Below, piece after piece: positions 1 through 59,048 of a stretch of DNA of 59,048 nucleotides. Both the position numbers and the translations under genes were made by a program. Location of the stretch: positions 1-59,048 of the IMG/VR virus record IMGVR_UViG_3300025030_000116; one strand, given 5' to 3'. The DNA comes from a virus. Taxonomy: Duplodnaviria; Caudoviricetes. A model generated the notes under the pieces. That model was given only the letters and a program-made list of their open reading frames with translations, made no database searches and had not been told where the DNA came from. Every line of letters begins with the position of its first letter. Within the stretch, counting starts at the first letter, position 1.

Positions 1-983
1 CCCCCCCTGGACCCCCCGACCCCCTGCGCGACCCCCGCCCCTCCCGTGAAATCAATTACCCCTCCCCTCTCAAGAACGTCTCCATTTTCCAATTGACCAA
101 AAGAGGCGGTAGCCACCCAGGGGGGACGACTGATTTGGTCCTATTGCCCCAGCCTCCTCTTAATCTCCTCCGACCAGGCGCTTTTAACCTCAACTTCACC
201 CTCCAATCGTGCTATTTCTTCGCCCACAATGAGCAATTCATGTGCTAAATCGGCAACATCCATCTCGTCCATCAGTCCAAACGTGCTTTGCTCTTCCATG
301 TTTATCTCCCAGTTTTATCCCACATGCCAAAGCGACAGGTGGGCGGCAGATTGGAGGGTAGTCCTGAAGTGCGTCAGAATATGTCGCAAGTCGTCAAGCG
401 ATCCAAGGAGCTGTTTTTAGCCTTCATATGCCCATCAGCGTCAATGCCACCTGGGACGAGAAGCGCAGATAGCAATCCAACGATGTAGACATCGCATTTC
501 AACAGAGTTGAGGGTGATGCCCATATCCTTGCCTGCCTTGCTCCGAGATCGTGCCTTTAAGCGGCATTTAAAGATTAGATGGCTTTTGCCGTCCCACACC
601 ATCCCCCTCGGGGGGTAAGGGGGGTTGTTTTTATTCTTTTATCTTCTTATGGGTTTGGTTCTGGGTAGCTTTGCGGATAGGTTAGCGTTAGCTATCCCAG
701 TAGGTAACCCAGTAGGTTCCGTTAAATTGACATGAGAACTCCATGTTAACAACTGGTTACGCCTGCTTACCCTGCGGATCACCCCAAAAACACCCCAATT
801 TACCCCCTTCGTCACATCGGATGATCGGTGCATGTTCGTAACCCAGAGCTAACCGACAGCTAACCCAGTTGGTTCTTTACCCAAAGATGCCCCCGGTACC
901 CTTCCCATGACCCCCTTCCCGAAAAATTTTCTTACCCCCGTTTTTCCCTCCAACAATTATTTTGACTGCATTCAACTTTGTTG

Positions 984-1012
984 TTGCAATCATCCAACTT
1001 TGTTGGTAGAAA
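984..1012 (+). promoter_or_regulatory. Putative sigma70 promoter with two CAACTTTGTTG operator-like sites (973-983, 995-1005)
   Basis: TTGCAA-17 bp-TAGAAA, with one palindromic site inside the spacer. Confidence 0.5.
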
Positions 1013-1124
1013 GGTTCCACACGAATCGACACCGTGTTGGTGGGGCCGGGTGAGTTGAATTTTCAGGCAAGGGTGATGGGGCTGTCCCTGATCCGCTTGC
1101 CCGGCATTTTAAGGAAGATGAAGC

Positions 1125-1235
1125 ATGAACGTCTGCAAGAAGTGTCACCCGCTGAAGCGGTTTTTCTGCATCATCCCTTGCCCTGCCGTTAACACCGAGC
1201 CGGATAAGGTTAAAAAGGAGTGGGCAACGACATGA
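1125..1235 (+). CDS. Small Cys-rich hypothetical protein (36 aa)
   Basis: AAGGAAG upstream; MNVCKKCHPLKRFFCIIPCP...; ATGA overlap with thyX. Confidence 0.5.
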   Translation: MNVCKKCHPLKRFFCIIPCPAVNTEPDKVKKEWATT

Positions 1236-1900
1236 AGCTGGTAAAGCCCGGATTCACAATTGACATGGACGGCTTGACCCCGAGCCAGATCCTCACCAAG
1301 CTTGAGCGCATTGGCCGGCTCAGTCATCAGTCAGAGGACAAAATGACCGAGGGCTCCGCCGAGAAGTTCATAAGCAAGTGGGCGATTCAGCACGGGCATG
1401 AAAGCATCCTCCGCCATCACAGCATTACGGTGCGGATCGTCTGCAATCGGGCTGTCTCCCATCAGCTTGTGCGTCACGGCCTGGCTCACTTTCTACAGGA
1501 GTCCCAGCGGTACTGCTGCTACAAGGGGCATGTCACCTTCGTCGTCCCCCAGTGGGCAAACATCGAGTCCGGGCAGTTCACCCGAGAGCAGGACATCAAA
1601 CTGATCCCCCCCTCCAATGGAGCGCGGGTGTGGGTCCGGTCGATGTTCAATGCCGAGGAGTCTTACCACGATCTGCTGGCCTGCGGGCGCCCGGCGGAAG
1701 AGGCGCGGGGAGTTTTGCCAAACGATGCCAAGACCGAGCTTGACCTGACGGCGAACTTGGAGGAGTGGCGCCACATTTTCAAAGCCCGGACGTCCAAACA
1801 CACTGACCCGGCTGCCCGCGAGATCATGGCCCCCATGCTGGACCAGTTCACATATCTGCTGCCGGCCATATTCAGCGACATCATTCCTTTCCGGGGTTAA
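1232..1900 (+). CDS. thyX: Flavin-dependent thymidylate synthase
   Basis: GHESILRH, SHQLVRH...FLQESQRY, ARGVLPN and NLEEWRHIFKAR motifs. Confidence 0.95.
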   Translation: MKLVKPGFTIDMDGLTPSQILTKLERIGRLSHQSEDKMTEGSAEKFISKWAIQHGHESILRHHSITVRIVCNRAVSHQLVRHGLAHFLQESQRYCCYKGHVTFVVPQWANIESGQFTREQDIKLIPPSNGARVWVRSMFNAEESYHDLLACGRPAEEARGVLPNDAKTELDLTANLEEWRHIFKARTSKHTDPAAREIMAPMLDQFTYLLPAIFSDIIPFRG

Positions 1901-2120
1901 CCGGGTCCCCGCTCTGCTTCGGCATCGGGCTTGCGGAGTGCATTGTGCCGGCCATTCCGGCAGGCGCTCCAGTCCAGAGACTCACTGGGTTATCAACCGA
2001 GGACGAACCCGTGACCTACTGGTGCAGCGGGCAGGAAGCTAGGTCAACCCTTACAATTTATCAATGTCCACGCTGCCCAGGCTAACACGGTGGGTCCAAC
2101 TTTTTAGAGGCAAGAGCCCA

Positions 2121-2498
2121 ATGGAAGCAGAGAAAAAACAAAACCCTTGCTTGGGACAAAAATACAGCACTGCGGTCTTCGCTCCGACCCGTGGCGAGGT
2201 GAAATATCTGGCTCTGAAGATGGTTTCAGTGATTAGAAACAAACGCTTTGAGACTGTTGCTGAAGCTTACAAGCGTAGGTTCCTGTCAACTCTTGAGCAT
2301 ATCGGTCATACACTCGATCCGACGAGCCCGCCATGCACGAATTGCCCGGCTATCACAGTTTATTTTTGTGGGAAATACGCACTTGAGTGTAGGGATTTCC
2401 TCAGATACAGCAACGGTGGGCGTGCTTACGATCCGAATAAAAGGCGAAAGCGTGTCCCGAAAGTTAACACCACATTTGATTCAACGGAGGAATTGTAA
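2121..2498 (+). CDS. Hypothetical protein with Cys cluster (CTNC...C...C)
   Basis: ORF coupled to the next gene; start chosen after GAGG. Confidence 0.55.
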   Translation: MEAEKKQNPCLGQKYSTAVFAPTRGEVKYLALKMVSVIRNKRFETVAEAYKRRFLSTLEHIGHTLDPTSPPCTNCPAITVYFCGKYALECRDFLRYSNGGRAYDPNKRRKRVPKVNTTFDSTEEL

Positions 2499-2764
2499 TG
2501 GCTAATCCCGTAATGGAGCGCCGCATCGTTCGCGTCCTGGTTAGCAACGATGTCTTGCTGCAAGGCTTGAACCTCGGACCAGAGACAGTCCTTTGCCAGA
2601 TCGTGCCAGCGGTTGATCGTTACGAGTTCGGGATGCAACACTGGCTGTTCTTTGCCGATCCTTCTTTCCCGGTGAACGAGCGTGGCTGCTTGGTACGTGA
2701 GTACCGGATGCTCTGCACCGACAACGACGAGGGCGGCAGGGACATCGAAATGGTGCCGGCATGA
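2498..2764 (+). CDS. Hypothetical protein
   Basis: GGAGG RBS; overlapping stop/start on both sides. Confidence 0.7.
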   Translation: MANPVMERRIVRVLVSNDVLLQGLNLGPETVLCQIVPAVDRYEFGMQHWLFFADPSFPVNERGCLVREYRMLCTDNDEGGRDIEMVPA

Positions 2765-3186
2765 CGACAGTGGCGTGGGACGGCAAGTTGTTAGCTGGAG
2801 ACAGGCTGTGCTGCTTTGGTGGCACTCCGGTTGTCACAACAAAGGTCTTCGCCCTGAATGGGGTTCTGATCGGGACCGCTGGCCTGAAGGTCGATGGAAT
2901 CCTGTTCCGCGAGTGGGTCGAGAAAGGCAGACCCGCAGACAAAAAGCCTGTAGTTGGCGACAACTTTACCGGCTTATTGGTAGAGGCATCCGGGGAGCTG
3001 ATTTACTATGACGGCCCGAAGTTGGTGCCAGTTCCGATGCCCGCCGGGCAGAGATGGTCCTTGGGAAGTGGCTGCGATTTTGCGCTAGGCGCTATGGCCG
3101 CCGGGGCGAGTGCGATACAGGCGGTAGAGATAGCCTGCGTGCTTGACGTTAACACGGGTCTGGGAGTGGACTATGTGTCACTCTAG
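2761..3186 (+). CDS. Ntn-hydrolase fold (proteasome beta/HslV-like) phage protein
   Basis: N-terminal MTTVAWDGKLLAGD (catalytic Thr position) and SLGSG...ALGAM...AVEIA. Confidence 0.75.
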   Translation: MTTVAWDGKLLAGDRLCCFGGTPVVTTKVFALNGVLIGTAGLKVDGILFREWVEKGRPADKKPVVGDNFTGLLVEASGELIYYDGPKLVPVPMPAGQRWSLGSGCDFALGAMAAGASAIQAVEIACVLDVNTGLGVDYVSL

Positions 3187-3354
3187 CTGCCCCTACGAAT
3201 ACCGATTTAGCGGTGACTGTGGCCGAACGGCGATGCAAAACACCCCCCTTGCCCATTGCTACACCCCGAAATGCCAAGGGTGCGGCGAGGAAGGCTGTGA
3301 AATAGACGAGATTTACGGGCTGTGCAATGCCTGCTGGGAAAAGGAGCGAGAGCT

Positions 3355-3672
3355 ATGAAAAAGATGACCGCTGAAGATGTCGCCAACCTGGCCCAGTTCG
3401 TCCAGGTGGCGAGGAAGATGATGGAGGAAAGGTTCGGGGATCTTGGCCTCAAGCTGCTGGACCTGGATCTCGGGATAAGCGGCAACAAGAACGTGATCGT
3501 CATCCCCGGCGCCGAACGGTACTTCCTCACTGGCACCGTTGCTCACCCGATGAGCCAGAAGTTCAAGGAGTTCCGGGTGGACTTTGCCATGAGCATCGGG
3601 GACACGACCATTGACACGGTGGCCGGGATCGTCAATGACGTGGTGACGAAGACGGCGCCGAGTTTCAAATGA
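3355..3672 (+). CDS. Hypothetical protein
   Basis: AAGGAG RBS; coupled to the downstream gene. Confidence 0.65.
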   Translation: MKKMTAEDVANLAQFVQVARKMMEERFGDLGLKLLDLDLGISGNKNVIVIPGAERYFLTGTVAHPMSQKFKEFRVDFAMSIGDTTIDTVAGIVNDVVTKTAPSFK

Positions 3673-3908
3673 CACCCCAGACCTTGAATGAGTTCCTGGA
3701 CGCCATCTATTCGGCCACGAATGAGTTTCGGCGCACAGGAAAGGAGCCGAAGGCTATTTACCTGGGAAGCGAGACCCGCCATCGGTTCTATTCTGACCCT
3801 TTGGTGAGAAGTTACCTGACGGCAGCATCACCCGCCGTACAACGCGACGAAATATGTGGTATCCCGGTCTTCAGGGTGAACGATAAGGAGCATTTCAATG
3901 TCGGGTAG
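3669..3908 (+). CDS. Hypothetical protein
   Basis: ATGA coupling within the operon. Confidence 0.65.
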   Translation: MTPQTLNEFLDAIYSATNEFRRTGKEPKAIYLGSETRHRFYSDPLVRSYLTAASPAVQRDEICGIPVFRVNDKEHFNVG

Positions 3909-4326
3909 TCTGAAGCTGTCTCTTCCTCTCACTGTGACACTTCCGCGCAAGACTAAGGCGGACAAGGTATTCATCCTGAACCTCAACAACTACCGTAACA
4001 CGCATCACATGACGCTGAACCAGGCCAAGGTAAAGTACAAAGAGCTGATATATGAGTTGATGCTGACGAGATCAGGAAAGTATGTAGCACCTATCTTGCC
4101 TCCGCCTCCGTATCTGTTCACCTACACCGTCTTCCCTGGCAGCATGAGGACGTTCGATGTTAACAATGTGTGCAGCATCATCGACAAGTTCGCAGCCGAC
4201 GCATTGCAGGAACTAGGAATAATCAAGAACGACAACTTCAAATTCATCCCCGAGAGTGTCTTTAAGTTCGGGAGCGTGGATAAAGACAATCCGAGATGTG
4301 AGTTGGTTGTAACTCCGCTCGCCTAA
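3898..4326 (+). CDS. RusA-like Holliday junction resolvase
   Basis: FDVNN...DKF..DAL..LGII.ND and C-terminal DNPRCEL pattern. Confidence 0.75.
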   Translation: MSGSLKLSLPLTVTLPRKTKADKVFILNLNNYRNTHHMTLNQAKVKYKELIYELMLTRSGKYVAPILPPPPYLFTYTVFPGSMRTFDVNNVCSIIDKFAADALQELGIIKNDNFKFIPESVFKFGSVDKDNPRCELVVTPLA

Positions 4327-4399
4327 AGCCGCAACTTAGTTGAATTAATGCAACAATAAAGAGGGGGTGATCTGACTGGTATCAATCCTGGTAGTTGGA

Positions 4400-4639
4400 G
4401 TGGGCTTATCGTTGGCCCAGGTGTCCGTGGTGTCCGCCGCCGCGCATCAGGTAGGGATCGTAGTGCTGATCGAGGAGCGAGAGCAACCGACCATCATGTT
4501 GTCCATGCCGGCCCTTCCTGTTGGGTGCTACGAGCCAATCCTTTGGGACGAAGAGGATTCCCCCGAGTGCCATCCGGCCCATCCGTTGGGCGATCATGCC
4601 GATCATGCCAAGAGGCATGTGATTTGGGATTACGGCTAG
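4400..4639 (+). CDS. Hypothetical protein
   Basis: ORF only; start uncertain. Confidence 0.35.
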   Translation: MGLSLAQVSVVSAAAHQVGIVVLIEEREQPTIMLSMPALPVGCYEPILWDEEDSPECHPAHPLGDHADHAKRHVIWDYG

Positions 4640-4732
4640 GGCAAGAGAGCCGAACGGGGCTTAAAAAGATCCTACTGACCCAATCCACGATCAAGCCGGC
4701 GGGGGCAATCCTCGCCGGCACAGGGATAAATC

Positions 4733-5326
4733 ATGGCTCCAAAGAAAGAAAAATCGAACGTGTTAACTGGGCTGGATCTCTTGCAGGCCAAGACCCCTTC
4801 CGGCCAAAAGAAAACCCCGCCGCTGATCCCGGTTCAAGAGGCTCTAGTAATCCAGGGAGTGCTTGCCGGGAAGAAGCCAGGCGAGGCCGTGGCTGACGCT
4901 GGGTACGGCTTCAACAAGAAGAACGCCGAGGCATTCGGCAAGAACCTTGTGGCGAAGCACACGGATGTTAACGGCGCCCTGATAGCAAGCCTTGAGAGTG
5001 TCGGGGTCAATCTGGACTTCCTCACCGGGAAGATTAAGGAAGGCATGGGTGCCAGCAAGCCGCTCATGGTTGGAAAGACCAAAAGCAAAGACGGCACGGA
5101 GGAGATGGAATACGCGAATACCCCCGACTATGCAACTCGCCACAAGTACGTTGAGACGGTACTTGACATCCTACCTGGCGCCCGAGCTGCCAAGAAGATT
5201 GAGGTGACGCAGACGACATTTGAACAGAAGGCGGTCCTGGTTGCCGATATGCGCGAGAACCCGAAGGACGTGATGCTGATGATGGAAAGGATGCTTGAGA
5301 TGAAGAGGACCAAAACCATTGAGTGA
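4733..5326 (+). CDS. Terminase small subunit (putative)
   Basis: Overlaps the start of terL; A..DAGY HTH-like segment and PDYATRHKY motif. Confidence 0.65.
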   Translation: MAPKKEKSNVLTGLDLLQAKTPSGQKKTPPLIPVQEALVIQGVLAGKKPGEAVADAGYGFNKKNAEAFGKNLVAKHTDVNGALIASLESVGVNLDFLTGKIKEGMGASKPLMVGKTKSKDGTEEMEYANTPDYATRHKYVETVLDILPGARAAKKIEVTQTTFEQKAVLVADMRENPKDVMLMMERMLEMKRTKTIE

Positions 5327-7073
5327 ACTCCTCGCCAAGATAGAAGCGATGACCGAGGAGGAGCTGCTTGACCACATCTCCCATCTGAGGCTCACCGTTG
5401 ATTTCCCCTTCTTCGCGTCCAGGCTGCTCAAAGTGCAGACGATGAAGGGCAAGATTGTGCCGCTAGAGCTGAACTATCCGCAGCAGCTCCTTCATACGAT
5501 CATCGAAGACCACATAAGGCCGAAAAGACTCGTCCGCATCGTTGACCTCAAATCTCGACGCATGGGACATTCAACATATTTCTCCGGGCTCTTCTACCAG
5601 AAGGCTAGCCGCATCCACAACCGCTATGCCGTTCAGATTACGCATGAGCCGGAAGCGACCGACACCCTTTTCAAGATGGTCAAGAGGTTCTTCAGTTTCT
5701 CCCCTACCAGCGAGCGCCCGGAAACGCTCTACAACAACACGAAGCTGTTGGAGTTCAACAACAAGGACGGCAGGGGGCTCAACTCCGGCTTCCGAGTTGC
5801 GACCGCCGGCAAGGAGGACTTTGGTTCAGGTCAGACGATCCACTACGCCCACCTTTCCGAGACGGCCAAGTGGGACCAGGGGACCACCAAGAGCCTGTTA
5901 ACGTCACTCCTACAGACCGTCCCGGACGAAGACGACACAATGGTTGTCTTTGAGTCAACCGCCAAGGGTATCGGCGGGGAGTTCTATGACCGCTTCTGGG
6001 GCGCTCGCTTCCGCGTCTGGATCAAGCGTCTGGACGCTGACGGCAAGCCGGTCATTGAGGACACGATCAACGCGACCGCCGACCTGGACAACATCTACAC
6101 GTCCCTGTTCTTTCCCTGGTTTGTCTTCCCCGACTACGTGATAACCCCGCCATACGACTTCGTGTTAACGCCGAAAGAGGCCGGGATCAAAGCGCAGTAC
6201 GGGCTTTCGGATGCTCAAATTTACTGGCGCCGCCGGACCATCGCCAACAAGTGTGACGCCAACGAAGACATCTTCAACCAGGAGTACCCGGCCACACCCG
6301 AACATGCCTTCCTTGGATCTGGCCGGCCATGCTTCGACAACGCCAAGCTGCTCTTGCAGAAGGACGCCGCCCCTCCTCCGATAGCACGTTACGAGTGCCT
6401 GACTTCAACGGGCAAGTGGCTCATCAAGAACGATGGCCGGCTGTCAGTATGGGAGGAGCCCCGAGTCGGAGACGCCTACATCATATCCGCAGACGTTGCG
6501 GAAGGTTTGGAGAAAGGCGACTTCTCAACTGCCGATGTCATCAACCATCGTACAGGGGACCAGGTGGCGCAGTGGCACGGGCACATCGACCCTGACGAGT
6601 TCGCATCAATCCTGAGTTCTCTCGGAATCCGGTACAACGTGGCCTTGCTCGCGCCCGAGCGGAACAACCACGGCCTCATGGTAGTCAACAAGCTGATGTA
6701 TACCCACAACTACCCGCGCATCCATTGCGAGATGGTTCCCGACCCTCCTGGCAAGCCACGGAAGAGGTTTGGGTGGGTCACTGATAAGAAGACCCGGCCT
6801 TTTATCATAGACAACATGATAGCCGAGGTGCGTGAGGGTTCGCATGGTATCAGGTGCGCGGCGACGTTCGAGGAGATGATGGCCTTCAAGATCCAGAACA
6901 ACGGCAGAATGGAGGCAGATTCAGGACGTTTCGATGACCGGGTTATCTCTATCTGTATAGCAAAGCACCTCCGCCAAGTTCTTCCCGTACCGCGTCAGAT
7001 TCTACGGAATAAACGCCCATCTGGAGCGACAGGCGGAACCAAGAGCAAGCCTAACGCTAAGGGGTGGACGTGA
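5319..7073 (+). CDS. terL: Terminase large subunit
   Basis: LKSRRMGHST (Walker A), YAHLSE (Walker B), VFESTAKG, ISADVAEG, ERNNHG and DDRVIS nuclease motifs. Confidence 0.95.
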   Translation: MSELLAKIEAMTEEELLDHISHLRLTVDFPFFASRLLKVQTMKGKIVPLELNYPQQLLHTIIEDHIRPKRLVRIVDLKSRRMGHSTYFSGLFYQKASRIHNRYAVQITHEPEATDTLFKMVKRFFSFSPTSERPETLYNNTKLLEFNNKDGRGLNSGFRVATAGKEDFGSGQTIHYAHLSETAKWDQGTTKSLLTSLLQTVPDEDDTMVVFESTAKGIGGEFYDRFWGARFRVWIKRLDADGKPVIEDTINATADLDNIYTSLFFPWFVFPDYVITPPYDFVLTPKEAGIKAQYGLSDAQIYWRRRTIANKCDANEDIFNQEYPATPEHAFLGSGRPCFDNAKLLLQKDAAPPPIARYECLTSTGKWLIKNDGRLSVWEEPRVGDAYIISADVAEGLEKGDFSTADVINHRTGDQVAQWHGHIDPDEFASILSSLGIRYNVALLAPERNNHGLMVVNKLMYTHNYPRIHCEMVPDPPGKPRKRFGWVTDKKTRPFIIDNMIAEVREGSHGIRCAATFEEMMAFKIQNNGRMEADSGRFDDRVISICIAKHLRQVLPVPRQILRNKRPSGATGGTKSKPNAKGWT

Positions 7074-7583
7074 GCTTTATAACGAGAAAATGGGTCATTC
7101 CCGACTATGACCTGAAAAGATTGGAGCTACCAAGACATGGCGCCCATGACTTTCTTGCCAAGATCGGAGTTAACGTGGATCGGCAATATGATAGCTGGCC
7201 GGACCTTTGCCGCATGGCGACAGTCGTACACTAGCGGGTTGCACTCCTGACCCCTGACGAGATTCGCCCGATAGAAAGGAAGATTCTGGAGTCGATCATC
7301 CAGGATGAAGTTATGTGGGTATATTCACAGGGAATCGAGCGGTGCGGCGGATATTTACGGGTGATGCCCCAGATAGAGTTTTCGGTCTTTGAGAAACCTG
7401 GACCGCCTAGCCTCACTATGCTCATGCCCAGAGAACTAAAGATAGAAGAAATGCAACTGGTGCATAGATTTGAGGTGGTTTCCCTCTTGGTCGCCATTGA
7501 CGAGGACAGCCTAGAAGTCTATTGGGGCAGAAAAACATCTTAGTTGTTTGACACGCTCCATAATGTTGTGGTAACTGAACCTC

Positions 7584-7712
7584 ATGGCAAAAATTGTAAA
7601 GCTTATCGAGCTGATAAAGCAGCTACACGCAGACAAGTTTACGGGTTCGATTACCGTCAACTTCGGTCAGGGCGGGATCAACGACATCGAGAAGTACGAG
7701 AAGATAAAGTAG
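7584..7712 (+). CDS. Small DUF2292/YezD-like protein (42 aa)
   Basis: MAKIVKLIELIKQLHADKFTGSITVNFGQGGINDIEKYEKIK; F.GSITV.F..G.I..IEK pattern; TTGACA at 7548 upstream. Confidence 0.55.
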   Translation: MAKIVKLIELIKQLHADKFTGSITVNFGQGGINDIEKYEKIK

Positions 7713-7713
7713 T

Positions 7714-7789
7714 GCTGGTGTAGCTCAGTTGGTAGAGCGGCTGCCTTGTAAGCAGCATGTCGCAGGTTCGATGCCTGTCATCAGCTCCA
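7714..7789 (+). tRNA. tRNA-Thr(UGU)
   Basis: Full cloverleaf: GCTGGTG/CATCAGC acceptor, TAGCTCAGTTGGTAGAGC D-arm, GCTGC-CTTGTAA-GCAGC anticodon arm, GGTTCGATGCC T-arm, encoded CCA. Confidence 0.95.
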
Positions 7790-7836
7790 TTTAAATTTCT
7801 GGATTCTGCAACCGCCTCGCAAGGGGAGTGAGCGCA

Positions 7837-7882
7837 AGGCCGGATGATTTGACGTTAACACGTCAGTCGTCCGGCCTTTTTT
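7837..7882 (+). terminator. Long hairpin plus T-run upstream of the portal gene
   Basis: AAGGCCGGATGATTTGACG-TTAACA-CGTCAGTCGTCCGGCC-TTTTTT. Confidence 0.7.
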
Positions 7883-7899
7883 ATTACCTGGAGAACTGC

Positions 7900-10056
7900 T
7901 TGATCCAAAACGGCACACCAGCCCTCGGCATCATCCCCTTCAAGGGCGTAAGGCAGCTTGAAGAGGAGAAGACCGCCAAAGCTACTGCGGCATATCAGGC
8001 GCAGACTGCAACGGCGCAGCCGCAGTACATCAGCGCCCTCTCGGGATACATCGAGAAGTGCTGGGCGTCCGCTCGTCAAGCAAAGCAACTCCCCGAGCGT
8101 CAGATGATGCGGAACCTCCGGCAGAGGAACGGGATCTACGAAGCCGACAAGATGGCAGCAATCGCGCAGATGGGCGGTTCGGAAGTCTACATCCTCCTGA
8201 CCTCGACCAAGTGCCGCGCTGCCGAGGCGTGGGTTAACGACATCCTTCGCCCGGTGGGTGAACGCCTTTTCGGGATCAAGCCGACCCCTATTGCCGAACT
8301 CTCCCCGGAAAGAGTTGACCTGATCTATCAGGACGCATCGGCGGTCTATGACGAGGTGATGAGCCAGGCTCAAGCGTTGGGCCAAGAGATCGACCGCACC
8401 CAGCTTCAGCATGAAATGCGTGAGTACCTGGAAGAGTCCCACGACAAGGCACTGAAGCAGATGCAGGAAGAGGCCGAGGAGCGGGCCGAGCGTATGGCCG
8501 TCAAGATTGACGACCAGCTTGCCGAGGGCGGGTGGTACGAGGCTTTCTGGGCATCCATTAACGACCTTATCACCCTGAAGGCGGGCATCATCAAGGGTCC
8601 GGTGCTCCGCAGGAAGAAGGTGCAGGCGTGGGTGCAAGACTCGGAACAGGGTGGGAAGTGGGTAGTCAAGGCGGTTGACAAGATCATCCCGACCTTTGAG
8701 CGCGTGAGCCCGTTCGACCTCTACCCGGCGCCCGACTCCCGCAGCCCCGACGATGGATACCTGATCGAGCGCCATGAGTTAACCCGGTCTGACCTGCAAA
8801 CCCTGATCGGCGTCCCTGGCTACAGTGAGGCGGCGATACGGAAGGTCTTGCAGCAGTACCCCAACGGCTACCGCAACACCTTGCCCAACGATGTCGAGCG
8901 GGCGCGTGTCGAGTTCTCCGGCAATACCGAGTACACGACCCACGGCGAGAAGTTGGAGGCGCTGGAGTTCTGGGGTGCAGTGCAGGGCCGGATGCTCATC
9001 GAATGGGGCATGAAGGATGGCATCGACCCGGATCTTGATTACGAGGTTAACGCCTGGAAGATCGGCAGCTACGTCATAAGGGCAATCCTCAACCCTGACA
9101 AGCTGGGCCGCAAGCCGTACTCGGTTGACTCTTTCGAGCGGATACCGGGCTCCTTCTGGGGCAAGGGCATCCCTGAACTGATGGGCGACCTTCAGGACGT
9201 GTGCAATGCACTGGCAAGGGCAATCGTGAATAACGCGGCCCTCGCCTCCGGTCCCCAGGTTGAAGTTAACTTGGATCGAGTGCAGTCGGATTCGGATGCG
9301 ATCTGGCCCTGGAAGATCTGGCAGTCAACGAATCAGCAGATGTCGGAAGCCCCGGCTGTACGGTTCAACCAGCCGACCATCATCGTTGAGCCGCTTCTGA
9401 GGGTCTTCGACTTCTTCGCCACACTTTCAGAGGACCAGACCGGCGTACCTCGCTGGGCGTTTGGCAACTCGAATGTGGGCGGTGCCGGATCGACCAGCTC
9501 CGGCTTGTCCATGCTGATGACTTCAGCCAGCAGGGGGATCAAGGAGTTGATCTCTCACATCGACAACATGGTGGCAGGCGTCATCTCCCGCACCTACGAC
9601 TACAACATGGTCTACGACGAAGACGAGAGGATCAAGGGCGACTGCAAGACTGTTGCTCGCGGATCTTCGGCCCTCCTCGCAAAAGAACAGTTGATTCAGC
9701 GCACCAATGAATTCCTGGCCGCGACGAACAACCCGACCGACCTTCAGATTACCGGAATCGAGGGCAGGGCCGAACTCCTCAAGGTGGCCGCGCAAAACAT
9801 CGGGATCGACGTTTCAAAGGTCATCCCCGACAAGGCCGGGCTCCAGGCGCTTGTTGAAAAGATCGAGGCGCAGCAGGCCGCCATGATGCAGCAGAGCCGG
9901 CAGGCATCCGGGGGTGCATCTCCCCCTGGAGGAAGTCAGCCGGGAAGCGGAATGGTACCGGGCGCAGCTCCGCAGACGTTGGACAACGCAGGTAATCCGG
10001 CGGGCGGAACCGATGTTAACACGTTTCAGAATCAGCCAGGAGTAACGCCGGGATGA
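7900..10056 (+). CDS. Portal protein
   Basis: Size and position after terL; FERVSPFDLYPAP, FWGKGIPE, NAALASGPQVEVN; TTG start after GGAGA. Confidence 0.88.
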   Translation: MIQNGTPALGIIPFKGVRQLEEEKTAKATAAYQAQTATAQPQYISALSGYIEKCWASARQAKQLPERQMMRNLRQRNGIYEADKMAAIAQMGGSEVYILLTSTKCRAAEAWVNDILRPVGERLFGIKPTPIAELSPERVDLIYQDASAVYDEVMSQAQALGQEIDRTQLQHEMREYLEESHDKALKQMQEEAEERAERMAVKIDDQLAEGGWYEAFWASINDLITLKAGIIKGPVLRRKKVQAWVQDSEQGGKWVVKAVDKIIPTFERVSPFDLYPAPDSRSPDDGYLIERHELTRSDLQTLIGVPGYSEAAIRKVLQQYPNGYRNTLPNDVERARVEFSGNTEYTTHGEKLEALEFWGAVQGRMLIEWGMKDGIDPDLDYEVNAWKIGSYVIRAILNPDKLGRKPYSVDSFERIPGSFWGKGIPELMGDLQDVCNALARAIVNNAALASGPQVEVNLDRVQSDSDAIWPWKIWQSTNQQMSEAPAVRFNQPTIIVEPLLRVFDFFATLSEDQTGVPRWAFGNSNVGGAGSTSSGLSMLMTSASRGIKELISHIDNMVAGVISRTYDYNMVYDEDERIKGDCKTVARGSSALLAKEQLIQRTNEFLAATNNPTDLQITGIEGRAELLKVAAQNIGIDVSKVIPDKAGLQALVEKIEAQQAAMMQQSRQASGGASPPGGSQPGSGMVPGAAPQTLDNAGNPAGGTDVNTFQNQPGVTPG

Positions 10057-10301
10057 TGCACACCAGCGACATCGCCACACTCCGGGCCTTCGGAAATCTC
10101 AAGGATGGCCCAGTGAGGGCGTTCATAAAGTCTGCACTGGCCGAAATCGACGGCTCATTGCGGCGGGTGACAGGTGATTCGTATCGGACATTGCAGGGCC
10201 AAGCTCAAGTTTTAGAGGAGATGGCCGCGATGATGGACGATTCGGACGCTTTGATCGCCAAGGCAAGAAAACTGGCAGCACCGCAGTCAAGGCAGTTCTG
10301 A
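10053..10301 (+). CDS. Small post-portal protein
   Basis: YRTLQGQAQVL pattern typical of small genes following podoviral portals. Confidence 0.7.
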   Translation: MMHTSDIATLRAFGNLKDGPVRAFIKSALAEIDGSLRRVTGDSYRTLQGQAQVLEEMAAMMDDSDALIAKARKLAAPQSRQF

Positions 10302-10360
10302 CCGAGCCAACGTGCCGGTAAATCGAAATGCGCCAGCCATTGAGCGGCGCGGAGGAAACG

Positions 10361-11299
10361 ATGGGAAAACGCTTTATGTCCCCGGCTGATCGAGCCCAGG
10401 CAAAGATTGACGAACTGAGTGGCGTCCCGGCAGAAGCAGCACCGGGCCAGCCGGAAGGAACCGAGCCGCCCATTGAGGCGAGCCCTGAACCGTCCGTAGT
10501 CGCTCCTGAAGTCGTTCCGCCCCCGGCGCCGGTTGAAATCTCGGAAGGCACTTTTAAAGCACGGTGGGAAACCTTGCAGGGGATGTACCGGACGCTGAAT
10601 GAGGAGAAAACGTACCTAGTAGGCCGCGTTAACGCGCTGGAAACGCAAATTGCCAGCTCGTCCAGCATGGCAGCTCCCGAGCCCGGCGCTCCTGCTGCAA
10701 AAGGAGTAAATGAACTTCTCGACCTGATTTCCGATGGTCTTGGAGCGGACCTGGCGGGCCAGATCCAGCAGCTCATCCAGCAGTCCACGTCAAGCCAGAT
10801 GGCTCCGGTGGCCCAGAGGCTTGAAACTGTCGCTACCGACAACCTCAAGACTCGCCAGGACACCTTCGAGTCTTCGCTGACCGCAAGGGTGCCGGGGTGG
10901 AGAAACATGCACGGAAGCCCCGCCTTCGAGCAGTGGTTGCACTCCAAACGGGAACAGTTCTCCGGCTTGAGCTACTTCGACTGCTTCACCAGGGCGAACA
11001 ACGATTGGGATCTGGAAGGGCTTGTCGGCATTTTCAACAGCTATGCCCCGCCGGCCCCGCCGGTTGTCCCTCCCCCGCCGGTAGTAGATCCGAGGCTTGG
11101 CCTTGTTGCCCCCGGCAGGGGTGGCGGCAGCGGAGTCGTGGAGCTGGCCCCGACCGAACGCTTTTTCAAACAGTCCGAAGTCAACGCCTTTTACAAGGAT
11201 GTGACTCTCGGCAAGTACCGTGGCCGCCCGGCGGAAGAGGCGCAGATGGATGCCCTCATCAATCAGGCAAACATGGCCGGCAGGATTCTCCCCGGCTAA
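10361..11299 (+). CDS. Capsid scaffolding protein (putative)
   Basis: Between portal and capsid; acidic/Pro-rich N-terminus, coiled coil; GGAGG RBS. Confidence 0.75.
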   Translation: MGKRFMSPADRAQAKIDELSGVPAEAAPGQPEGTEPPIEASPEPSVVAPEVVPPPAPVEISEGTFKARWETLQGMYRTLNEEKTYLVGRVNALETQIASSSSMAAPEPGAPAAKGVNELLDLISDGLGADLAGQIQQLIQQSTSSQMAPVAQRLETVATDNLKTRQDTFESSLTARVPGWRNMHGSPAFEQWLHSKREQFSGLSYFDCFTRANNDWDLEGLVGIFNSYAPPAPPVVPPPPVVDPRLGLVAPGRGGGSGVVELAPTERFFKQSEVNAFYKDVTLGKYRGRPAEEAQMDALINQANMAGRILPG

Positions 11300-11338
11300 A
11301 CCTCCAACCAATAAGGATTTAAAAAAGGAGCAACTTGT

Positions 11339-12268
11339 ATGAGCTTCGTAGGCAGAGCACCGGGACAGCCGGACTATTCGAGCGCAGGGGCGGGGCGTTA
11401 CACCCCCCAGATTTACGCCCAGAAGACCCTCATCAAATTTTACCTGACAACCGTTTTCGGTGAAATCGCAAACACCGACTACGAGGGTGAAATCACCAAA
11501 ATGGGCGATAAGGTCATCATCCGTACCGTACCGGACGTGACGATCCGCGACTACGTGCGCGGCCAGGATCTCAACTACGAGACACCTGACGGCGCCGATG
11601 TCGAGCTGGACATCAACAGGGCCAAGTATTTCGCCCTCAAGATCGACAGCATCGACAAGCTTCAGATGGACATCAACATGATGGACAAATGGAGCGAGGA
11701 CGGCGGCAAGCAGATGGCAATCGTCATCGACCGGGATCTGCTCTCCAACATCTACCTGGATGCGGACGCGCTCAACCAGGGGGCAACGGCTGGTGCCGAC
11801 TCCGCCTCCTACAACCTGGGGACCGCCGGGGTCCCGCTCACCGTCACCAAGGACACCGCAATCGACGTTCTCATGGACGCCGAGGCTGTTCTTTCCGAGC
11901 AGAACGTGCCGGAAGACGAGGAGCGGTGGATCATCCTTCCGACCTGGATGTGCAACCTGCTCCAGAAATCGGAACTCCGCAGGGCAGACGGCGCCGGTTC
12001 GGCAACCAACCAGGACACCCTCCGCAACGGGAAGCTGGGCAAGATCGGTCAGTTCACGGTCTACCGCAGCAACAACGTCTACAAGTCCGGCGGGAACTCC
12101 TACATTCCCTTCGGCCACAAATCGGCTGTCACCTTCGCCTCGCAGCTCGTAGAGACGGAGACACTGCCGCACCCGACCGCGTTCGGTCAAATCATGCGTT
12201 CCCTGAACGTCTACGGTTACAAGGTCGTCAAGAAGCCGGCCATCGGCGTCATCGTCGCCAAGAAGTAA
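11339..12268 (+). CDS. Major capsid protein
   Basis: PQIYAQK...TVFGEIANTDYEGEI...GDKVIIR and LNVYGYKVV motifs; strong codon bias; followed by a terminator. Confidence 0.9.
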   Translation: MSFVGRAPGQPDYSSAGAGRYTPQIYAQKTLIKFYLTTVFGEIANTDYEGEITKMGDKVIIRTVPDVTIRDYVRGQDLNYETPDGADVELDINRAKYFALKIDSIDKLQMDINMMDKWSEDGGKQMAIVIDRDLLSNIYLDADALNQGATAGADSASYNLGTAGVPLTVTKDTAIDVLMDAEAVLSEQNVPEDEERWIILPTWMCNLLQKSELRRADGAGSATNQDTLRNGKLGKIGQFTVYRSNNVYKSGGNSYIPFGHKSAVTFASQLVETETLPHPTAFGQIMRSLNVYGYKVVKKPAIGVIVAKK

Positions 12269-12284
12269 CCCCGAGTTAACATCC

Positions 12285-12316
12285 AACCCCCCGTCAGAAA
12301 TGGCGGGGTTCTTTCT
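12285..12316 (+). terminator. Intrinsic terminator after the capsid gene
   Basis: AACCCCCCGTCA-GAAA-TGGCGGGGTT-CTTTCT. Confidence 0.7.
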
Positions 12317-12336
12317 GGCCTAAAAGGAGTAACCAG

Positions 12337-12828
12337 ATGGCGAAATATACCGCTCTCACCTCGCAGAAGAACATTCCGACCTTGGAGGGAGCGAAGCCGA
12401 CCCTCTCTAATGCCTCGTTCTACCTGCAAAACACCGTCTACATGAGCACCACGCCGCACGCAGCCGGCGGAGCGCTGCTGACGGTCAATGACGTTGTGCC
12501 GCTGATCGACCTGCCCGTAGGGGTGATGCCGGTTCGCGCCTGGCGCCGCGTCCTTACGGCCAATGACGGCGCTGCTGCCGCAACCATCGACGTGGGCGTC
12601 TACAAGTCGTCCGACGATTCCGCGGTTGACGCTGACGGCCTGATCGCTGCCGCTGATGCCAAGGCGGCTGCCGGAGTTACCACCCTCGGCGCAGGGGCGA
12701 TGCTCGCAACTGTCGGCTTCAAGCCCGCAGCCGAAGCAAGCTTCATCGGTGCCTCGATGGCTGTCGCTGCAACCGCAGCCTCGGTCGTCCCGAGAATCCA
12801 GGTCATCGTGGAGTGCGTTGCAGTCTAA
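12337..12828 (+). CDS. Capsid decoration/cement protein (putative)
   Basis: Ala-rich beta-type protein directly after the capsid gene; AAGGAG RBS. Confidence 0.6.
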   Translation: MAKYTALTSQKNIPTLEGAKPTLSNASFYLQNTVYMSTTPHAAGGALLTVNDVVPLIDLPVGVMPVRAWRRVLTANDGAAAATIDVGVYKSSDDSAVDADGLIAAADAKAAAGVTTLGAGAMLATVGFKPAAEASFIGASMAVAATAASVVPRIQVIVECVAV

Positions 12829-12887
12829 CCGAAAGGAGGGGGGTTAAGCGCCCCCCTCCCCTACCCTACCCAAGAAAGGGACCAGCA

Positions 12888-13220
12888 ATGAGCAACGACC
12901 CCAAATACATTCGCCACAGACTCACGGGCGCAGTTTACGACTTCAACCCGGCAGCACTCAAGAGGTCCGAAAACGACTTCGAGCCCTATGACGGCCCCGA
13001 GAAAGAAAAGACCGCTCCTGTCTCGCAGGAAGGGGCCGAGGAGCGGGCCGCTGCAATCCTGGCCGCAGTAAAAAGCATCGACCCTGCCGCCTACTCCGCC
13101 GCTGCCGGTGGCAGGCCGGCAATGCCCAAGGTGGGCGCCATATCCGAGATCGTGAAGTTCAAGGTATCCGGCGATGAAGTCGCTGCCGCCGTCCTCGCGC
13201 TGATCGAGCCCAAGGAGTAA
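12888..13220 (+). CDS. Hypothetical virion-module protein
   Basis: ORF with RBS in the structural operon. Confidence 0.65.
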   Translation: MSNDPKYIRHRLTGAVYDFNPAALKRSENDFEPYDGPEKEKTAPVSQEGAEERAAAILAAVKSIDPAAYSAAAGGRPAMPKVGAISEIVKFKVSGDEVAAAVLALIEPKE

Positions 13221-13225
13221 TCACC

Positions 13226-13852
13226 ATGTCCACGGTTGGAAGCATCTTTTCTGAAATGTTGCCGCGTCTGTCCAAGTCGGATCTATCCGTCTCCTTCATT
13301 GCGGCGATGCAGACAACCGTGGATGTCCTGGTGCGGAGACTCTGGGTTAACAAGTCCGACCTCCTGGCCGCGCCGATGACGCCTGTCGCGGTGCTGGCCG
13401 GGAGTGCATCTTTCCCCCTCCCTACCGACCTACTCGGGCTTAGGGAAAACCCTTATATGACCATTGAGGGACAGCCGGGAAGAGAATTGGCCCCCCTCCC
13501 TCCGGGCAGGCGCTATGCGTTCACTCAGCAGGGTACACCCGAATACTACGAAGTCCTTGGTTCGACGTGCTGGTTATTCCCAACCCCCAGCGCAAACGTA
13601 TCCATCAAGGCTATGTATAACCAAGATCCTCCCAAGTTAACAGGGATGGAAAGCACGATTCCCTTCAACGGGCTCTTTGATCCAGTTATCAAGGATGCGG
13701 CTCTCCAGATAGGAAGCCAGGGGGTTTTCGTTGTGAGTACGCCCGTTTTTGAAACGATGGTCCGTAACTTCGTTGACCAAATATTACAAATTCGCAATCC
13801 GAAAAATATCAGTTTTTTCCACTCACCTACCGGCAGACAGTCGAGGTGGTAA
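13226..13852 (+). CDS. Head-tail adaptor-like protein
   Basis: FPLPTD...GTPEYY...LFPTP pattern. Confidence 0.65.
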   Translation: MSTVGSIFSEMLPRLSKSDLSVSFIAAMQTTVDVLVRRLWVNKSDLLAAPMTPVAVLAGSASFPLPTDLLGLRENPYMTIEGQPGRELAPLPPGRRYAFTQQGTPEYYEVLGSTCWLFPTPSANVSIKAMYNQDPPKLTGMESTIPFNGLFDPVIKDAALQIGSQGVFVVSTPVFETMVRNFVDQILQIRNPKNISFFHSPTGRQSRW

Positions 13853-13875
13853 CAGTCGCACCGGAGGGATAAATA

Positions 13876-14577
13876 ATGGGCACGATCACAGCACAGATAA
13901 TTTCCGACAAAGCATCGCTTCTCTTGCTGGATGAAACCCATGTCCGGTGGACCGCCCCCGAGATGATTGGGTGGATCAACTCTGGCATGAAAGAGATAGT
14001 GCTTCAGAAGCCGAACAGCCTCACGGCCAACACTCTTTGCACTCTGGTTGCAGGGACCAAGCAGACCATCTTTGGCAATACCGGCGCAGATGTCGGCATT
14101 TCTCTCCTTGAGGTGGTTCGGAACATGGGAGCTGCTGGAGCTGTTCCCGGCAAAGCGATCACCGGCATTGACCGCAATATCCTCGACACAATCAACCCGA
14201 GTTGGCATGTAACCGGAGCCGCCGCAGAAGTCTTGCATTATTCCGTTGATATGCGCGACCCCAAGACCTTCTACGTTTTCCCCGGACAGTTGGCGGCAAC
14301 CACTCAGAAGTTGGAGATAGTAATCAGCGTCAGTCCTCCGACGATATTGATTGGTGCAGTCATTCCCCTGGATGATGTCTATGAGTCGGTCCTTATCGAC
14401 TATGTGCTCTACAGGTGTTTTTCCAAGGACAGCGAACACACTGCGAACATGCAGCGGGCCGATTACCACTACAAGGCGTTCATGTCTGCCCTCGGGGTCA
14501 AGACTCAGGGCGAAATCGCATTTGCCCCTTCTATGCGATATTCCAAGGAGCCTAAACCGCAAGGAGCGCAGCAGTAA
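13876..14577 (+). CDS. Head-tail adaptor (DUF6682-like)
   Basis: VRWTAPEMIGWINSG, FYVFP, DYVLYRCFSKDSE. Confidence 0.75.
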   Translation: MGTITAQIISDKASLLLLDETHVRWTAPEMIGWINSGMKEIVLQKPNSLTANTLCTLVAGTKQTIFGNTGADVGISLLEVVRNMGAAGAVPGKAITGIDRNILDTINPSWHVTGAAAEVLHYSVDMRDPKTFYVFPGQLAATTQKLEIVISVSPPTILIGAVIPLDDVYESVLIDYVLYRCFSKDSEHTANMQRADYHYKAFMSALGVKTQGEIAFAPSMRYSKEPKPQGAQQ

Positions 14578-16304
14578 TGCGGATCTCGCTCAACATGTTC
14601 GGAGGGATGGCGCCAAAGGTGGCGCCTCACCTCCTGCCGGAAGCCGCAGCTCAAAACGCGACCAACTGCCGGTTCAGATCGGGCGCCTTGGAGCCGTTGC
14701 GGGATAAGGTACTCGACTCGGCATTGACCAAGGCGGGCGTGCTGCTGTCTCTCTTCCGGTACTGGGCGGCGTCCGTCTGGTTCTGCTGGACGACTGACGT
14801 TAACGTGGTGAACTCGCAGATTGCTGGTGATCCTTGGGCGAGGGTCTACTTCACAGGAGACACGTTGCCCCGGATGACCGCGAACGATGTCGCTGTTACG
14901 GGGGGGACCGACTACCCGGTAGCGGCTTACACCCTCGGCCTCCCCGCTCCCCTGTCTGCTCCTTCTGCTGACCCGGTTGCCATCCCCGCCTACAACCCGG
15001 CGCTGACCTATGCAGTCGGCAGTCTGGTGAATTACGATGGGGAGATTTACCTTAACTCGGTGGCAGTAGAGGTGGCGGAGGAGTGGACGGCGTTCAAGTG
15101 GTCGAGCATTGACCCCTCTACCATCGAGTCTCGGGCCTACATCTATACCTACGTTTCCGCGTATGGCGAGGAAGGTCCACCGGCAAACGCCTCGGCAGTC
15201 ATCGACGTTAACCCCGGACAGTCAGTGACGGTCGCCGGTATGTCAACGGCTCCGGCTGGCAGCTTCAATGTGACCCAGAAGCGCATCTACCGCACGAACA
15301 CGGGTAGCAACGGGACCGAATATCAGTTGGTCGCAACGATTCCTGTTGCCCAGGTCAGCTACGCCGATTCTATCCTTGGGGATTCGCTGGGCGGAGTCCT
15401 TGTGAGCCAAACATGGGTGGCCCCCCCGGCTACTCTCCAAGGGCTTATCTCCTTGCCGTGCGGATCTCTTGCGGGGTTCACTGGAAACGAGGTCTGTTTT
15501 TCCGTCCCCTACGAGCATCACGCCTGGCCCCTTGATTACAGGGTTTCGGTGGATTACCCGATTATCGCAATTGGAGCCTTCGGGAATTATGTGCTGATTG
15601 CTACCGCCGGAACGCCTTATGTGATAGTAGGACAAGACCCTTCAAGCATGTCGCAGCCAGAGCGAATAGAAACGGGTCTATCCTGTGTTTCAAAGCGCGG
15701 GATGGTGGATATGGGGGATGGCCTACTCTATCCCACACCTGATGGCCTCCAGCTCGTTGCTGTCGGCAAGTTTGAGATAGTCACGGAGTCGATCCTTTCA
15801 AATGATGATTGGCAGGCGATGAATCCTTCATCCATTACTGCTTTCTTGTGGAACGGGAAGTATGTCGCCTTCTACAATAACGGCGCGAGTGGCGCCTTCA
15901 TCTTTGACCCTGCGACAAAGGATTTCACCAACCTTGGCGTAACTGGCATAACGGGTGGGTTCACTGACCTGAAGACCGGGAAGCTCTACCTCGTCTCGGG
16001 CCAAAACGTCTACGCATGGGACGGCGGCGGGAATCTCACGTTAATTTGGAGATCCCGGCCCTTCTATGCAGAGAGGGTAGTTAACCTGGCAGCGGGTCAG
16101 GTGTTCGCTACGGCATACCCGGTGACATTGAAGCTGTACGCTGACGGGGTGCTGAAGCACACCGCTACGGTCGCAAACAACCAGCCCTTCCGCCTCCCCT
16201 CTGGCTATCTGGCCTTGGTGTGGGAAACGGAGCTGCAATGTGCGGCAGGCCGCGTTAACGGCGTCAGGTTGGCAACTAGCGTCAGAGAGTTACAGCAAGA
16301 TTAA
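14577..16304 (+). CDS. Tail tube/stabilisation (nozzle) protein
   Basis: FGGMAPK..P.LLP..AAQ.A.NC, RAYIYTYVS.YGEEGPP, HAWP..Y, PFRLPSG. Confidence 0.8.
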   Translation: MRISLNMFGGMAPKVAPHLLPEAAAQNATNCRFRSGALEPLRDKVLDSALTKAGVLLSLFRYWAASVWFCWTTDVNVVNSQIAGDPWARVYFTGDTLPRMTANDVAVTGGTDYPVAAYTLGLPAPLSAPSADPVAIPAYNPALTYAVGSLVNYDGEIYLNSVAVEVAEEWTAFKWSSIDPSTIESRAYIYTYVSAYGEEGPPANASAVIDVNPGQSVTVAGMSTAPAGSFNVTQKRIYRTNTGSNGTEYQLVATIPVAQVSYADSILGDSLGGVLVSQTWVAPPATLQGLISLPCGSLAGFTGNEVCFSVPYEHHAWPLDYRVSVDYPIIAIGAFGNYVLIATAGTPYVIVGQDPSSMSQPERIETGLSCVSKRGMVDMGDGLLYPTPDGLQLVAVGKFEIVTESILSNDDWQAMNPSSITAFLWNGKYVAFYNNGASGAFIFDPATKDFTNLGVTGITGGFTDLKTGKLYLVSGQNVYAWDGGGNLTLIWRSRPFYAERVVNLAAGQVFATAYPVTLKLYADGVLKHTATVANNQPFRLPSGYLALVWETELQCAAGRVNGVRLATSVRELQQD

Positions 16305-16314
16305 GGAGGTCGTC

Positions 16315-17868
16315 GTGGCCGGAGCCGCTTGGTATAGATACAACACAGTAACCGTCACGCAGGGGAGCGCCAGCGTTGTCGGGGTCCAAACTTCCTTTCT
16401 CTCTCAGGTTTCGATTGGCGATCTCTTCACGGTGGACGGCACCAAGATCTACGAGATTTTGTCCGTTGTCGATGATACGCACATCACCTTGCAGACTGTC
16501 TACACCGGGGCGACAGGATCTACGGCCTACGGCATTCTGCGGAACTTCACCACGACCACTAACGCAGCCCTGGCCGCACAGCTTACCGCCCTGTTGGGTT
16601 CCTGGCAGACCCGCGAGGACCAGCAGAGGATCTGGCTTGCTGGCGCACTCCTGAGCGGTTATCGGAGCGACGGCACTCCCGCCAATCCAGCCGGGAACGA
16701 TCCCCTGGCCGGTTATTACCCGATGTCCGATGCTGTCGGGGTGACGCGGTACATCCCCTGCCCGGCGTTGTTTACGAATGCGACTAAGCTCGGGGGCTTT
16801 GTTGCCTCCCAGACGCCTGGGGCGAATCAGATACTGGTAACATCTGCAACGGGCAGTGTGGAATTCAATGCCGTTGCAGGGCAGCACTTGATGCTGAAGC
16901 TCAATGCCGCCACAGATAAATACTCACAGTTGGGGTTTTATGAAGAAGGAGCCTTAAAGTGGAACATTTTCAATGACTATGCTAATGATTCACTTGCATT
17001 CGGGACTTCTGCTGGTGCAAAGGCTGTTCTTTCCGTCGGCGGTAATCTATCTGTTGGTTACACTGCGGATAGCGGAGCACGCATTCACTCGCAGGTTGCA
17101 AACATTGGAGATTCAACTCTGTGCCTAACACGCGCAGGCTCCTCCCGGTTCAATTTCGTACAAGGTATCGCTGGTGTAACTGGGGATGCTCTTATTCTTC
17201 GTGACACCACATTGGGCAGGGACTACCTTACACTACGAAGTGGAAATATACTGGTTGGTACGCAGACAGAGCTGAGCACAACCACAAAGTTACAGGTATA
17301 TGGTTCAACAGGTATTAGTTTGGGTGCGGCAGGTGTAGGATTAGCAGGCGGTGCTACCAAGGGTGAAATATATGGCATAAATACAGCGTTCTCCACGTAT
17401 AACGCATTAGGCTTCCGCTGCCAGTCTAGCCCACAATTGTTCTTGAACACAGCAGGAGAGGTGTTAGTTAATACTGACGTAAGTAATGGCTCAGGGGCTA
17501 AACTACAGGTTAATGGTAGCCTCACCGCTGTCGGCACCGTATCAAACAATACGGTAGGTAATGCAGTAGTAGGCAATTTTTACCAGACCAATATCTCAAC
17601 GAACGCCGCAGGGACTGTAGGTTTACGCATTGGTTACGACTCTGTATCGGGTATGGGAGTTTTTGGGGCTTACGGTGAAGTAAATGCAGGACTCGCGTTT
17701 TACACAAAGGACGCAGGTAATAACAGTCTAAAGATGTCCTTATTGGCAAACGGAGGGCTAAACATAACTACTCAAACGTTTGCGTCTGAATCTGCGGCTA
17801 TTACCGGAGGGTTAATAGCCGGAACTATCTACAAAACAGTAACAGGGGAACTAAGAATAAAACTGTAA
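16315..17868 (+). CDS. Tail fibre / receptor-binding protein
   Basis: WY...TVTVT.GS..V.G..T.F N-terminal attachment motif; Gly-rich beta repeats; GTG start after AAGGAGG. Confidence 0.8.
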   Translation: MAGAAWYRYNTVTVTQGSASVVGVQTSFLSQVSIGDLFTVDGTKIYEILSVVDDTHITLQTVYTGATGSTAYGILRNFTTTTNAALAAQLTALLGSWQTREDQQRIWLAGALLSGYRSDGTPANPAGNDPLAGYYPMSDAVGVTRYIPCPALFTNATKLGGFVASQTPGANQILVTSATGSVEFNAVAGQHLMLKLNAATDKYSQLGFYEEGALKWNIFNDYANDSLAFGTSAGAKAVLSVGGNLSVGYTADSGARIHSQVANIGDSTLCLTRAGSSRFNFVQGIAGVTGDALILRDTTLGRDYLTLRSGNILVGTQTELSTTTKLQVYGSTGISLGAAGVGLAGGATKGEIYGINTAFSTYNALGFRCQSSPQLFLNTAGEVLVNTDVSNGSGAKLQVNGSLTAVGTVSNNTVGNAVVGNFYQTNISTNAAGTVGLRIGYDSVSGMGVFGAYGEVNAGLAFYTKDAGNNSLKMSLLANGGLNITTQTFASESAAITGGLIAGTIYKTVTGELRIKL

Positions 17869-17878
17869 GGAGTATCGA

Positions 17879-18154
17879 ATGCCCGAAACAAATTACAAAG
17901 AATCAGCAGTTGCAGGGCAGAAATGGACGCGAGCCATAAGGGTTCAGATCGACAACCCTCTCAATGGCCAGCCTTCTATCATGTTTGTGGAAGAGGAGGC
18001 CATCAACTTTGGTGACAGCACCATCACCAATCTGTCTGGCAACCTCCATGCTCAGTTTGACTCAAGCAATCCACTCCATGTGGAGATTTACACGAAGCTG
18101 GATCAACTCTACACGCTGTTACGGGAAGTGCGCGATGCAGCCATAACCACTTAA
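17879..18154 (+). CDS. Tail fibre-associated protein
   Basis: Follows the fibre gene; AAGGAG RBS. Confidence 0.6.
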   Translation: MPETNYKESAVAGQKWTRAIRVQIDNPLNGQPSIMFVEEEAINFGDSTITNLSGNLHAQFDSSNPLHVEIYTKLDQLYTLLREVRDAAITT

Positions 18155-18174
18155 CTCAAAAGGAGAACTCACAA

Positions 18175-18405
18175 ATGAATATCAGCCTTAGCCTTTCCAT
18201 CGACCAGACAAACATCATCCTCGGCGCTCTCAGTGAGCAGCCCTTCAAAACCGTTTCGTCCACCGTCTCGGAGATCCAGCAGCAAGCGACCGCCCAAGTG
18301 AAGGCTGCCCAGGATCAGGAAAGGGAGCGACAGACGAGTGAGATCCTGGCAAGGGAACTTTACAAGCAGGAACTCGCCAAGGACCCGATACCCACCGAGG
18401 AGTAA
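18175..18405 (+). CDS. Small tail-associated hypothetical protein
   Basis: IILGALSEQPFKTV...I..Q pattern; RBS. Confidence 0.6.
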   Translation: MNISLSLSIDQTNIILGALSEQPFKTVSSTVSEIQQQATAQVKAAQDQERERQTSEILARELYKQELAKDPIPTEE

Positions 18406-18410
18406 GCCAA

Positions 18411-18629
18411 GTGGGGACCTATCTGAAAAACATCCTCATCGGGATCGACCAGCTTGTTAACGCAATCTGCCTGGGCGATCCCGATGAGACGATAAGCTCC
18501 CGTGTGGGTAAGCGCAGAGACGGCAATGAACGGTTTTGGGCCGGAGTGGTAGACCGGCTTTTTTTCTGGCAAAAGAAACATACCGAAAAGTCGATTGAAC
18601 TGGATGAAGGCAAGGACCAACTGAAATAA
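18411..18629 (+). CDS. Conserved phage hypothetical protein
   Basis: IDQLVNA...GDPDETISSR.GK motif common near phage tail genes. Confidence 0.7.
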   Translation: MGTYLKNILIGIDQLVNAICLGDPDETISSRVGKRRDGNERFWAGVVDRLFFWQKKHTEKSIELDEGKDQLK

Positions 18630-18638
18630 AGGATACCC

Positions 18639-21600
18639 ATGTCGGATTCTCCAAACATACCTACTCTTTCATCCAAGGTTGATCCAGAGGTAAAGAAAGC
18701 GTTCACCTCCCTGAAGTCGTGGTTTGAGAAGGTGGGCGGCGTCGTGTCGCCGTCCGATCTGACGGCTACGGGCCTCTTCAACCGTGGCCCGAATGGCACC
18801 CTCACGCCCAATGCCCCGTTCTTGGACATGACCATCCCGCCACAGATTACAGGACTCGCAGTGTCCGGCTCATTCGCGGCCATCATGTTAACGTGGGACG
18901 ATCCCCGTTACAGGAACCTGGCATATGTCGAGGTGTACCGGGCGACTGTCAATGATCTTGGGCAGGCCGTCAGAGTCGGCACTACGCAATCCACTATGTA
19001 CGCGGACCGCCCGCCGCAGTCGTCGCTTTCTGTTACCTACTACTACTGGGTGCGGATCATCAGCGTTGCCAATGTGACCGGCCCCTACAACTCAACATCC
19101 GGCACGCCTGGTTCAACTGCCAACGATCCGACCTATGTGCTGGAAGTCCTCACCAACCAGATCAAGGAGGGGCAGCTCTACGGCGACCTGGCATCCCGGA
19201 TCGACCTGATCGACGCTCCAGGGACCGGGCTCGTTGACGCGGTGGATGTCATAGCGGACATGCAGATCAATCAGATACCTCTGCAATACAACGAGCTTTT
19301 TCTCGACCTGATGCGCGAAAAGAACATCTCCGACGCTACCGTGTACATTGATCCGGTAACGGGGGAAATCAGCTTGCTTGCCACGGCGAACGTCACAACA
19401 GAGGTTGAAGCAAGGATCACCGATCTTGAATTTAACATGGATGCCGAGGCTGGAAAGATCAGCATCCTCAACCAGATTGCCGTCTTCGACAGGGTAAGCG
19501 TGACGGATTTCAATACCACTGTTGAAGTCCTGAACGATGCAATTTCTCTCAAAACAACCACGTCCTACGTTGACACGGCTATGTTGAACATTGCCGACAC
19601 TTTAACCCCGGCAGCTTCCGACTCGATTACGGGCGACGGTCCTTTTGCAATCATGAATCTGTTGCTCATGGGCAATAAGATGAACCTGGAGAGCCTGGCG
19701 CACAAGGCGAACATCGCCCAGGCCCAGTTTGACCTGCAAAGCAACGCTGACGCAATCAGCGCGGAAGCTACGGCAAGGCTGCTGCTGGCGGCTCAAGTGG
19801 TGGACGGCGACAATGTCAACGCCGCCGCTATCCTGGTGGAGCAGAACGCCAGAGCTGATGCCGACACTGCCGAGGCGGAAGCGCGGGAGATCCTTGCGAC
19901 AAGGGTTCAGACCGCCGAAAGCGCCATTACCCAGATCAACACCGTCACTTCAACCAGCACCTCCGCGAGCGCGCAGGCACTTGCATCTCTCCAGACGGCT
20001 ATTGCCGACCCGACTACCGGCCTCGCATCCAAGGCTTCCGTCGTGGGGCTCCAGACCGCCAACAGTACCCTTCTGTCTTCGGTGGCGCAGGCGCTCATGC
20101 AGACATCTACCACTCTCAACGGGAACACAACCACTGTTGAGACAATGGCGCAGTCTCTTGACGGTGTTAACGGCGAGTACGCCATCAAGATTGACGCCAA
20201 CGGGGCTGTTGCCGGGATCGGACTGGTCAATGGTCCAAACGGTTCCGAGTTCGGAGTCCTTGCTGATCGTTTTTGGGTCATGTACCCCGATGCTCCCGAG
20301 CATAGCGCGGCTGCCACCTACAAGAAAAACGCCCGCGTTTCCTATGGGACGAAAACGGTCAACGAACAGGAAGTCCCTAAGCAGTGGCGGGCCATCGTAG
20401 ACATCACGGCGCCCGAAGCCTGGAACCCTGCACACTGGGACGATGCGAACCTCTCTCCTTTCATCGTGGATAGCGAGTACGGCGTCATTTTCGACACGGC
20501 ATATTTCAAAGAGGCGACGATCACGAGCGCAATGGTCGAAGACTTGAGCGCCGACAAGCTCACCGTTCCAGGGACCGGCACCATTTGGGAAGCGATCATC
20601 AACCTGGGGAAGATCACCAATGCCTACATTGGCGACTTTATCCAAAGCACCATTTACACGCCGGGATCGGTGGGATGGAAGATCGACAAGACTGGCGCGG
20701 TTGAGTTCAATGGGGGGGTGTTCCGGGGCAAAGTGGTCTTTGGGGCAGAATCGTCCGGCTATGGGAATCTCACGGACAAGCCGACATCTCTGGCAGACAT
20801 CAGTACTGACGATGGCGCGGTGTTAACTTCGACTGCCAACTTCGTGTCTGCGACCTACCCTGACGACCAGATAGCGATTCAGGCACAAATCGACGGCAAG
20901 ATCGAGACGTGGTATCAGGATGCGGACCCATCCCCGGCATGGACCACGGCAGCACTCAAACTCCAGCACAACGGGGACTTCTGGTATACCGTCACAGCTC
21001 CGAGAGTCTTGAAGCGGTACTCGAACTCTCCTGCTGGGTGGATCACGATAACGGATGACTCCGTGGTCGAGGCTGTATCGGCGGCGCAGCAAACGGCAAA
21101 CAGTAAGCGGACTGTTTTCACGGCGCAGCCGGTAACACCGTACATTGTTGGCGATCTTTGGGCAGCCGGGCCTTTAGGCGACATCAAGAAGTGTAAGACC
21201 GCTCGCGCAACAGGTGTTTTCAATGCGGCCGATTGGGAGCTGGCGGCGAAGTATACGGACGATTCGACTGTTAACGCCTTCGTCTCTGGGACCTATGCCA
21301 ACGATCTGGAAAGCCTTCAGGGGCAGGTTGACAGCAAGGTTGAATCGTGGTCGCAAGACGAAGACCCTTCTACTGCATGGACAACCGCCGAACTCAAAAC
21401 CGCCCATACCGGAGATTCGTGGTACTCGCCTACAGCCAAAGAACTGAAGCGGTGGAGCGGTACGGTGTGGGGTTTAATCGACAACGCAACGGCGATAGCT
21501 GCGGCTCAAGCGGCATCGGGCGCACAGAGTACTGCTGACAGCAAAAGAACCGTGTTCACAGCCCAGCCTGTAACGCCGTACCTACAGGGGGATTTGTGGC

Positions 21601-22430
21601 TGACATCGCTTGTTACGGGGACCGGCGACATCAAGAAGTGCATCACGGCGAAGGCGTCAGGTGCCTACGTTGCCGCGGATTGGGTCAAGGCGGCTGAATA
21701 CACCAAGGGGGCAAAGGCTGGAACTGACCTGGTGGACTCGGCGGGAACCCCCCTGACCGACGCACTTGTCATCACCAGCCAGGGAACTGCGGCAGATACG
21801 TCAGCGGTGAATGGGGTGGCTGCCACAACGGTACAAACGGGGGCGGCTGCCGGGGCGGCTGCGGCATCTACCGTCGCGGGGTGGACCAGGCCGGGCGAAA
21901 CCACAATTGACGGCAACAAGATCTCCACCGCAGACGCCTACGTTGATACCCTTCAGATCAAGGGGCAAGCCGTTACATTCCCCGTGGCCGCTTCCGTTGC
22001 TACCGATTACGAGACTGGTACGGTGAGCGGGACATGGTATGGCGTGGGCGTGAGCGTAACAGTCGATGCATCTGCGGGGGTGTTCCCCGTCTGCATCACT
22101 GCACATCTTTACGGCTCTGTCCAGGCAAGCTATTCGGGTGTCGGTGCAGGAGTAGCGGTTGGATATGTAAGAGTTGAAAGATCAACCGACAATGTAACCT
22201 GGGCACAGGTGGGCGGATCTCCAATAGTCCCGTTTGCCGACGCATATGTCTCATATTACGGCGGGGATACGTCTGCGGTGACCCCGGCCTGCATAATATG
22301 CAAGGATACCCCCTCGGCTGCGGGGACTATTTATTATCGCATAGCAGTCAAGGTTGACAGCACGGGTGGCACTACAAGGTCATGCACTGTCAAGGCGAGG
22401 GGGCTTCTTGCAATAGGGGCTAAACGATGA
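18639..22430 (+). CDS. Large tail fibre / host-specificity (J-like, DUF1983) protein
   Basis: FN3-like N-domain (YYYWVR), coiled coil, YAIKIDANGAVAGIGL...F.V.ADRF, internal tandem repeat. Confidence 0.8.
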   Translation: MSDSPNIPTLSSKVDPEVKKAFTSLKSWFEKVGGVVSPSDLTATGLFNRGPNGTLTPNAPFLDMTIPPQITGLAVSGSFAAIMLTWDDPRYRNLAYVEVYRATVNDLGQAVRVGTTQSTMYADRPPQSSLSVTYYYWVRIISVANVTGPYNSTSGTPGSTANDPTYVLEVLTNQIKEGQLYGDLASRIDLIDAPGTGLVDAVDVIADMQINQIPLQYNELFLDLMREKNISDATVYIDPVTGEISLLATANVTTEVEARITDLEFNMDAEAGKISILNQIAVFDRVSVTDFNTTVEVLNDAISLKTTTSYVDTAMLNIADTLTPAASDSITGDGPFAIMNLLLMGNKMNLESLAHKANIAQAQFDLQSNADAISAEATARLLLAAQVVDGDNVNAAAILVEQNARADADTAEAEAREILATRVQTAESAITQINTVTSTSTSASAQALASLQTAIADPTTGLASKASVVGLQTANSTLLSSVAQALMQTSTTLNGNTTTVETMAQSLDGVNGEYAIKIDANGAVAGIGLVNGPNGSEFGVLADRFWVMYPDAPEHSAAATYKKNARVSYGTKTVNEQEVPKQWRAIVDITAPEAWNPAHWDDANLSPFIVDSEYGVIFDTAYFKEATITSAMVEDLSADKLTVPGTGTIWEAIINLGKITNAYIGDFIQSTIYTPGSVGWKIDKTGAVEFNGGVFRGKVVFGAESSGYGNLTDKPTSLADISTDDGAVLTSTANFVSATYPDDQIAIQAQIDGKIETWYQDADPSPAWTTAALKLQHNGDFWYTVTAPRVLKRYSNSPAGWITITDDSVVEAVSAAQQTANSKRTVFTAQPVTPYIVGDLWAAGPLGDIKKCKTARATGVFNAADWELAAKYTDDSTVNAFVSGTYANDLESLQGQVDSKVESWSQDEDPSTAWTTAELKTAHTGDSWYSPTAKELKRWSGTVWGLIDNATAIAAAQAASGAQSTADSKRTVFTAQPVTPYLQGDLWLTSLVTGTGDIKKCITAKASGAYVAADWVKAAEYTKGAKAGTDLVDSAGTPLTDALVITSQGTAADTSAVNGVAATTVQTGAAAGAAAASTVAGWTRPGETTIDGNKISTADAYVDTLQIKGQAVTFPVAASVATDYETGTVSGTWYGVGVSVTVDASAGVFPVCITAHLYGSVQASYSGVGAGVAVGYVRVERSTDNVTWAQVGGSPIVPFADAYVSYYGGDTSAVTPACIICKDTPSAAGTIYYRIAVKVDSTGGTTRSCTVKARGLLAIGAKR

Positions 22431-22795
22431 ATGTGGCAATCTATGACATTGAAACTGGGCGCATAAACAGGTTTGTATCATGCAATGTTTCCGCCATATC
22501 CATACAGGTGGGAGGCGGAGAAGAATTCTTCCTGAACTGCCCGCCCGAGACTACCCATATCGTTAACGGGGAGCCGAGGGTGGTTGCCCCTCTCCCACCG
22601 ACAGTCGAGGTGCTGATGAGCGGCATCCGTTCGGAGCGGCAGCGCCGTCTTGCCTTCTCCGACTGGACGCAGATGCCTGACTCGCCTTTGACGGCTGAGG
22701 AGCGGGCCGAGTGGGCAGCATACCGACAGGCACTCCGTGACTTCCCAGGGGGGTGCGATCCCGTGTCCCCGGTGTGGCCGGCGCCTCCCCTATAA
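22427..22795 (+). CDS. Tail fibre assembly chaperone
   Basis: R.ER..RL..SDWTQMPDSPL....WAAYRQALRD.P....WP..P. Confidence 0.85.
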   Translation: MNVAIYDIETGRINRFVSCNVSAISIQVGGGEEFFLNCPPETTHIVNGEPRVVAPLPPTVEVLMSGIRSERQRRLAFSDWTQMPDSPLTAEERAEWAAYRQALRDFPGGCDPVSPVWPAPPL

Positions 22796-22858
22796 AATGC
22801 AGCGGTTGTTTGCAATGCCTCAACCATCTTGGTAGAATCCGCCGAAAAAGAGGGTTGA

Positions 22859-23272
22859 ATGAACGATTTCGGGCTCTACATGGAGATCGTGGATTTCCTT
22901 CACTCGGGCGGTGGCCCCTACGAGGTGATGAACGGAGACGTTCAGGAAAACCTCATCGACTCGCTCTGCTCTAGCCGGTACGTCTTGCAGAGAGACGACT
23001 ATGGCAAGATCAAGGCATTCTGCAATTACTGGCTTGTCATGCCGGAAGACCTGGACACAGTTCGTGCGGGGCATCGACCGGCTGAAGTTAACACGGGTTC
23101 CGTCTTCGTCATGGTCGATCACGTCAACAAGGGCGGCAGGCGTTCACTGCTCGACACGATAAGGCAACTAAGGATTCGATGCGTTAACGTGAAGGGCGCT
23201 GCCTGGTTCCATAAACAGGCCGCACCTGAAATGTTCCGCTACTACCCGTCGCAACGAGGGACCAATGGGTAA
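22859..23272 (+). CDS. HlyC/RTX-activating acyltransferase-like (GNAT-related) protein
   Basis: RYVLQRD.YG.IKAFCNYWLV..E...EVNTGSVFVMVDHV..GG resembles the HlyC family pattern. Confidence 0.5.
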   Translation: MNDFGLYMEIVDFLHSGGGPYEVMNGDVQENLIDSLCSSRYVLQRDDYGKIKAFCNYWLVMPEDLDTVRAGHRPAEVNTGSVFVMVDHVNKGGRRSLLDTIRQLRIRCVNVKGAAWFHKQAAPEMFRYYPSQRGTNG

Positions 23273-23840
23273 AAAAGACATACCGGAAACTGAACAGGAA
23301 AGAACACTGGCGCAGGTTTCCATCGAGAAGTGGAACGACCATCAGCGGCGAATTGTCCCAATGGAAAACAAGGTGATCGCTGCCGCAGGTCGGAGCACCC
23401 AAGGGGCAGGCATAAGGGCGGCGGGCGCCGTTAACGCTGACGTAGCGCAGGCCGCTGTAGCGCCAATCAACCCGAACAGCGGCAAAGCCTTCACCGCAAC
23501 TCCCGCCTTGGCAATGGCTGAAAAGTCTGCAAAGGCTACCGTAGGCGCGGCACAGACGGTCGAGGATCAGCGGGCCTCCGCTCTTGGGAATGTCGTGAGT
23601 ATGGGCGAGGGAAAATCCGCCAGTGCTACGGCGGGCTTTGAGACGGCGGCAAGCAATGCAGTCAGCAGTGCAATAAACTCGGCACAGATAGACGCATCCA
23701 ACAGGCAAGCTATAGCTGGGGCGGGAGCGTCTTTGGCGGCAACGGGCGCTTACACTTACAACAAGGCCAATCCTCCGGCCAAAACAACTGGTTTGGCTGT
23801 CAGTTACCCCAAAACCACCAATCCCTTTATTCCCGATTAA
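23265..23840 (+). CDS. Internal virion (ejection) protein, putative
   Basis: IPETEQER.LA.....W..HQ....P.EN; Ala/Gly-rich; position. Confidence 0.65.
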   Translation: MGKKDIPETEQERTLAQVSIEKWNDHQRRIVPMENKVIAAAGRSTQGAGIRAAGAVNADVAQAAVAPINPNSGKAFTATPALAMAEKSAKATVGAAQTVEDQRASALGNVVSMGEGKSASATAGFETAASNAVSSAINSAQIDASNRQAIAGAGASLAATGAYTYNKANPPAKTTGLAVSYPKTTNPFIPD

Positions 23841-23858
23841 CGAGGGCGGCGACTACTT

Positions 23859-24296
23859 ATGTCAACTGACTATACCAGTGCAGCAATTCAGAACCCAGGC
23901 GTTCCAGCCTATGACCCGACCATCCTTGTGGATGGCGGTAAAGCCAGCGAGATGCAGTCTCGGGTTACAAGGGCGACATGGGACGATTACGTAAAGCGAT
24001 TCCAGCCATCGTCTGACGCCTTGATAGCTTCGACCGGCTTCATGAACCCTAGCATCTACGGGCAACAGGTGCGGGCCGGAATGGGCCAAGTTAACAAGGC
24101 TTACGATTCCGCCTTGGGAACTCAGGAAACTTCCCTTTCGAGGCTTGGGCTCTCCCAGAGCGGTGAACAGCGGGCATACAACAACATCCAAAATAACGTA
24201 GGTCGGTCTGCCTCGGTGGTCGATGCAGCTAACCGCATACGGCAAAGAATTTCTGCGAGGGATCAGGCGATTGCTTACGGCGGAACAGGGAGCTAA
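23859..24296 (+). CDS. Internal virion protein, putative
   Basis: TRATWDDY..RFQP motif; position. Confidence 0.6.
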   Translation: MSTDYTSAAIQNPGVPAYDPTILVDGGKASEMQSRVTRATWDDYVKRFQPSSDALIASTGFMNPSIYGQQVRAGMGQVNKAYDSALGTQETSLSRLGLSQSGEQRAYNNIQNNVGRSASVVDAANRIRQRISARDQAIAYGGTGS

Positions 24297-24298
24297 AA

Positions 24299-24535
24299 AT
24301 GGGCGGATTACTTGGCAGCGGCGAAGCGCAGCAGAAAAGCGCATTGAAGGGGCTCGGTACGGCGGCAACGCTGGAAACCAGCAGGGAAAATGCCAGCGAA
24401 CAGCTTAACGCAGCACACGACCAGCAGGTACTAGGGTCAACAGCTTCGGGTGCGATGATCGGCGCTCAAGTCGGGGGTGGGTGGGGTGCATTGGCGGGTG
24501 GAATTATCGGCTTCGTGGCAGGGGAGTTAATGTAA
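24299..24535 (+). CDS. Small glycine-zipper virion protein
   Basis: GAMIGAQVGGGWGALAGGIIG. Confidence 0.65.
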   Translation: MGGLLGSGEAQQKSALKGLGTAATLETSRENASEQLNAAHDQQVLGSTASGAMIGAQVGGGWGALAGGIIGFVAGELM

Positions 24536-26262
24536 TGGGAAATCCACTTGCTGAAGGTTTTCAAACATACGCAGCACTCCGAAACATGGACATCCAGGAT
24601 CAACAGCTTGCGATGCAGCAGCAATCTCATGCGGACCAGCAAGCCGCCTTGCAGTTCTCGCAGGGCCGCCAGGTTAAGGAAGATGTTCGCTTGCAGGCAT
24701 CTCACGAAGCAGCCCTTGCAACAGCCAAAAGAAAGGTTGATGGCGATGTTACCAAGTCGGTTGGTTACGCCGTACAGGAAGCCCTCGACAGCGGCCAGGA
24801 GGAAATTGATTTCAATTCTTGGACTCCGGCACAACAGAAATGGGCCGAGGACAACGGGCGCGTTAACACGCGGATTAAAACGGATGGCTCCCAGGCGAGG
24901 ACAATCAACGTCTCCAACGTGGGAGTTGGGGATGCACAGCAAATCTCTCCCATCTTCAACGGGAAGTCGCTGGAGGAGGTTGCCGGCATTACGAAGCACC
25001 TTGGCACCGTTCGGTCCCATCTCGACCAGATAACGGAGGACATGCAGGCGAACCCGCAAAAGTATGCCAACGGCATCAGGATTTCCCGCGAGCAGTCCCC
25101 TGAACTTTTCACTGCCCTCAATGCGGCCATTGCTCCCCAAGTTAACAAGGGGCTTGACGACCGCATCGAGAGGAAGGATGTCAGCGGCGCCATCATTAAC
25201 CCGGATGGGTCCGTCTCGGTCGAGGTTGAAAGCTTCGGCAAGGACGGCACCTCGTTTGGCCGCGCTCCGGTGACTTATGGCCGAGGGAATAATGATCCGG
25301 CTTCGATAGTTATGACGATCCCGGCGGCATCCCTCTACAAATACATCAAGGTCAACGAACAACTCGGCCAGCAGATCAAGGCGAGGCAGATCGAATTGGG
25401 AGACGACGAGCCCATCAAGGAGCAGCAGTCTCGCGGTGAAATTCGGAAGGCCATGAAGGCTATCGAGTCCATCCCGGAAGACGACAGAAGCGAGAAGCAG
25501 AACGTCATGTACGCAGGTTTAAAGGCGGGCCTGAAGTTCCCGGAGTCCAATTCCCTTGCCGCATTGAGGCCGGATAAGACATACCGAGATCCCAAGGTTG
25601 AATGGATGGGTGTCAAGGGCAAGCCTGGAATTGAGCAGGCATACCGTGACGGCGAAGCTGTTCCCGAGGACAAAGGGGGTATCCGTCAGCGGTTCGCCCC
25701 TCACGCCCCCAAAGAGCCCAAGTCGGACGCCGAGACGTTCAAGGCGAAGAGGCAGGATAAGGGGACCATAAAGGATGCTGGCCGCAAGGTGGAGCTTGAA
25801 CGCGCAGTTCTGGCGAAGCTAACCGCCGGGACGCCGGAGCATGATGCTCAGATGGCGATTGTCAACGCTGCATCGGACGACTACCAAACCCTAGCTGCCG
25901 AATACAGGGCGGATTGGAACGAGAAGTACGACCCCAACGAGAAGGCAGTAAAGGAAGTGAAACACGTCATCGAGCGTGCGCCGGTTGTCGCAGAAAATGA
26001 GGCACAGTTTGATTCGGCGCTGAAGTACCTCCGAGGTGGCGGCAGCATCACCGGCTTGCGCGAAAAGAAATGGGGGGAGCCTTCCCTGAAAAAGCTCGCC
26101 TCGACAGCGGGTCTTGCCTACACGCCCCCCGCCGCGAACATTTTGTCCCAGCCCGCCCGCCCTGCCTCTGCCCTGAAGAAGTCGGCGCCTGCAAAGGCCA
26201 AGGGTGTTGACCCTTCCGCCGGCTTTACCTTCGTAAATGGGAAAATAGTGCCGAACAAATAG
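24535..26262 (+). CDS. Internal virion (ejection) protein, putative
   Basis: Gln-rich helical N-terminus; between ejection-type genes and the giant gene. Confidence 0.6.
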   Translation: MGNPLAEGFQTYAALRNMDIQDQQLAMQQQSHADQQAALQFSQGRQVKEDVRLQASHEAALATAKRKVDGDVTKSVGYAVQEALDSGQEEIDFNSWTPAQQKWAEDNGRVNTRIKTDGSQARTINVSNVGVGDAQQISPIFNGKSLEEVAGITKHLGTVRSHLDQITEDMQANPQKYANGIRISREQSPELFTALNAAIAPQVNKGLDDRIERKDVSGAIINPDGSVSVEVESFGKDGTSFGRAPVTYGRGNNDPASIVMTIPAASLYKYIKVNEQLGQQIKARQIELGDDEPIKEQQSRGEIRKAMKAIESIPEDDRSEKQNVMYAGLKAGLKFPESNSLAALRPDKTYRDPKVEWMGVKGKPGIEQAYRDGEAVPEDKGGIRQRFAPHAPKEPKSDAETFKAKRQDKGTIKDAGRKVELERAVLAKLTAGTPEHDAQMAIVNAASDDYQTLAAEYRADWNEKYDPNEKAVKEVKHVIERAPVVAENEAQFDSALKYLRGGGSITGLREKKWGEPSLKKLASTAGLAYTPPAANILSQPARPASALKKSAPAKAKGVDPSAGFTFVNGKIVPNK

Positions 26263-26275
26263 GAGTCAACCGACG

Positions 26276-29200
26276 ATGGCCCGTGTAAATGTCCCCGATT
26301 ATAATACGTTTGTCGATTTTCCTGACGATACCCCTGCGGACGTGATGGAGAAGGCCATGCTTGAAGCCTTCCCAGCAAAAGACTTCAGTAAGGTCAGCTT
26401 CAAGCAAGGCCCAACGTCAACGACAGGTATTGCTACTCCCAGGCAGCAGGAAGAGGCCCAGAGTCTCCGGGAAGCCGTAACGGGTAAGGAGGTGGCTAGG
26501 CCGCGTCGATCTGCCGTCCCCGAACTCCGCAATGCCCCGCCGAAGAACTTTTTCGAGAAGGGTGTAGACGCCGTGAGGGGGGCGCTCAGTCCCTACCATG
26601 ACACCGAATCTATGGACCCTGGCGCCATCGCCTCGGCGTCTATCAGTATGGACGCACAGCGTAACATAGTGCCGGCCAAAACGATTACGGCAGAGGGGAT
26701 GTCTGTTAACATTCCTGCCCGGTCGATGGCTCGCGATGAGTTTGTGGACATGATTAACCCTCAAGGGAAAGGGATCAGGACAGCCGAGAAGTTCATCAGC
26801 GGCACCGGTCAAGGGGTCAAGGGTGTGGCTACTGGCGCACTGGGCTTCGCTCAAGCTCTTGGCAGCGAGGCCGCAGGAGATGCAGCGAACGCTATCCAGG
26901 CAGACTCCCTCAACTCACCGGCGGACGAGAGCCTGGCGGGCGAACTTGGTTCCGGCTTCGGCTCCCTTCTTACATTCTTGGTCCCTTCGATGGGCGTCAA
27001 TAAGGTCGCCTCACTGATTGCCAAGATTTCCCCAAAGGCTGCAAAGTTCGCGGCCACAGGGACCATGACCGCGTTCGAGGCTGCTACTGAAGGCGGTAAC
27101 GTCTTCCGCGAGATGCAGGCCGGCGGAGCCACGGAAGAGGAGGCCAGCAAGGCCGCAACCAAAACCTTCCTGGCGAACCTCCCGCTCAACTTCATCACCA
27201 ACAAGGCAGCCTTCTTCCCGGATCATGAGGCCAAGGGGGTCGTGAAGCAGGCGTTGAACTCCGCGCTTCCCGAGGGGCTACAGGAAGGCTCGCAGGAATA
27301 CATCTCGCAGAGGTCGCAGCCTGGCAAGGAAGTGAGCGGGACGGCGATCTTGAAGAGTGCCGCCATCGGTGCGCTTACGGGCGGAGCTGTAGGGGCGGTC
27401 AAGGGCTCAATCTCCTCCGACCATGACATGCTTTCCACTTCTCCCGCTGCCGAGCCGGCCATGCCTGCCGCAGAGCCCCAGGCAGCCGCGCAGCCGTCCG
27501 TTGATCCGCTCGATGCTCACATGGAAGCAAACCCGCAGCAGCCTCTTCCTGCCCCTGTAGCAGAGCAGCCGAAGCCGGAAGCCATACCTGAGCCGGCGCC
27601 AAGAGATGTGCCTGTTAACACGGTATTCAAGCAGCCGGACGGCAGCACTATCAAGATCCTCGCCAAACGCGCCAAAGAGGGCGGATACGTCCTCAACACG
27701 ACTACCACCACGGCAGACGGTCAGAGCCAAACGGTCAGCTCGCATGATCCGGTGTCGGGTCATGACGTGCTTGCAGCTATCGAGCAGCACCGCCCTTCCC
27801 CGGTAGCCGCTCCCGTTGAAGTACAGGCAGAGGCCGCAGCACCACAGGAGCTTACTCGCCAGGCATGGACCGAGGCGCAGCCGGTCGAGGTAGCGGCAAC
27901 CGCTCCCGAAATAGTATCTGAACTGGACCAGGCCGCGCACGAATCCGCAGCCTCTCCGACCAATGAAACTCCCGTACCGACACAGGCCCAGGCAGAAGCC
28001 GGCAATTACAAGAAGGGCCATGTTAACATTCAGGGGCTCAACATCGCCATCGAGAACCCGCAGGGATCAAAGCGGTCAGGTGAAGACGCTGACGGCAAGC
28101 CTTGGGAAACGGAGATGCAGGACCATTACGGCTACATCAAGGGGACCGTGGGGAAGGATAAGGACCACATTGATGTCTTCGTGAAGCCCGGCCTCACCCC
28201 GGAGACGACCGGCGAAAAGTTTTTTGTCGTTGACCAGGTGGACCCGAAAACGGGAGAACTGGACGAGCATAAGATCATGCTTGGCTACGACTCCAAGGAG
28301 GCCGCGCAGGAGGCGTACCTTCGCAACTACGACCAGACCGGCGCCGACCGTATCGGGGCAATCACCGAGACGACCAGCGCCGACTTCAAGGAATGGCTGA
28401 AGCACGGTGACACCCAAGGCGGGTTCGTGCCGGTCAACAAGAAGGAGCCCATTGCTCCCGCGCCCGTACAGGAGCAGGTTACCTCACCCTCCCCCTCCCT
28501 CACTTTGGAGGAGATAGGCGCAAAGGGGATGAAGCACGACGCCAACACAAAAGGCGAGGTCATCATTCTGAAAGACGGGAAAAACATCGCGCAGCAGGAC
28601 CGCAAGACCGGCATGTGGAGGGTCTACGAGGGCGGGCTTTCTGCTAAGAACATGGTGGGCGACAACTTCACCATGAGGGAGGCAGCCGATGAGCTGAAGG
28701 GGATGAGGGAAGTTGAGGCTCCCGAGGCGCAGGCGGAGCGTGAAACGTTCGTCCAGGTATCGGCAGAGCTGGAATCAAAGACCGGAGTTGAGAAGTTCAA
28801 GGGAAAATCCTTTTCTTCTGTCAGTGACTTTCAGGAATATCTGAAGCAAGTCTACCCGTCCGTCCACAACATCGGGGCGAAAAAAGAAGAGGTTGTGGCT
28901 GCTGTGGAAATTGCTGCTGGCAAAGGCGGCAAAAAGGTGTTAACTCAACAGAGGAAGGAGATTCTTGCAGCGTTTCAGGAAGACATCAACCGGCTAAGGG
29001 AAGTGTATGGCGACCTGAACGGAGACACGGAGGCAACCGGTGCCTATGACACGGCTGCCGAAACCCTCGCCGCCGACGAGACAGCGGATCAGGTATCTGC
29101 TTTCGACTTTTTCGATAACATCATCAAGGAGAACCAGCGTGAAAGAGGAAACGAAAGCCAAAATAAAGGAAGAGATGATGAAGCTACCACCGGAGAAGCG

Positions 29201-32200
29201 CGTGAAGGTGGCGAAGCAGTTGCAGAAAAACCTGCCAAAGATCCTGCCGAAGAAGTAACCCCCTCCTTTAAAAAAACCGAGGCCGGGGACCAGGGCGTAC
29301 TGCTCAAGGGTGCTACCGAACTTGGCAAGGGGAAGAACCCCAAGGCCAAGGGTGTCGCCGGGGTCGAAGACCTTGAGCTGTTCTCTGAACCGAAGGAGCG
29401 AGCGGCAGAAAAAAGCCAGGGGGGGTTCGGCTTCGACACAGGCGGCTATGCTGAACGCACCTCCCCTACCCGCGTCACCACGCAGACCTTCCTTGAACTA
29501 CCCGAGATGGTCAAGCTCTACAAGCTCATCAACGAGGGCAAGCTTCCGAAACTTATGGAGCGCATGGGCAATGCCCTTGGCCGCCTCACCCACAACAAAA
29601 CCGGCGAAGCTGACATTAAACTCCGCAAGGATCTTTTTGCAGGGCCGCAGATTGCCGCTGAGAGCCTGAAGCCAGCAGAGGCAAGGCAGCAGTGGGACGC
29701 CTGGCAGAAGACCGTCCAAGATGCCAATCCTGACGCCGACATTATCTTTCGCCAGAAGTACAACAGGAAGACCAGCAAGATCGACTTCAAGGCGTACAAG
29801 CGCGATCCGAACTATGCCCTCAAAATCTTCGCCCACGAAATAGGCCACTTCGTTGACTACCTGCCGGACTACCTGGTGAGGGGAAGAGGTAACATTCTGG
29901 GTCACATCGCCGCGCTCAAGAAGTACGCCGGCCAAACCCTGGAGATGTACCCCAACGCACCGGGCAAGACCCTCTCCCCCGAAGACATGACACGCCTCAA
30001 GGCGGAAGCCCTGGATGACGCCACCATGGAGGCCGGTGCAGTCACCGAAACCATCACGCGGGAAGTCCCCAAGTATTCTGAGGCCGGCATTACCCCGGAG
30101 ATGATAACGGACATCTGGAACGGCATGGCAGACGCCAGGACAAACAACCCGGATCTTTACAAGTTCATCGCCAAGATGTCCGATGCGGAAAAGAAGTCGG
30201 TCGTCGTGAAGGCAATGAAGGGGCTTGTCCATGAGAGCCTGAAGCATCTTGGCGGCAAGCGCCAAGTCGGTACCGAGACGATCACGGAAACCGTAACTAG
30301 GTACAGCAAGCCGACTGCGGCAGAGGTTAAGGCCCGCCTTGACGAGCTGGTTCAGGAAGAAATTGCGACCCGCCGACTGTACGAGAAGACCCGGATCACG
30401 GACGAGCTGAAGAAGTTAACACAGATATGGAAGCCGTTCACTGTCGGTAAGGATGCCTATACCAAGTACCGGCATTCTGCATCGGAGCTGTACGCCGACG
30501 CCGTGAGCGTCCTCTTTAACGAGCCGCAACTGCTGAAGGATGTCGCGCCTACCTTCTACAAGGCGTTCTTCTACTACATGGGCGAGAGGCCCACCTTCAA
30601 GGAGGCGTACAAGGCTATCACCCGGTTAAGCAAAGACCCCTGGGCCTTGGGCGCCGAACGGTATGAAGATGAGATGGAGATGTACGAGCGCGGCGCCGAG
30701 AAGACGGAGCAGATCCGCAAGGCCCAGCCGGTCCATGAGAAAATCTACGACACAATGATGCGGAGCCTGGTTGACCGGAACCATGACGTTCTGAAGGATC
30801 TCCCGAAGACCAAGGGGGGGGACAGAGCCCGTTTTATGCTGGAAGAGATACCCTACCTAGGCGGAGAGGTAGAGAACTACGCACGGAAGGTCGAGGCCGT
30901 CAAAGCGAAGCTTGAGAAATCCGGCCTGACCATCAATGATTTCTCCGCGTTCCTGCTGGCACGTCACATCATCGAAAACCGGAGCGACGTAGCCAACGCA
31001 CAGGGGAAGACGGCGGTAACCGAGAAGGCGAAGCTTGAGTACATGAAGGAGCTGCACGGCGCCGAGAAAATGCGGCTGCTCGAAAAGGCCGCTGACGAGT
31101 TCAAGCAGGCCCGCGCCCACATCCTGAAGCGCATGGAAGAGTCTGAAATTGTGACCGAGGACTTGATGGCGAAGATCAACGAGCGCCAGCACTACGCCCA
31201 CATCGACGTTCAGAAGTACATGGACACCAAATTCGGGGATGGTACGTCATCGAGCGCCGGGTGGAAAAAGCTGGTAGAAGGCACCCTTTCAGACGTTAAC
31301 AACGTCTACGTTGCGACCGTCCTTCAGGACATGGCGATCCTCCGCATGGCGAAGATCAACGAGTCCAAGCGTGCGCTTACGGACGTATTCACGGGGACCG
31401 GGCTTGCAGTAACCGCCGAGATGAAATGGGACAAGAATTTCGGGGGCAAGCGTCCGGTTGATCCGGGCGGGGAAAAGGCGCTGCTGACGGTGATGGTTAA
31501 GGGGAAGCCGGTGTACTTCGTGGTAGACAAGCACGTTGCCGACACCTACAAGTATTCCCCGGTCAAGGCGATGGCGATAGGCCGGGTAGCCGGTTACGTC
31601 CAAGGTTTCTTCAGGGACATCCTGGTTTCTAAAAATCCGGCGTGGATGCTGAGAAACGTCTACCGGGACATGAAGGGGACCATCAAGAATAACTCCGAGG
31701 TGGCATGGTGGAACCCGATGGATCGGCTTCGCCTGCTGAGAGAGTACAAACGCGCCTTCACTGAAGTCCGCGCCGACATCATGAAGGGGGAGCGGAGCGC
31801 CGACATTGAGATGATGCACAACGAGCACATGCTGAATGCGGAGCGTATGTACTCCGGGCGTGAACAGAGCTTCGATAATGAGCTGGAAAGGATTGCCGTA
31901 GAGTTTCAGTTCGGGGAACAAGAGAGCGGAAACGTAGCAATCAAGCGCATCCGTCAGGTCTACAACTACCTGGACAAGCTGGGCAAAATTTCAGAGCAAA
32001 CATCCAAGGTGGGGGGCATGAAATACCTGCGCTCCAAGGGTGTTACTGGCGACGAACTGGCCCACAAGGTAAGAACCCTTGTTGGCACCCCGGACTATAA
32101 ACGTCAGGGGACATTGCAGCAACTCTCGAACAACATCGCCATGTTCTCCAATGTAGGGAAGGAAGGAACACGCTCGGCCTACTCGGCCTTCAAAACAGAT

Positions 32201-33118
32201 CCCCTTTCCTACGCCTTCAAGACCATCGAGTCGAATATCCTGCCCAAGTTGATGCTCGGGTTGGCGGCTGCCGGCGCACTCGGGGACGACCTTAAAGAAC
32301 TGGCACTGGCGATTCCCTCTTGGGACCGTCGCAGCTACTCCGTGATCCCTGTACCTGCCCGGTTGATCCAGTGGGCGAAGGAGGCGGGCCTGATTGGTCA
32401 GGGGGCAAATGCATACCTCCGGCTTCCGCAGGATTACGAAGGAGCGTTTTGGGGCGCCCTGACTTACGACATTACCCAAGGGGACGCCAAGGGGGTAGGC
32501 AAGGATGTCCTGTCGGCACAGCCCTACAAGCTGCACCCGATGCTGGCCCTTGTGGTCGATTGGGGTCAGTACCTCTCTGGGGCGCAGCCTTACGACTCCT
32601 TCAGGCAGAAGGACGTGTTAACTCGGGAGCAACAGCAGTATGGCGAGGTCCAGGGCTTGTTCAATAAAAAGAGCCTGGCCGGCATGGGCGTTCATACCTA
32701 CGGCATGTTGGGCCTGGGGAACATCTACAAGCTCGACAACAAGGAGTTCCCGAAGGACCAAACGGCTTTCGAGCGACTGCTCAAGATCACTCCGGTCAAC
32801 GCAATCGGAAGCTACCTCCAAGTGAACGACGCGGGCAGGCAGGAGCAGTTGGTCAAGCTCATCCGGGATGGCCGGAACGAGAAGTCGATCCAGTCGTATG
32901 AGATCGGGGACGCTATCAACGAGGGGGTAAGGGAAGGGAGGACCGGGACGAGGGATATGGTTCAGGTTTTCAAGGGTCTTATCTCCGAAGGCAAGATTGA
33001 CCGCAAGGCGGACTTTGGCCGCTTCCGGGCTAGATACATGAGGGCTATTGACCAAAAGCGGTACGGCATCAAGCCTACAAGTAAGAGCGAGGCAAAGGCT
33101 TTGAGCGAGTCCCAGTAG
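26276..33118 (+). CDS. Large polyvalent protein (InPase-like, zincin metallopeptidase and LPD38-like domains), likely injected
   Basis: PTQAQAEAGNYKKGH...ENP.GS.RSG...HYGYIKGT.G.D.DHIDVF; FAHEIGHF plus ELYADA; C-terminal DYKRQG...F.N...G. Confidence 0.8.
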   Translation: MARVNVPDYNTFVDFPDDTPADVMEKAMLEAFPAKDFSKVSFKQGPTSTTGIATPRQQEEAQSLREAVTGKEVARPRRSAVPELRNAPPKNFFEKGVDAVRGALSPYHDTESMDPGAIASASISMDAQRNIVPAKTITAEGMSVNIPARSMARDEFVDMINPQGKGIRTAEKFISGTGQGVKGVATGALGFAQALGSEAAGDAANAIQADSLNSPADESLAGELGSGFGSLLTFLVPSMGVNKVASLIAKISPKAAKFAATGTMTAFEAATEGGNVFREMQAGGATEEEASKAATKTFLANLPLNFITNKAAFFPDHEAKGVVKQALNSALPEGLQEGSQEYISQRSQPGKEVSGTAILKSAAIGALTGGAVGAVKGSISSDHDMLSTSPAAEPAMPAAEPQAAAQPSVDPLDAHMEANPQQPLPAPVAEQPKPEAIPEPAPRDVPVNTVFKQPDGSTIKILAKRAKEGGYVLNTTTTTADGQSQTVSSHDPVSGHDVLAAIEQHRPSPVAAPVEVQAEAAAPQELTRQAWTEAQPVEVAATAPEIVSELDQAAHESAASPTNETPVPTQAQAEAGNYKKGHVNIQGLNIAIENPQGSKRSGEDADGKPWETEMQDHYGYIKGTVGKDKDHIDVFVKPGLTPETTGEKFFVVDQVDPKTGELDEHKIMLGYDSKEAAQEAYLRNYDQTGADRIGAITETTSADFKEWLKHGDTQGGFVPVNKKEPIAPAPVQEQVTSPSPSLTLEEIGAKGMKHDANTKGEVIILKDGKNIAQQDRKTGMWRVYEGGLSAKNMVGDNFTMREAADELKGMREVEAPEAQAERETFVQVSAELESKTGVEKFKGKSFSSVSDFQEYLKQVYPSVHNIGAKKEEVVAAVEIAAGKGGKKVLTQQRKEILAAFQEDINRLREVYGDLNGDTEATGAYDTAAETLAADETADQVSAFDFFDNIIKENQRERGNESQNKGRDDEATTGEAREGGEAVAEKPAKDPAEEVTPSFKKTEAGDQGVLLKGATELGKGKNPKAKGVAGVEDLELFSEPKERAAEKSQGGFGFDTGGYAERTSPTRVTTQTFLELPEMVKLYKLINEGKLPKLMERMGNALGRLTHNKTGEADIKLRKDLFAGPQIAAESLKPAEARQQWDAWQKTVQDANPDADIIFRQKYNRKTSKIDFKAYKRDPNYALKIFAHEIGHFVDYLPDYLVRGRGNILGHIAALKKYAGQTLEMYPNAPGKTLSPEDMTRLKAEALDDATMEAGAVTETITREVPKYSEAGITPEMITDIWNGMADARTNNPDLYKFIAKMSDAEKKSVVVKAMKGLVHESLKHLGGKRQVGTETITETVTRYSKPTAAEVKARLDELVQEEIATRRLYEKTRITDELKKLTQIWKPFTVGKDAYTKYRHSASELYADAVSVLFNEPQLLKDVAPTFYKAFFYYMGERPTFKEAYKAITRLSKDPWALGAERYEDEMEMYERGAEKTEQIRKAQPVHEKIYDTMMRSLVDRNHDVLKDLPKTKGGDRARFMLEEIPYLGGEVENYARKVEAVKAKLEKSGLTINDFSAFLLARHIIENRSDVANAQGKTAVTEKAKLEYMKELHGAEKMRLLEKAADEFKQARAHILKRMEESEIVTEDLMAKINERQHYAHIDVQKYMDTKFGDGTSSSAGWKKLVEGTLSDVNNVYVATVLQDMAILRMAKINESKRALTDVFTGTGLAVTAEMKWDKNFGGKRPVDPGGEKALLTVMVKGKPVYFVVDKHVADTYKYSPVKAMAIGRVAGYVQGFFRDILVSKNPAWMLRNVYRDMKGTIKNNSEVAWWNPMDRLRLLREYKRAFTEVRADIMKGERSADIEMMHNEHMLNAERMYSGREQSFDNELERIAVEFQFGEQESGNVAIKRIRQVYNYLDKLGKISEQTSKVGGMKYLRSKGVTGDELAHKVRTLVGTPDYKRQGTLQQLSNNIAMFSNVGKEGTRSAYSAFKTDPLSYAFKTIESNILPKLMLGLAAAGALGDDLKELALAIPSWDRRSYSVIPVPARLIQWAKEAGLIGQGANAYLRLPQDYEGAFWGALTYDITQGDAKGVGKDVLSAQPYKLHPMLALVVDWGQYLSGAQPYDSFRQKDVLTREQQQYGEVQGLFNKKSLAGMGVHTYGMLGLGNIYKLDNKEFPKDQTAFERLLKITPVNAIGSYLQVNDAGRQEQLVKLIRDGRNEKSIQSYEIGDAINEGVREGRTGTRDMVQVFKGLISEGKIDRKADFGRFRARYMRAIDQKRYGIKPTSKSEAKALSESQ

Positions 33119-33138
33119 CGATAAAGTAGGCCATTGGT

Positions 33139-33168
33139 TTGACATGCCAACCAAGTTGAATGTAGACT
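33139..33168 (+). promoter_or_regulatory. Lysis-cassette promoter with operator-like site in the spacer
   Basis: TTGACA-18 bp-TAGACT; CAACCAAGTTG at 33148-33158. Confidence 0.6.
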
Positions 33169-33196
33169 CCGCCCCATTATGTGGGAAGGAGCCAAC

Positions 33197-33457
33197 ATGA
33201 ACCGCACTCTGACCGAGGCCGATATTGCCGCGATAGTTGAAGGGCTGAAGGGTCACACCCACTGCAACCTTGGGTTAACCCTAACCCCGGACCAAGCAAG
33301 CTTGCTAAAGCGGATTCTCGAAGCCATAGACGGCGGCGCAAAGATCGTGGGTAGGACCATTCTGACGGCGATCATCTTGGCGCTGATTGCAGTTTTCACC
33401 AAGGGGTTTTGGTTCTCCATAATCTCAGGCATCAAGGCAGCGGGGTTCGGTAAATAA
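33197..33457 (+). CDS. Membrane protein of the lysis cassette (holin/antiholin-like)
   Basis: C-terminal hydrophobic helix; coupled to the endolysin gene. Confidence 0.55.
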   Translation: MNRTLTEADIAAIVEGLKGHTHCNLGLTLTPDQASLLKRILEAIDGGAKIVGRTILTAIILALIAVFTKGFWFSIISGIKAAGFGK

Positions 33458-34035
33458 TGAAGACGCTCAATGCACTGTTCAGAGAAGTGATCCTCGCCAA
33501 CGAGTTGGGCGGCAACATCAAGGTCGCGCTTCGGTTCTCCGATCCCGATGGTGTGCTGTCGGGTAAAAGCGGGTGGAGCTTCGGTATCTCGCAGTTCGAC
33601 ACTCAGAACAATGACGCAGCCCTCAAGTGCCTAGCTGCCTGCGGGTTCTCCCCGGCGGAGATCCGGGGGGTTGTCGCACAAACCATCGACGTCAAACCCC
33701 TGGCTGCAAAGCTCGCGGCGAATACCGATGTCATTGCGCTGTACGACGAGGAGCAACTGTCGTACTGCCTCAGCAAAGCTCTCAACTTCGACAGCGACCA
33801 TGGGATTCCCGTTGCCGATGCTGCCGCGATCCTGGCGAGCGCCGACTACGTGAATCAGTACGGCTCGCAAGGCAATGGGGCGCGTGCATATTACAAGGCG
33901 CTGGCCCGCCCGATCACCGCCCTTGACGTTCTCAACTTCAAGTTAACACAAACCAAATATGGCAGGGAGCATCCCGGTGACTGCCGCCGCCGATACGACA
34001 ATCTCATGAAAGTCGTCAACTGCGCGAAAGCGTAA
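33457..34035 (+). CDS. Endolysin (lysozyme-like fold, putative)
   Basis: NE.GG...GKSGWSFG.SQFD and DY.NQYG; position in lysis cassette. Confidence 0.7.
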   Translation: MKTLNALFREVILANELGGNIKVALRFSDPDGVLSGKSGWSFGISQFDTQNNDAALKCLAACGFSPAEIRGVVAQTIDVKPLAAKLAANTDVIALYDEEQLSYCLSKALNFDSDHGIPVADAAAILASADYVNQYGSQGNGARAYYKALARPITALDVLNFKLTQTKYGREHPGDCRRRYDNLMKVVNCAKA

Positions 34036-34054
34036 ACCAGAAAGGAAACTAAAA

Positions 34055-34324
34055 ATGAAAACCGTCCGCCTTATCCTGTCCCTCATGCTCATCATCATCT
34101 GCACCGCAGCCCTGGCCCTCGGGGCTGATGTCGCGCCGATTGTCGCCGTACCTTCGCCGTCGATCCTCGACTGGTTCGCGGTGAACAAGGCCGTGATCTT
34201 CGGTGCAGCCTTGGCTATCTCTGAACTCCTGTCCTTGATTCCCGGCTTCCAGGGCAACGGTATCCTCGATACCATCAAGAAGGGGCTCGCCCTGCTTTCG
34301 GGGAAACCCCAGGTGACAACCTAA
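34055..34324 (+). CDS. Holin (putative)
   Basis: Hydrophobic segments; AISELLSLIP.F..NGILD motif. Confidence 0.65.
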   Translation: MKTVRLILSLMLIIICTAALALGADVAPIVAVPSPSILDWFAVNKAVIFGAALAISELLSLIPGFQGNGILDTIKKGLALLSGKPQVTT

Positions 34325-34647
34325 TGGGCGGGGCGATGGCGGCGATCACTGCGGTCTTCTCTGTCATCGCCCTGCTGCTGGAGGTGTGGACCAAGGCGGC
34401 CCCCAAGCGGGCGAAGGAGAAGAAAGATGAAGCGATCCAACGTGGCCGGCAGGATCTTCATGACGGCAATGCTGATGCTGTTACTACTCGGCTCGGCATC
34501 GTGTTCGATGCTCCGCCTCTCGCCGGTAGTGGTAATGCCGGAGGCGCAGGCGATGCCGATCAAGGCGGGACAGGCCGCATCCATGACCGGCTGGCTGCTC
34601 TCGGAATCCGCATTGGCGAAGCTCCTGGAGAAAGCGGAAAGCTGTAG
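34324..34647 (+). CDS. i-spanin-like protein
   Basis: N-terminal TM segment; overlapped by a lipoprotein gene in another frame. Confidence 0.5.
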   Translation: MGGAMAAITAVFSVIALLLEVWTKAAPKRAKEKKDEAIQRGRQDLHDGNADAVTTRLGIVFDAPPLAGSGNAGGAGDADQGGTGRIHDRLAALGIRIGEAPGESGKL

Positions 34648-34651
34648 GTGA
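34427..34651 (+). CDS. o-spanin-like lipoprotein (overlapping frame)
   Basis: Signal peptide ending LLLLGSASC; AAGGAG RBS; overlap as in Rz/Rz1. Confidence 0.6.
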   Translation: MKRSNVAGRIFMTAMLMLLLLGSASCSMLRLSPVVVMPEAQAMPIKAGQAASMTGWLLSESALAKLLEKAESCR

Positions 34652-34693
34652 AATAGACATCCAACAAAGTTGAATGTTTTCAGCTACTTAACC

Positions 34694-35010
34694 TTGCCCC
34701 CCTATTGTCCCCTTATTTGTCATTTACTTGGCTTTTTGTGAACAATTTCAGCAAGTTAACTTGAAGAACAAAGGACTGCAAATCCTTCACTCCCCGGTTC
34801 AAATCCGGGCGCCGCCTCCAACTAACCTCTTGATTTTTCAAGGGGTTTTTTGTTGTCCAGACTTTATTTACAACAATGTTGTAGCTAACCCCTCAACTTT
34901 GTTGAATATACAATTTCCTCAACAATTTCCACTAGTTAATTATATTTACAACAAAGTTGTATCATTTCAACAACTTGCAGTTGTCCCCTTTTTGTCCCCT
35001 TCGGTCCCCC
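34694..35010. repeat. Integrase arm-type sites (TTGTCCCCTT and variants) flanking the attP core
   Basis: 34694 (variant), 34705, 34981, 34992 and ~35001 (variant); the pairs are 11 bp apart. Confidence 0.65.
34771..34820 (+). other. attP core: 3' half of tRNA-Cys(GCA)
   Basis: AAGGA-CTGCAAA-TCCTT anticodon arm, T-arm CCCGGTTCAAATCCGGG and GCCGCCTCCA end; no 5' half; next to the integrase 3' end; followed by a terminator-like hairpin. Confidence 0.9.
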
Positions 35011-35021
35011 TCTCCGCTTAC

Positions 35022-35051
35022 AAAAAAAGCCCGGCAGTTAAGCGCGGGCTT
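35022..35051 (-). terminator. Terminator downstream of the integrase gene
   Basis: AAGCCCG...CGGGCTT hairpin with an A-run on the + strand. Confidence 0.6.
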
Positions 35052-35079
35052 GGGATAAGCAAGATGGTTTCTCTTCCTG

Positions 35080-36387
35080 TTATTTTTGTTCTCTGCGGTC
35101 TGCCTCCTGTCCCTCGTTGCGCGCTCCGCCCAGACTGAAATTCTGCATTGCATTGTGCTTTGCCCTGTCGGTGATGTGGGCATACCTCCTCGTCATGTAG
35201 GAGCTTGAGTGTCCAACGATCCGCTGAAGCACCTCTATCTTGTCCGGGTGCTCCTCAAGGAAGTGAGTGCAGAACGTATGACGGAGTTGGTGAAAGGTGA
35301 AATCGAATATGCCAGCGTCTCGGCAAGCTTTCGTAAATCCGATGTCAGATCCAACCAGCATATGTCCGCCCTCCTTTACTGGGCTGGGAATGACGTACCC
35401 AGTCGGCGGGGGTATGTCTCTCACTCCGCAATCTTTCTTCCATTGGAGCAGCGCCTCTCTTAGCAGGCCGGTCATTGGAATCTGTACGGTCTTCGGCCCG
35501 GCAGATCGTCTATGCTTCACAACCTTGATTATCTCGTTGCGGCGCCAATCAATCTCATTCCACTTGAGCGTTAACACGCCGTCAATACGCAACCCAGTGT
35601 TGAGCCCTAGCAGGACTAACAATCTAAGGTGGGGGATCACGTTCGCCCCCTTGATGCCCTTCCTATGCACTCCCGCCCTTGGCGCCGCGCACACCTCTAG
35701 CAGCCGATCTATCTCGTCGTGGCTCAGATACCTGTCATTCTCGTTGTCCTCATTTAGTAGAGCATACCCACTAAGTTGGTTGGTTTTTATGAGGCGCTTC
35801 TGTACTGCGATTGACATGAGGCGTTTCAATGTTGCCAGATCGCGGTTAATAGTTGCAGGCGTAGGCGTCCTTGCCTCAAGGATCTCTCCATTCGCCGGGT
35901 CCAACTTGGTGTAGAAGACTTCGCCCTCTCTAAATGCAACGTATTCATCCAGATCTTCCCACTCGATTTTATCTATGGGCGCTTTCTTGAAGTAGGGAAG
36001 CAAGTGATTCGTGGTCCTGTACTTGTAGGGCGCTATGGTGCCAGGTGCCAGCTTTTCTTTCTTAGCTTGGTCGTCTAGCCAATCAAAGAAGACTTTAGCG
36101 GCATTGGCGAACGAAGTGTCTTTTGACTTGTCTACTACGGCCCCATTCTCTCGCTTTGTTAACATGTCGTTTTCATAGGCTACCGCTGCCGCCTTAGATT
36201 CCAACACTTTCTTGTGCTTAACCTTGCTGCCATCCGGCCCAGTGACACGGAACACAGCATACCATCCTCTAGAATACCGAGTTTCAGAGCCGCACTTACA
36301 CGCGGGTAAGACTTTGAGTTGTACGGGGTCAGACACCTCACACTTGCATTCAATGTTAGTACATGTCCTCTTCTTGTAGACAGACAT
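35080..36387 (-). CDS. int: Tyrosine integrase
   Basis: TGLR, FHQLRHTF, GHSS and TRRYAH catalytic residues; TPATINRDLATL. Confidence 0.95.
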   Translation of the reverse strand: MSVYKKRTCTNIECKCEVSDPVQLKVLPACKCGSETRYSRGWYAVFRVTGPDGSKVKHKKVLESKAAAVAYENDMLTKRENGAVVDKSKDTSFANAAKVFFDWLDDQAKKEKLAPGTIAPYKYRTTNHLLPYFKKAPIDKIEWEDLDEYVAFREGEVFYTKLDPANGEILEARTPTPATINRDLATLKRLMSIAVQKRLIKTNQLSGYALLNEDNENDRYLSHDEIDRLLEVCAAPRAGVHRKGIKGANVIPHLRLLVLLGLNTGLRIDGVLTLKWNEIDWRRNEIIKVVKHRRSAGPKTVQIPMTGLLREALLQWKKDCGVRDIPPPTGYVIPSPVKEGGHMLVGSDIGFTKACRDAGIFDFTFHQLRHTFCTHFLEEHPDKIEVLQRIVGHSSSYMTRRYAHITDRAKHNAMQNFSLGGARNEGQEADRREQK

Positions 36388-36390
36388 AAC

Positions 36391-36855
36391 TCACCTCTTT
36401 TGTTTTCTTTGAAGTTGCTTAACTTCGCTCGAAACATCTACACTTGCCAGCATGGCGACTAATGCCAACTGGTCAGCGATCTTGGTTCTCAATTCGTTAT
36501 TATGTTCAATCACCTTCCTGTAAATATTCAAAACCGCTTCTTCGTCCAAAGTCAAAGTAATGTTGTTGTCTCCAAGTTTCGGCCACAAATAACGGTCCTT
36601 ATTGGAAGTGTCGGTATAGGTTTCCAACAACTCCTTCACTTCTTCAGTCGAGTAATTCAATTTAAACAATATGATAGCCAGAGTATCCGGGGCCAGGGTT
36701 TTGTCTGGAACATCAGTAAATGCCCGCCGTACAGTTTCGGCTGAATATTCAATGCCTGAATCCTTTGTGAATTGGGTAACATTCTCCCACCCCTGATCCC
36801 GGAGCCTCTTATTCGTGATAGCAAAAAATGCTTTTTTCCGCTGGTTCTGATCCAT
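36391..36855 (-). CDS. Putative immunity repressor (HTH)
   Basis: Divergent from the recombination operon and co-oriented with int; N-terminal HTH-like helices. Confidence 0.55.
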   Translation of the reverse strand: MDQNQRKKAFFAITNKRLRDQGWENVTQFTKDSGIEYSAETVRRAFTDVPDKTLAPDTLAIILFKLNYSTEEVKELLETYTDTSNKDRYLWPKLGDNNITLTLDEEAVLNIYRKVIEHNNELRTKIADQLALVAMLASVDVSSEVKQLQRKQKR

Positions 36856-36917
36856 TTCGCCCCCTCCCTTGTTTGGCCTGTGTCTCCAAATCCTAGATGG
36901 ATTCTGAAGTATTATGA

Positions 36918-37023
36918 AATATAGCCCTACAATTCATTATTGTCAACAATATAAATTGAAAGACGCTAACTACTTTGTTGTTGACATTAATGAGCCGTAG
37001 GAATATCATGTGCAACATTGTTG
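36918..37023. promoter_or_regulatory. Divergent promoter pair (genetic switch)
   Basis: Leftward TTGACA(36946-36941)-17-TATATT; rightward TTGACA(36981)-17-TATCAT(37004); operator-like sites at 36970 and 37013. Confidence 0.8.
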
Positions 37024-37081
37024 AAGTTATTTTTCTAGTTTGTTGTGCATGTGGTTCATAACCTGGCGGGAGGGAGGCAAC

Positions 37082-37249
37082 TTGTTAGATGGAGTAACTA
37101 CTGGTACGGATGATGGCATGTTTTTCTTGGATGGACTAGACAAGGGGGCACTGGAAGCAAGGGCAAGGGAGGCGAGGACAACGGTAAGCGATGAGACTGC
37201 AATCCTTAACGCCTGCCTTAACAGGCTAGGAGGTGACATTGCAAGCTAA
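37082..37249 (+). CDS. Small hypothetical protein, first gene of the rightward operon
   Basis: GGAGG RBS and TTG start. Confidence 0.45.
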   Translation: MLDGVTTGTDDGMFFLDGLDKGALEARAREARTTVSDETAILNACLNRLGGDIAS

Positions 37250-38213
37250 GAAGCTGGTTCACACGAAGGACATGGAGCGCGACGAGTGGCTGAAGCACCG
37301 TCGCGGGGGCATCGGGGGCAGCGATGCCCCCGCCATCGCAGGCTTGTCCAGGTGGAGCAATCCACTCTCGACATACCTGGACAAGATCAGCACAGAGCCT
37401 CCCGACGAGGAAGAAAACCGCTTCATGAAGTGGGGGAACATCCTGGAGCCGGTCATTGCTACCGAGTTCGCCAATCTCACCGGGTTCAAGGTGCGGGTGT
37501 GCAACTACATCCTTCAGCACCCGGAACACAAGTGGATGCTGGCGAATATCGACCGAGAAGTGATCGACCCGATTCATGGTAAGGTCGGACTGGAGTGCAA
37601 GTCTGCCAGTCAGTACAAGGCAAAGGAGTGGGAAGACGACAAGACGCCGGACGAGTACGTAATCCAGTGCGCCCACTACATGATGGTGACTGGCTCCCCT
37701 CGCTGGTATCTTGCGGTCCTGATCGGCGGCAATGACTTCCAGTGGCGCCTTATCGAGCGGGATATGGATCTTGAGCGCGACCTGTTCAAGATAGAAAGCG
37801 AGTTCTGGCAGCAGATCCAGGACCGCACCCCCCCCGCCATCGACGGCTCGCCTGCAAGCGATGACATCCTGAAGTCTCTCTATCCGCAGGCAGAGATCGA
37901 AAGTGTGTTAACATTGCCCGATACCTTCCTGTCCGTCTTCGCACAACTGGAGCAGGCCAAGATTGACGAGAAGGAGGCAGAGAAGCGGAAGAAGGAGGCA
38001 GAGAACACGATCAAGGCCGAAATGGGCGAGTTTGCCGTTGCAACTTGCGGCGTGTACCAATCAAGTTGGTCGAATGTTTCTACCAGTGCATTCGACATGG
38101 ACTCTTTCAAGGTCGAGCAGCCCGAGTTGAGAGAGGGGTACATGACCACGCGCGACAGCCGAAGGTTCAGCTTCAAAAAGCTCAAGCCCCCGAAAGAGAA
38201 GAAGGCGGCATAA
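37239..38213 (+). CDS. YqaJ-like viral recombinase exonuclease
   Basis: WL..RR.GIGGSD, WG..LE, ANIDR, LECKS, Y..QC.HYM.V. Confidence 0.93.
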   Translation: MQAKKLVHTKDMERDEWLKHRRGGIGGSDAPAIAGLSRWSNPLSTYLDKISTEPPDEEENRFMKWGNILEPVIATEFANLTGFKVRVCNYILQHPEHKWMLANIDREVIDPIHGKVGLECKSASQYKAKEWEDDKTPDEYVIQCAHYMMVTGSPRWYLAVLIGGNDFQWRLIERDMDLERDLFKIESEFWQQIQDRTPPAIDGSPASDDILKSLYPQAEIESVLTLPDTFLSVFAQLEQAKIDEKEAEKRKKEAENTIKAEMGEFAVATCGVYQSSWSNVSTSAFDMDSFKVEQPELREGYMTTRDSRRFSFKKLKPPKEKKAA

Positions 38214-38257
38214 CCACGCCCAGCGGCACAACTTAGTTGAAAAGGAGATACAACACA

Positions 38258-39178
38258 ATGGCATTACCGGAAGCAGGAACGAAGGACGCCCTCAAGGGCA
38301 AGTTGGCAGCAAAGGCAGGGGGAGACATTGCTCCCAAGCAGGACAACACGCTGGGCGGCTTCCTGGAGCGCACCAAGGGCGAGTGGTCGAAGGCGCTCCC
38401 GCAACACGTTACGGCTGACCGCTTGATGAGGATCGCGGTGTCGGCGGTGAACAGAAACCCGAATCTCGCAAAATGTACCATGCAGTCTCTCGTCGCCGGT
38501 GTCGTCATTTCCAGCCAGCTCGGCCTGGAGCTGAACACCCCCCTCGGCCACGCCTACCTTATTCCCTACTCCCGCTCGGTCAAAGTCGGCAACGAGTGGA
38601 AGAAGGTTGACGAGGCTCAGTTCCAGCTCGGCTATGCCGGCATCCTGGATCTCGCCTACCGTTCCGGCCAGTTCAAGGGGATCTATTCGGAATCCGTCTA
38701 CGAGAATGACGAGTTCTCCTACGAGTACGGCTACGACAAGTCCCTGAAGCACAAGCCCACCGAAGGCGAACCCGGCTTACTGAAGGGCGTCTATGCAGTC
38801 TTCCACCTCAAGGATGGCGGCAGCGACTTCAAATACTGGAGCGTTGCAAAGATCATGGCTCACGCCGCCAAGTATTCCGGCGCATGGGATGCGGCAGCCG
38901 GGAAGTTCAAGGCCAAATCTTCCTGGGCTGACAGCTTTGAAGGAATGGCAAAGGTTCCGGTCCTCAAGGATCTGCTGAAACTGGCTCCCAAGAGCATCGA
39001 GTTCCAGAAGCAGCTCACCCTGGACAACTCCGTCAAGACCGAGTTCAAGGCCGATATGGTCGAGGCGTCGGGGATCGAGGTCGAGTATTCGATAGTTGAC
39101 CAGGATACCGGCGAATTGCCCATGACCGCCGAGGAGAAAAAAGGGGAAGGCGCAGAGCCTCTTTTCGACGCCAAGTAG
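38258..39178 (+). CDS. recT: RecT single-strand annealing protein
   Basis: ALP.H....RL.R.A, LGLE...LG.AYLIPY, AQFQLGY.G...LA.RSG, VYEND.F. Confidence 0.93.
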   Translation: MALPEAGTKDALKGKLAAKAGGDIAPKQDNTLGGFLERTKGEWSKALPQHVTADRLMRIAVSAVNRNPNLAKCTMQSLVAGVVISSQLGLELNTPLGHAYLIPYSRSVKVGNEWKKVDEAQFQLGYAGILDLAYRSGQFKGIYSESVYENDEFSYEYGYDKSLKHKPTEGEPGLLKGVYAVFHLKDGGSDFKYWSVAKIMAHAAKYSGAWDAAAGKFKAKSSWADSFEGMAKVPVLKDLLKLAPKSIEFQKQLTLDNSVKTEFKADMVEASGIEVEYSIVDQDTGELPMTAEEKKGEGAEPLFDAK

Positions 39179-39263
39179 TACAACTTTGTAGTATTTTTTA
39201 CGCTACCATGTGGCGGGGCGGATGACTTAGGCCGTCCGTCCCGCGCAATAGGAGAAAGTTAAC

Positions 39264-39662
39264 ATGGCGACATTAGGCGCAAGAGTAGACGAAGCCTTTT
39301 TCAAGAGAGTAACTGCGGCGGCAAACGCATTGGGAATGAAGGTAAGCGGATTCTTGACGGCAGCAGTAGAAGAGAAAATGGCGGCGCCTGCCGGTAATGC
39401 CAGACAGTATTCCTTGCTCGACACAGGGAACAACGTGCGTCACGGCGCACAGCGGGAGCAGATCCGGATGGTCATGGTGGATGGCGCCTGGCGGTCGCTC
39501 CCCGATATTGCAACAGCAATAAATGCTTCTGACGCCTCGATCCCTTCCATATCGGCCCGGCTGCGGGATCTTCGCAAGCCCGAGTTCGGGAGCTATACGG
39601 TGGACAAGAGGCAGCCGAGGAAGGGCTACTTTGAATACTGCGTCAAAGGGGGGAAGCAGTAA
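39264..39662 (+). CDS. DNA-binding protein (RHH-like N-terminus, HTH-like C-terminus)
   Basis: TLGARVD...; SISARLRDLRK..FG...V. Confidence 0.6.
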   Translation: MATLGARVDEAFFKRVTAAANALGMKVSGFLTAAVEEKMAAPAGNARQYSLLDTGNNVRHGAQREQIRMVMVDGAWRSLPDIATAINASDASIPSISARLRDLRKPEFGSYTVDKRQPRKGYFEYCVKGGKQ

Positions 39663-39883
39663 TGGCGGAGTTCCTCCTCTGGAAAACCCGGAATGGCCCT
39701 CGCCCTCACCTCTGGAAAGCCCGGAATGAAATCATGATGGCCTCACGAAGAGACGAGTTCGTTGCCGGTCGCCTGAAGGTTGCAGGCGAACTAGGGATGA
39801 CCGGGGATGCCTGCTTTGTCTTCTTGGCAGCAGAACTCATGAAGGACCGGGAGGCCCGCAGAAGTAAGGATCAAATACCTTGA
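39662..39883 (+). CDS. Hypothetical protein
   Basis: Translationally coupled ORF. Confidence 0.5.
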   Translation: MAEFLLWKTRNGPRPHLWKARNEIMMASRRDEFVAGRLKVAGELGMTGDACFVFLAAELMKDREARRSKDQIP

Positions 39884-39940
39884 GGCCCGCAACATGGGCC
39901 TGTTCGACAAAATCAAAATCTGGATTGGAGGGAAGTTAAC

Positions 39941-40318
39941 ATGGCGAAAGGCGTAAATTTCACGTTTCATGGCCGCCTCGGCAAAGACCCCGAATTGAAG
40001 TATGTCGGGGCCAAACAAACCCCCTGCACCAACTTCCGTGTTGCCGTCAACATGGGCGAGGCTCAAGGCACCGAATGGATCGACTGCGTTGCCTGGGGCG
40101 AGGTCGCCCTCGGGGTGGCTGAACAGTTCAAGAAGGGAGACAAGATCTGGATCAAGGACTCCGGCCCCAAGACCAACAGGTGGGAGTACCAGGGGAAGTC
40201 CTACGAGAAGATGCAGTTCGTCATCTGGTCCTTTGCTGGCGAGGAATCGGCTGAAGGCGAGGCAGGCGAAGCGGCAGGCGGCGCCCCAGACCAGGGCGAC
40301 CAGGAGATACCGTTCTAA
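39941..40318 (+). CDS. ssb: Single-stranded DNA-binding protein
   Basis: GRLGKDPELKY, F.VAV, TEW..CVAWG, KKG; acidic tail ending EIPF. Confidence 0.92.
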   Translation: MAKGVNFTFHGRLGKDPELKYVGAKQTPCTNFRVAVNMGEAQGTEWIDCVAWGEVALGVAEQFKKGDKIWIKDSGPKTNRWEYQGKSYEKMQFVIWSFAGEESAEGEAGEAAGGAPDQGDQEIPF

Positions 40319-40698
40319 TGGACAAAGGCATTGCAGAAGGTAGCCGCATGATATTCCCGCTCTGTGGCATCACTTATGCCGACTGCATCAGCGTGTCCGG
40401 GGTTAATCAGAGGGATGCGGCCAAGAAGCTTGGCGTCAGCGAACGTCAGTTCCACGCCGTAATCAAGCGGCTCGGAATGGGTCACTGGTATCCCGACGTT
40501 CGGCCCCGGTCGCGCTGCATCTCCAAAGAGGACATCATCAAGGTGGCGGGAGAGAGGTACACCCGCAGGGATTCAGCGCATATCCTCGGCGTCAGCTACG
40601 CCTACCTGAAGGATCTCATTGAGGAGTGGAAGCTTCAGGAGTATTTCATCAGCAGCTCGGACGCGAAGAGAATTGCCGTCAAGGGTTACTGCAACTAA
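40318..40698 (+). CDS. Tandem HTH DNA-binding protein
   Basis: QRDAAKKLGVS and RRDSAHILGVS. Confidence 0.65.
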   Translation: MDKGIAEGSRMIFPLCGITYADCISVSGVNQRDAAKKLGVSERQFHAVIKRLGMGHWYPDVRPRSRCISKEDIIKVAGERYTRRDSAHILGVSYAYLKDLIEEWKLQEYFISSSDAKRIAVKGYCN

Positions 40699-40711
40699 AG
40701 GAGTTAACGCA

Positions 40712-41131
40712 ATGGGATGCATGAAACACAATTTCCAGTTATCCGACCCGTGCCCTCTCTGTTACCCCTCTGCCTACAACATACCCAGAGGCTCGATAAC
40801 CGCCAAACCGGAGGAAGCAGACGCGCCCAAGAACGACCAAGGCAAGGCCCGCTACGACCTTATCCCCGCTCATGCCCTAGAGGCGCTGGCGAAGGTTTAC
40901 ATGAACGGCGCAGGGGCCGAATACCCTGAGAACTCTTGGCGTAAGGGGTTCCGCTATACCCGCATTTTCTCGGCGGCGATGCGACACCTGTGGGCCTGGA
41001 TGCGAGGGGAAGAGCTTGACCCCAAGACTCGCTTGCCTCACACGATCCACGCCGCATGGAACTGTTTCACGTTGTTCGAGATGGGGCGAACCGGCAAGGG
41101 AACCGATGACCGCTGGAAGGAGGAAATATGA
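40712..41131 (+). CDS. dATP/dGTP diphosphohydrolase-domain protein (DUF5664-like)
   Basis: KND.GK.RYDLIP, GA..Y...SW.KG, AAMRHL..W..GE..DP...LPH..HAAWN. Confidence 0.85.
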   Translation: MGCMKHNFQLSDPCPLCYPSAYNIPRGSITAKPEEADAPKNDQGKARYDLIPAHALEALAKVYMNGAGAEYPENSWRKGFRYTRIFSAAMRHLWAWMRGEELDPKTRLPHTIHAAWNCFTLFEMGRTGKGTDDRWKEEI

Positions 41132-41442
41132 AAGCATGTCAAGGGAAGGTCGTTTATATCAGCGGGTCAATATCTTTGGACCCGAATTTCAAGGAGAAAT
41201 TTCGCCGTGCGGCAATGTCGGTTATGGATGCTGGCGCTAAAAGGTGCCTCAACCCCGCCGAACTCCCCGCAGGATGGGACTATGGGGAATACATGGACCA
41301 CTGCATGTTGATGGTTCGCCGTTCCGAGGTGCTTGTTATGCTGCCATGTTGGCGATCTTCCCCAGGGGCAAAGGCAGAGAAGGCGTTTGCCGAGAGTTTG
41401 CGGCTCACAGTAGTGGAACTGCCGACTGTCGGGGAGGCATAA
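41128..41442 (+). CDS. DUF4406 (nucleoside deoxyribosyltransferase-like) protein
   Basis: VYISG.I, LNPA.LP, YM..C, ML..W..S.GA..E. Confidence 0.85.
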   Translation: MKACQGKVVYISGSISLDPNFKEKFRRAAMSVMDAGAKRCLNPAELPAGWDYGEYMDHCMLMVRRSEVLVMLPCWRSSPGAKAEKAFAESLRLTVVELPTVGEA

Positions 41443-41630
41443 TGGGGCTCGTATCTCACAAAAGAAAACGACAGAGCAAGGGGCGAGATCCCGAAGGGCG
41501 CTACAGGTGTGTTTCCTTCCGAGTTAACTTGGAGGAAGAGGCGGCAATTGGCGCGATGGTCCCTGAGGGAGCCAACAAAAACACCTTTTTGCGCGATTTG
41601 GTTCTATCGGCAGCTCAATCCGTACAATAA
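41442..41630 (+). CDS. Small ribbon-helix-helix-like protein
   Basis: VSFRVN.EE...FLRDLVL; GGAGG RBS. Confidence 0.55.
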   Translation: MGLVSHKRKRQSKGRDPEGRYRCVSFRVNLEEEAAIGAMVPEGANKNTFLRDLVLSAAQSVQ

Positions 41631-41654
41631 AGTTGCAATTATTCTACAACCTTG

Positions 41655-41683
41655 TTGACGCCTGCGATTTTACATGCTACCGT
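41655..41683 (+). promoter_or_regulatory. Replication-operon promoter with overlapping operator-like sites
   Basis: TTGACG-17-TACCGT with TG extension; sites at 41625 and 41647. Confidence 0.55.
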
Positions 41684-41826
41684 CAGTCTTGTTTTCAAAT
41701 CTCAACCACATCTGGCGGGATGTGACTGCACGATATGGGTTCAAAGGGGGATCGCCCTCTTTACCCCAAACCCCCCTCAGAGGCCCGCCAGCCTTTGCGG
41801 GGGGTTTACTTTTTCCGGAGTCAGCA

Positions 41827-42564
41827 ATGAACCATTACCCCTTCTACGTTGGCGATTACATGCGTGACACAATGCACCTCACCAACGAGCAGGATCTTAT
41901 GTACCGGCGGGCAATCGACTACTGTTACATGACTGGTAGGCCGCTCCCTCTCGACAAAACCCAGTGGGTTAGCATCGGCAAAGCTTCAGGTCCGGTTTGG
42001 GTGGCGGCTATGGAGACTGTTATTGAGTCGTTCTTCAGGGTCAGGGAGGACGGGTACTACAACGACAGGATCGAGCGTGAGCTTGAGAAAATGAACAGGA
42101 AGGTTCAGGCTGCAAGGGATAACGGCAAGCTGGGTGGCCGCAAAAGAAACCCAGTTGATAACCCAGTAGGAACCCAGCCGGTTAGCGGATTGGTTGTCTC
42201 AGCCGTTGAAGTTGTCGAACCAGCCGCCCCACCTACCCTACCCCTCAAGCCCCCCCTGAAAAAGAAAGCCTCAATAGATGGAGACGAAGCCCTCTTTGAT
42301 GAGTTCTGGCAGGGATACCCGAAGAAATCTGCAAAGCCGGTGGCCCGTAGGGCATGGGACAAGCTGGGCGTTGATGCGCTCCTCTCGGCGCAAATAGTAC
42401 AGGCAGTGGAGAACTTCAAGCGCACGGAGCAATGGATGAAGGACGGCGGCCAGTTTATCCCGATGCCTGCGACCTGGTTGAATCAGCGGCGGTGGGAAGA
42501 TGAGATTGAAATATCCGGCGAGGTCGGGACCGGAGCAAGAGACATATTCTCGGGGGGAAGGTAG
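41827..42564 (+). CDS. Replication initiator (YdaU/DUF1376 family)
   Basis: MNHYPFYVGDYMRDT.HL, N.RI..E, NGKLGGR; C-terminal F.EFW..YPKK..K..A..AW and P.TWLN..RW.D. Confidence 0.85.
   Translation: MNHYPFYVGDYMRDTMHLTNEQDLMYRRAIDYCYMTGRPLPLDKTQWVSIGKASGPVWVAAMETVIESFFRVREDGYYNDRIERELEKMNRKVQAARDNGKLGGRKRNPVDNPVGTQPVSGLVVSAVEVVEPAAPPTLPLKPPLKKKASIDGDEALFDEFWQGYPKKSAKPVARRAWDKLGVDALLSAQIVQAVENFKRTEQWMKDGGQFIPMPATWLNQRRWEDEIEISGEVGTGARDIFSGGR
42148..42190 (+). other. Putative replication origin iterons inside the initiator gene
   Basis: AACCCAG at 42148, 42160 and 42171. Confidence 0.5.
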
Positions 42565-42566
42565 AG

Positions 42567-44507
42567 ATGTCGATGTTAACAATCAGTGAGATAGTAGGAA
42601 TGATGAACAACCACGCAGAGCAGATTGCCAAGGAATTGCTACCGAATGGCAAGCTTGAGGGGCGCGAGTGGGTTGTTGGCGGCATCGGCGGGACGGCGGG
42701 ACGGTCCATGAAGGTCTGCGTATCAGGTTCCAAGGTTGGGATATGGAGCGACTTTGCAGCGGGAGGTGAAAGCGGCGACCTGTTAGACCTGTGGCGGGAA
42801 GTCCGCAACTTCTCCAATAACCGGGACGCCCTGGTGGAAGTCAAAGCGTACCTGGGAATAAAAGACCCTGCATTTGAGCCAATGAAGCAGAAGGAGTACC
42901 GGCGCCCTGTCACGCCAAAGGATGCCAAGAAGATCGTCGCAGGTTCAAAGGTGATGGACTACCTGATAGGCGTAAGGAAGTTAACACCGGAAGCGATAGC
43001 CGCGTACAGGATCGGAGAGATTGCCCAGGTGGGACCGTGGGAGAGTTGGAACAAAAAGAAAAATGGTGATCCGGCTACTGCGTGGAAGGGTCCGTGGATC
43101 GTCTTTCCGTTCTTCCGTGGCGGCGAACTGCTGAACATCAAATACCTGCACGTTGACCGCCCGGACGGCAAGAAGCAGACCCTCGTTGAATCCAACTGTG
43201 AGCCTACCTGTTTCGGCTGGCATGTAATACCCAAGGACGCCCGCGAGATAACCATTTGCGAAGGAGAGATTGACGCGCCCAGCCTCTATGTGTATGGCCG
43301 CCCTGCCCTCTCGGTCCCCTTCGGCGGAGGCAAGGGCGATAAGCAGCAATGGGTCAACTGGGACTGGGAATACCTGGAGACGATGGAAACGATCTACCTT
43401 TGCCTTGACGATGACGAGGAAGGCAAGATTGCTACGGCGGAACTGATAGGGCGCCTTGGTGTCCACCGCTGCAAGATCGTCACGCTGCCGAGGAAGGATG
43501 CAAACCTTTGCCTCATGGACGGCGTACCCAAGGAGGAGATTGACAAGGCGTTTGCGAACGCGGTCATGATCGAGCCTGACGAGTTAAAGAGAGCAAACTA
43601 CTACACCGCCGATGTCCAGTCAGAGTTCTACCCCTCCGGCGGGAAGCTACCAGGCTTCGACATGCCCTGGCTGAAAATCCCCTTTCGCTTTCTCCGTGGC
43701 GAAGTATCAACCTACACCGGCATTAACGGCCACGGCAAGAGCTTACTACTCGGCCAGATCATCATCGCCGCCGGGATGCAGGATGAGCGGAGTTGTGTTG
43801 CTTCCATGGAGATGCACCCCAAGAAAACCCTTTACCGTATGGTCCGGCAGGCAACCGGTAAGAAGATCCCCGAGCGGGAGGCGATTGCTTCCTGCCTTGA
43901 TTGGATGTCCGACAAGCTCTGGCTGTTCGACCTGGTTGGCACCGGAAAGACAGTGCGGCTGCTGGAGGTCTTTGAATTTGCCTACCGCCGTCATGGGATC
44001 AAGCAATTCGTGATCGACTCCCTGATGAAGTGCGGGATCGCAGAAGACGACTACAAGGGGCAGAAGGCGTTTATCGAGAAATTGTGCGACTTCGTTCAGC
44101 GCACCGGCTGTCATATCCATTTGGTAGCTCATGCCCGTAAAGGCGAGAACGAGGGCGCAGCCCCAGGCAAACTCGACATCAAGGGGACCGGCGCCATAAG
44201 CGACTTGGTTTTCAATTGCTTCACGGTCTGGAGGAATAAGGGCAAAGAGGAGATAGTCAAGGCCCATAAGGACGGTGAAAAGTTCGATCTACCCAAGGGC
44301 AAGACGCTTGAGGACATACAGAACCAGCCGGACGCACTGTTAACTTGTGACAAGGCTAGAAACGTGGAAGATTCCGAGGGCAAGTATTTCCTTTGGTACG
44401 ACGCGCCCTCTATGCAGTATTTGGAGCGTCCCGGTGACAGGGTGATTCAATACTTCAAGGTCGCCGGCTCCCCCGGTCTTTACGCCGATCTCCCCCCGGA
44501 CTTTTAG
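42567..44507 (+). CDS. Primase-helicase (TOPRIM plus SF4 helicase, T7 gp4/Twinkle-like)
   Basis: ICEGEIDA, LDDDEEG, KDAN; TGINGHGKS, VIDSL, HLVAH.RK, IKG.G.I.D. Confidence 0.92.
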   Translation: MSMLTISEIVGMMNNHAEQIAKELLPNGKLEGREWVVGGIGGTAGRSMKVCVSGSKVGIWSDFAAGGESGDLLDLWREVRNFSNNRDALVEVKAYLGIKDPAFEPMKQKEYRRPVTPKDAKKIVAGSKVMDYLIGVRKLTPEAIAAYRIGEIAQVGPWESWNKKKNGDPATAWKGPWIVFPFFRGGELLNIKYLHVDRPDGKKQTLVESNCEPTCFGWHVIPKDAREITICEGEIDAPSLYVYGRPALSVPFGGGKGDKQQWVNWDWEYLETMETIYLCLDDDEEGKIATAELIGRLGVHRCKIVTLPRKDANLCLMDGVPKEEIDKAFANAVMIEPDELKRANYYTADVQSEFYPSGGKLPGFDMPWLKIPFRFLRGEVSTYTGINGHGKSLLLGQIIIAAGMQDERSCVASMEMHPKKTLYRMVRQATGKKIPEREAIASCLDWMSDKLWLFDLVGTGKTVRLLEVFEFAYRRHGIKQFVIDSLMKCGIAEDDYKGQKAFIEKLCDFVQRTGCHIHLVAHARKGENEGAAPGKLDIKGTGAISDLVFNCFTVWRNKGKEEIVKAHKDGEKFDLPKGKTLEDIQNQPDALLTCDKARNVEDSEGKYFLWYDAPSMQYLERPGDRVIQYFKVAGSPGLYADLPPDF

Positions 44508-44509
44508 GC

Positions 44510-44764
44510 ATGGACGCTATCACGATCCAGGCAAAAGTTAACGGGACATGGCAGCCGGTCGATTTCGGGCGCTATGGAAACGACATACCCGGCACGCTGG
44601 GGCAGATGAACGGGGCGGAGGTCATCATCAAATGGGAGCAGGCCGGAGAGGATTGCCGGTACTACTGCGGCACCCTCCCCCTCGCCAAAGCGATGAGACT
44701 AAAGACGAAGCATGTGTTAACAATTACCGAGTTGTTAGAAATCTACCATAGGAGGAAGAGGTGA
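44510..44764 (+). CDS. Hypothetical protein
   Basis: ORF in the operon. Confidence 0.55.
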   Translation: MDAITIQAKVNGTWQPVDFGRYGNDIPGTLGQMNGAEVIIKWEQAGEDCRYYCGTLPLAKAMRLKTKHVLTITELLEIYHRRKR

Positions 44765-44940
44765 AAAAACCGAGACTGCTTTACTATGAAGAAGGCGAGA
44801 ACGCATGGATACCAGCACCGGACCACGTTGAGAACCTGATCGACGTTGCCGAATCAATGACAGACGGCGAAGTGGTGGAGTTGCGGTTTAAGCGGTTCGA
44901 CATGACGGATGAAGAATTCGATAGCCTCCCGGAGTCCTAA
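44761..44940 (+). CDS. Small acidic hypothetical protein
   Basis: AGGAGG RBS, GTG start, MKKPRLLYYEEGENAW... Confidence 0.6.
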   Translation: MKKPRLLYYEEGENAWIPAPDHVENLIDVAESMTDGEVVELRFKRFDMTDEEFDSLPES

Positions 44941-44943
44941 GAT

Positions 44944-45255
44944 ATGAGAGCGCACCTGAAGGTTGGAGAGAAATGGGTAGTCGAGGAGTTACCCGCCGAC
45001 CCCGAGCAGATATTGAAATGGCTTTGGAACCATGACGGCCAGCAGGTTGTCGTGGCTGACGATGAAAACCAGACTTACTACTGCGCCAGGGAGACGGAAT
45101 TGCTTCTTTACCAGGAAAAAGGAAAAAAGGCGGAGATGTTCATTGTCCTGGGCAAGATGCTGTTCGACAACATGAGCACCATTCAGCTAACTTTCTCAGC
45201 AGTAAATGAAGTTTTCCCAGATGCGGTCCTGGAATCCGTAACACAATTGTGTTGA
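44944..45255 (+). CDS. Hypothetical protein
   Basis: ORF in the operon; similar composition to 44510-44764. Confidence 0.55.
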   Translation: MRAHLKVGEKWVVEELPADPEQILKWLWNHDGQQVVVADDENQTYYCARETELLLYQEKGKKAEMFIVLGKMLFDNMSTIQLTFSAVNEVFPDAVLESVTQLC

Positions 45256-45279
45256 CAATTCCATCCTAGTTGGTAGAAT
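45252..45279 (+). promoter_or_regulatory. Promoter with operator-like variant in the spacer
   Basis: TTGACA-16-TAGAAT; CATCCTAGTTG at 45262. Confidence 0.6.
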
Positions 45280-45318
45280 ATATCAACCTACAATGCAGAC
45301 GAGCAAAGGAGATTTTCA

Positions 45319-45696
45319 ATGGAAGAGAAGGCCGAAGTCACGGAGAGCAAGCGGTTCAACATGTTGGCACTGCTGGGCGAAAGGCCCGACAGGGAAACGT
45401 TCAGAGCAGGCGGCTTCATCGACAAGAAAGGCAAAGTTCTCGACGCTATCCGCGCCGACCTCGAAGACCGCGCAGCCAGCGATGAGGAGTTCAACAACAA
45501 GCTGCTCGACTGCGAGCTGGGTTTCGGTTGCGAGGGCGACGAAAGGTATCTCCTCCCGTTCCTCTTCGAACTGTCGCACAGCAAGGGCAAGGACGACACC
45601 CTCAAGAGTTTGACTTCCGCCGTAGAGGTAGCGACCGTCCACATCAGAAAGCTCAATGCCGAGATCGCAGAACTGAAGGCGGCACAGCAGCAGTAA
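45319..45696 (+). CDS. Hypothetical protein
   Basis: AAGGAG RBS; strong codon bias. Confidence 0.7.
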   Translation: MEEKAEVTESKRFNMLALLGERPDRETFRAGGFIDKKGKVLDAIRADLEDRAASDEEFNNKLLDCELGFGCEGDERYLLPFLFELSHSKGKDDTLKSLTSAVEVATVHIRKLNAEIAELKAAQQQ

Positions 45697-45720
45697 AACC
45701 CAAAGACCAAAGGAGGCATT

Positions 45721-45999
45721 ATGACAAGGCAAAGTTCGATTGCAGCAGTGGCAGCCACGGCAGGTATCACCCATGCACAGGCCAAAAAGGCCATCAAGGC
45801 GGCGTTTGATCTCGTCCTGACGGATACGTATGCCGGGGAGAAGATCAGCGTTCACGGGTTCGGCACCTTCGAGATGAAGGACGTTAAGGCGAGGAAGGGC
45901 GTCAACCCTCAGACCGGCAAGCCCATCGAGATCGCCGCGAAAAGGACGCTCCGATTCAAGTTCTCCAAGAGCGCCGAGGACAAGATCAACGAGAAGTAG
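45721..45999 (+). CDS. HU/IHF family DNA-binding protein
   Basis: GFGTF....ARKGVNPQTG..I.I.A.....FK. Confidence 0.92.
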   Translation: MTRQSSIAAVAATAGITHAQAKKAIKAAFDLVLTDTYAGEKISVHGFGTFEMKDVKARKGVNPQTGKPIEIAAKRTLRFKFSKSAEDKINEK

Positions 46000-46071
46000 C
46001 CTACCCCGCTCGACCATTTCCGTGACGTTAAAGAAATGGTCGAGCGGGCGTTAAGCCGGAGAGGGGGAGCG

Positions 46072-46368
46072 GTGGACATGACAAGATTGCAGGAATTAGC
46101 ATCGTGCGCTGTGCCAGATTACAAGATGGTATCGGTCGGTTGCGGGGATTTACGCGCGCTCATTGCCGAGGTGGAGCGGCTGACGGCTGAGAACGCCACG
46201 CTCAAAGACATGGAGCTTATCTACTCCAATCGCATGGGCGAACTGGCGCAGCTGTCGGATATCGTTTGCACATGGGTGCTGGAAAATCGAGAGTTGGCGT
46301 ACATGCCCGATGATGTGGGTGAGGCTGCCGACGAAATCATGGAGTACGTTGAGGCGGTGCGGCCATGA
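46072..46368 (+). CDS. Cassette gene X1 (Ead/Ea22-like segment), ends EAVRP
   Basis: ALIAEVERL..EN; ends in the conserved linker. Confidence 0.65.
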   Translation: MDMTRLQELASCAVPDYKMVSVGCGDLRALIAEVERLTAENATLKDMELIYSNRMGELAQLSDIVCTWVLENRELAYMPDDVGEAADEIMEYVEAVRP

Positions 46369-46493
46369 GCGCGCAGGCAATGGTAGGCGTCGGTTTGGCA
46401 ATAACTGCCGGAGTTGCAGCAGCGCGCCATCACCCTGTTGCAGCAACAGTCATCGCGCTTATTGCAGGGATCACTGCTTGCGGTAGGTGGTAG
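46365..46493 (+). CDS. Cassette gene Y1, small membrane protein (42 aa)
   Basis: MSAQAMVGVGLAITAGVAAARHHPVAATVIALIAGITACGRW; starts in the linker. Confidence 0.5.
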   Translation: MSAQAMVGVGLAITAGVAAARHHPVAATVIALIAGITACGRW

Positions 46494-46545
46494 GTTTAAC
46501 GGAATCGGGTTGTGGGCGCAGCACACGAACGAGGGGTTAATCGCA

Positions 46546-46917
46546 ATGAGCCTAGTCCACAAGAATTGCCGGATCGCCTACGGATGCACGCGAACGGTCT
46601 GGTTGATTGGTCCTTACGCCTTCAAGTTCCCGGCGGGGGCGGAGTGGCGGCTGTTCCTTTTAGGTCTTCTTGCAAACATGCAGGAACGGTTGTTCAGCCG
46701 CACCGGCTGGCCGGAACTTTGTCCTGTCATTTGGTCAATTCCTGGTGGGTGGCTGGTCGTGATGAAGCGAGTAAGGGTTTTGACAGAAGATGAGTTCGCT
46801 AACCTCGATTTAGAGAAATGGGTTGAGCGGGGGGATTACACGGTGCCCGCTGAAATAAAGCATGATTCATTTGGTTGGCTAGACGGGAAGTTGGTAGCTA
46901 TTGATTACGGCAATTGA
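46546..46917 (+). CDS. Inserted hypothetical gene (possibly kinase-like fold) flanked by GAGGGGTTAA
   Basis: G..R.V......FK.P, N.QE, VVMKR, FG...GKLVAIDYG. Confidence 0.6.
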   Translation: MSLVHKNCRIAYGCTRTVWLIGPYAFKFPAGAEWRLFLLGLLANMQERLFSRTGWPELCPVIWSIPGGWLVVMKRVRVLTEDEFANLDLEKWVERGDYTVPAEIKHDSFGWLDGKLVAIDYGN

Positions 46918-46941
46918 GGGGTTAAACCCTGGGAGGGAACG

Positions 46942-47271
46942 GTGGACTTAGCAGAGAGCAAAAGACTACAGGCGGCAATGAGCGATACAGCGACAGACGC
47001 CCACGACTACACCAGCGAGCGCATCAAGAACTCACATGGCTGGCTCATTGCCAAGGTGGAGGAGTTGGCGGAATTGGTAAAAGAAATGGTGACGAGTGCC
47101 GTAAACGTCCAACAGGGCGCACGCGACATGGTCAAGTTTTCCGATGACAGGGCGCTTGAGTACAAGCATGAAGTGGATCGACAGAATGTGTTGATTTTCG
47201 ACCTTCGCCAACAGGTGGAGTTCTGGTCAAAAGACGAACCGGCGGCAGAGGCAGAGGCGGTGCGGCCATGA
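46942..47271 (+). CDS. Cassette gene X2, ends EAVRP
   Basis: WLIAKVEEL; start region similar to X1. Confidence 0.65.
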   Translation: MDLAESKRLQAAMSDTATDAHDYTSERIKNSHGWLIAKVEELAELVKEMVTSAVNVQQGARDMVKFSDDRALEYKHEVDRQNVLIFDLRQQVEFWSKDEPAAEAEAVRP

Positions 47272-47513
47272 GCGGAGCGTCAACAGACACGGGCAAAATC
47301 ACGTTTCTCGGGCACAAAGAACAGACGGCCAAGGATTGCGAAGGGGTTGCTGAGATGCTTGTCACTCTCGCCAAGGATGTGCGCGAGGGGAACATGGCAG
47401 CGTTTGAGGGGTTCTGGTTCCAGGGAGGGACAGAGGAAGGCGATGCGCGAATATTGGAACTTCGGGAGCGGTTGCTGCTCCGGTATCTTCACCGTCAAGA
47501 ACAGGTGGTTTAA
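47268..47513 (+). CDS. Cassette gene Y2
   Basis: Starts in the linker; stop codon lies inside GTTTAAC. Confidence 0.65.
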   Translation: MSGASTDTGKITFLGHKEQTAKDCEGVAEMLVTLAKDVREGNMAAFEGFWFQGGTEEGDARILELRERLLLRYLHRQEQVV

Positions 47514-47572
47514 CGGAATCGAGCTGCCACGCGCAGCGGGACCAGCGAGGGGTTAAACCCTGGCGAGGAGGA

Positions 47573-47950
47573 ATGGTGAAGGAAGCAGATTTCAGGAAAG
47601 AGCTTGTAAAAATCATGCCTGGGTATGAGTGGACAATCCACACGACTCCCCGCTGTTCGGTGGGCAGATACCTCAGCGCCACCGGCATTCAGTCGAGCGG
47701 GTTCAACCGACTGTCTACCCTGCATGTGCTGAGGCGGAAATTCGGCAAAGAAGACATGATCGAGTACGAGGTAAAAAGCTCCGGTTATGGCAAAAGGACA
47801 CCGTGGCTGTCCACGGCCACGCGGATCACACTTGCGCAGGCGTTACGTGCTCTGCAAGATCACTACGAGCATATGGCCGCGACCTACGGGGGCCACGCTC
47901 GCGATTTGCGAGATGCACGTAAGGCAGCAGCAGAGGCGGTGCGGCCATGA
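47573..47950 (+). CDS. Cassette gene X3, ends EAVRP
   Basis: GAGGAGG RBS; ends in the linker. Confidence 0.7.
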   Translation: MVKEADFRKELVKIMPGYEWTIHTTPRCSVGRYLSATGIQSSGFNRLSTLHVLRRKFGKEDMIEYEVKSSGYGKRTPWLSTATRITLAQALRALQDHYEHMAATYGGHARDLRDARKAAAEAVRP

Positions 47951-48171
47951 GCAACGAGGTTTTCCGATTTGGGGCTGAAAGGGTCAGGACTACCGCAGGA
48001 ATAAAGAGGGGTCTGTCATACCAGGATGAACGGGATAGGGTGGCAAAGGCCCACGATTGCTTCGACGGGATCGTGATATTGGACTGGCAGGACAGCGGGA
48101 AGCAGTCACAGTGCAGCATACGCCAGTTTTTAAAGCGGTTCAGTTACCACGGGAACGGCCATTCGGTTTAA
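47947..48171 (+). CDS. Cassette gene Y3
   Basis: Starts in the linker; stop codon lies inside GTTTAAC. Confidence 0.6.
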   Translation: MSNEVFRFGAERVRTTAGIKRGLSYQDERDRVAKAHDCFDGIVILDWQDSGKQSQCSIRQFLKRFSYHGNGHSV

Positions 48172-48306
48172 CTACTTATTATCCCAGTAACCGGCGGGAT
48201 ATCCGCCTAGGGCGATCAACTGGATTGCCGTGTGATTGCCGCCGGTTGACCGGGATAATGAAAATGCAAATGCCGCCAGGGCGGTCAACTAAGAAGGAGG
48301 TAGGGC

Positions 48307-48525
48307 ATGTTTTGGGGAGGCGCAGCGTTTGGGGCGTTTGTGGTGCTGGCATTGATCGCGGCGGGATTGGGTGTCATTTCCTGGCAGGTTGCCAAGGAGA
48401 GGAGGAAGGAAGAGAAAGAACCGCTGAACCACAAGAAGTATTGGGAGGAGAGCCTTGAGGTTCAGAGCCGGAATGCCGAGACGTTCGAGCAGATCCTGAC
48501 TGTGCTCGACAACTGGAAACGGTGA
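48307..48525 (+). CDS. Small membrane protein
   Basis: AAGGAGGT RBS; N-terminal TM segment. Confidence 0.65.
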   Translation: MFWGGAAFGAFVVLALIAAGLGVISWQVAKERRKEEKEPLNHKKYWEESLEVQSRNAETFEQILTVLDNWKR

Positions 48526-48548
48526 CGCTATGAAATAGCTCCAGACGC

Positions 48549-48591
48549 AAGAAAGCCCCCGAGTCATGTTGACCTCGGGGGCTTTTCTTTT
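48549..48591. terminator. Bidirectional terminator between the convergent arms
   Basis: AAGAAAGCCCCCGAG...CTCGGGGGCTTTTCTTTT. Confidence 0.85.
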
Positions 48592-48597
48592 GCCTGC

Positions 48598-48936
48598 TTA
48601 GAAATCAGGTAAAGGGAAAGCCAGAATTCCACGGATCGCCGTAACCTGGCCCGCTGTCCGCAGCGTCCTACCCGTGTAACTCCCATCGACTACGTTGTTG
48701 TGTATTCCGACATCCACCGGGGCGTTAACGGGCGCCTGAAGGCTCGTATAGGCAGCAAAGACCCCCCTGGTAGTTGTCACGGTCCAGTTACTAGAACCGT
48801 CGATCCAATCAGCCGCCTTCGCAGATCCAACGTAAACCCCTGCGTCTCGATACTCGGTTATGACCGGGGCGTCGTTCCCCCCTCCCTCTCCGCATCCGGC
48901 AACGAGTAGTAAAGCAGTGCAAATAATTTTCTTCAT
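48598..48936 (-). CDS. Lipoprotein with its own promoter (moron-like)
   Basis: MKKIICTALLLVAGC lipobox; GAGGAGG RBS; TTTACA-17-TAAGGT at 48989-48961. Confidence 0.75.
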   Translation of the reverse strand: MKKIICTALLLVAGCGEGGGNDAPVITEYRDAGVYVGSAKAADWIDGSSNWTVTTTRGVFAAYTSLQAPVNAPVDVGIHNNVVDGSYTGRTLRTAGQVTAIRGILAFPLPDF

Positions 48937-48993
48937 GATTCCTCCTCTAAATGGCCGCCAACCTTAAACCGATTGCCACGAATTGTAAATGAA

Positions 48994-49034
48994 GAAAGGC
49001 CCGGACAAGCATGTTAACTCGCCGGGCCTTCCTT
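48994..49034 (-). terminator. Hairpin terminator ending the leftward operon
   Basis: AAGGCCCGG...CCGGGCCTT with GTTAAC in the loop. Confidence 0.6.
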
Positions 49035-49044
49035 CATTCATTGA

Positions 49045-49374
49045 TTAGGTGCGGGGATTCTTGATGATCTCGTCTACCGTTATGCGGAGGTGGGTATATT
49101 CGGGATCATCCTCGTCTTTACCCTGCACGATGGTGCGGGTGCCTATGGAGATTGACTTGCCCCGGCTGTTCTCAATCTCCACGAATCGAGTGTGGCCCGG
49201 CCCCTCTTCGACCAGGATGATGTTAATGGCGATGCCCCTGGCGGGTTCCATCTTATCGAGCTGGGCCATTAGACTGAGGCACTGAGCGGCTAGTCGGTAT
49301 TCGTGCGAGTCCTGCTGCCTAAGCATACCCCGAGTGTTCTTGATTCTTTCCAGTTCTTCCCTAGTAAACGTCAT
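49045..49374 (-). CDS. Hypothetical protein
   Basis: ATGA coupling; RFVEIE...G.SI..G motif. Confidence 0.65.
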   Translation of the reverse strand: MTFTREELERIKNTRGMLRQQDSHEYRLAAQCLSLMAQLDKMEPARGIAINIILVEEGPGHTRFVEIENSRGKSISIGTRTIVQGKDEDDPEYTHLRITVDEIIKNPRT

Positions 49375-49733
49375 GCTGCCTCCCTTTCCGGCGGTATTGC
49401 TTCCGGCGTCATTCCTGCCTGGATGGTTCTCATGGTAAGATTCCAAGCGTCCGCCCAGTAGTTGCACATTTCGTCCGAAACCTTCTGCCCGCTCCCCTTC
49501 ACCAAGTCGAGGATGGCAGCAGAGACGGCGGCAAGTTTCCGGGCGTTGCGGGACTTCTCCGGTAACTGCTTTTCCATCTGCATGAGCACCATCATCCCCA
49601 GCGAGGCGCCAAGGGTGACAAGCTCCGCGTTGTCGAACTCCTCCTGCTTGGGCAGCTCATTGAATATCTTGACCTGAACTTCCCGGTACGTTACCCGCTT
49701 CCCCACCATCACCCGCTCGTAATACTTTTTCAT
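49371..49733 (-). CDS. Hypothetical protein
   Basis: Coupled ORF. Confidence 0.7.
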   Translation of the reverse strand: MKKYYERVMVGKRVTYREVQVKIFNELPKQEEFDNAELVTLGASLGMMVLMQMEKQLPEKSRNARKLAAVSAAILDLVKGSGQKVSDEMCNYWADAWNLTMRTIQAGMTPEAIPPEREAA

Positions 49734-49894
49734 GCCGCCTTTCTCCCTTCGGTCAGTGCCATGATGCCCGCCGTGATGATGTCCCTGATCGCTTCGCTTT
49801 CCTTCTGACCCCGGTACTCCGCCGTCATCTTGATCTGCTCCAGCGTCTCAGGGTCGAGCCTCAAGCCGATCCGTGATGTCTTCTTGACTTTCAT
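49730..49894 (-). CDS. Ribbon-helix-helix (CopG-like) protein, 54 aa
   Basis: SRIGLRLDPETLEQIK..A......SEAIRDII. Confidence 0.7.
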   Translation of the reverse strand: MKVKKTSRIGLRLDPETLEQIKMTAEYRGQKESEAIRDIITAGIMALTEGRKAA

Positions 49895-49895
49895 G

Positions 49896-50180
49896 CTAAC
49901 CTCCGAATTTCATCTTGCCGTCCGTCTTGCCGTCATCAATCCAGGTGAACCGCCTTACTATCACCCGTGTGGATTTTTGGTGAATGATCCCCTTCGCCTG
50001 CATGTCCCGGATGGTATCGAAGGCCGTCTTGATCTCAGACAGGCAGAGTTCGAGCTTTTCAGCGGGGACGTGCCCCAGGTCTTCAAACTTGGTGAGGATG
50101 TAGCGCGGCGGGCTCTCCTCTCTTGCTTTCTGCAACGTGAACTGTCTGAATCCCTCTATGAGTCTTCCGAAAAATGGCAT
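49896..50180 (-). CDS. Hypothetical protein
   Basis: AGGAGA-GTTAAC-ATG start. Confidence 0.6.
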   Translation of the reverse strand: MPFFGRLIEGFRQFTLQKAREESPPRYILTKFEDLGHVPAEKLELCLSEIKTAFDTIRDMQAKGIIHQKSTRVIVRRFTWIDDGKTDGKMKFGG

Positions 50181-50181
50181 G

Positions 50182-50955
50182 TTAACTCTCCTTCTTGAGT
50201 AACAGCTTCTTACCCTGGCAGCTCCGGCACTGGGACTCCCTGTGCGCTTCAAACTCTTGGTAGCCCGTAGTGTCGCAGTCGTAGTTGTCGCGGATGTCTC
50301 GGGCGAAGGCTTCCAACTCCTCTATGCGGTCCTCGGCGGTCGTCAGCTTCTCACACACCGTGAACACGTCCGCACTGTGCGCGTTGCACTCCAAGCGGTA
50401 GGTTTCCAACAGGCGGTTGTGGTTCTTCCGCCGTTCCTTGATGTCGGACACCAGCCCTTTGATCTTCGTCAGAACTTCACTCCAGGGTGCCGACTCCTCC
50501 ATGCCAAGCTCTTTCTTGATGAGGTTGAAGAAGTCGGCGGCCTGCTGCGTGTTGTCCTTCGCGCACTGCTTCCAGTAGGCCACCCCCCGATGCAACTCCT
50601 CCTTCTGCATGGCGAGGTTCTGGATGACCCTTTCCACTCCCCGGCGCTCCTTGTCCCGCGCCTCGACGTAGAGCTGCTTATTCGCCTCGTTAAGTCGAGC
50701 CTCAAGCTCATCCATCTTGGCTGCCGCATTGCGGGCGTTGACTGCCGCTGAGCGGTGAGCCTCGTCAATGGCTTCCTGCCGGCACTGTTTCAATGCCCGA
50801 ATCTGGCAGTCGCGGTAGCCGATGGTCGTTTTCAGCTCCTCTATCTCGTTTTCCAGTAACTCGTTGTCCCAAGGGTTCTTGCCGATGTAGAAGCCGATGC
50901 TCGGCCTGTGGTCGTTGAGCCATTTCACTGTCACTGCCTTAGCCAGTCTCTTCAT
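50182..50955 (-). CDS. Coiled-coil hypothetical protein
   Basis: Heptad-rich; GAGGC-GTTAAC-ATG start. Confidence 0.7.
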   Translation of the reverse strand: MKRLAKAVTVKWLNDHRPSIGFYIGKNPWDNELLENEIEELKTTIGYRDCQIRALKQCRQEAIDEAHRSAAVNARNAAAKMDELEARLNEANKQLYVEARDKERRGVERVIQNLAMQKEELHRGVAYWKQCAKDNTQQAADFFNLIKKELGMEESAPWSEVLTKIKGLVSDIKERRKNHNRLLETYRLECNAHSADVFTVCEKLTTAEDRIEELEAFARDIRDNYDCDTTGYQEFEAHRESQCRSCQGKKLLLKKES

Positions 50956-51161
50956 GTTAACGCCTCCTCCCCATCCTGCTCGGCGTCAAAGTGCATTTCC
51001 GATGTCGCCACGCACTCCTCAAAGATGATCCCCATTTCCGCGCACAGGTGCCGCAAGTCGGTGAGCAAGTCCGTGATGTCTGCGGTCAGGTCTTCCTGGT
51101 CGTATTCTCCCAGCGCCCTTGCTGCCCGCTCGGATCTTCCTTCGTTTGATAGATCGCTCAT
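50952..51161 (-). CDS. Hypothetical protein
   Basis: N..R.ERA..AL..Y, DLL.DL.H motif; GGAGC-GTTAAC-ATG start. Confidence 0.65.
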   Translation of the reverse strand: MSDLSNEGRSERAARALGEYDQEDLTADITDLLTDLRHLCAEMGIIFEECVATSEMHFDAEQDGEEALT

Positions 51162-51162
51162 G

Positions 51163-51534
51163 TTAACGCTCCCCTTTTTGGACTTCCTGGGCAATGAGGT
51201 ATCCGGTCCAGAGCAGCATAAGCAGGCTCCAAAACATCCACCCCGTGCGGGCCATCAATAACTGGTCCCGTAGGTTGACAAGCTGTAATGCGAAAATACC
51301 GTACAACGGACCCACCCACGTTGCTTTGACCTTATTCCACGCGATAACGACTCGCACCGGACCAGCTATCAAGTGCAGCAGTTTGAGTCTGGGAAATTCT
51401 GCCTGCGTGTGGACATGCGCGGAAAGCAGATAGGTAGCTTTGAAGCCGTGGTCATCCTTGATCCACCATGCCGGATCTTTCCAGTTTGCTACGTTGGCGG
51501 ATATTGCGTGATTCTTCGTCGTGAGCAACTTCAT
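51163..51534 (-). CDS. Membrane hypothetical protein
   Basis: AGGA-GTTAAC-ATG start; C-terminal hydrophobic segments. Confidence 0.6.
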   Translation of the reverse strand: MKLLTTKNHAISANVANWKDPAWWIKDDHGFKATYLLSAHVHTQAEFPRLKLLHLIAGPVRVVIAWNKVKATWVGPLYGIFALQLVNLRDQLLMARTGWMFWSLLMLLWTGYLIAQEVQKGER

Positions 51535-51561
51535 GTTAACTCCTCCTCTTAAGATAAAATT

Positions 51562-52197
51562 TCATAATGTTGCCCTTGACTCAAGCCATGCGTTAAGCTC
51601 CGATTGAAGCCAGCCCACGGCACCCCCTGTCAGCTTCCGGCGTTTCGGGAACTGTCCCGTTTTCTCCATCCTCCATACGGTCGTATATGAGATCCCCACT
51701 GCATCCTTGATATTCTTCGGGCGGACTATGCTGTCGTTGGCTGGAATTATCTTTTTAGATGGCGGGTCGTATGAGGTTGGTTGCTTGGCTGTGTCGGCTG
51801 CTACCTTTGCAAACTCAACCCTTACAGCATCCATGCAAGACGAAATAACCGACTCGATTATTGGAGCATAGGCATTTCTACTTATAGCCGTTGCAATTCT
51901 TACCAAAATAGCCTCGCCCCACTCGTTCATTGCCATGTTAACGCTAGAGCAAACAAGCCTACAATTTTCGGGATAGTACCCGATTGCATTGTCTATACGG
52001 TCTAAGCTTGGCATCCAAGGGCGTCTCACGCATGACGGGATACGTTCATCCGAGAACGGGATGCCTGTAACAGCACAAATTCCATTGCTTTTGAAGATTA
52101 GATCTTCAAAATCATCGACACTCAGTTGAAAAGATATGCTTCTCGCCTCGGCATTTTTTCTTGCTGTCACATACAGCTTCGTAAATAGTTTCCTCAT
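51562..52197 (-). CDS. HNH-like nuclease domain fused to an AlpA-family (excisionase-like) wHTH
   Basis: CAVTG.PF...SLDRID...GY...N.RLVC..VN; C-terminal VGIS..TVWR.EK.GQFP..RKL....VGW..SE...W. Confidence 0.75.
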   Translation of the reverse strand: MRKLFTKLYVTARKNAEARSISFQLSVDDFEDLIFKSNGICAVTGIPFSDERIPSCVRRPWMPSLDRIDNAIGYYPENCRLVCSSVNMAMNEWGEAILVRIATAISRNAYAPIIESVISSCMDAVRVEFAKVAADTAKQPTSYDPPSKKIIPANDSIVRPKNIKDAVGISYTTVWRMEKTGQFPKRRKLTGGAVGWLQSELNAWLESRATL

Positions 52198-52355
52198 TGC
52201 GACCAACTCCTCCTCTTGATTGTTTTTTTCAACTTAACTGGGTGGAAGGCCAGATAATTCGATCCGGCACACCTGGTACAGCAACGCTCACCTTCAACGG
52301 TTCCGTCTGCATCGTGTCCGCATTTCATTTTCATGGCTGCCTCCATTTAATCGCT

Positions 52356-53345
52356 TTAGGCTATCAGCAGGGACGGCATGTATCCGGCCTGGTCCCTGAC
52401 CCAAGGGGTGTACTGTGCGAAATCGCAGGACTTGTAAAACCGACCGTTGACCCACCGCGCAAAATGCTTCAGCCTCATGTCGCTGTTCTGATTGTAGATC
52501 ATGACGTAAGGCGAGATATTCATCTCCACCAGGCGCCGGACCCGATACATATCCTCCTCAAAAGTCGTATCGAATCCGACAAGGGTGAAGCAGAGATGCT
52601 TCCACGCCTTTACATGCTTCAAGAGTGACCCGATCCCCTCCATCACCTTTTGCTCGAACGGCATAAGATCCCATGCGTAATGCAGTGACCGCAGATGCTT
52701 GACTTCTGACAGTGCCTTGGCAATCTCAGGGGTGACAAACCGCACGTCGATCCCCTGGGTAATGTCCAGGGTCAGGTTCCGTTCTTTGCACTCGCGCAGC
52801 TTCTCCAGGCAATCAGGATCGGAAGTCAGATTGTTGTCTAAAAGGATCAAGACATTTGACCGCGGATTCAGCAGATCCCCGATGGAACCGACCGAATGAA
52901 GGGCGCCCTCCTTCTTCGGCACAGCACAGAAGGCGCAGGATCTGACGCATCCCCTCGTTGTGAAGCCGATACCCGCGTCTAGGAGCGTTTGGCATTTCTC
53001 CTGTTTTGATGTCGCCTTCATGATCCCCTTCAGCCTCGGAAGGATGTCTTTCATCTGGTAAAGGTCGAAATCCGGCTGGCAGCTCTCCACGTTAACAGGG
53101 AGGGTTTTCGTCAAGTCCCAGCCAGTTCCCCCGAACTCGACCTGCGGGAAGATACCTGCCAGTCTCTCGGCTTTCGCCCTGTTCTTGGAAAAGATGACGC
53201 TGCAAAACACCTTGTCTACGTCGCTGGGTTTGAAGTCGTTCAAGAGGACCGTTGCGCCCTGCTCCTTGTAGTAGGTGGAAAGCTTCATGATGGCGAGATT
53301 CGGTATCCGCCCATCAAAGTCGATCAGTCCTATTCGCATTTTCAT
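52356..53345 (-). CDS. Radical SAM protein
   Basis: TRGCVRSCAFC (CxxxCxxC); N-terminal IGLID.D...PNLA.MK.S; LLDNN. Confidence 0.88.
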   Translation of the reverse strand: MKMRIGLIDFDGRIPNLAIMKLSTYYKEQGATVLLNDFKPSDVDKVFCSVIFSKNRAKAERLAGIFPQVEFGGTGWDLTKTLPVNVESCQPDFDLYQMKDILPRLKGIMKATSKQEKCQTLLDAGIGFTTRGCVRSCAFCAVPKKEGALHSVGSIGDLLNPRSNVLILLDNNLTSDPDCLEKLRECKERNLTLDITQGIDVRFVTPEIAKALSEVKHLRSLHYAWDLMPFEQKVMEGIGSLLKHVKAWKHLCFTLVGFDTTFEEDMYRVRRLVEMNISPYVMIYNQNSDMRLKHFARWVNGRFYKSCDFAQYTPWVRDQAGYMPSLLIA

Positions 53346-53409
53346 TCCCTCCGGTTTGATGGTTCAAGTCACACCCCCAAGCGTTAACCTGGGGGCGATC
53401 CTTCAAGCA

Positions 53410-53967
53410 TCAAGCCTTTGCGGACGCAATGAGCGCGTTGAGTTCTGCCGGTATGATGGCGGGCAAGGTGTTGATGAGTTGCCCCATGCCTTCGGTAAAC
53501 TCGGCACTCTCCGGCCAAACCTCGTTTAGCTTCTTGACGGTGTTAACGGATGCCAGTAATGATGAAACCTTGTTTCTCAGCGCGTGCTTCTCTTTCTCGA
53601 TGGCCTGCTCTTTCAGTTGGGTAGCGTAAAAGGCGATGGTCTTAGCGTCATCATTCTCATAGTTGGCAGCGGTATGGCGGCTGTGGTTGTTGGAAACCCT
53701 GCGCTGGCTGGAAAAATTGACGTAAACATATCCGGTACTGGACGCCCCAAACTGAACCCGCAAGCCTGATGTATCCGGCAGGTATCCGGCAGGGAGCGCC
53801 TCCATTTTCTGTTTAAGCGGGCCAGAGTAAAGGCTGTCGTAAACCATGTCGCCAAGAGCTGTTTTCTCGGCAGCCACCTCTGCGTCCCTGGCGGCGAAGG
53901 CGGACGTGATAACGCGGTTCCTGATAAGAGTCCTTCTTTCTTCGGTCAGTCTGATTGGTGCGCTCAT
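53410..53967 (-). CDS. Nmad5-like (nucleotide modification-associated domain 5) protein
   Basis: RLT...R..I N-terminus and L.SV.TVKKL.EVWPE C-terminus. Confidence 0.65.
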   Translation of the reverse strand: MSAPIRLTEERRTLIRNRVITSAFAARDAEVAAEKTALGDMVYDSLYSGPLKQKMEALPAGYLPDTSGLRVQFGASSTGYVYVNFSSQRRVSNNHSRHTAANYENDDAKTIAFYATQLKEQAIEKEKHALRNKVSSLLASVNTVKKLNEVWPESAEFTEGMGQLINTLPAIIPAELNALIASAKA

Positions 53968-54461
53968 GCGGTGAATCTCCTTTTTGTGGTAGTGGGCGCC
54001 AGATCTCTCCAGCGCCCCGTTAAGGTTAGAACAGACAAAGTTGAGCCATTACAGCTTTCACCCTGGATACGGGTGCTTTCGATTGCGTTTTAGGCGGTGC
54101 GTCCAGGCGGTGCGCGGGGTAAATTCTGATTTTGTCGTCTTCAGGTGAATACGATGCCGAATGTGGTGTTAACATGGTCCATCCTCCTGTCTGTTACGGT
54201 AGGCGCCTTGGGTTCAGCCTTGGCGCTGTCTGGTTCCGTTCGTGCTCCTCGATAATGTTCTTGATGCTCTGCGGCGTGTAGTGCTCGATGATCTCCGTCA
54301 ACGTCATTCTGCTTCGCGCCATACAATCACCGCCCCGATTAGAATTGAGATACCTACCACCGCCCAACCTGTTAACATTGGTTTCCTCCTGTCCTGTCTG
54401 GTTGACTGCTCAAGCGAAGGGCCAAGCTTGTTAACTTGGCCCTTCTATCAGCGGTCAACGA

Positions 54462-54884
54462 TTAATCCTGTTTCTTGTCCTCGTAAAATTTGCCGTCCTC
54501 GTCCACGCGATACCAGACGCCAGGCTTAAGCTTGCCGTCACTGCCATCGCCGCACCCGGTTTCTGCGCACCGCATTTCCGCCCGTTCCTCAGCCTTGTTC
54601 CACCATGCCATCGCAATGCAGCCATACTTCCCTGCTTTGGCGCGACTATTGAGACCGGCGCATACTGCGGGTGAGCAGTCGCCCGAGGTGGCCGCGCTGC
54701 TGGAGTAGCCCGAGGTGGCCGCGCTGCTGCAGTCGCCCGAGGTGGCCGCGCTGCTGGAGTAGCCCGAGGTGGCCGCGCTGCTGGAGTAGCCCGAGGTGGC
54801 CGCGCTGCTGGAGTAGCCCGAGGTGGGTCTGGTCTTATCCGTTTCTTGTGGCGCTTCCGTTACCGTTGTCGCTTGCGTCGTCAT
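54462..54884 (-). CDS. Repeat-containing hypothetical protein (SGYSSSAAT repeats)
   Basis: 9-aa repeats then AKAG..G.I...W and DG.LKPGVWYR; AAGGAGG RBS. Confidence 0.7.
   Translation of the reverse strand: MTTQATTVTEAPQETDKTRPTSGYSSSAATSGYSSSAATSGYSSSAATSGDCSSAATSGYSSSAATSGDCSPAVCAGLNSRAKAGKYGCIAMAWWNKAEERAEMRCAETGCGDGSDGKLKPGVWYRVDEDGKFYEDKKQD
54681..54826. repeat. 27-bp coding tandem repeat, 5 full copies plus a partial copy
   Basis: GCCCGAGGTGGCCGCGCTGCTGGAGTA units, head to tail. Confidence 0.95.
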
Positions 54885-54996
54885 TGCACTTCCTCCTTGT
54901 TGTTGGTCCTGCGAGTTAACAGCATAATTTCAATCAAGACGTAGATCACGCCAATGATGAAAAGCCGTGCCTGTATCCAGTTGGTTGCAGCGTCCA

Positions 54997-55284
54997 CTAT
55001 TCCCCCTTGGCTTTGGCGATCTTTGCTTGTGCGGTGAGAACGGCATCGAGAGTAAGCCCCGTTACCCCTCCGTGGCACTGGAGACATTCAATCAGGGTTT
55101 CCAGCGCGGACAGCAGTTCCGGTGCGGCGACGATCAGGGCGGCGTTAGCTTTTCCCTCATCAAGACGAAAGTGTGACAAGTCACGCACTACGGCTACGGC
55201 CCGGCCCGAACCAAATACTGTGCATTCTTGGTTTCCGTGTCCCATTGCTTCCCACGGTCCCGGTGTGTGTTTGGTGTTGCTCAT
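54997..55284 (-). CDS. Conserved phage hypothetical protein
   Basis: KHTPGPW...ANA.LI.AAPELL.AL. Confidence 0.8.
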   Translation of the reverse strand: MSNTKHTPGPWEAMGHGNQECTVFGSGRAVAVVRDLSHFRLDEGKANAALIVAAPELLSALETLIECLQCHGGVTGLTLDAVLTAQAKIAKAKGE

Positions 55285-55475
55285 GGTGTCCCCCTGGCTA
55301 GATGGCGAAAATGACCTTATGGCCCTTGTTCCTGATGCTCTGCAATTCCTTCGCGGTGACGGTGTAGCGCCTGTCTTTGACGATGATCCGATACATGGTT
55401 AATCCTCCTGTCTGTTGGTTGATTGAAGCGTGAAGCGATACCGCCAAGCTGTTAACTTGGCGGCTCTATCAGGGT

Positions 55476-56306
55476 TCAATATGGGTCTGTCGGGTTGTCG
55501 ATAGTGGTCAATCTGGCTGCCTGCTCCTCAACCCACCGGGCGCTCCCCTCTGGTGTGCTGAAGACTGCCAGACCGCTTGCAGCATAGGCGGCGGGGATGT
55601 AAAGCCCGTATTCCTTTTGCTCCTCCTGGCTCATGTTGTCGGGTGCTCCGTATCTCCCGCCCCGGTTGTTGTAGTTTCGTTCCAGGACGGCGAAGGTTAA
55701 GCGGCGTAACCATGCCGGATGTGCCAGGGCAAAAGAAATTGAGTCAATCGACAGCGGCGACATCCCAAAGCTAACAAGCATTTCCTGGCGTTTATATTCC
55801 CCAGCGTCCGCGCTCCATACCCCCACGGTTAACTCAACGATGTTTGTAGGGTCGCGTTGTAGCGTGTCGATCAAGGCAACAATGGCGGCGCCTCGGTTGT
55901 AAATCTGTTGGACCGGAATTGAGCCCGAATAGTCCGCGGCGACAGCGATTCTAACCACTCGCTTTGCAGTAACCTCTGTGGGGCGCATCCAGCATTCCGG
56001 TAAGCCTTCGACCACGGAGCCCACGTCGAAAAAATCACCCTCAACGTCCCATTGATACTCAAGATGTTTCTCTGTCTGCGCCTTCTCGATTTCCCTTAGC
56101 CGGTCGGAAACGCTTGACGCTGCCGCCGTCCATCCGTGGGTGATAAGTCGAACCATCTCGCCCCAGCTTTTGCAGCCGGTGTCGTTCTCCGTTTCATGCT
56201 GAGAGTTGCAATACCTCAAGTCCGCCGTGTCACCTATCCATTCCATTACGTCTGTGATGCTGTCAAACTCCTGTCTGATAAAACCAAGTGCTTTTGTCTC
56301 TTTCAT
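55476..56306 (-). CDS. vWA-like partner of the AAA ATPase (putative)
   Basis: DV.G...DVG....G.PECW, RG.AI.ALID.L, HP...RRL.F; adjacent to the ATPase gene. Confidence 0.6.
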   Translation of the reverse strand: MKETKALGFIRQEFDSITDVMEWIGDTADLRYCNSQHETENDTGCKSWGEMVRLITHGWTAAASSVSDRLREIEKAQTEKHLEYQWDVEGDFFDVGSVVEGLPECWMRPTEVTAKRVVRIAVAADYSGSIPVQQIYNRGAAIVALIDTLQRDPTNIVELTVGVWSADAGEYKRQEMLVSFGMSPLSIDSISFALAHPAWLRRLTFAVLERNYNNRGGRYGAPDNMSQEEQKEYGLYIPAAYAASGLAVFSTPEGSARWVEEQAARLTTIDNPTDPY

Positions 56307-56387
56307 AGTCTCCCCCGGTAAGATTGAAAGTTGAAACGACCGGCACAAAGTATAATGTTAACTTTGTGCCGCCTATCATCGTTCTAT

Positions 56388-57668
56388 CTATGCGGCCCAC
56401 TTCATTGCTGTTCCTGTTGCGTTCTGTATCTTGGTTTTAATGTCCGCGCTAATGCCTTTCCAAATAATCATGTTTTCAACTTCATCCTGTGAGAAACCAG
56501 CTTTTAACAGCTTTGCACCCTTGTAACTTGCGCGGGGACTGATAACCATGCGCTCTTTCAAGTCAAAAGCTGCTTTACGGTACATCTGCACCCGTCTGCA
56601 CCACTGGTCGTTTCCAGCCAGTAGCCGCTCTAGCTCTTCGTCATAGTCAAAATCGACAACTGCAAAGCGGTCCAGGCTGGCGGCGTCTAGCTGGTTGCGG
56701 CCTACATACTGCCGGTCGGCGCCTCTCCCGTAGGTGTTCATGGCACAGACGCAAACGAAGTCGGCGTTAACTTCAATCATCCCGTCCGGGAAGGCTGCGA
56801 GGCTGTTTGAAAGGATCGCGTTTAAGATGGTCAGCACGTTGGCGTTGCCTGCGTCCGCTTCGTCTAGGAGGAAAACCCCGCCATACTCCACGGCGTCCCT
56901 TAGCTGCGTCCGGTTGTATTTGCCGTGGGCGTCGATGAAGCCTAAGAGGTCGGTCTTTGTCGTCTGCTGTCCGACACTGATGCAGTAAAACTTCAACCCC
57001 ATTGCCTCGGCTGCCTGATGCGTTGCGTGGGTCTTTCCAGATCCAGCCGGACCGACTAGCATGTAATGCTCACGGGCTGCGATGATCTTGCAAAGCGTGG
57101 GGAACATCTTGTGTTGCACTCCTGCCTTGATAACTTCCTTGCCAGGGATGACAACCTCAAAGCGGCGGGTATTGCTGTCGATAACTTCCTTGACGATCTT
57201 TCTAACCCGTTCCTCGTCAAACACAGCCACGACCGGCGTTGCTCCCGCTGACCCCGTATCTATCCATGTCCCGTTGTTGATGTAGTCGGTAAGCTGTGCG
57301 CGGGTCCATTTGGTTCTAAGGTCCGTTGTGGGTAGCCCTGCCGCTTTCGCCTTGTCCGCTGCCGCCTTCCGCAACTCTTGCACGCTGGCCTGGCTCACCT
57401 CGTCGCTGCTCATGTCCTCGCTCCCCTCGATTGCTTCCGTCTCTTCATTGAATGTTGTGATAACCAGATGGGCCTCTCTCGCTCCGTCTGCCAGTCCAGC
57501 GTTGTAGGTGTAAAACTTCTCCGCTTTGTCCTTACCAACAACGCTTGGCTTCCAGTGCTCCCCGCTCCAGTGCGTATCTGTCAGATACCGCTTTTCCCTG
57601 TCGTTCTCCGCCTCGGCTACCCAATAAGGGAGCCCCTTCTTCTTGCTGGTAAATTTCACGATCTTCAT
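56388..57668 (-). CDS. MoxR/CbbQ-type AAA+ ATPase
   Basis: GPAGSGKT, FLLDEAD, NT.G.G....YVGRNQLDAA.LDRF, ISPR. Confidence 0.9.
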   Translation of the reverse strand: MKIVKFTSKKKGLPYWVAEAENDREKRYLTDTHWSGEHWKPSVVGKDKAEKFYTYNAGLADGAREAHLVITTFNEETEAIEGSEDMSSDEVSQASVQELRKAAADKAKAAGLPTTDLRTKWTRAQLTDYINNGTWIDTGSAGATPVVAVFDEERVRKIVKEVIDSNTRRFEVVIPGKEVIKAGVQHKMFPTLCKIIAAREHYMLVGPAGSGKTHATHQAAEAMGLKFYCISVGQQTTKTDLLGFIDAHGKYNRTQLRDAVEYGGVFLLDEADAGNANVLTILNAILSNSLAAFPDGMIEVNADFVCVCAMNTYGRGADRQYVGRNQLDAASLDRFAVVDFDYDEELERLLAGNDQWCRRVQMYRKAAFDLKERMVISPRASYKGAKLLKAGFSQDEVENMIIWKGISADIKTKIQNATGTAMKWAA

Positions 57669-58067
57669 GGCTGCATCCTCCTACCAAGTTGGTTGACATT
57701 GAAAGGCTCGATAAACCCGCCGGACCTTTCAGCCTGGCGGGTTGCTCCATCCTTTCAAGCTGTCATTGCCTCGCGCATCATGGCGCAGTATTCGTGAGTT
57801 AACAGCAAGCCCTCTTCCATAAAATCCTCAACTTCAGCGATTGTGACCTTTTCCATGTCTAGTTCCCCCTGTCTGCTTGTGGTTGGCTGCAAGTCGATAA
57901 GCGCCGAAGCTTTTACACCTCGGCGCTATCATCTCGATTCCTACCTGTCTGTCTGTTCTCACCCTGTCACGGTGCCCTATCGCTTGTCCCCTTCGCCCTG
58001 GTAACTCCGCTCACCTCATTGACGGTATGCCGTCCTCGTTGGGCCTGCTGGCTGTGGGGGTCAACGC

Positions 58068-58086
58068 TATTCAGTTGTCAAAGATC
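58068..58086 (-). promoter_or_regulatory. rrn-type boxA antitermination-like sequence
   Basis: GATCTTTGACAACTGAATA on the - strand, about 30 nt after the predicted transcription start. Confidence 0.6.
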
Positions 58087-58121
58087 CGGTTCCTGCGGCG
58101 CTGTGCCAACCACGCAAAACA

Positions 58122-58150
58122 ACCTTAAACGAGTTAACGCAACTTTGCAA
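58122..58150 (-). promoter_or_regulatory. Promoter of the leftward right-arm operon
   Basis: TTGCAA-17-TAAGGT; GTTAAC in the spacer; operator-like variant at 58162. Confidence 0.6.
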
Positions 58151-58562
58151 GAAGTTTTGTTCAACAAAGTAGGATTTTTATTCGATGAAATCTAAGACTT
58201 CGATAAGCTGCTAAATTGTTTGCACTCTCTACCTAAAATATATACTGAAGAGGAGTATATACTATACATAAAAGACCTGTCTCTCCGAGTCCTTTATACC
58301 TGCCTTGTGGTTGATGGAAGGGAAAAGAGATAGAAAGGGTTCGCGGTCGGCGTGCCTCGGGCCTTTTTCGCATGGCGTGAAATCGTGATCGGTCAGGGCG
58401 TCGGCTGCCCGGTCAATCCAAGTTAACTTGCTGCCCGATGCCTGCCAGAATGCCCGAATTGCACCCCTTTTGCCTGGCCTTGTCCCCTTTTCCGTCCCCC
58501 TTCGCCTTGCTCCCCCTCTCAAGTACCTGTTATTCATCAAGTTAACTCGGCACAGCAAAGGT

Positions 58563-58979
58563 TTATCCATCCTTGGCGCACCGTATCGGCTCCATGCCCA
58601 GCCGCTCCCAGCCCCGGTGCTCCAACAGCACCCGGGTGCCGCCCCCTTCGGCGCGGAAGCTCAACTCCAGCTCGGTCGGCGGATAGGGCTTCTTGTTGGG
58701 CTTCCAGGCGATCACCAGCCTGGCCGGCGGGTCCCAGACCATGATCCTTCCCCACGACAGCAGCTCACCGCTGGACAGGCGCTCCAGCACCTGCCCGTCG
58801 ACCCGCGGCTCCATCTCCACCCCCACCGGGGTCACCCCGGGAAGCTCCTCGTCCACGGCGCGCGAGTGGCTGTCCAGGGGCCACCAGTTGGACAGGCCCT
58901 GCGTGAACACCCGGAAAGCCTGCTCTACGGAGCAGCGCACCACGATGCTTCTTCGAATCGGCTCCAGCTTCAGGCTCAT
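58563..58979 (-). pseudogene. SRPBCC/AHSA1-family gene, apparently truncated at a junction with phage DNA
   Basis: SVEQAFRVFT....WWP, WG.I.VWDPP.RLV..W, GTRV.LEHRGWERLG, then loses the usual C-terminal GW helix; GC-richer than the phage. Confidence 0.7.
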
Positions 58980-59047
58980 CGCCGTCCTCCTTTCTTTTCC
59001 GCGCTTTCCTTGAAGGCCGCCAGGGCCGTGTCCCAGAACAGCTCCAG
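58976..59047 (-). CDS. ArsR-family regulator, C-terminal fragment (runs off the window)
   Basis: LELFWDTALAAFKESAEKKGGRR*, ATGA-coupled to SRPBCC, the usual ArsR-SRPBCC pairing. Confidence 0.6.
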   Translation of the reverse strand: MELFWDTALAAFKESAEKKGGRR

Positions 59048-59048
59048 G

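What the first reader, a model, noticed from the sequence alone, without database searches (positions are those of the whole stretch)
745..58546. Genome-wide hyper-enrichment of the palindrome GTTAAC (81 copies), placed at neutral positions
Seen: I counted 81 GTTAAC by eye, e.g. 745, 1188, 1896, 2463, 3148, 4159 ... 57798, 58133, 58422, 58541, about one per 720 bp in nearly all modules. Base composition alone (GC roughly 55-57%, estimated) predicts about 11. The sites sit where they cost little. (1) Between RBS and ATG at 39258, 39935, 50181, 50956, 51162 and 51535. (2) In hairpin loops at 7854, 49013, 53383, 54430, 55451 and 56357. (3) In coding DNA as GTT-AAC (Val-Asn) or nnG-TTA-ACn, using the TTA codon that otherwise looks rare here (5897, 6164, 8778, 20822, 44339). 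Established: phages usually avoid 6-bp palindromes (this is the HpaI site), so this is the opposite of restriction avoidance. Inference: the motif is positively selected at DNA level as a distributed mark. It could be a modification or self-recognition site, a binding lattice for a phage or host DNA-protecting or translocating protein, or programmed nick sites. No recognisable DNA methyltransferase is encoded, so the reader/writer is either a host factor or an unrecognised phage protein.
Basis: partly seen in the sequence, partly recalled or inferred. Interest (0 to 1): 0.92.

Follow-up and report, generated by a model that had tools for sequence, protein, structure and literature searches.

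The report
Phage clade saturated with GTTAAC sites
A whole group of related bacterial viruses keeps the six-letter palindrome GTTAAC about every 600-700 bases, evenly spaced and tucked into harmless positions, while removing almost every other six-letter palindrome, which points to an unknown protein that must find this site all along the viral DNA.

Summary
Observation confirmed and extended. GTTAAC occurs 81 times (7.5 expected from dinucleotide shuffles, maximum 15 of 100). It is the commonest of all hexamers. It survives a synonymous-codon shuffle (49 in coding DNA vs 15.6±3.4). Sites are more evenly spaced than chance. They lie at low-cost positions and carry symmetric flank preferences. 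The other 63 six-base palindromes are depleted 3.5-fold.

The trait belongs to a clade, not to one genome. All 9 contigs whose large terminase is at least 62.5% identical to the window's carry more sites than expected, 8 of them significantly. This includes genomes with 81 and 100 sites. No printed relative at 58% or below is enriched.

GTTAAC-rich genomes share only head genes and a few others. No DNA methyltransferase was found. This excludes the replication, recombination, lysogeny and nucleotide-modification genes as readers.

None of 401 Nitrospirota genomes is GTTAAC-rich. That is the only phylum where I found prophage relatives.

My best reading (0.33) is a phage-self coverage signal tied to the terminase. 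The main rival is a host-wide word copied by the phage, like uptake sequences in phage HP1.

The parts
745..750 (.). GTTAAC site, outside my gene calls, preceded by CAT
1188..1193 (.). GTTAAC site, outside my gene calls
1896..1901 (.). GTTAAC site; its TAA is the stop of the ThyX ORF that ends at 1900
2463..2468 (.). GTTAAC site, outside my gene calls (inside listed ORF 2064-2498)
3148..3153 (.). GTTAAC site, Val-Asn in ORF 2761-3186
4159..4164 (.). GTTAAC site, Val-Asn in RusA-like ORF 3898-4326
4762..4767 (.). GTTAAC site, outside my gene calls (inside listed ORF 4733-5326)
4967..4972 (.). GTTAAC site, outside my gene calls (inside listed ORF 4733-5326)
5897..5902 (.). GTTAAC site, x-Leu(TTA)-Thr in large terminase
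6164..6169 (.). GTTAAC site, x-Leu(TTA)-Thr in large terminase
7169..7174 (.). GTTAAC site, non-coding; conserved in L007
7854..7859 (.). GTTAAC site at the loop of a strong hairpin
8233..8238 (.). GTTAAC site, inside long portal ORF 7828-10056; GTTAAT in L007
8778..8783 (.). GTTAAC site, x-Leu-Thr in portal; conserved in L007
9046..9051 (.). GTTAAC site, Val-Asn in portal; GTCAAC in L007
9265..9270 (.). GTTAAC site, Val-Asn in portal; conserved in L007
10015..10020 (.). GTTAAC site, Val-Asn in portal
10628..10633 (.). GTTAAC site, Val-Asn in ORF 10361-11299; conserved in L007
12275..12280 (.). GTTAAC site just after the capsid gene; conserved in L007
13346..13351 (.). GTTAAC site, Val-Asn in ORF 13226-13852
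13636..13641 (.). GTTAAC site, x-Leu-Thr in ORF 13226-13852
14799..14804 (.). GTTAAC site, Val-Asn in ORF 14577-16304
15207..15212 (.). GTTAAC site, Val-Asn in ORF 14577-16304
16080..16085 (.). GTTAAC site, Val-Asn in ORF 14577-16304
16254..16259 (.). GTTAAC site, Val-Asn in ORF 14577-16304
18456..18461 (.). GTTAAC site, Val-Asn in ORF 18411-18629
18887..18892 (.). GTTAAC site, x-Leu-Thr in 1263-aa ORF 18639-22430
20166..20171 (.). GTTAAC site, Val-Asn in ORF 18639-22430
20822..20827 (.). GTTAAC site, x-Leu-Thr in ORF 18639-22430
21270..21275 (.). GTTAAC site, Val-Asn in ORF 18639-22430
22562..22567 (.). GTTAAC site, outside my gene calls (inside listed ORF 22427-22795)
23087..23092 (.). GTTAAC site, Val-Asn in ORF 22859-23272
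23183..23188 (.). GTTAAC site, Val-Asn in ORF 22859-23272
23430..23435 (.). GTTAAC site, Val-Asn in ORF 23265-23840
24090..24095 (.). GTTAAC site, Val-Asn in ORF 23859-24296
24862..24867 (.). GTTAAC site, Val-Asn in ORF 24535-26262
25141..25146 (.). GTTAAC site, Val-Asn in ORF 24535-26262
26705..26710 (.). GTTAAC site, Val-Asn in 2280-aa ORF 26276-33118
27614..27619 (.). GTTAAC site, Val-Asn in ORF 26276-33118
28022..28027 (.). GTTAAC site, Val-Asn in ORF 26276-33118
28939..28944 (.). GTTAAC site, x-Leu-Thr in ORF 26276-33118
30415..30420 (.). GTTAAC site, x-Leu-Thr in ORF 26276-33118
31295..31300 (.). GTTAAC site, Val-Asn in ORF 26276-33118
32617..32622 (.). GTTAAC site, x-Leu-Thr in ORF 26276-33118
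33274..33279 (.). GTTAAC site, x-Leu-Thr in ORF 33197-33457
33942..33947 (.). GTTAAC site, x-Leu-Thr in ORF 33457-34035
34755..34760 (.). GTTAAC site, outside my gene calls (inside listed ORF 34728-35138)
35570..35575 (.). GTTAAC site, x-Leu-Thr in integrase (- strand)
36158..36163 (.). GTTAAC site, x-Leu-Thr in integrase (- strand)
37907..37912 (.). GTTAAC site, x-Leu-Thr in YqaJ-like exonuclease
39258..39263 (.). GTTAAC site between ribosome-binding site and ATG of ORF 39264-39662
39935..39940 (.). GTTAAC site between ribosome-binding site and ATG of the SSB gene
40703..40708 (.). GTTAAC site between ORFs, just upstream of ORF 40712-41131
41523..41528 (.). GTTAAC site, outside my gene calls
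42575..42580 (.). GTTAAC site, x-Leu-Thr in primase-helicase
42980..42985 (.). GTTAAC site, x-Leu-Thr in primase-helicase
44339..44344 (.). GTTAAC site, x-Leu-Thr in primase-helicase
44537..44542 (.). GTTAAC site, Val-Asn in ORF 44510-44764
44716..44721 (.). GTTAAC site, x-Leu-Thr in ORF 44510-44764; last site before the 4-kb gap
44722..48723 (.). the only long stretch without a site (4008-bp gap): small unannotated ORFs in cassettes with repeated junction sequences
48724..48729 (.). GTTAAC site, Val-Asn in ORF 48598-48936 (- strand)
49013..49018 (.). GTTAAC site in the loop of a 17-bp-stem hairpin where + and - strand genes converge
50181..50186 (.). GTTAAC site abutting the start codon of - strand ORF 49896-50180
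50956..50961 (.). GTTAAC site abutting the start codon of - strand ORF 50182-50955
51162..51167 (.). GTTAAC site abutting the start codon of - strand ORF 50952-51161
51535..51540 (.). GTTAAC site abutting the start codon of - strand ORF 51163-51534
51937..51942 (.). GTTAAC site preceded by CAT, inside listed AlpA-like ORF 51562-52206
53091..53096 (.). GTTAAC site, Val-Asn in radical SAM-like ORF (- strand)
53383..53388 (.). GTTAAC site in a weak hairpin (z -1.2)
53542..53547 (.). GTTAAC site, Val-Asn in Nmad5 ORF (- strand)
54168..54173 (.). GTTAAC site, outside my gene calls, followed by ATG
54371..54376 (.). GTTAAC site, outside my gene calls
54430..54435 (.). GTTAAC site at the loop of a strong hairpin
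54915..54920 (.). GTTAAC site, outside my gene calls
55451..55456 (.). GTTAAC site at the loop of a strong hairpin
55828..55833 (.). GTTAAC site, x-Leu-Thr in DUF7192 ORF (- strand)
56357..56362 (.). GTTAAC site at the loop of a strong hairpin
56766..56771 (.). GTTAAC site, Val-Asn in CobS-like AAA+ ORF (- strand)
57798..57803 (.). GTTAAC site, outside my gene calls
58133..58138 (.). GTTAAC site, outside my gene calls
58422..58427 (.). GTTAAC site, outside my gene calls
58541..58546 (.). GTTAAC site, outside my gene calls
5319..7073 (+). large terminase gene, the gene whose lineage the trait follows best
36860..37230 (.). divergent promoter region between the integrase operon and the early genes; it holds no GTTAAC

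Best explanation
SHOWN. GTTAAC is the invariant core of a degenerate palindromic recognition site of about 12-14 bp, roughly C-S-R-(not G)-GTTAAC-(not C)-Y-S-G. A whole clade of 55-60 kb tailed phages keeps it at one site per 0.55-0.73 kb. The window and G411 carry integrase genes, and G411 assembles as a circle. The sites are spaced more evenly than chance and sit at the cheapest positions: spacers before start codons, hairpin loops, gene ends and variable amino-acid positions. They turn over between relatives while their density is kept. The same genomes purge the other six-base palindromes. The trait is inherited with the phage lineage and fits the large-terminase tree best. It does not depend on the replication, recombination, lysogeny or nucleotide-metabolism genes, and no phage DNA methyltransferase was found.

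INFERRED. The site is a coverage signal: every stretch of phage DNA must have one within about 1-2 kb, and a symmetric (dimeric) protein reads it. The site is roughly 5 to 50 times denser in these phages than in any genome of the one phylum where prophage relatives were found. It could therefore mark phage DNA as self.

MOST LIKELY READER, a weak commitment. I propose the phage's own DNA-packaging machinery. The terminase would start or end headful packaging only at or near such sites, so a site has to be within reach wherever a head fills.
For: Excess and selection:
- 81 vs 7.5 expected; 49 vs 15.6 +/- 3.4 in coding DNA under synonymous shuffling.
- 14 of 15 coding sites in genes shared with G406 encode other amino acids there.
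- 5 of 9 sites are conserved in L007 against a 25% background, with changed flanks (binomial P about 0.05). Three of the seven non-shared sites read GTCAAC in the other genome.

Coverage:
- Spacing CV is 0.79 in the window (P 0.014-0.019), 0.68 in G410 (P 0.0003) and 0.74 in G411 (P 0.0007).
- Gaps under 150 bp number 3 against 14.8 expected.
- Largest gaps are 4008, 2319 and 2824 bp.

Protein-type site: symmetric flank preferences of 0.25, 0.23, 0.13 and 0.07 bits, against at most 0.08 in 300 random sets. They hold in non-coding, frame-0 and frame-2 sites, with no excess flank complementarity. They recur in G411, G410 and L111.

Clade trait: all 9 loci with terminase identity of 62.5% or more carry more sites than expected, 8 with P of 2.8e-5 or less. 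None of the 31 printed loci at 58% or less is enriched.

Terminase link:
- Holding the GTTAAC-rich genomes as one clade is not rejected on the terminase tree (p-AU 0.28). It is borderline on portal (0.049) and rejected on the capsid protein (6e-5).
- G412, in the sister terminase clade, has its own word GCTAACAC (20 vs 0.7). That word shares the half-site GTGTTA with the preferred extended site here.

Exclusions: primase-helicase, RecT, exonuclease, integrase, the radical SAM-like gene, Nmad5, ThyX, HU and the small ribbon-helix-helix candidate are each missing from at least one GTTAAC-rich genome. No methyltransferase was found.

Phage versus host: 0 of 401 Nitrospirota genomes exceed about 0.3 sites per kb, against 1.37-1.68 here. 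Terminase relatives occur in 7 of those 401 and in 13 of 381 genomes of one class.

Headful type: G411 ends in a 127-bp overlap, that is, a circular assembly.
Against: - No terminase is known (my recall) to need a specific sequence for headful cuts.
- The terminase of the GTTAAC-rich clade has no insertion of its own. Only 3 residues discriminate it, all in the N-terminal third.
- The small-terminase candidate (ORF 4733-5326) is not detectable in GTTAAC-rich G410.
- The terminase tree itself needs 1-2 changes of the trait, against 2-3 on portal and 3 on capsid. The link is a matter of degree, from quick trees of 15-17 rows.
- The groups were named after I had seen the enrichment data but before the trees.
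- The 4-kb gap in the window (6.8% of the genome) is large for a headful tolerance.
- The real host is unknown. If it lies outside the genomes I could scan, the host may be as GTTAAC-rich as the phage.
- Phage HP1 shows that a temperate phage can copy a host-wide word with even spacing.
Confidence: 0.33

Rival explanations
1. Host-wide word copied by the phage. The hosts of this clade carry GTTAAC at high density throughout their chromosomes. It would be an uptake-sequence-like, HIP1-like or methylation-coupled signal read by a host protein. Temperate phages that live in these chromosomes acquire and keep the same word.
For: - The anatomy matches uptake sequences: about 1 per kb, even spacing, low-cost codons, poorly conserved amino-acid positions, and absence from recently acquired genes (abstract of PMC2817400).
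- Direct precedent computed here: temperate Haemophilus phage HP1 has 17 copies of the host uptake core against 0.17 expected, with spacing CV 0.51 (P 0.003).
- In a prophage relative, the 24-nt hairpin element that fills the prophage is host-wide: 182 copies of its 12-mer core in G001.
- The window and G411 carry integrases.
- No phage gene is shared only by GTTAAC-rich genomes.
- Orphan methyltransferases that recognise GTWWAC exist in Burkholderia (passages of PMC11380664).
Against: - 0 of 401 Nitrospirota genomes and 0 of 5 other genomes with distant relatives are GTTAAC-rich.
- 13 contigs that share a 54-74% identical protein with the window, but are otherwise different, are not enriched.
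- The GTTAAC-rich phages span 48-61% G+C, so the host group would be broad and should be easy to hit.
- A phage of a HIP1-rich cyanobacterium does not copy HIP1 (1 vs 0.78).
- I found no paper reporting a GTTAAC-rich bacterial lineage (searches, listings only).
Confidence: 0.25
2. A host protein that acts on phage DNA only. Candidates are a nucleoid-associated silencer, a recombination or repair enzyme, or part of a defence system that the phage exploits or blocks. The host chromosome itself is not enriched.
For: - No conserved phage reader exists outside the head genes.
- The flanks fit a symmetric dimer.
- The words differ between relatives that also differ in which palindromes they avoid, which suggests different hosts.
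Against: - No candidate host protein is known.
- The sites do not lie at promoter-like spacing (4 vs 3.2).
- An exact six-base core is unlike shape-reading silencers (inference).
- I see no clear reason why a phage would accumulate targets for a host protein.
Confidence: 0.15
3. Another phage-encoded reader among the few genes present in all GTTAAC-rich genomes. These are the CobS-like AAA+ ATPase, DUF7192, the small phrog_1273 protein and RusA. The reader would bind or mark the sites, for example as a roadblock or self-mark against host nucleases.
For: - These genes are present in the window, G411 and G410.
- Their operon has the highest site density, with GTTAAC in the loops of the hairpins between its genes.
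Against: - The same genes occur at equal identity in relatives without GTTAAC: G406 and G412 have CobS-like at 52% and 39%, and DUF7192 at 31% and 36%.
- phrog_1273 is a common phage family with a weak match in G406 too.
- None has a known DNA-binding role (Pfam and PHROG names only).
Confidence: 0.1
4. Immunity-repressor lattice. The sites would be stoperator-like binding sites of the prophage repressor that stop transcription throughout the prophage.
For: Mycobacteriophage repressors bind numerous sites distributed across the genome (listing abstract of PMC9283540). The window's phage is temperate.
Against: - There is no GTTAAC between 36158 and 37907, the stretch that holds the divergent promoter region next to the integrase operon.
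- The candidate regulators are not conserved in G410: the 154-aa ORF, the HTH ORF and the RHH ORF.
- The sites are palindromic, so they have no orientation relative to transcription.
Confidence: 0.03
5. Neutral by-product. A biased mutation or repair process creates GTTAAC without any function.
For: GTCAAC and GTTGAC, one transition away, are about 2-fold over expectation (29 and 27 vs 13.9). Site gain and loss between the window and L007 runs through them.
Against: - Even spacing in three genomes.
- Sites conserved above background with changed flanks.
- Amino-acid changes and use of the rarest Leu codon.
- The other single-base neighbours are not depleted.
Confidence: 0.05
6. Priming sites for the phage primase-helicase. 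GTT on both strands would serve as a template signal.
For: The window encodes its own Toprim-helicase. The spacing resembles Okazaki-fragment length (inference).
Against: - G410 has 81 sites but no homologue.
- G412 has a 57% homologue but no enrichment.
- Two Pseudomonas phages with 43% homologues have 0 and 1 site.
Confidence: 0.01

Closest known systems
DNA uptake sequences (USS/DUS) of Pasteurellaceae and Neisseriaceae, and their copies in temperate phage HP1
   Same: A short exact core with weaker flanks, about 0.5-1.5 per kb and spaced more evenly than chance. It sits in favoured reading frames and at poorly conserved residues, is absent from newly acquired genes, and often occurs in terminator hairpins (abstract of PMC2817400; HP1 computed).
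   Different: Those words are 9-12 bases long, not palindromic and host-wide. Here the word is a 6-base palindrome. No enriched host genome was found. The trait follows a phage gene lineage. Uptake bias is untestable here.
HIP1 (GCGATCGC) of cyanobacteria
   Same: A hyper-abundant palindrome kept by selection, with conserved sites inside and between genes and an unknown function (abstract and passages of PMC5861425).
   Different: HIP1 is an octamer in host chromosomes. The window has no CGATCG at all. One phage of a HIP1-rich host does not carry HIP1. Here the carrier is a phage clade.
Stoperators of cluster A mycobacteriophages
   Same: A phage-lineage-specific site present many times across a temperate phage genome (listing abstract of PMC9283540).
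   Different: Stoperators are asymmetric 13-mers (my recall). They number a few dozen per genome (my recall). They include the operator at the early promoter (my recall). They are bound by a conserved repressor. Here there is no site in the switch region and no conserved repressor.
Chi sites
   Same: A short word over-represented as a self signal that protects DNA from a processive host enzyme (my recall). The relative G406 has a 5-6-mer (ACGCA/TACGCA) with Chi-like density and random spacing.
   Different: Known Chi sequences are asymmetric, depend on orientation and are host-wide (my recall). GTTAAC is a palindrome.
pac/cos packaging signals
   Same: A sequence read by the terminase. The trait follows the terminase lineage.
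   Different: Known signals are single loci near the terminase genes, and headful cuts are not sequence-specific (my recall). Here there are 81-100 sites spread over the whole genome.
HpaI / HincII restriction-modification sites and the orphan GTWWAC methyltransferase M.BceJIV
   Same: The same hexamer is a known target of sequence-specific enzymes. M.BceJIV binds GTTAAC as a dimer (passages of PMC11380664).
   Different: Phages normally avoid such sites. Only GTTAAC is enriched: GTATAC occurs 3 times, and GTAAAC and GTTTAC 7 and 6 times. No methyltransferase gene was found in these phages.

Membership tests
HIP1-type highly iterated palindrome | the motif is GCGATCGC or a close variant | tested here: not met
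   CGATCG occurs 0 times in the window
HIP1-type highly iterated palindrome | hyper-abundance throughout the host chromosome | tested here: inconclusive
   0 of 401 Nitrospirota and 0 of 5 other genomes are GTTAAC-rich, but the host is unknown
HIP1-type highly iterated palindrome | palindrome kept by selection, with sites conserved between relatives | tested here: met
   5 of 9 sites conserved in L007 against a 25% background; the trait is present in 9 related contigs
DNA uptake sequence | density near 1 per kb with spacing more even than chance | tested here: met
   1.37 per kb with CV 0.79, and 0.68 and 0.74 in two relatives
DNA uptake sequence | placement at low-cost codons and poorly conserved residues; absence from newly acquired DNA | tested here: met
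   the site-free cassette region
DNA uptake sequence | same word at equal or higher density in a naturally competent host | tested here: inconclusive
   not found in the genomes searched; host unknown
DNA uptake sequence | preferential uptake of DNA that carries the word | not testable with these tools
   needs an experiment
Chi | asymmetric word with orientation bias | tested here: not met
   GTTAAC is its own reverse complement
Chi | recognition by host RecBCD or AddAB | not testable with these tools
   host unknown
Stoperator lattice | the same site forms the operator at the early lytic promoter | tested here: not met
   no GTTAAC between 36158 and 37907; the switch region is shown
Stoperator lattice | a repressor conserved among the phages that carry the site | tested here: not met
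   the 154-aa, HTH and RHH ORFs are absent from G410
Self-protected restriction site (phage methyltransferase) | a DNA methyltransferase gene in the phage | tested here: not met
   PF01555, PF02086, PF00145 and PF02384 are absent in six frames of the window. PF01555 and PF02086 are absent from G410 and G411. Other methyltransferase families were not searched.
pac/cos packaging signal | specificity follows the terminase | tested here: inconclusive
   one clade is not rejected on the terminase tree (p 0.28) but is rejected on the capsid tree (6e-5). The terminase tree still allows two changes.
pac/cos packaging signal | a single site or cluster near the terminase genes | tested here: not met
   81 sites over the whole window
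pac/cos packaging signal | virion DNA ends at the site | not testable with these tools
   the runs laid were contigs, not raw reads

The most novel reading that the evidence does not exclude
These phages use a six-base palindrome as a distributed self-signal for DNA packaging. The terminase starts or ends headful packaging only at GTTAAC-type sites. Sister terminase lineages have drifted to other words: GCTAACAC in G412 and TACGCA in G406. The genome therefore has to carry a site within reach everywhere, and host DNA, which is poor in the site, is largely kept out of heads. This would be a third mode of genome recognition by terminases beside single pac and cos sites.
Probability: 0.3. Interest if true: 0.9.

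Novelty: new variant of a known kind. Interest (0 to 1): 0.78.

Why it matters
Genome-wide iterated words are known from bacterial chromosomes (uptake sequences, Chi, HIP1), and phages are known for avoiding short palindromes. Here a phage clade does both at once. It purges 63 palindromes and multiplies one about seven-fold over the base-composition expectation, with regular spacing and at a cost in amino acids and codons.

Either way the clade offers a clean natural experiment. There are 81-100 sites per genome, relatives with other words, and relatives with none. The function of a hyper-abundant palindrome has stayed open for HIP1 for decades (PMC5861425). In a 59-kb genome it could be tested by rewriting sites synonymously.

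Tried and rejected
- Composition, codon usage or repeats as the cause: rejected.
- A longer hidden motif or repeat family: none. Only weak symmetric flanks were found.
- Promoter -35 role: a -10-like box follows 4 of 162 oriented sites against 3.2 expected.
- Hairpin requirement: the flanks are not complementary above chance.
- Primase sites, the radical SAM/Nmad5 modification cluster, HU, the ribbon-helix-helix ORF and the repressor lattice: rejected by gene content or by the site-free switch region.
- ORF 50182-50955 (257 aa) as an HpaI/HincII-like enzyme: no PDB sequence match at E up to 10, and the printed sequence looked coiled-coil-like to my eye.
- Terminase with an extra domain: none.

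Host search:
- megablast against phage records found nothing.
- The integrase, primase-helicase, 2280-aa protein, CobS-like protein and RecT have no close relatives in viral contigs.
- The metagenome scan with the integrase gave only 23% hits.
- The genome scan with the terminase gave at best 51%. That pattern-based tool also missed 62-69% relatives in viral contigs (compare), so it may have missed prophages of the GTTAAC-rich clade.
- 401 genomes of the phylum of G002 hold no terminase relative at E 1e-60 or better.
- An E. coli record gave only a W handle, so Pseudomonadota genomes could not be sampled.
- The protein atlas gave only viral ThyX clusters.

Sequencing runs:
- One study of groundwater metagenomes holds the window. 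No RNA holder is listed.
- The second sample holds the same phage at low depth without variants, so no microdiversity test was possible.

Four prophage regions of Nitrospirota with 41-48% terminase relatives show no hyper-abundant word. Such words are therefore not universal in the family.

Not available:
- Supplementary files of papers were not opened.
- All 40 scripts were used. The ratio of GTTAAC to its control across the 401 genomes was read by eye only.

Full report
**1. The observation**

The window is a whole IMG/VR virus record, classed as linear, with a CheckV completeness estimate of 73%.

The expectations are:
- 7.54 (sd 2.81, maximum 15) in 100 dinucleotide-preserving shuffles;
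- 11.1 from base composition;
- 8.9 under a second-order Markov model, giving z 24.

It is the most frequent of all hexamers: 81 copies, and the next has 63. A fourth-order Markov test says little, because 81 of the 110 GTTAA and 81 of the 103 TTAAC lie inside GTTAAC.

I made a rough gene call of 72 ORFs covering 83% of the window. In it, 49 sites are coding. A shuffle of synonymous codons within each gene gives 15.6 ± 3.4 (maximum 26 of 500). A shuffle of codon order gives 9.8 ± 3.1 (maximum 20 of 300).

**2. Placement**
- In coding DNA, 29 sites read GTT-AAC, 20 read nnG-TTA-ACn and none reads nGT-TAA-Cnn.
- 29 of 71 Val-Asn pairs are GTTAAC. GTT is 25% of Val codons and AAC 71% of Asn codons, so about 18% is expected. 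TTA is the second-rarest Leu codon (78 codons, 6.1%), and 20 of those lie in GTTAAC.
- 32 sites fall in the 17% of the window outside my gene calls. Some of these lie inside ORFs listed.
- Seven sites lie within 12 nt upstream of a called start (1.2 expected, P 2e-4). Thirteen lie within 30 nt of a stop (6.0 expected, P 0.007). Within genes the sites are spread uniformly.
The one at 53383 is weak.
- In genes shared with relative G406, 14 of 15 coding sites encode other amino acids in G406. The word has been written into variable protein positions.

**3. New properties of the sites**

(a) Spacing is more even than random.
- The coefficient of variation of the gaps is 0.79, against 0.98 for random placement (P 0.014).
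- The smallest gap is 59 bp (P 0.0008).
- Three gaps are under 150 bp, against 14.8 expected.
- Treating the window as a circle gives CV 0.78 (P 0.010).
- After removing the one 4-kb gap, chosen after seeing the data, CV is 0.65. The largest remaining gap is 2202 bp (P 0.016).

(b) The flanks show symmetric preferences.
- Position -1 is rarely G, -2 is a purine, -3 is C or G, and -4 is C.
- The relative entropies are 0.25, 0.23, 0.13 and 0.07 bits, against at most 0.08 in 300 random sets.
- The same preferences appear in non-coding, frame-0 and frame-2 sites.
- The two flanks are not complementary to each other above chance.

This pattern fits a symmetric protein. It does not fit a hairpin or codon context.

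(c) The other 63 six-base palindromes together occur 266 times against 944 expected. Forty-three of them have at most 3 copies although at least 10 are expected. Four-base palindromes are not generally depleted, and GATC occurs 303 times.

(d) Single-base neighbours of GTTAAC are not depleted. GTCAAC and GTTGAC are about 2-fold over expectation.

(e) The 4-kb gap (44722-48723) is made of small unannotated ORFs whose junctions carry repeated sequences. Those junctions are shared with other, more abundant contigs of the same sample. The bin 44-48 kb holds 9 of the otherwise avoided palindromes, the highest count among 4-kb bins. I read this stretch as recently imported DNA.

**4. The phage**

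Annotated genes:
- integrase, YqaJ-like exonuclease, RecT and SSB;
- a MazZ-like pyrophosphohydrolase domain and a deoxyribosyltransferase-like protein;
- a DUF1376 initiator and a Toprim-helicase;
- an HU-like protein and an AlpA-like regulator;
- a radical SAM-like protein, Nmad5, DUF7192 and a CobS-like AAA+ ATPase;
- ThyX and RusA;
- large terminase, an SU10-like portal and a capsid protein;
- a tRNA-Thr gene.

No DNA methyltransferase of PF01555, PF02086, PF00145 or PF02384 is found in six frames.

The region between the integrase operon and the early genes holds sequences that I read as two divergent sigma-70-like promoters. It holds no GTTAAC: none lies between 36158 and 37907.

**5. 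Relatives: the trait belongs to a clade**

The first scan with the window's terminase found only one enriched relative, L007. It is 86% identical in the terminase and 76% in DNA, and has 8 sites against 1.2 expected.
- Five of the window's nine sites in the shared stretch are conserved in L007. The background conservation of hexamers is 25% (binomial P about 0.05).
- The flanks of the conserved sites differ between the two genomes.
- At three of the seven sites found in only one of the two genomes, the other reads GTCAAC. The rest read GTTAAT, GCTAAC, ATTAAA or GTCAAG.

A protein search gave relatives that the pattern scan had missed. Scanning with one of them, P0005, returned seven further enriched contigs:

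| Contig | GTTAAC observed | Expected |
|---|---|---|
| L100 | 11 | 1.4 |
| L101 | 10 | 1.1 |
| L102 | 7 | 0.6 |
| L104 | 19 | 4.1 |
| L111 | 33 | 4.6 |
| G410 (54,935 bp) | 81 | 13.0 |
| G411 (59,697 bp) | 100 | 13.6 |

G411 ends in a 127-bp overlap, which means it assembled as a circle.

I compared 73 loci with terminase relatives and printed the 40 with the highest identity.
- All 9 loci with at least 62.5% identity to the window carry more sites than expected. Eight have P of 2.8e-5 or less. L005, only 4.2 kb long, has 2 sites against 0.9 (P 0.23).
- None of the 31 printed loci at 58% or less is enriched; the lowest P is 0.13.
- The 33 loci that were not printed are more distant. Their counts are, and none is strongly enriched.

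The enriched contigs span 48-61% G+C.

The other properties recur in the enriched relatives.

| Genome | Spacing CV (P) | Other 63 palindromes, observed/expected |
|---|---|---|
| window | 0.79 (0.019) | 266/945 |
| G410 | 0.68 (0.0003) | 335/846 |
| G411 | 0.74 (0.0007) | 223/922 |
| G406 (not enriched) | – | 648/978 |
| G413 (not enriched) | – | 900/1106 |

The flank preferences recur in G411, G410 and L111.

**6. What the enriched genomes share**

I compared the window's proteins with each genome by tblastn.
- Present in the window, G411 and G410: terminase, portal, a scaffold-like protein, capsid, RusA, the CobS-like ATPase, DUF7192 and a small phrog_1273 protein.
- Present at similar identity in non-enriched G406 and/or G412: terminase, portal, capsid, CobS-like, DUF7192 and RusA.
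- The phrog_1273 protein belongs to a common phage family and has a weak match in G406.
- Missing from at least one enriched genome: the primase-helicase, DUF1376, RecT, the exonuclease, the integrase, the 154-aa ORF next to the integrase, the HTH ORF, the ribbon-helix-helix candidate, HU, ThyX, the MazZ-like gene, the radical SAM-like gene and Nmad5.

G410 and G411 also lack PF01555 and PF02086 methyltransferases. The replication, recombination, lysogeny and nucleotide-modification modules are therefore excluded as readers or writers.

**7. Which gene does the trait follow?**

I built quick maximum-likelihood trees of 16 terminase rows, 17 portal rows and 15 capsid rows. Rows covering less than 60% of the query were dropped: L007 and L111 from the terminase tree, and several others from the portal and capsid trees.

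| Tree | Changes of the trait on the best tree (minimum forced by starred branches) | AU test, enriched genomes as one clade |
|---|---|---|
| terminase | 2 (1) | log-likelihood 1.3 lower, p 0.28 |
| portal | 3 (2) | log-likelihood 21.1 lower, p 0.049 |
| capsid | 3 (3) | log-likelihood 86.5 lower, p 6e-5 |

The trait fits the terminase tree best, but the difference is one of degree.

The terminase of the enriched clade has no insertion of its own. Only three residues discriminate it. The small-terminase candidate is not detectable in G410.

Sister lineages have other words.
- G406 has TACGCA 157 times against 33.6 expected, and its core ACGCA 404 times against 162. Both occur in both orientations and all frames with random spacing. 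In coding DNA TACGCA occurs 142 times against 35.6 ± 5.4 after synonymous shuffling.
- G412 has GCTAACAC 20 times against 0.7 expected. Its reverse complement shares GTGTTA with the preferred extended site GTGTTAAC of the window's clade.

**8. Host**

The window's DNA is held by runs labelled groundwater metagenome, all from one study.

Named relatives of the terminase (51-58% identical) come from Deferrisomatales, Nitrospiraceae, Nitrospira and Candidatus Manganitrophus. Another comes from a Candidatus Magnetomicrobium genome.

Terminase relatives, all at 51% identity or less over the full length, were found in:
- 7 of 401 Nitrospirota genomes;
- 13 of 381 genomes of one Nitrospirota class;
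- 0 of 401 genomes of the phylum of G002 at E 1e-60 or better.

None of the 401 Nitrospirota genomes is GTTAAC-rich. The densest have about 0.3 sites per kb (1039 in 3.3 Mb; 1091 in 3.7 Mb). Most have far fewer sites than the backwards control CAATTG, for example 89 against 1007 (read by eye, not corrected for composition). Five genomes that hold distant relatives are not enriched either.

No prophage of the enriched clade was found, so the host remains unknown.

**9. Calibration with known cases**
- The temperate Haemophilus phage HP1 carries 17 copies of its host's uptake core against 0.17 expected. Their spacing has CV 0.51 (P 0.003). A temperate phage can therefore copy a host-wide word, even spacing included.
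- A phage of the HIP1-rich Synechococcus PCC 7002 carries 1 HIP1 against 0.78 expected.
- In the Magnetomicrobium prophage region, the high-copy element is a 24-nt hairpin repeat. Its 12-mer core occurs 182 times across the host genome.
- Four other Nitrospirota prophage regions have no hyper-abundant word.

**10. Interpretation**

The data show a DNA-level word maintained by selection, evenly spaced and read symmetrically. It is a heritable trait of a phage clade and is independent of most phage modules. Two classes of reader remain.

(i) The packaging machinery. This is favoured because the trait fits the terminase tree best, by the drift of words between terminase lineages, by the elimination of other phage genes, and by the lack of enriched genomes in the only phylum with known relatives. 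It is weakened by the absence of any precedent, by the absence of any special terminase feature, and by the modest phylogenetic contrast.

(ii) A host protein. This comes with host-wide enrichment (favoured by the HP1 precedent and the uptake-sequence-like anatomy) or without it.

I give 0.33 to (i), 0.25 to the host-wide word, 0.15 to a host protein acting on phage DNA only, 0.10 to another conserved phage protein, and the rest to minor rivals.

**11. Novelty**

Full-text searches for GTTAAC with over-representation or phage terms found no report of such enrichment (listings only). Neither did a search on restriction-site avoidance and over-represented palindromes (plus one passage of PMC6286503). 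The closest known kinds are uptake sequences, HIP1, Chi and stoperators. This case differs from each in at least one tested defining feature.

Noticed in passing
G406 (loci L066-L068, whole 59,458-bp contig): This relative (terminase 58% identical) has almost no GTTAAC (1 copy) but its own hyper-abundant word. TACGCA occurs 157 times against 33.6 expected, and its core ACGCA 404 times against 162. Both occur in both orientations and all frames with random spacing (CV 1.07). In coding DNA TACGCA occurs 142 times against 35.6 +/- 5.4 after synonymous shuffling.
   Followed up: partly
G412 (loci L121-L122, 37,393 bp): This relative has the asymmetric word GCTAACAC 20 times against 0.7 expected. 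Its reverse complement shares the half-site GTGTTA with the preferred extended GTTAAC site of the window's clade.
   Followed up: partly
L085 (Rhizobium phage RHph_TM3_14A, MN988472.1, 1-50000): A cultured phage with a 41% identical capsid protein carries GGTAAC 90 times against 16.6 expected. By eye most copies lie in a small inverted repeat, TTACCT-N4-AGGTAA, of which I estimate about 45 copies. Many of them sit just upstream of start codons.
   Followed up: partly
L059 and genome G001 (Candidatus Magnetomicrobium MAG): The prophage region is packed with a 24-nt hairpin repeat, partly in tandem arrays with a 24-bp period. Its 12-mer core occurs 182 times across the host genome and the backwards control 0 times. 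It looks like a REP-like element shared by host and prophage.
   Followed up: partly
window 46150-48200: Small ORFs are arranged as cassettes with repeated junction sequences (for example 46341-46370, 47244-47273 and 47923-47952). Other contigs of the same sample at 5-14 times the phage's depth share these junctions but not what lies between them.
   Followed up: partly
window, whole length: There is a general purge of six-base palindromes: 43 of them have at most 3 copies although at least 10 are expected. GATC is not avoided (303 copies), yet TGATCA, CGATCG and GGATCC have 0 copies.
   Followed up: yes
401 Nitrospirota genomes: GTTAAC is usually several-fold rarer than its backwards control CAATTG, for example 89 vs 1007 and 78 vs 970. 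This may mean that HpaI-type restriction is common in the phylum, or it may only reflect dinucleotide bias. I did not correct for composition.
   Followed up: no
L088 (Synechococcus phage Yong-L1-251): This phage of a HIP1-rich host has no HIP1 excess (1 vs 0.78). It shows a mild GTTAAC excess (16 vs 5.1, z 4.8).
   Followed up: no
terminase relatives: Several terminase homologues are 940-990 aa long and carry intein or homing-endonuclease Pfam domains (PF14890, PF14528, PF05203).
   Followed up: no
window 58563-58979: The AHSA1/SRPBCC-like ORF at the right end holds five of the otherwise avoided palindromes within 58631-58952 and no GTTAAC. It looks like a recent acquisition.
   Followed up: no
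window 7714-7789: A tRNA-Thr (TGT) gene lies between the terminase and portal genes. It is followed by a strong hairpin with GTTAAC at its loop (7854).
   Followed up: no
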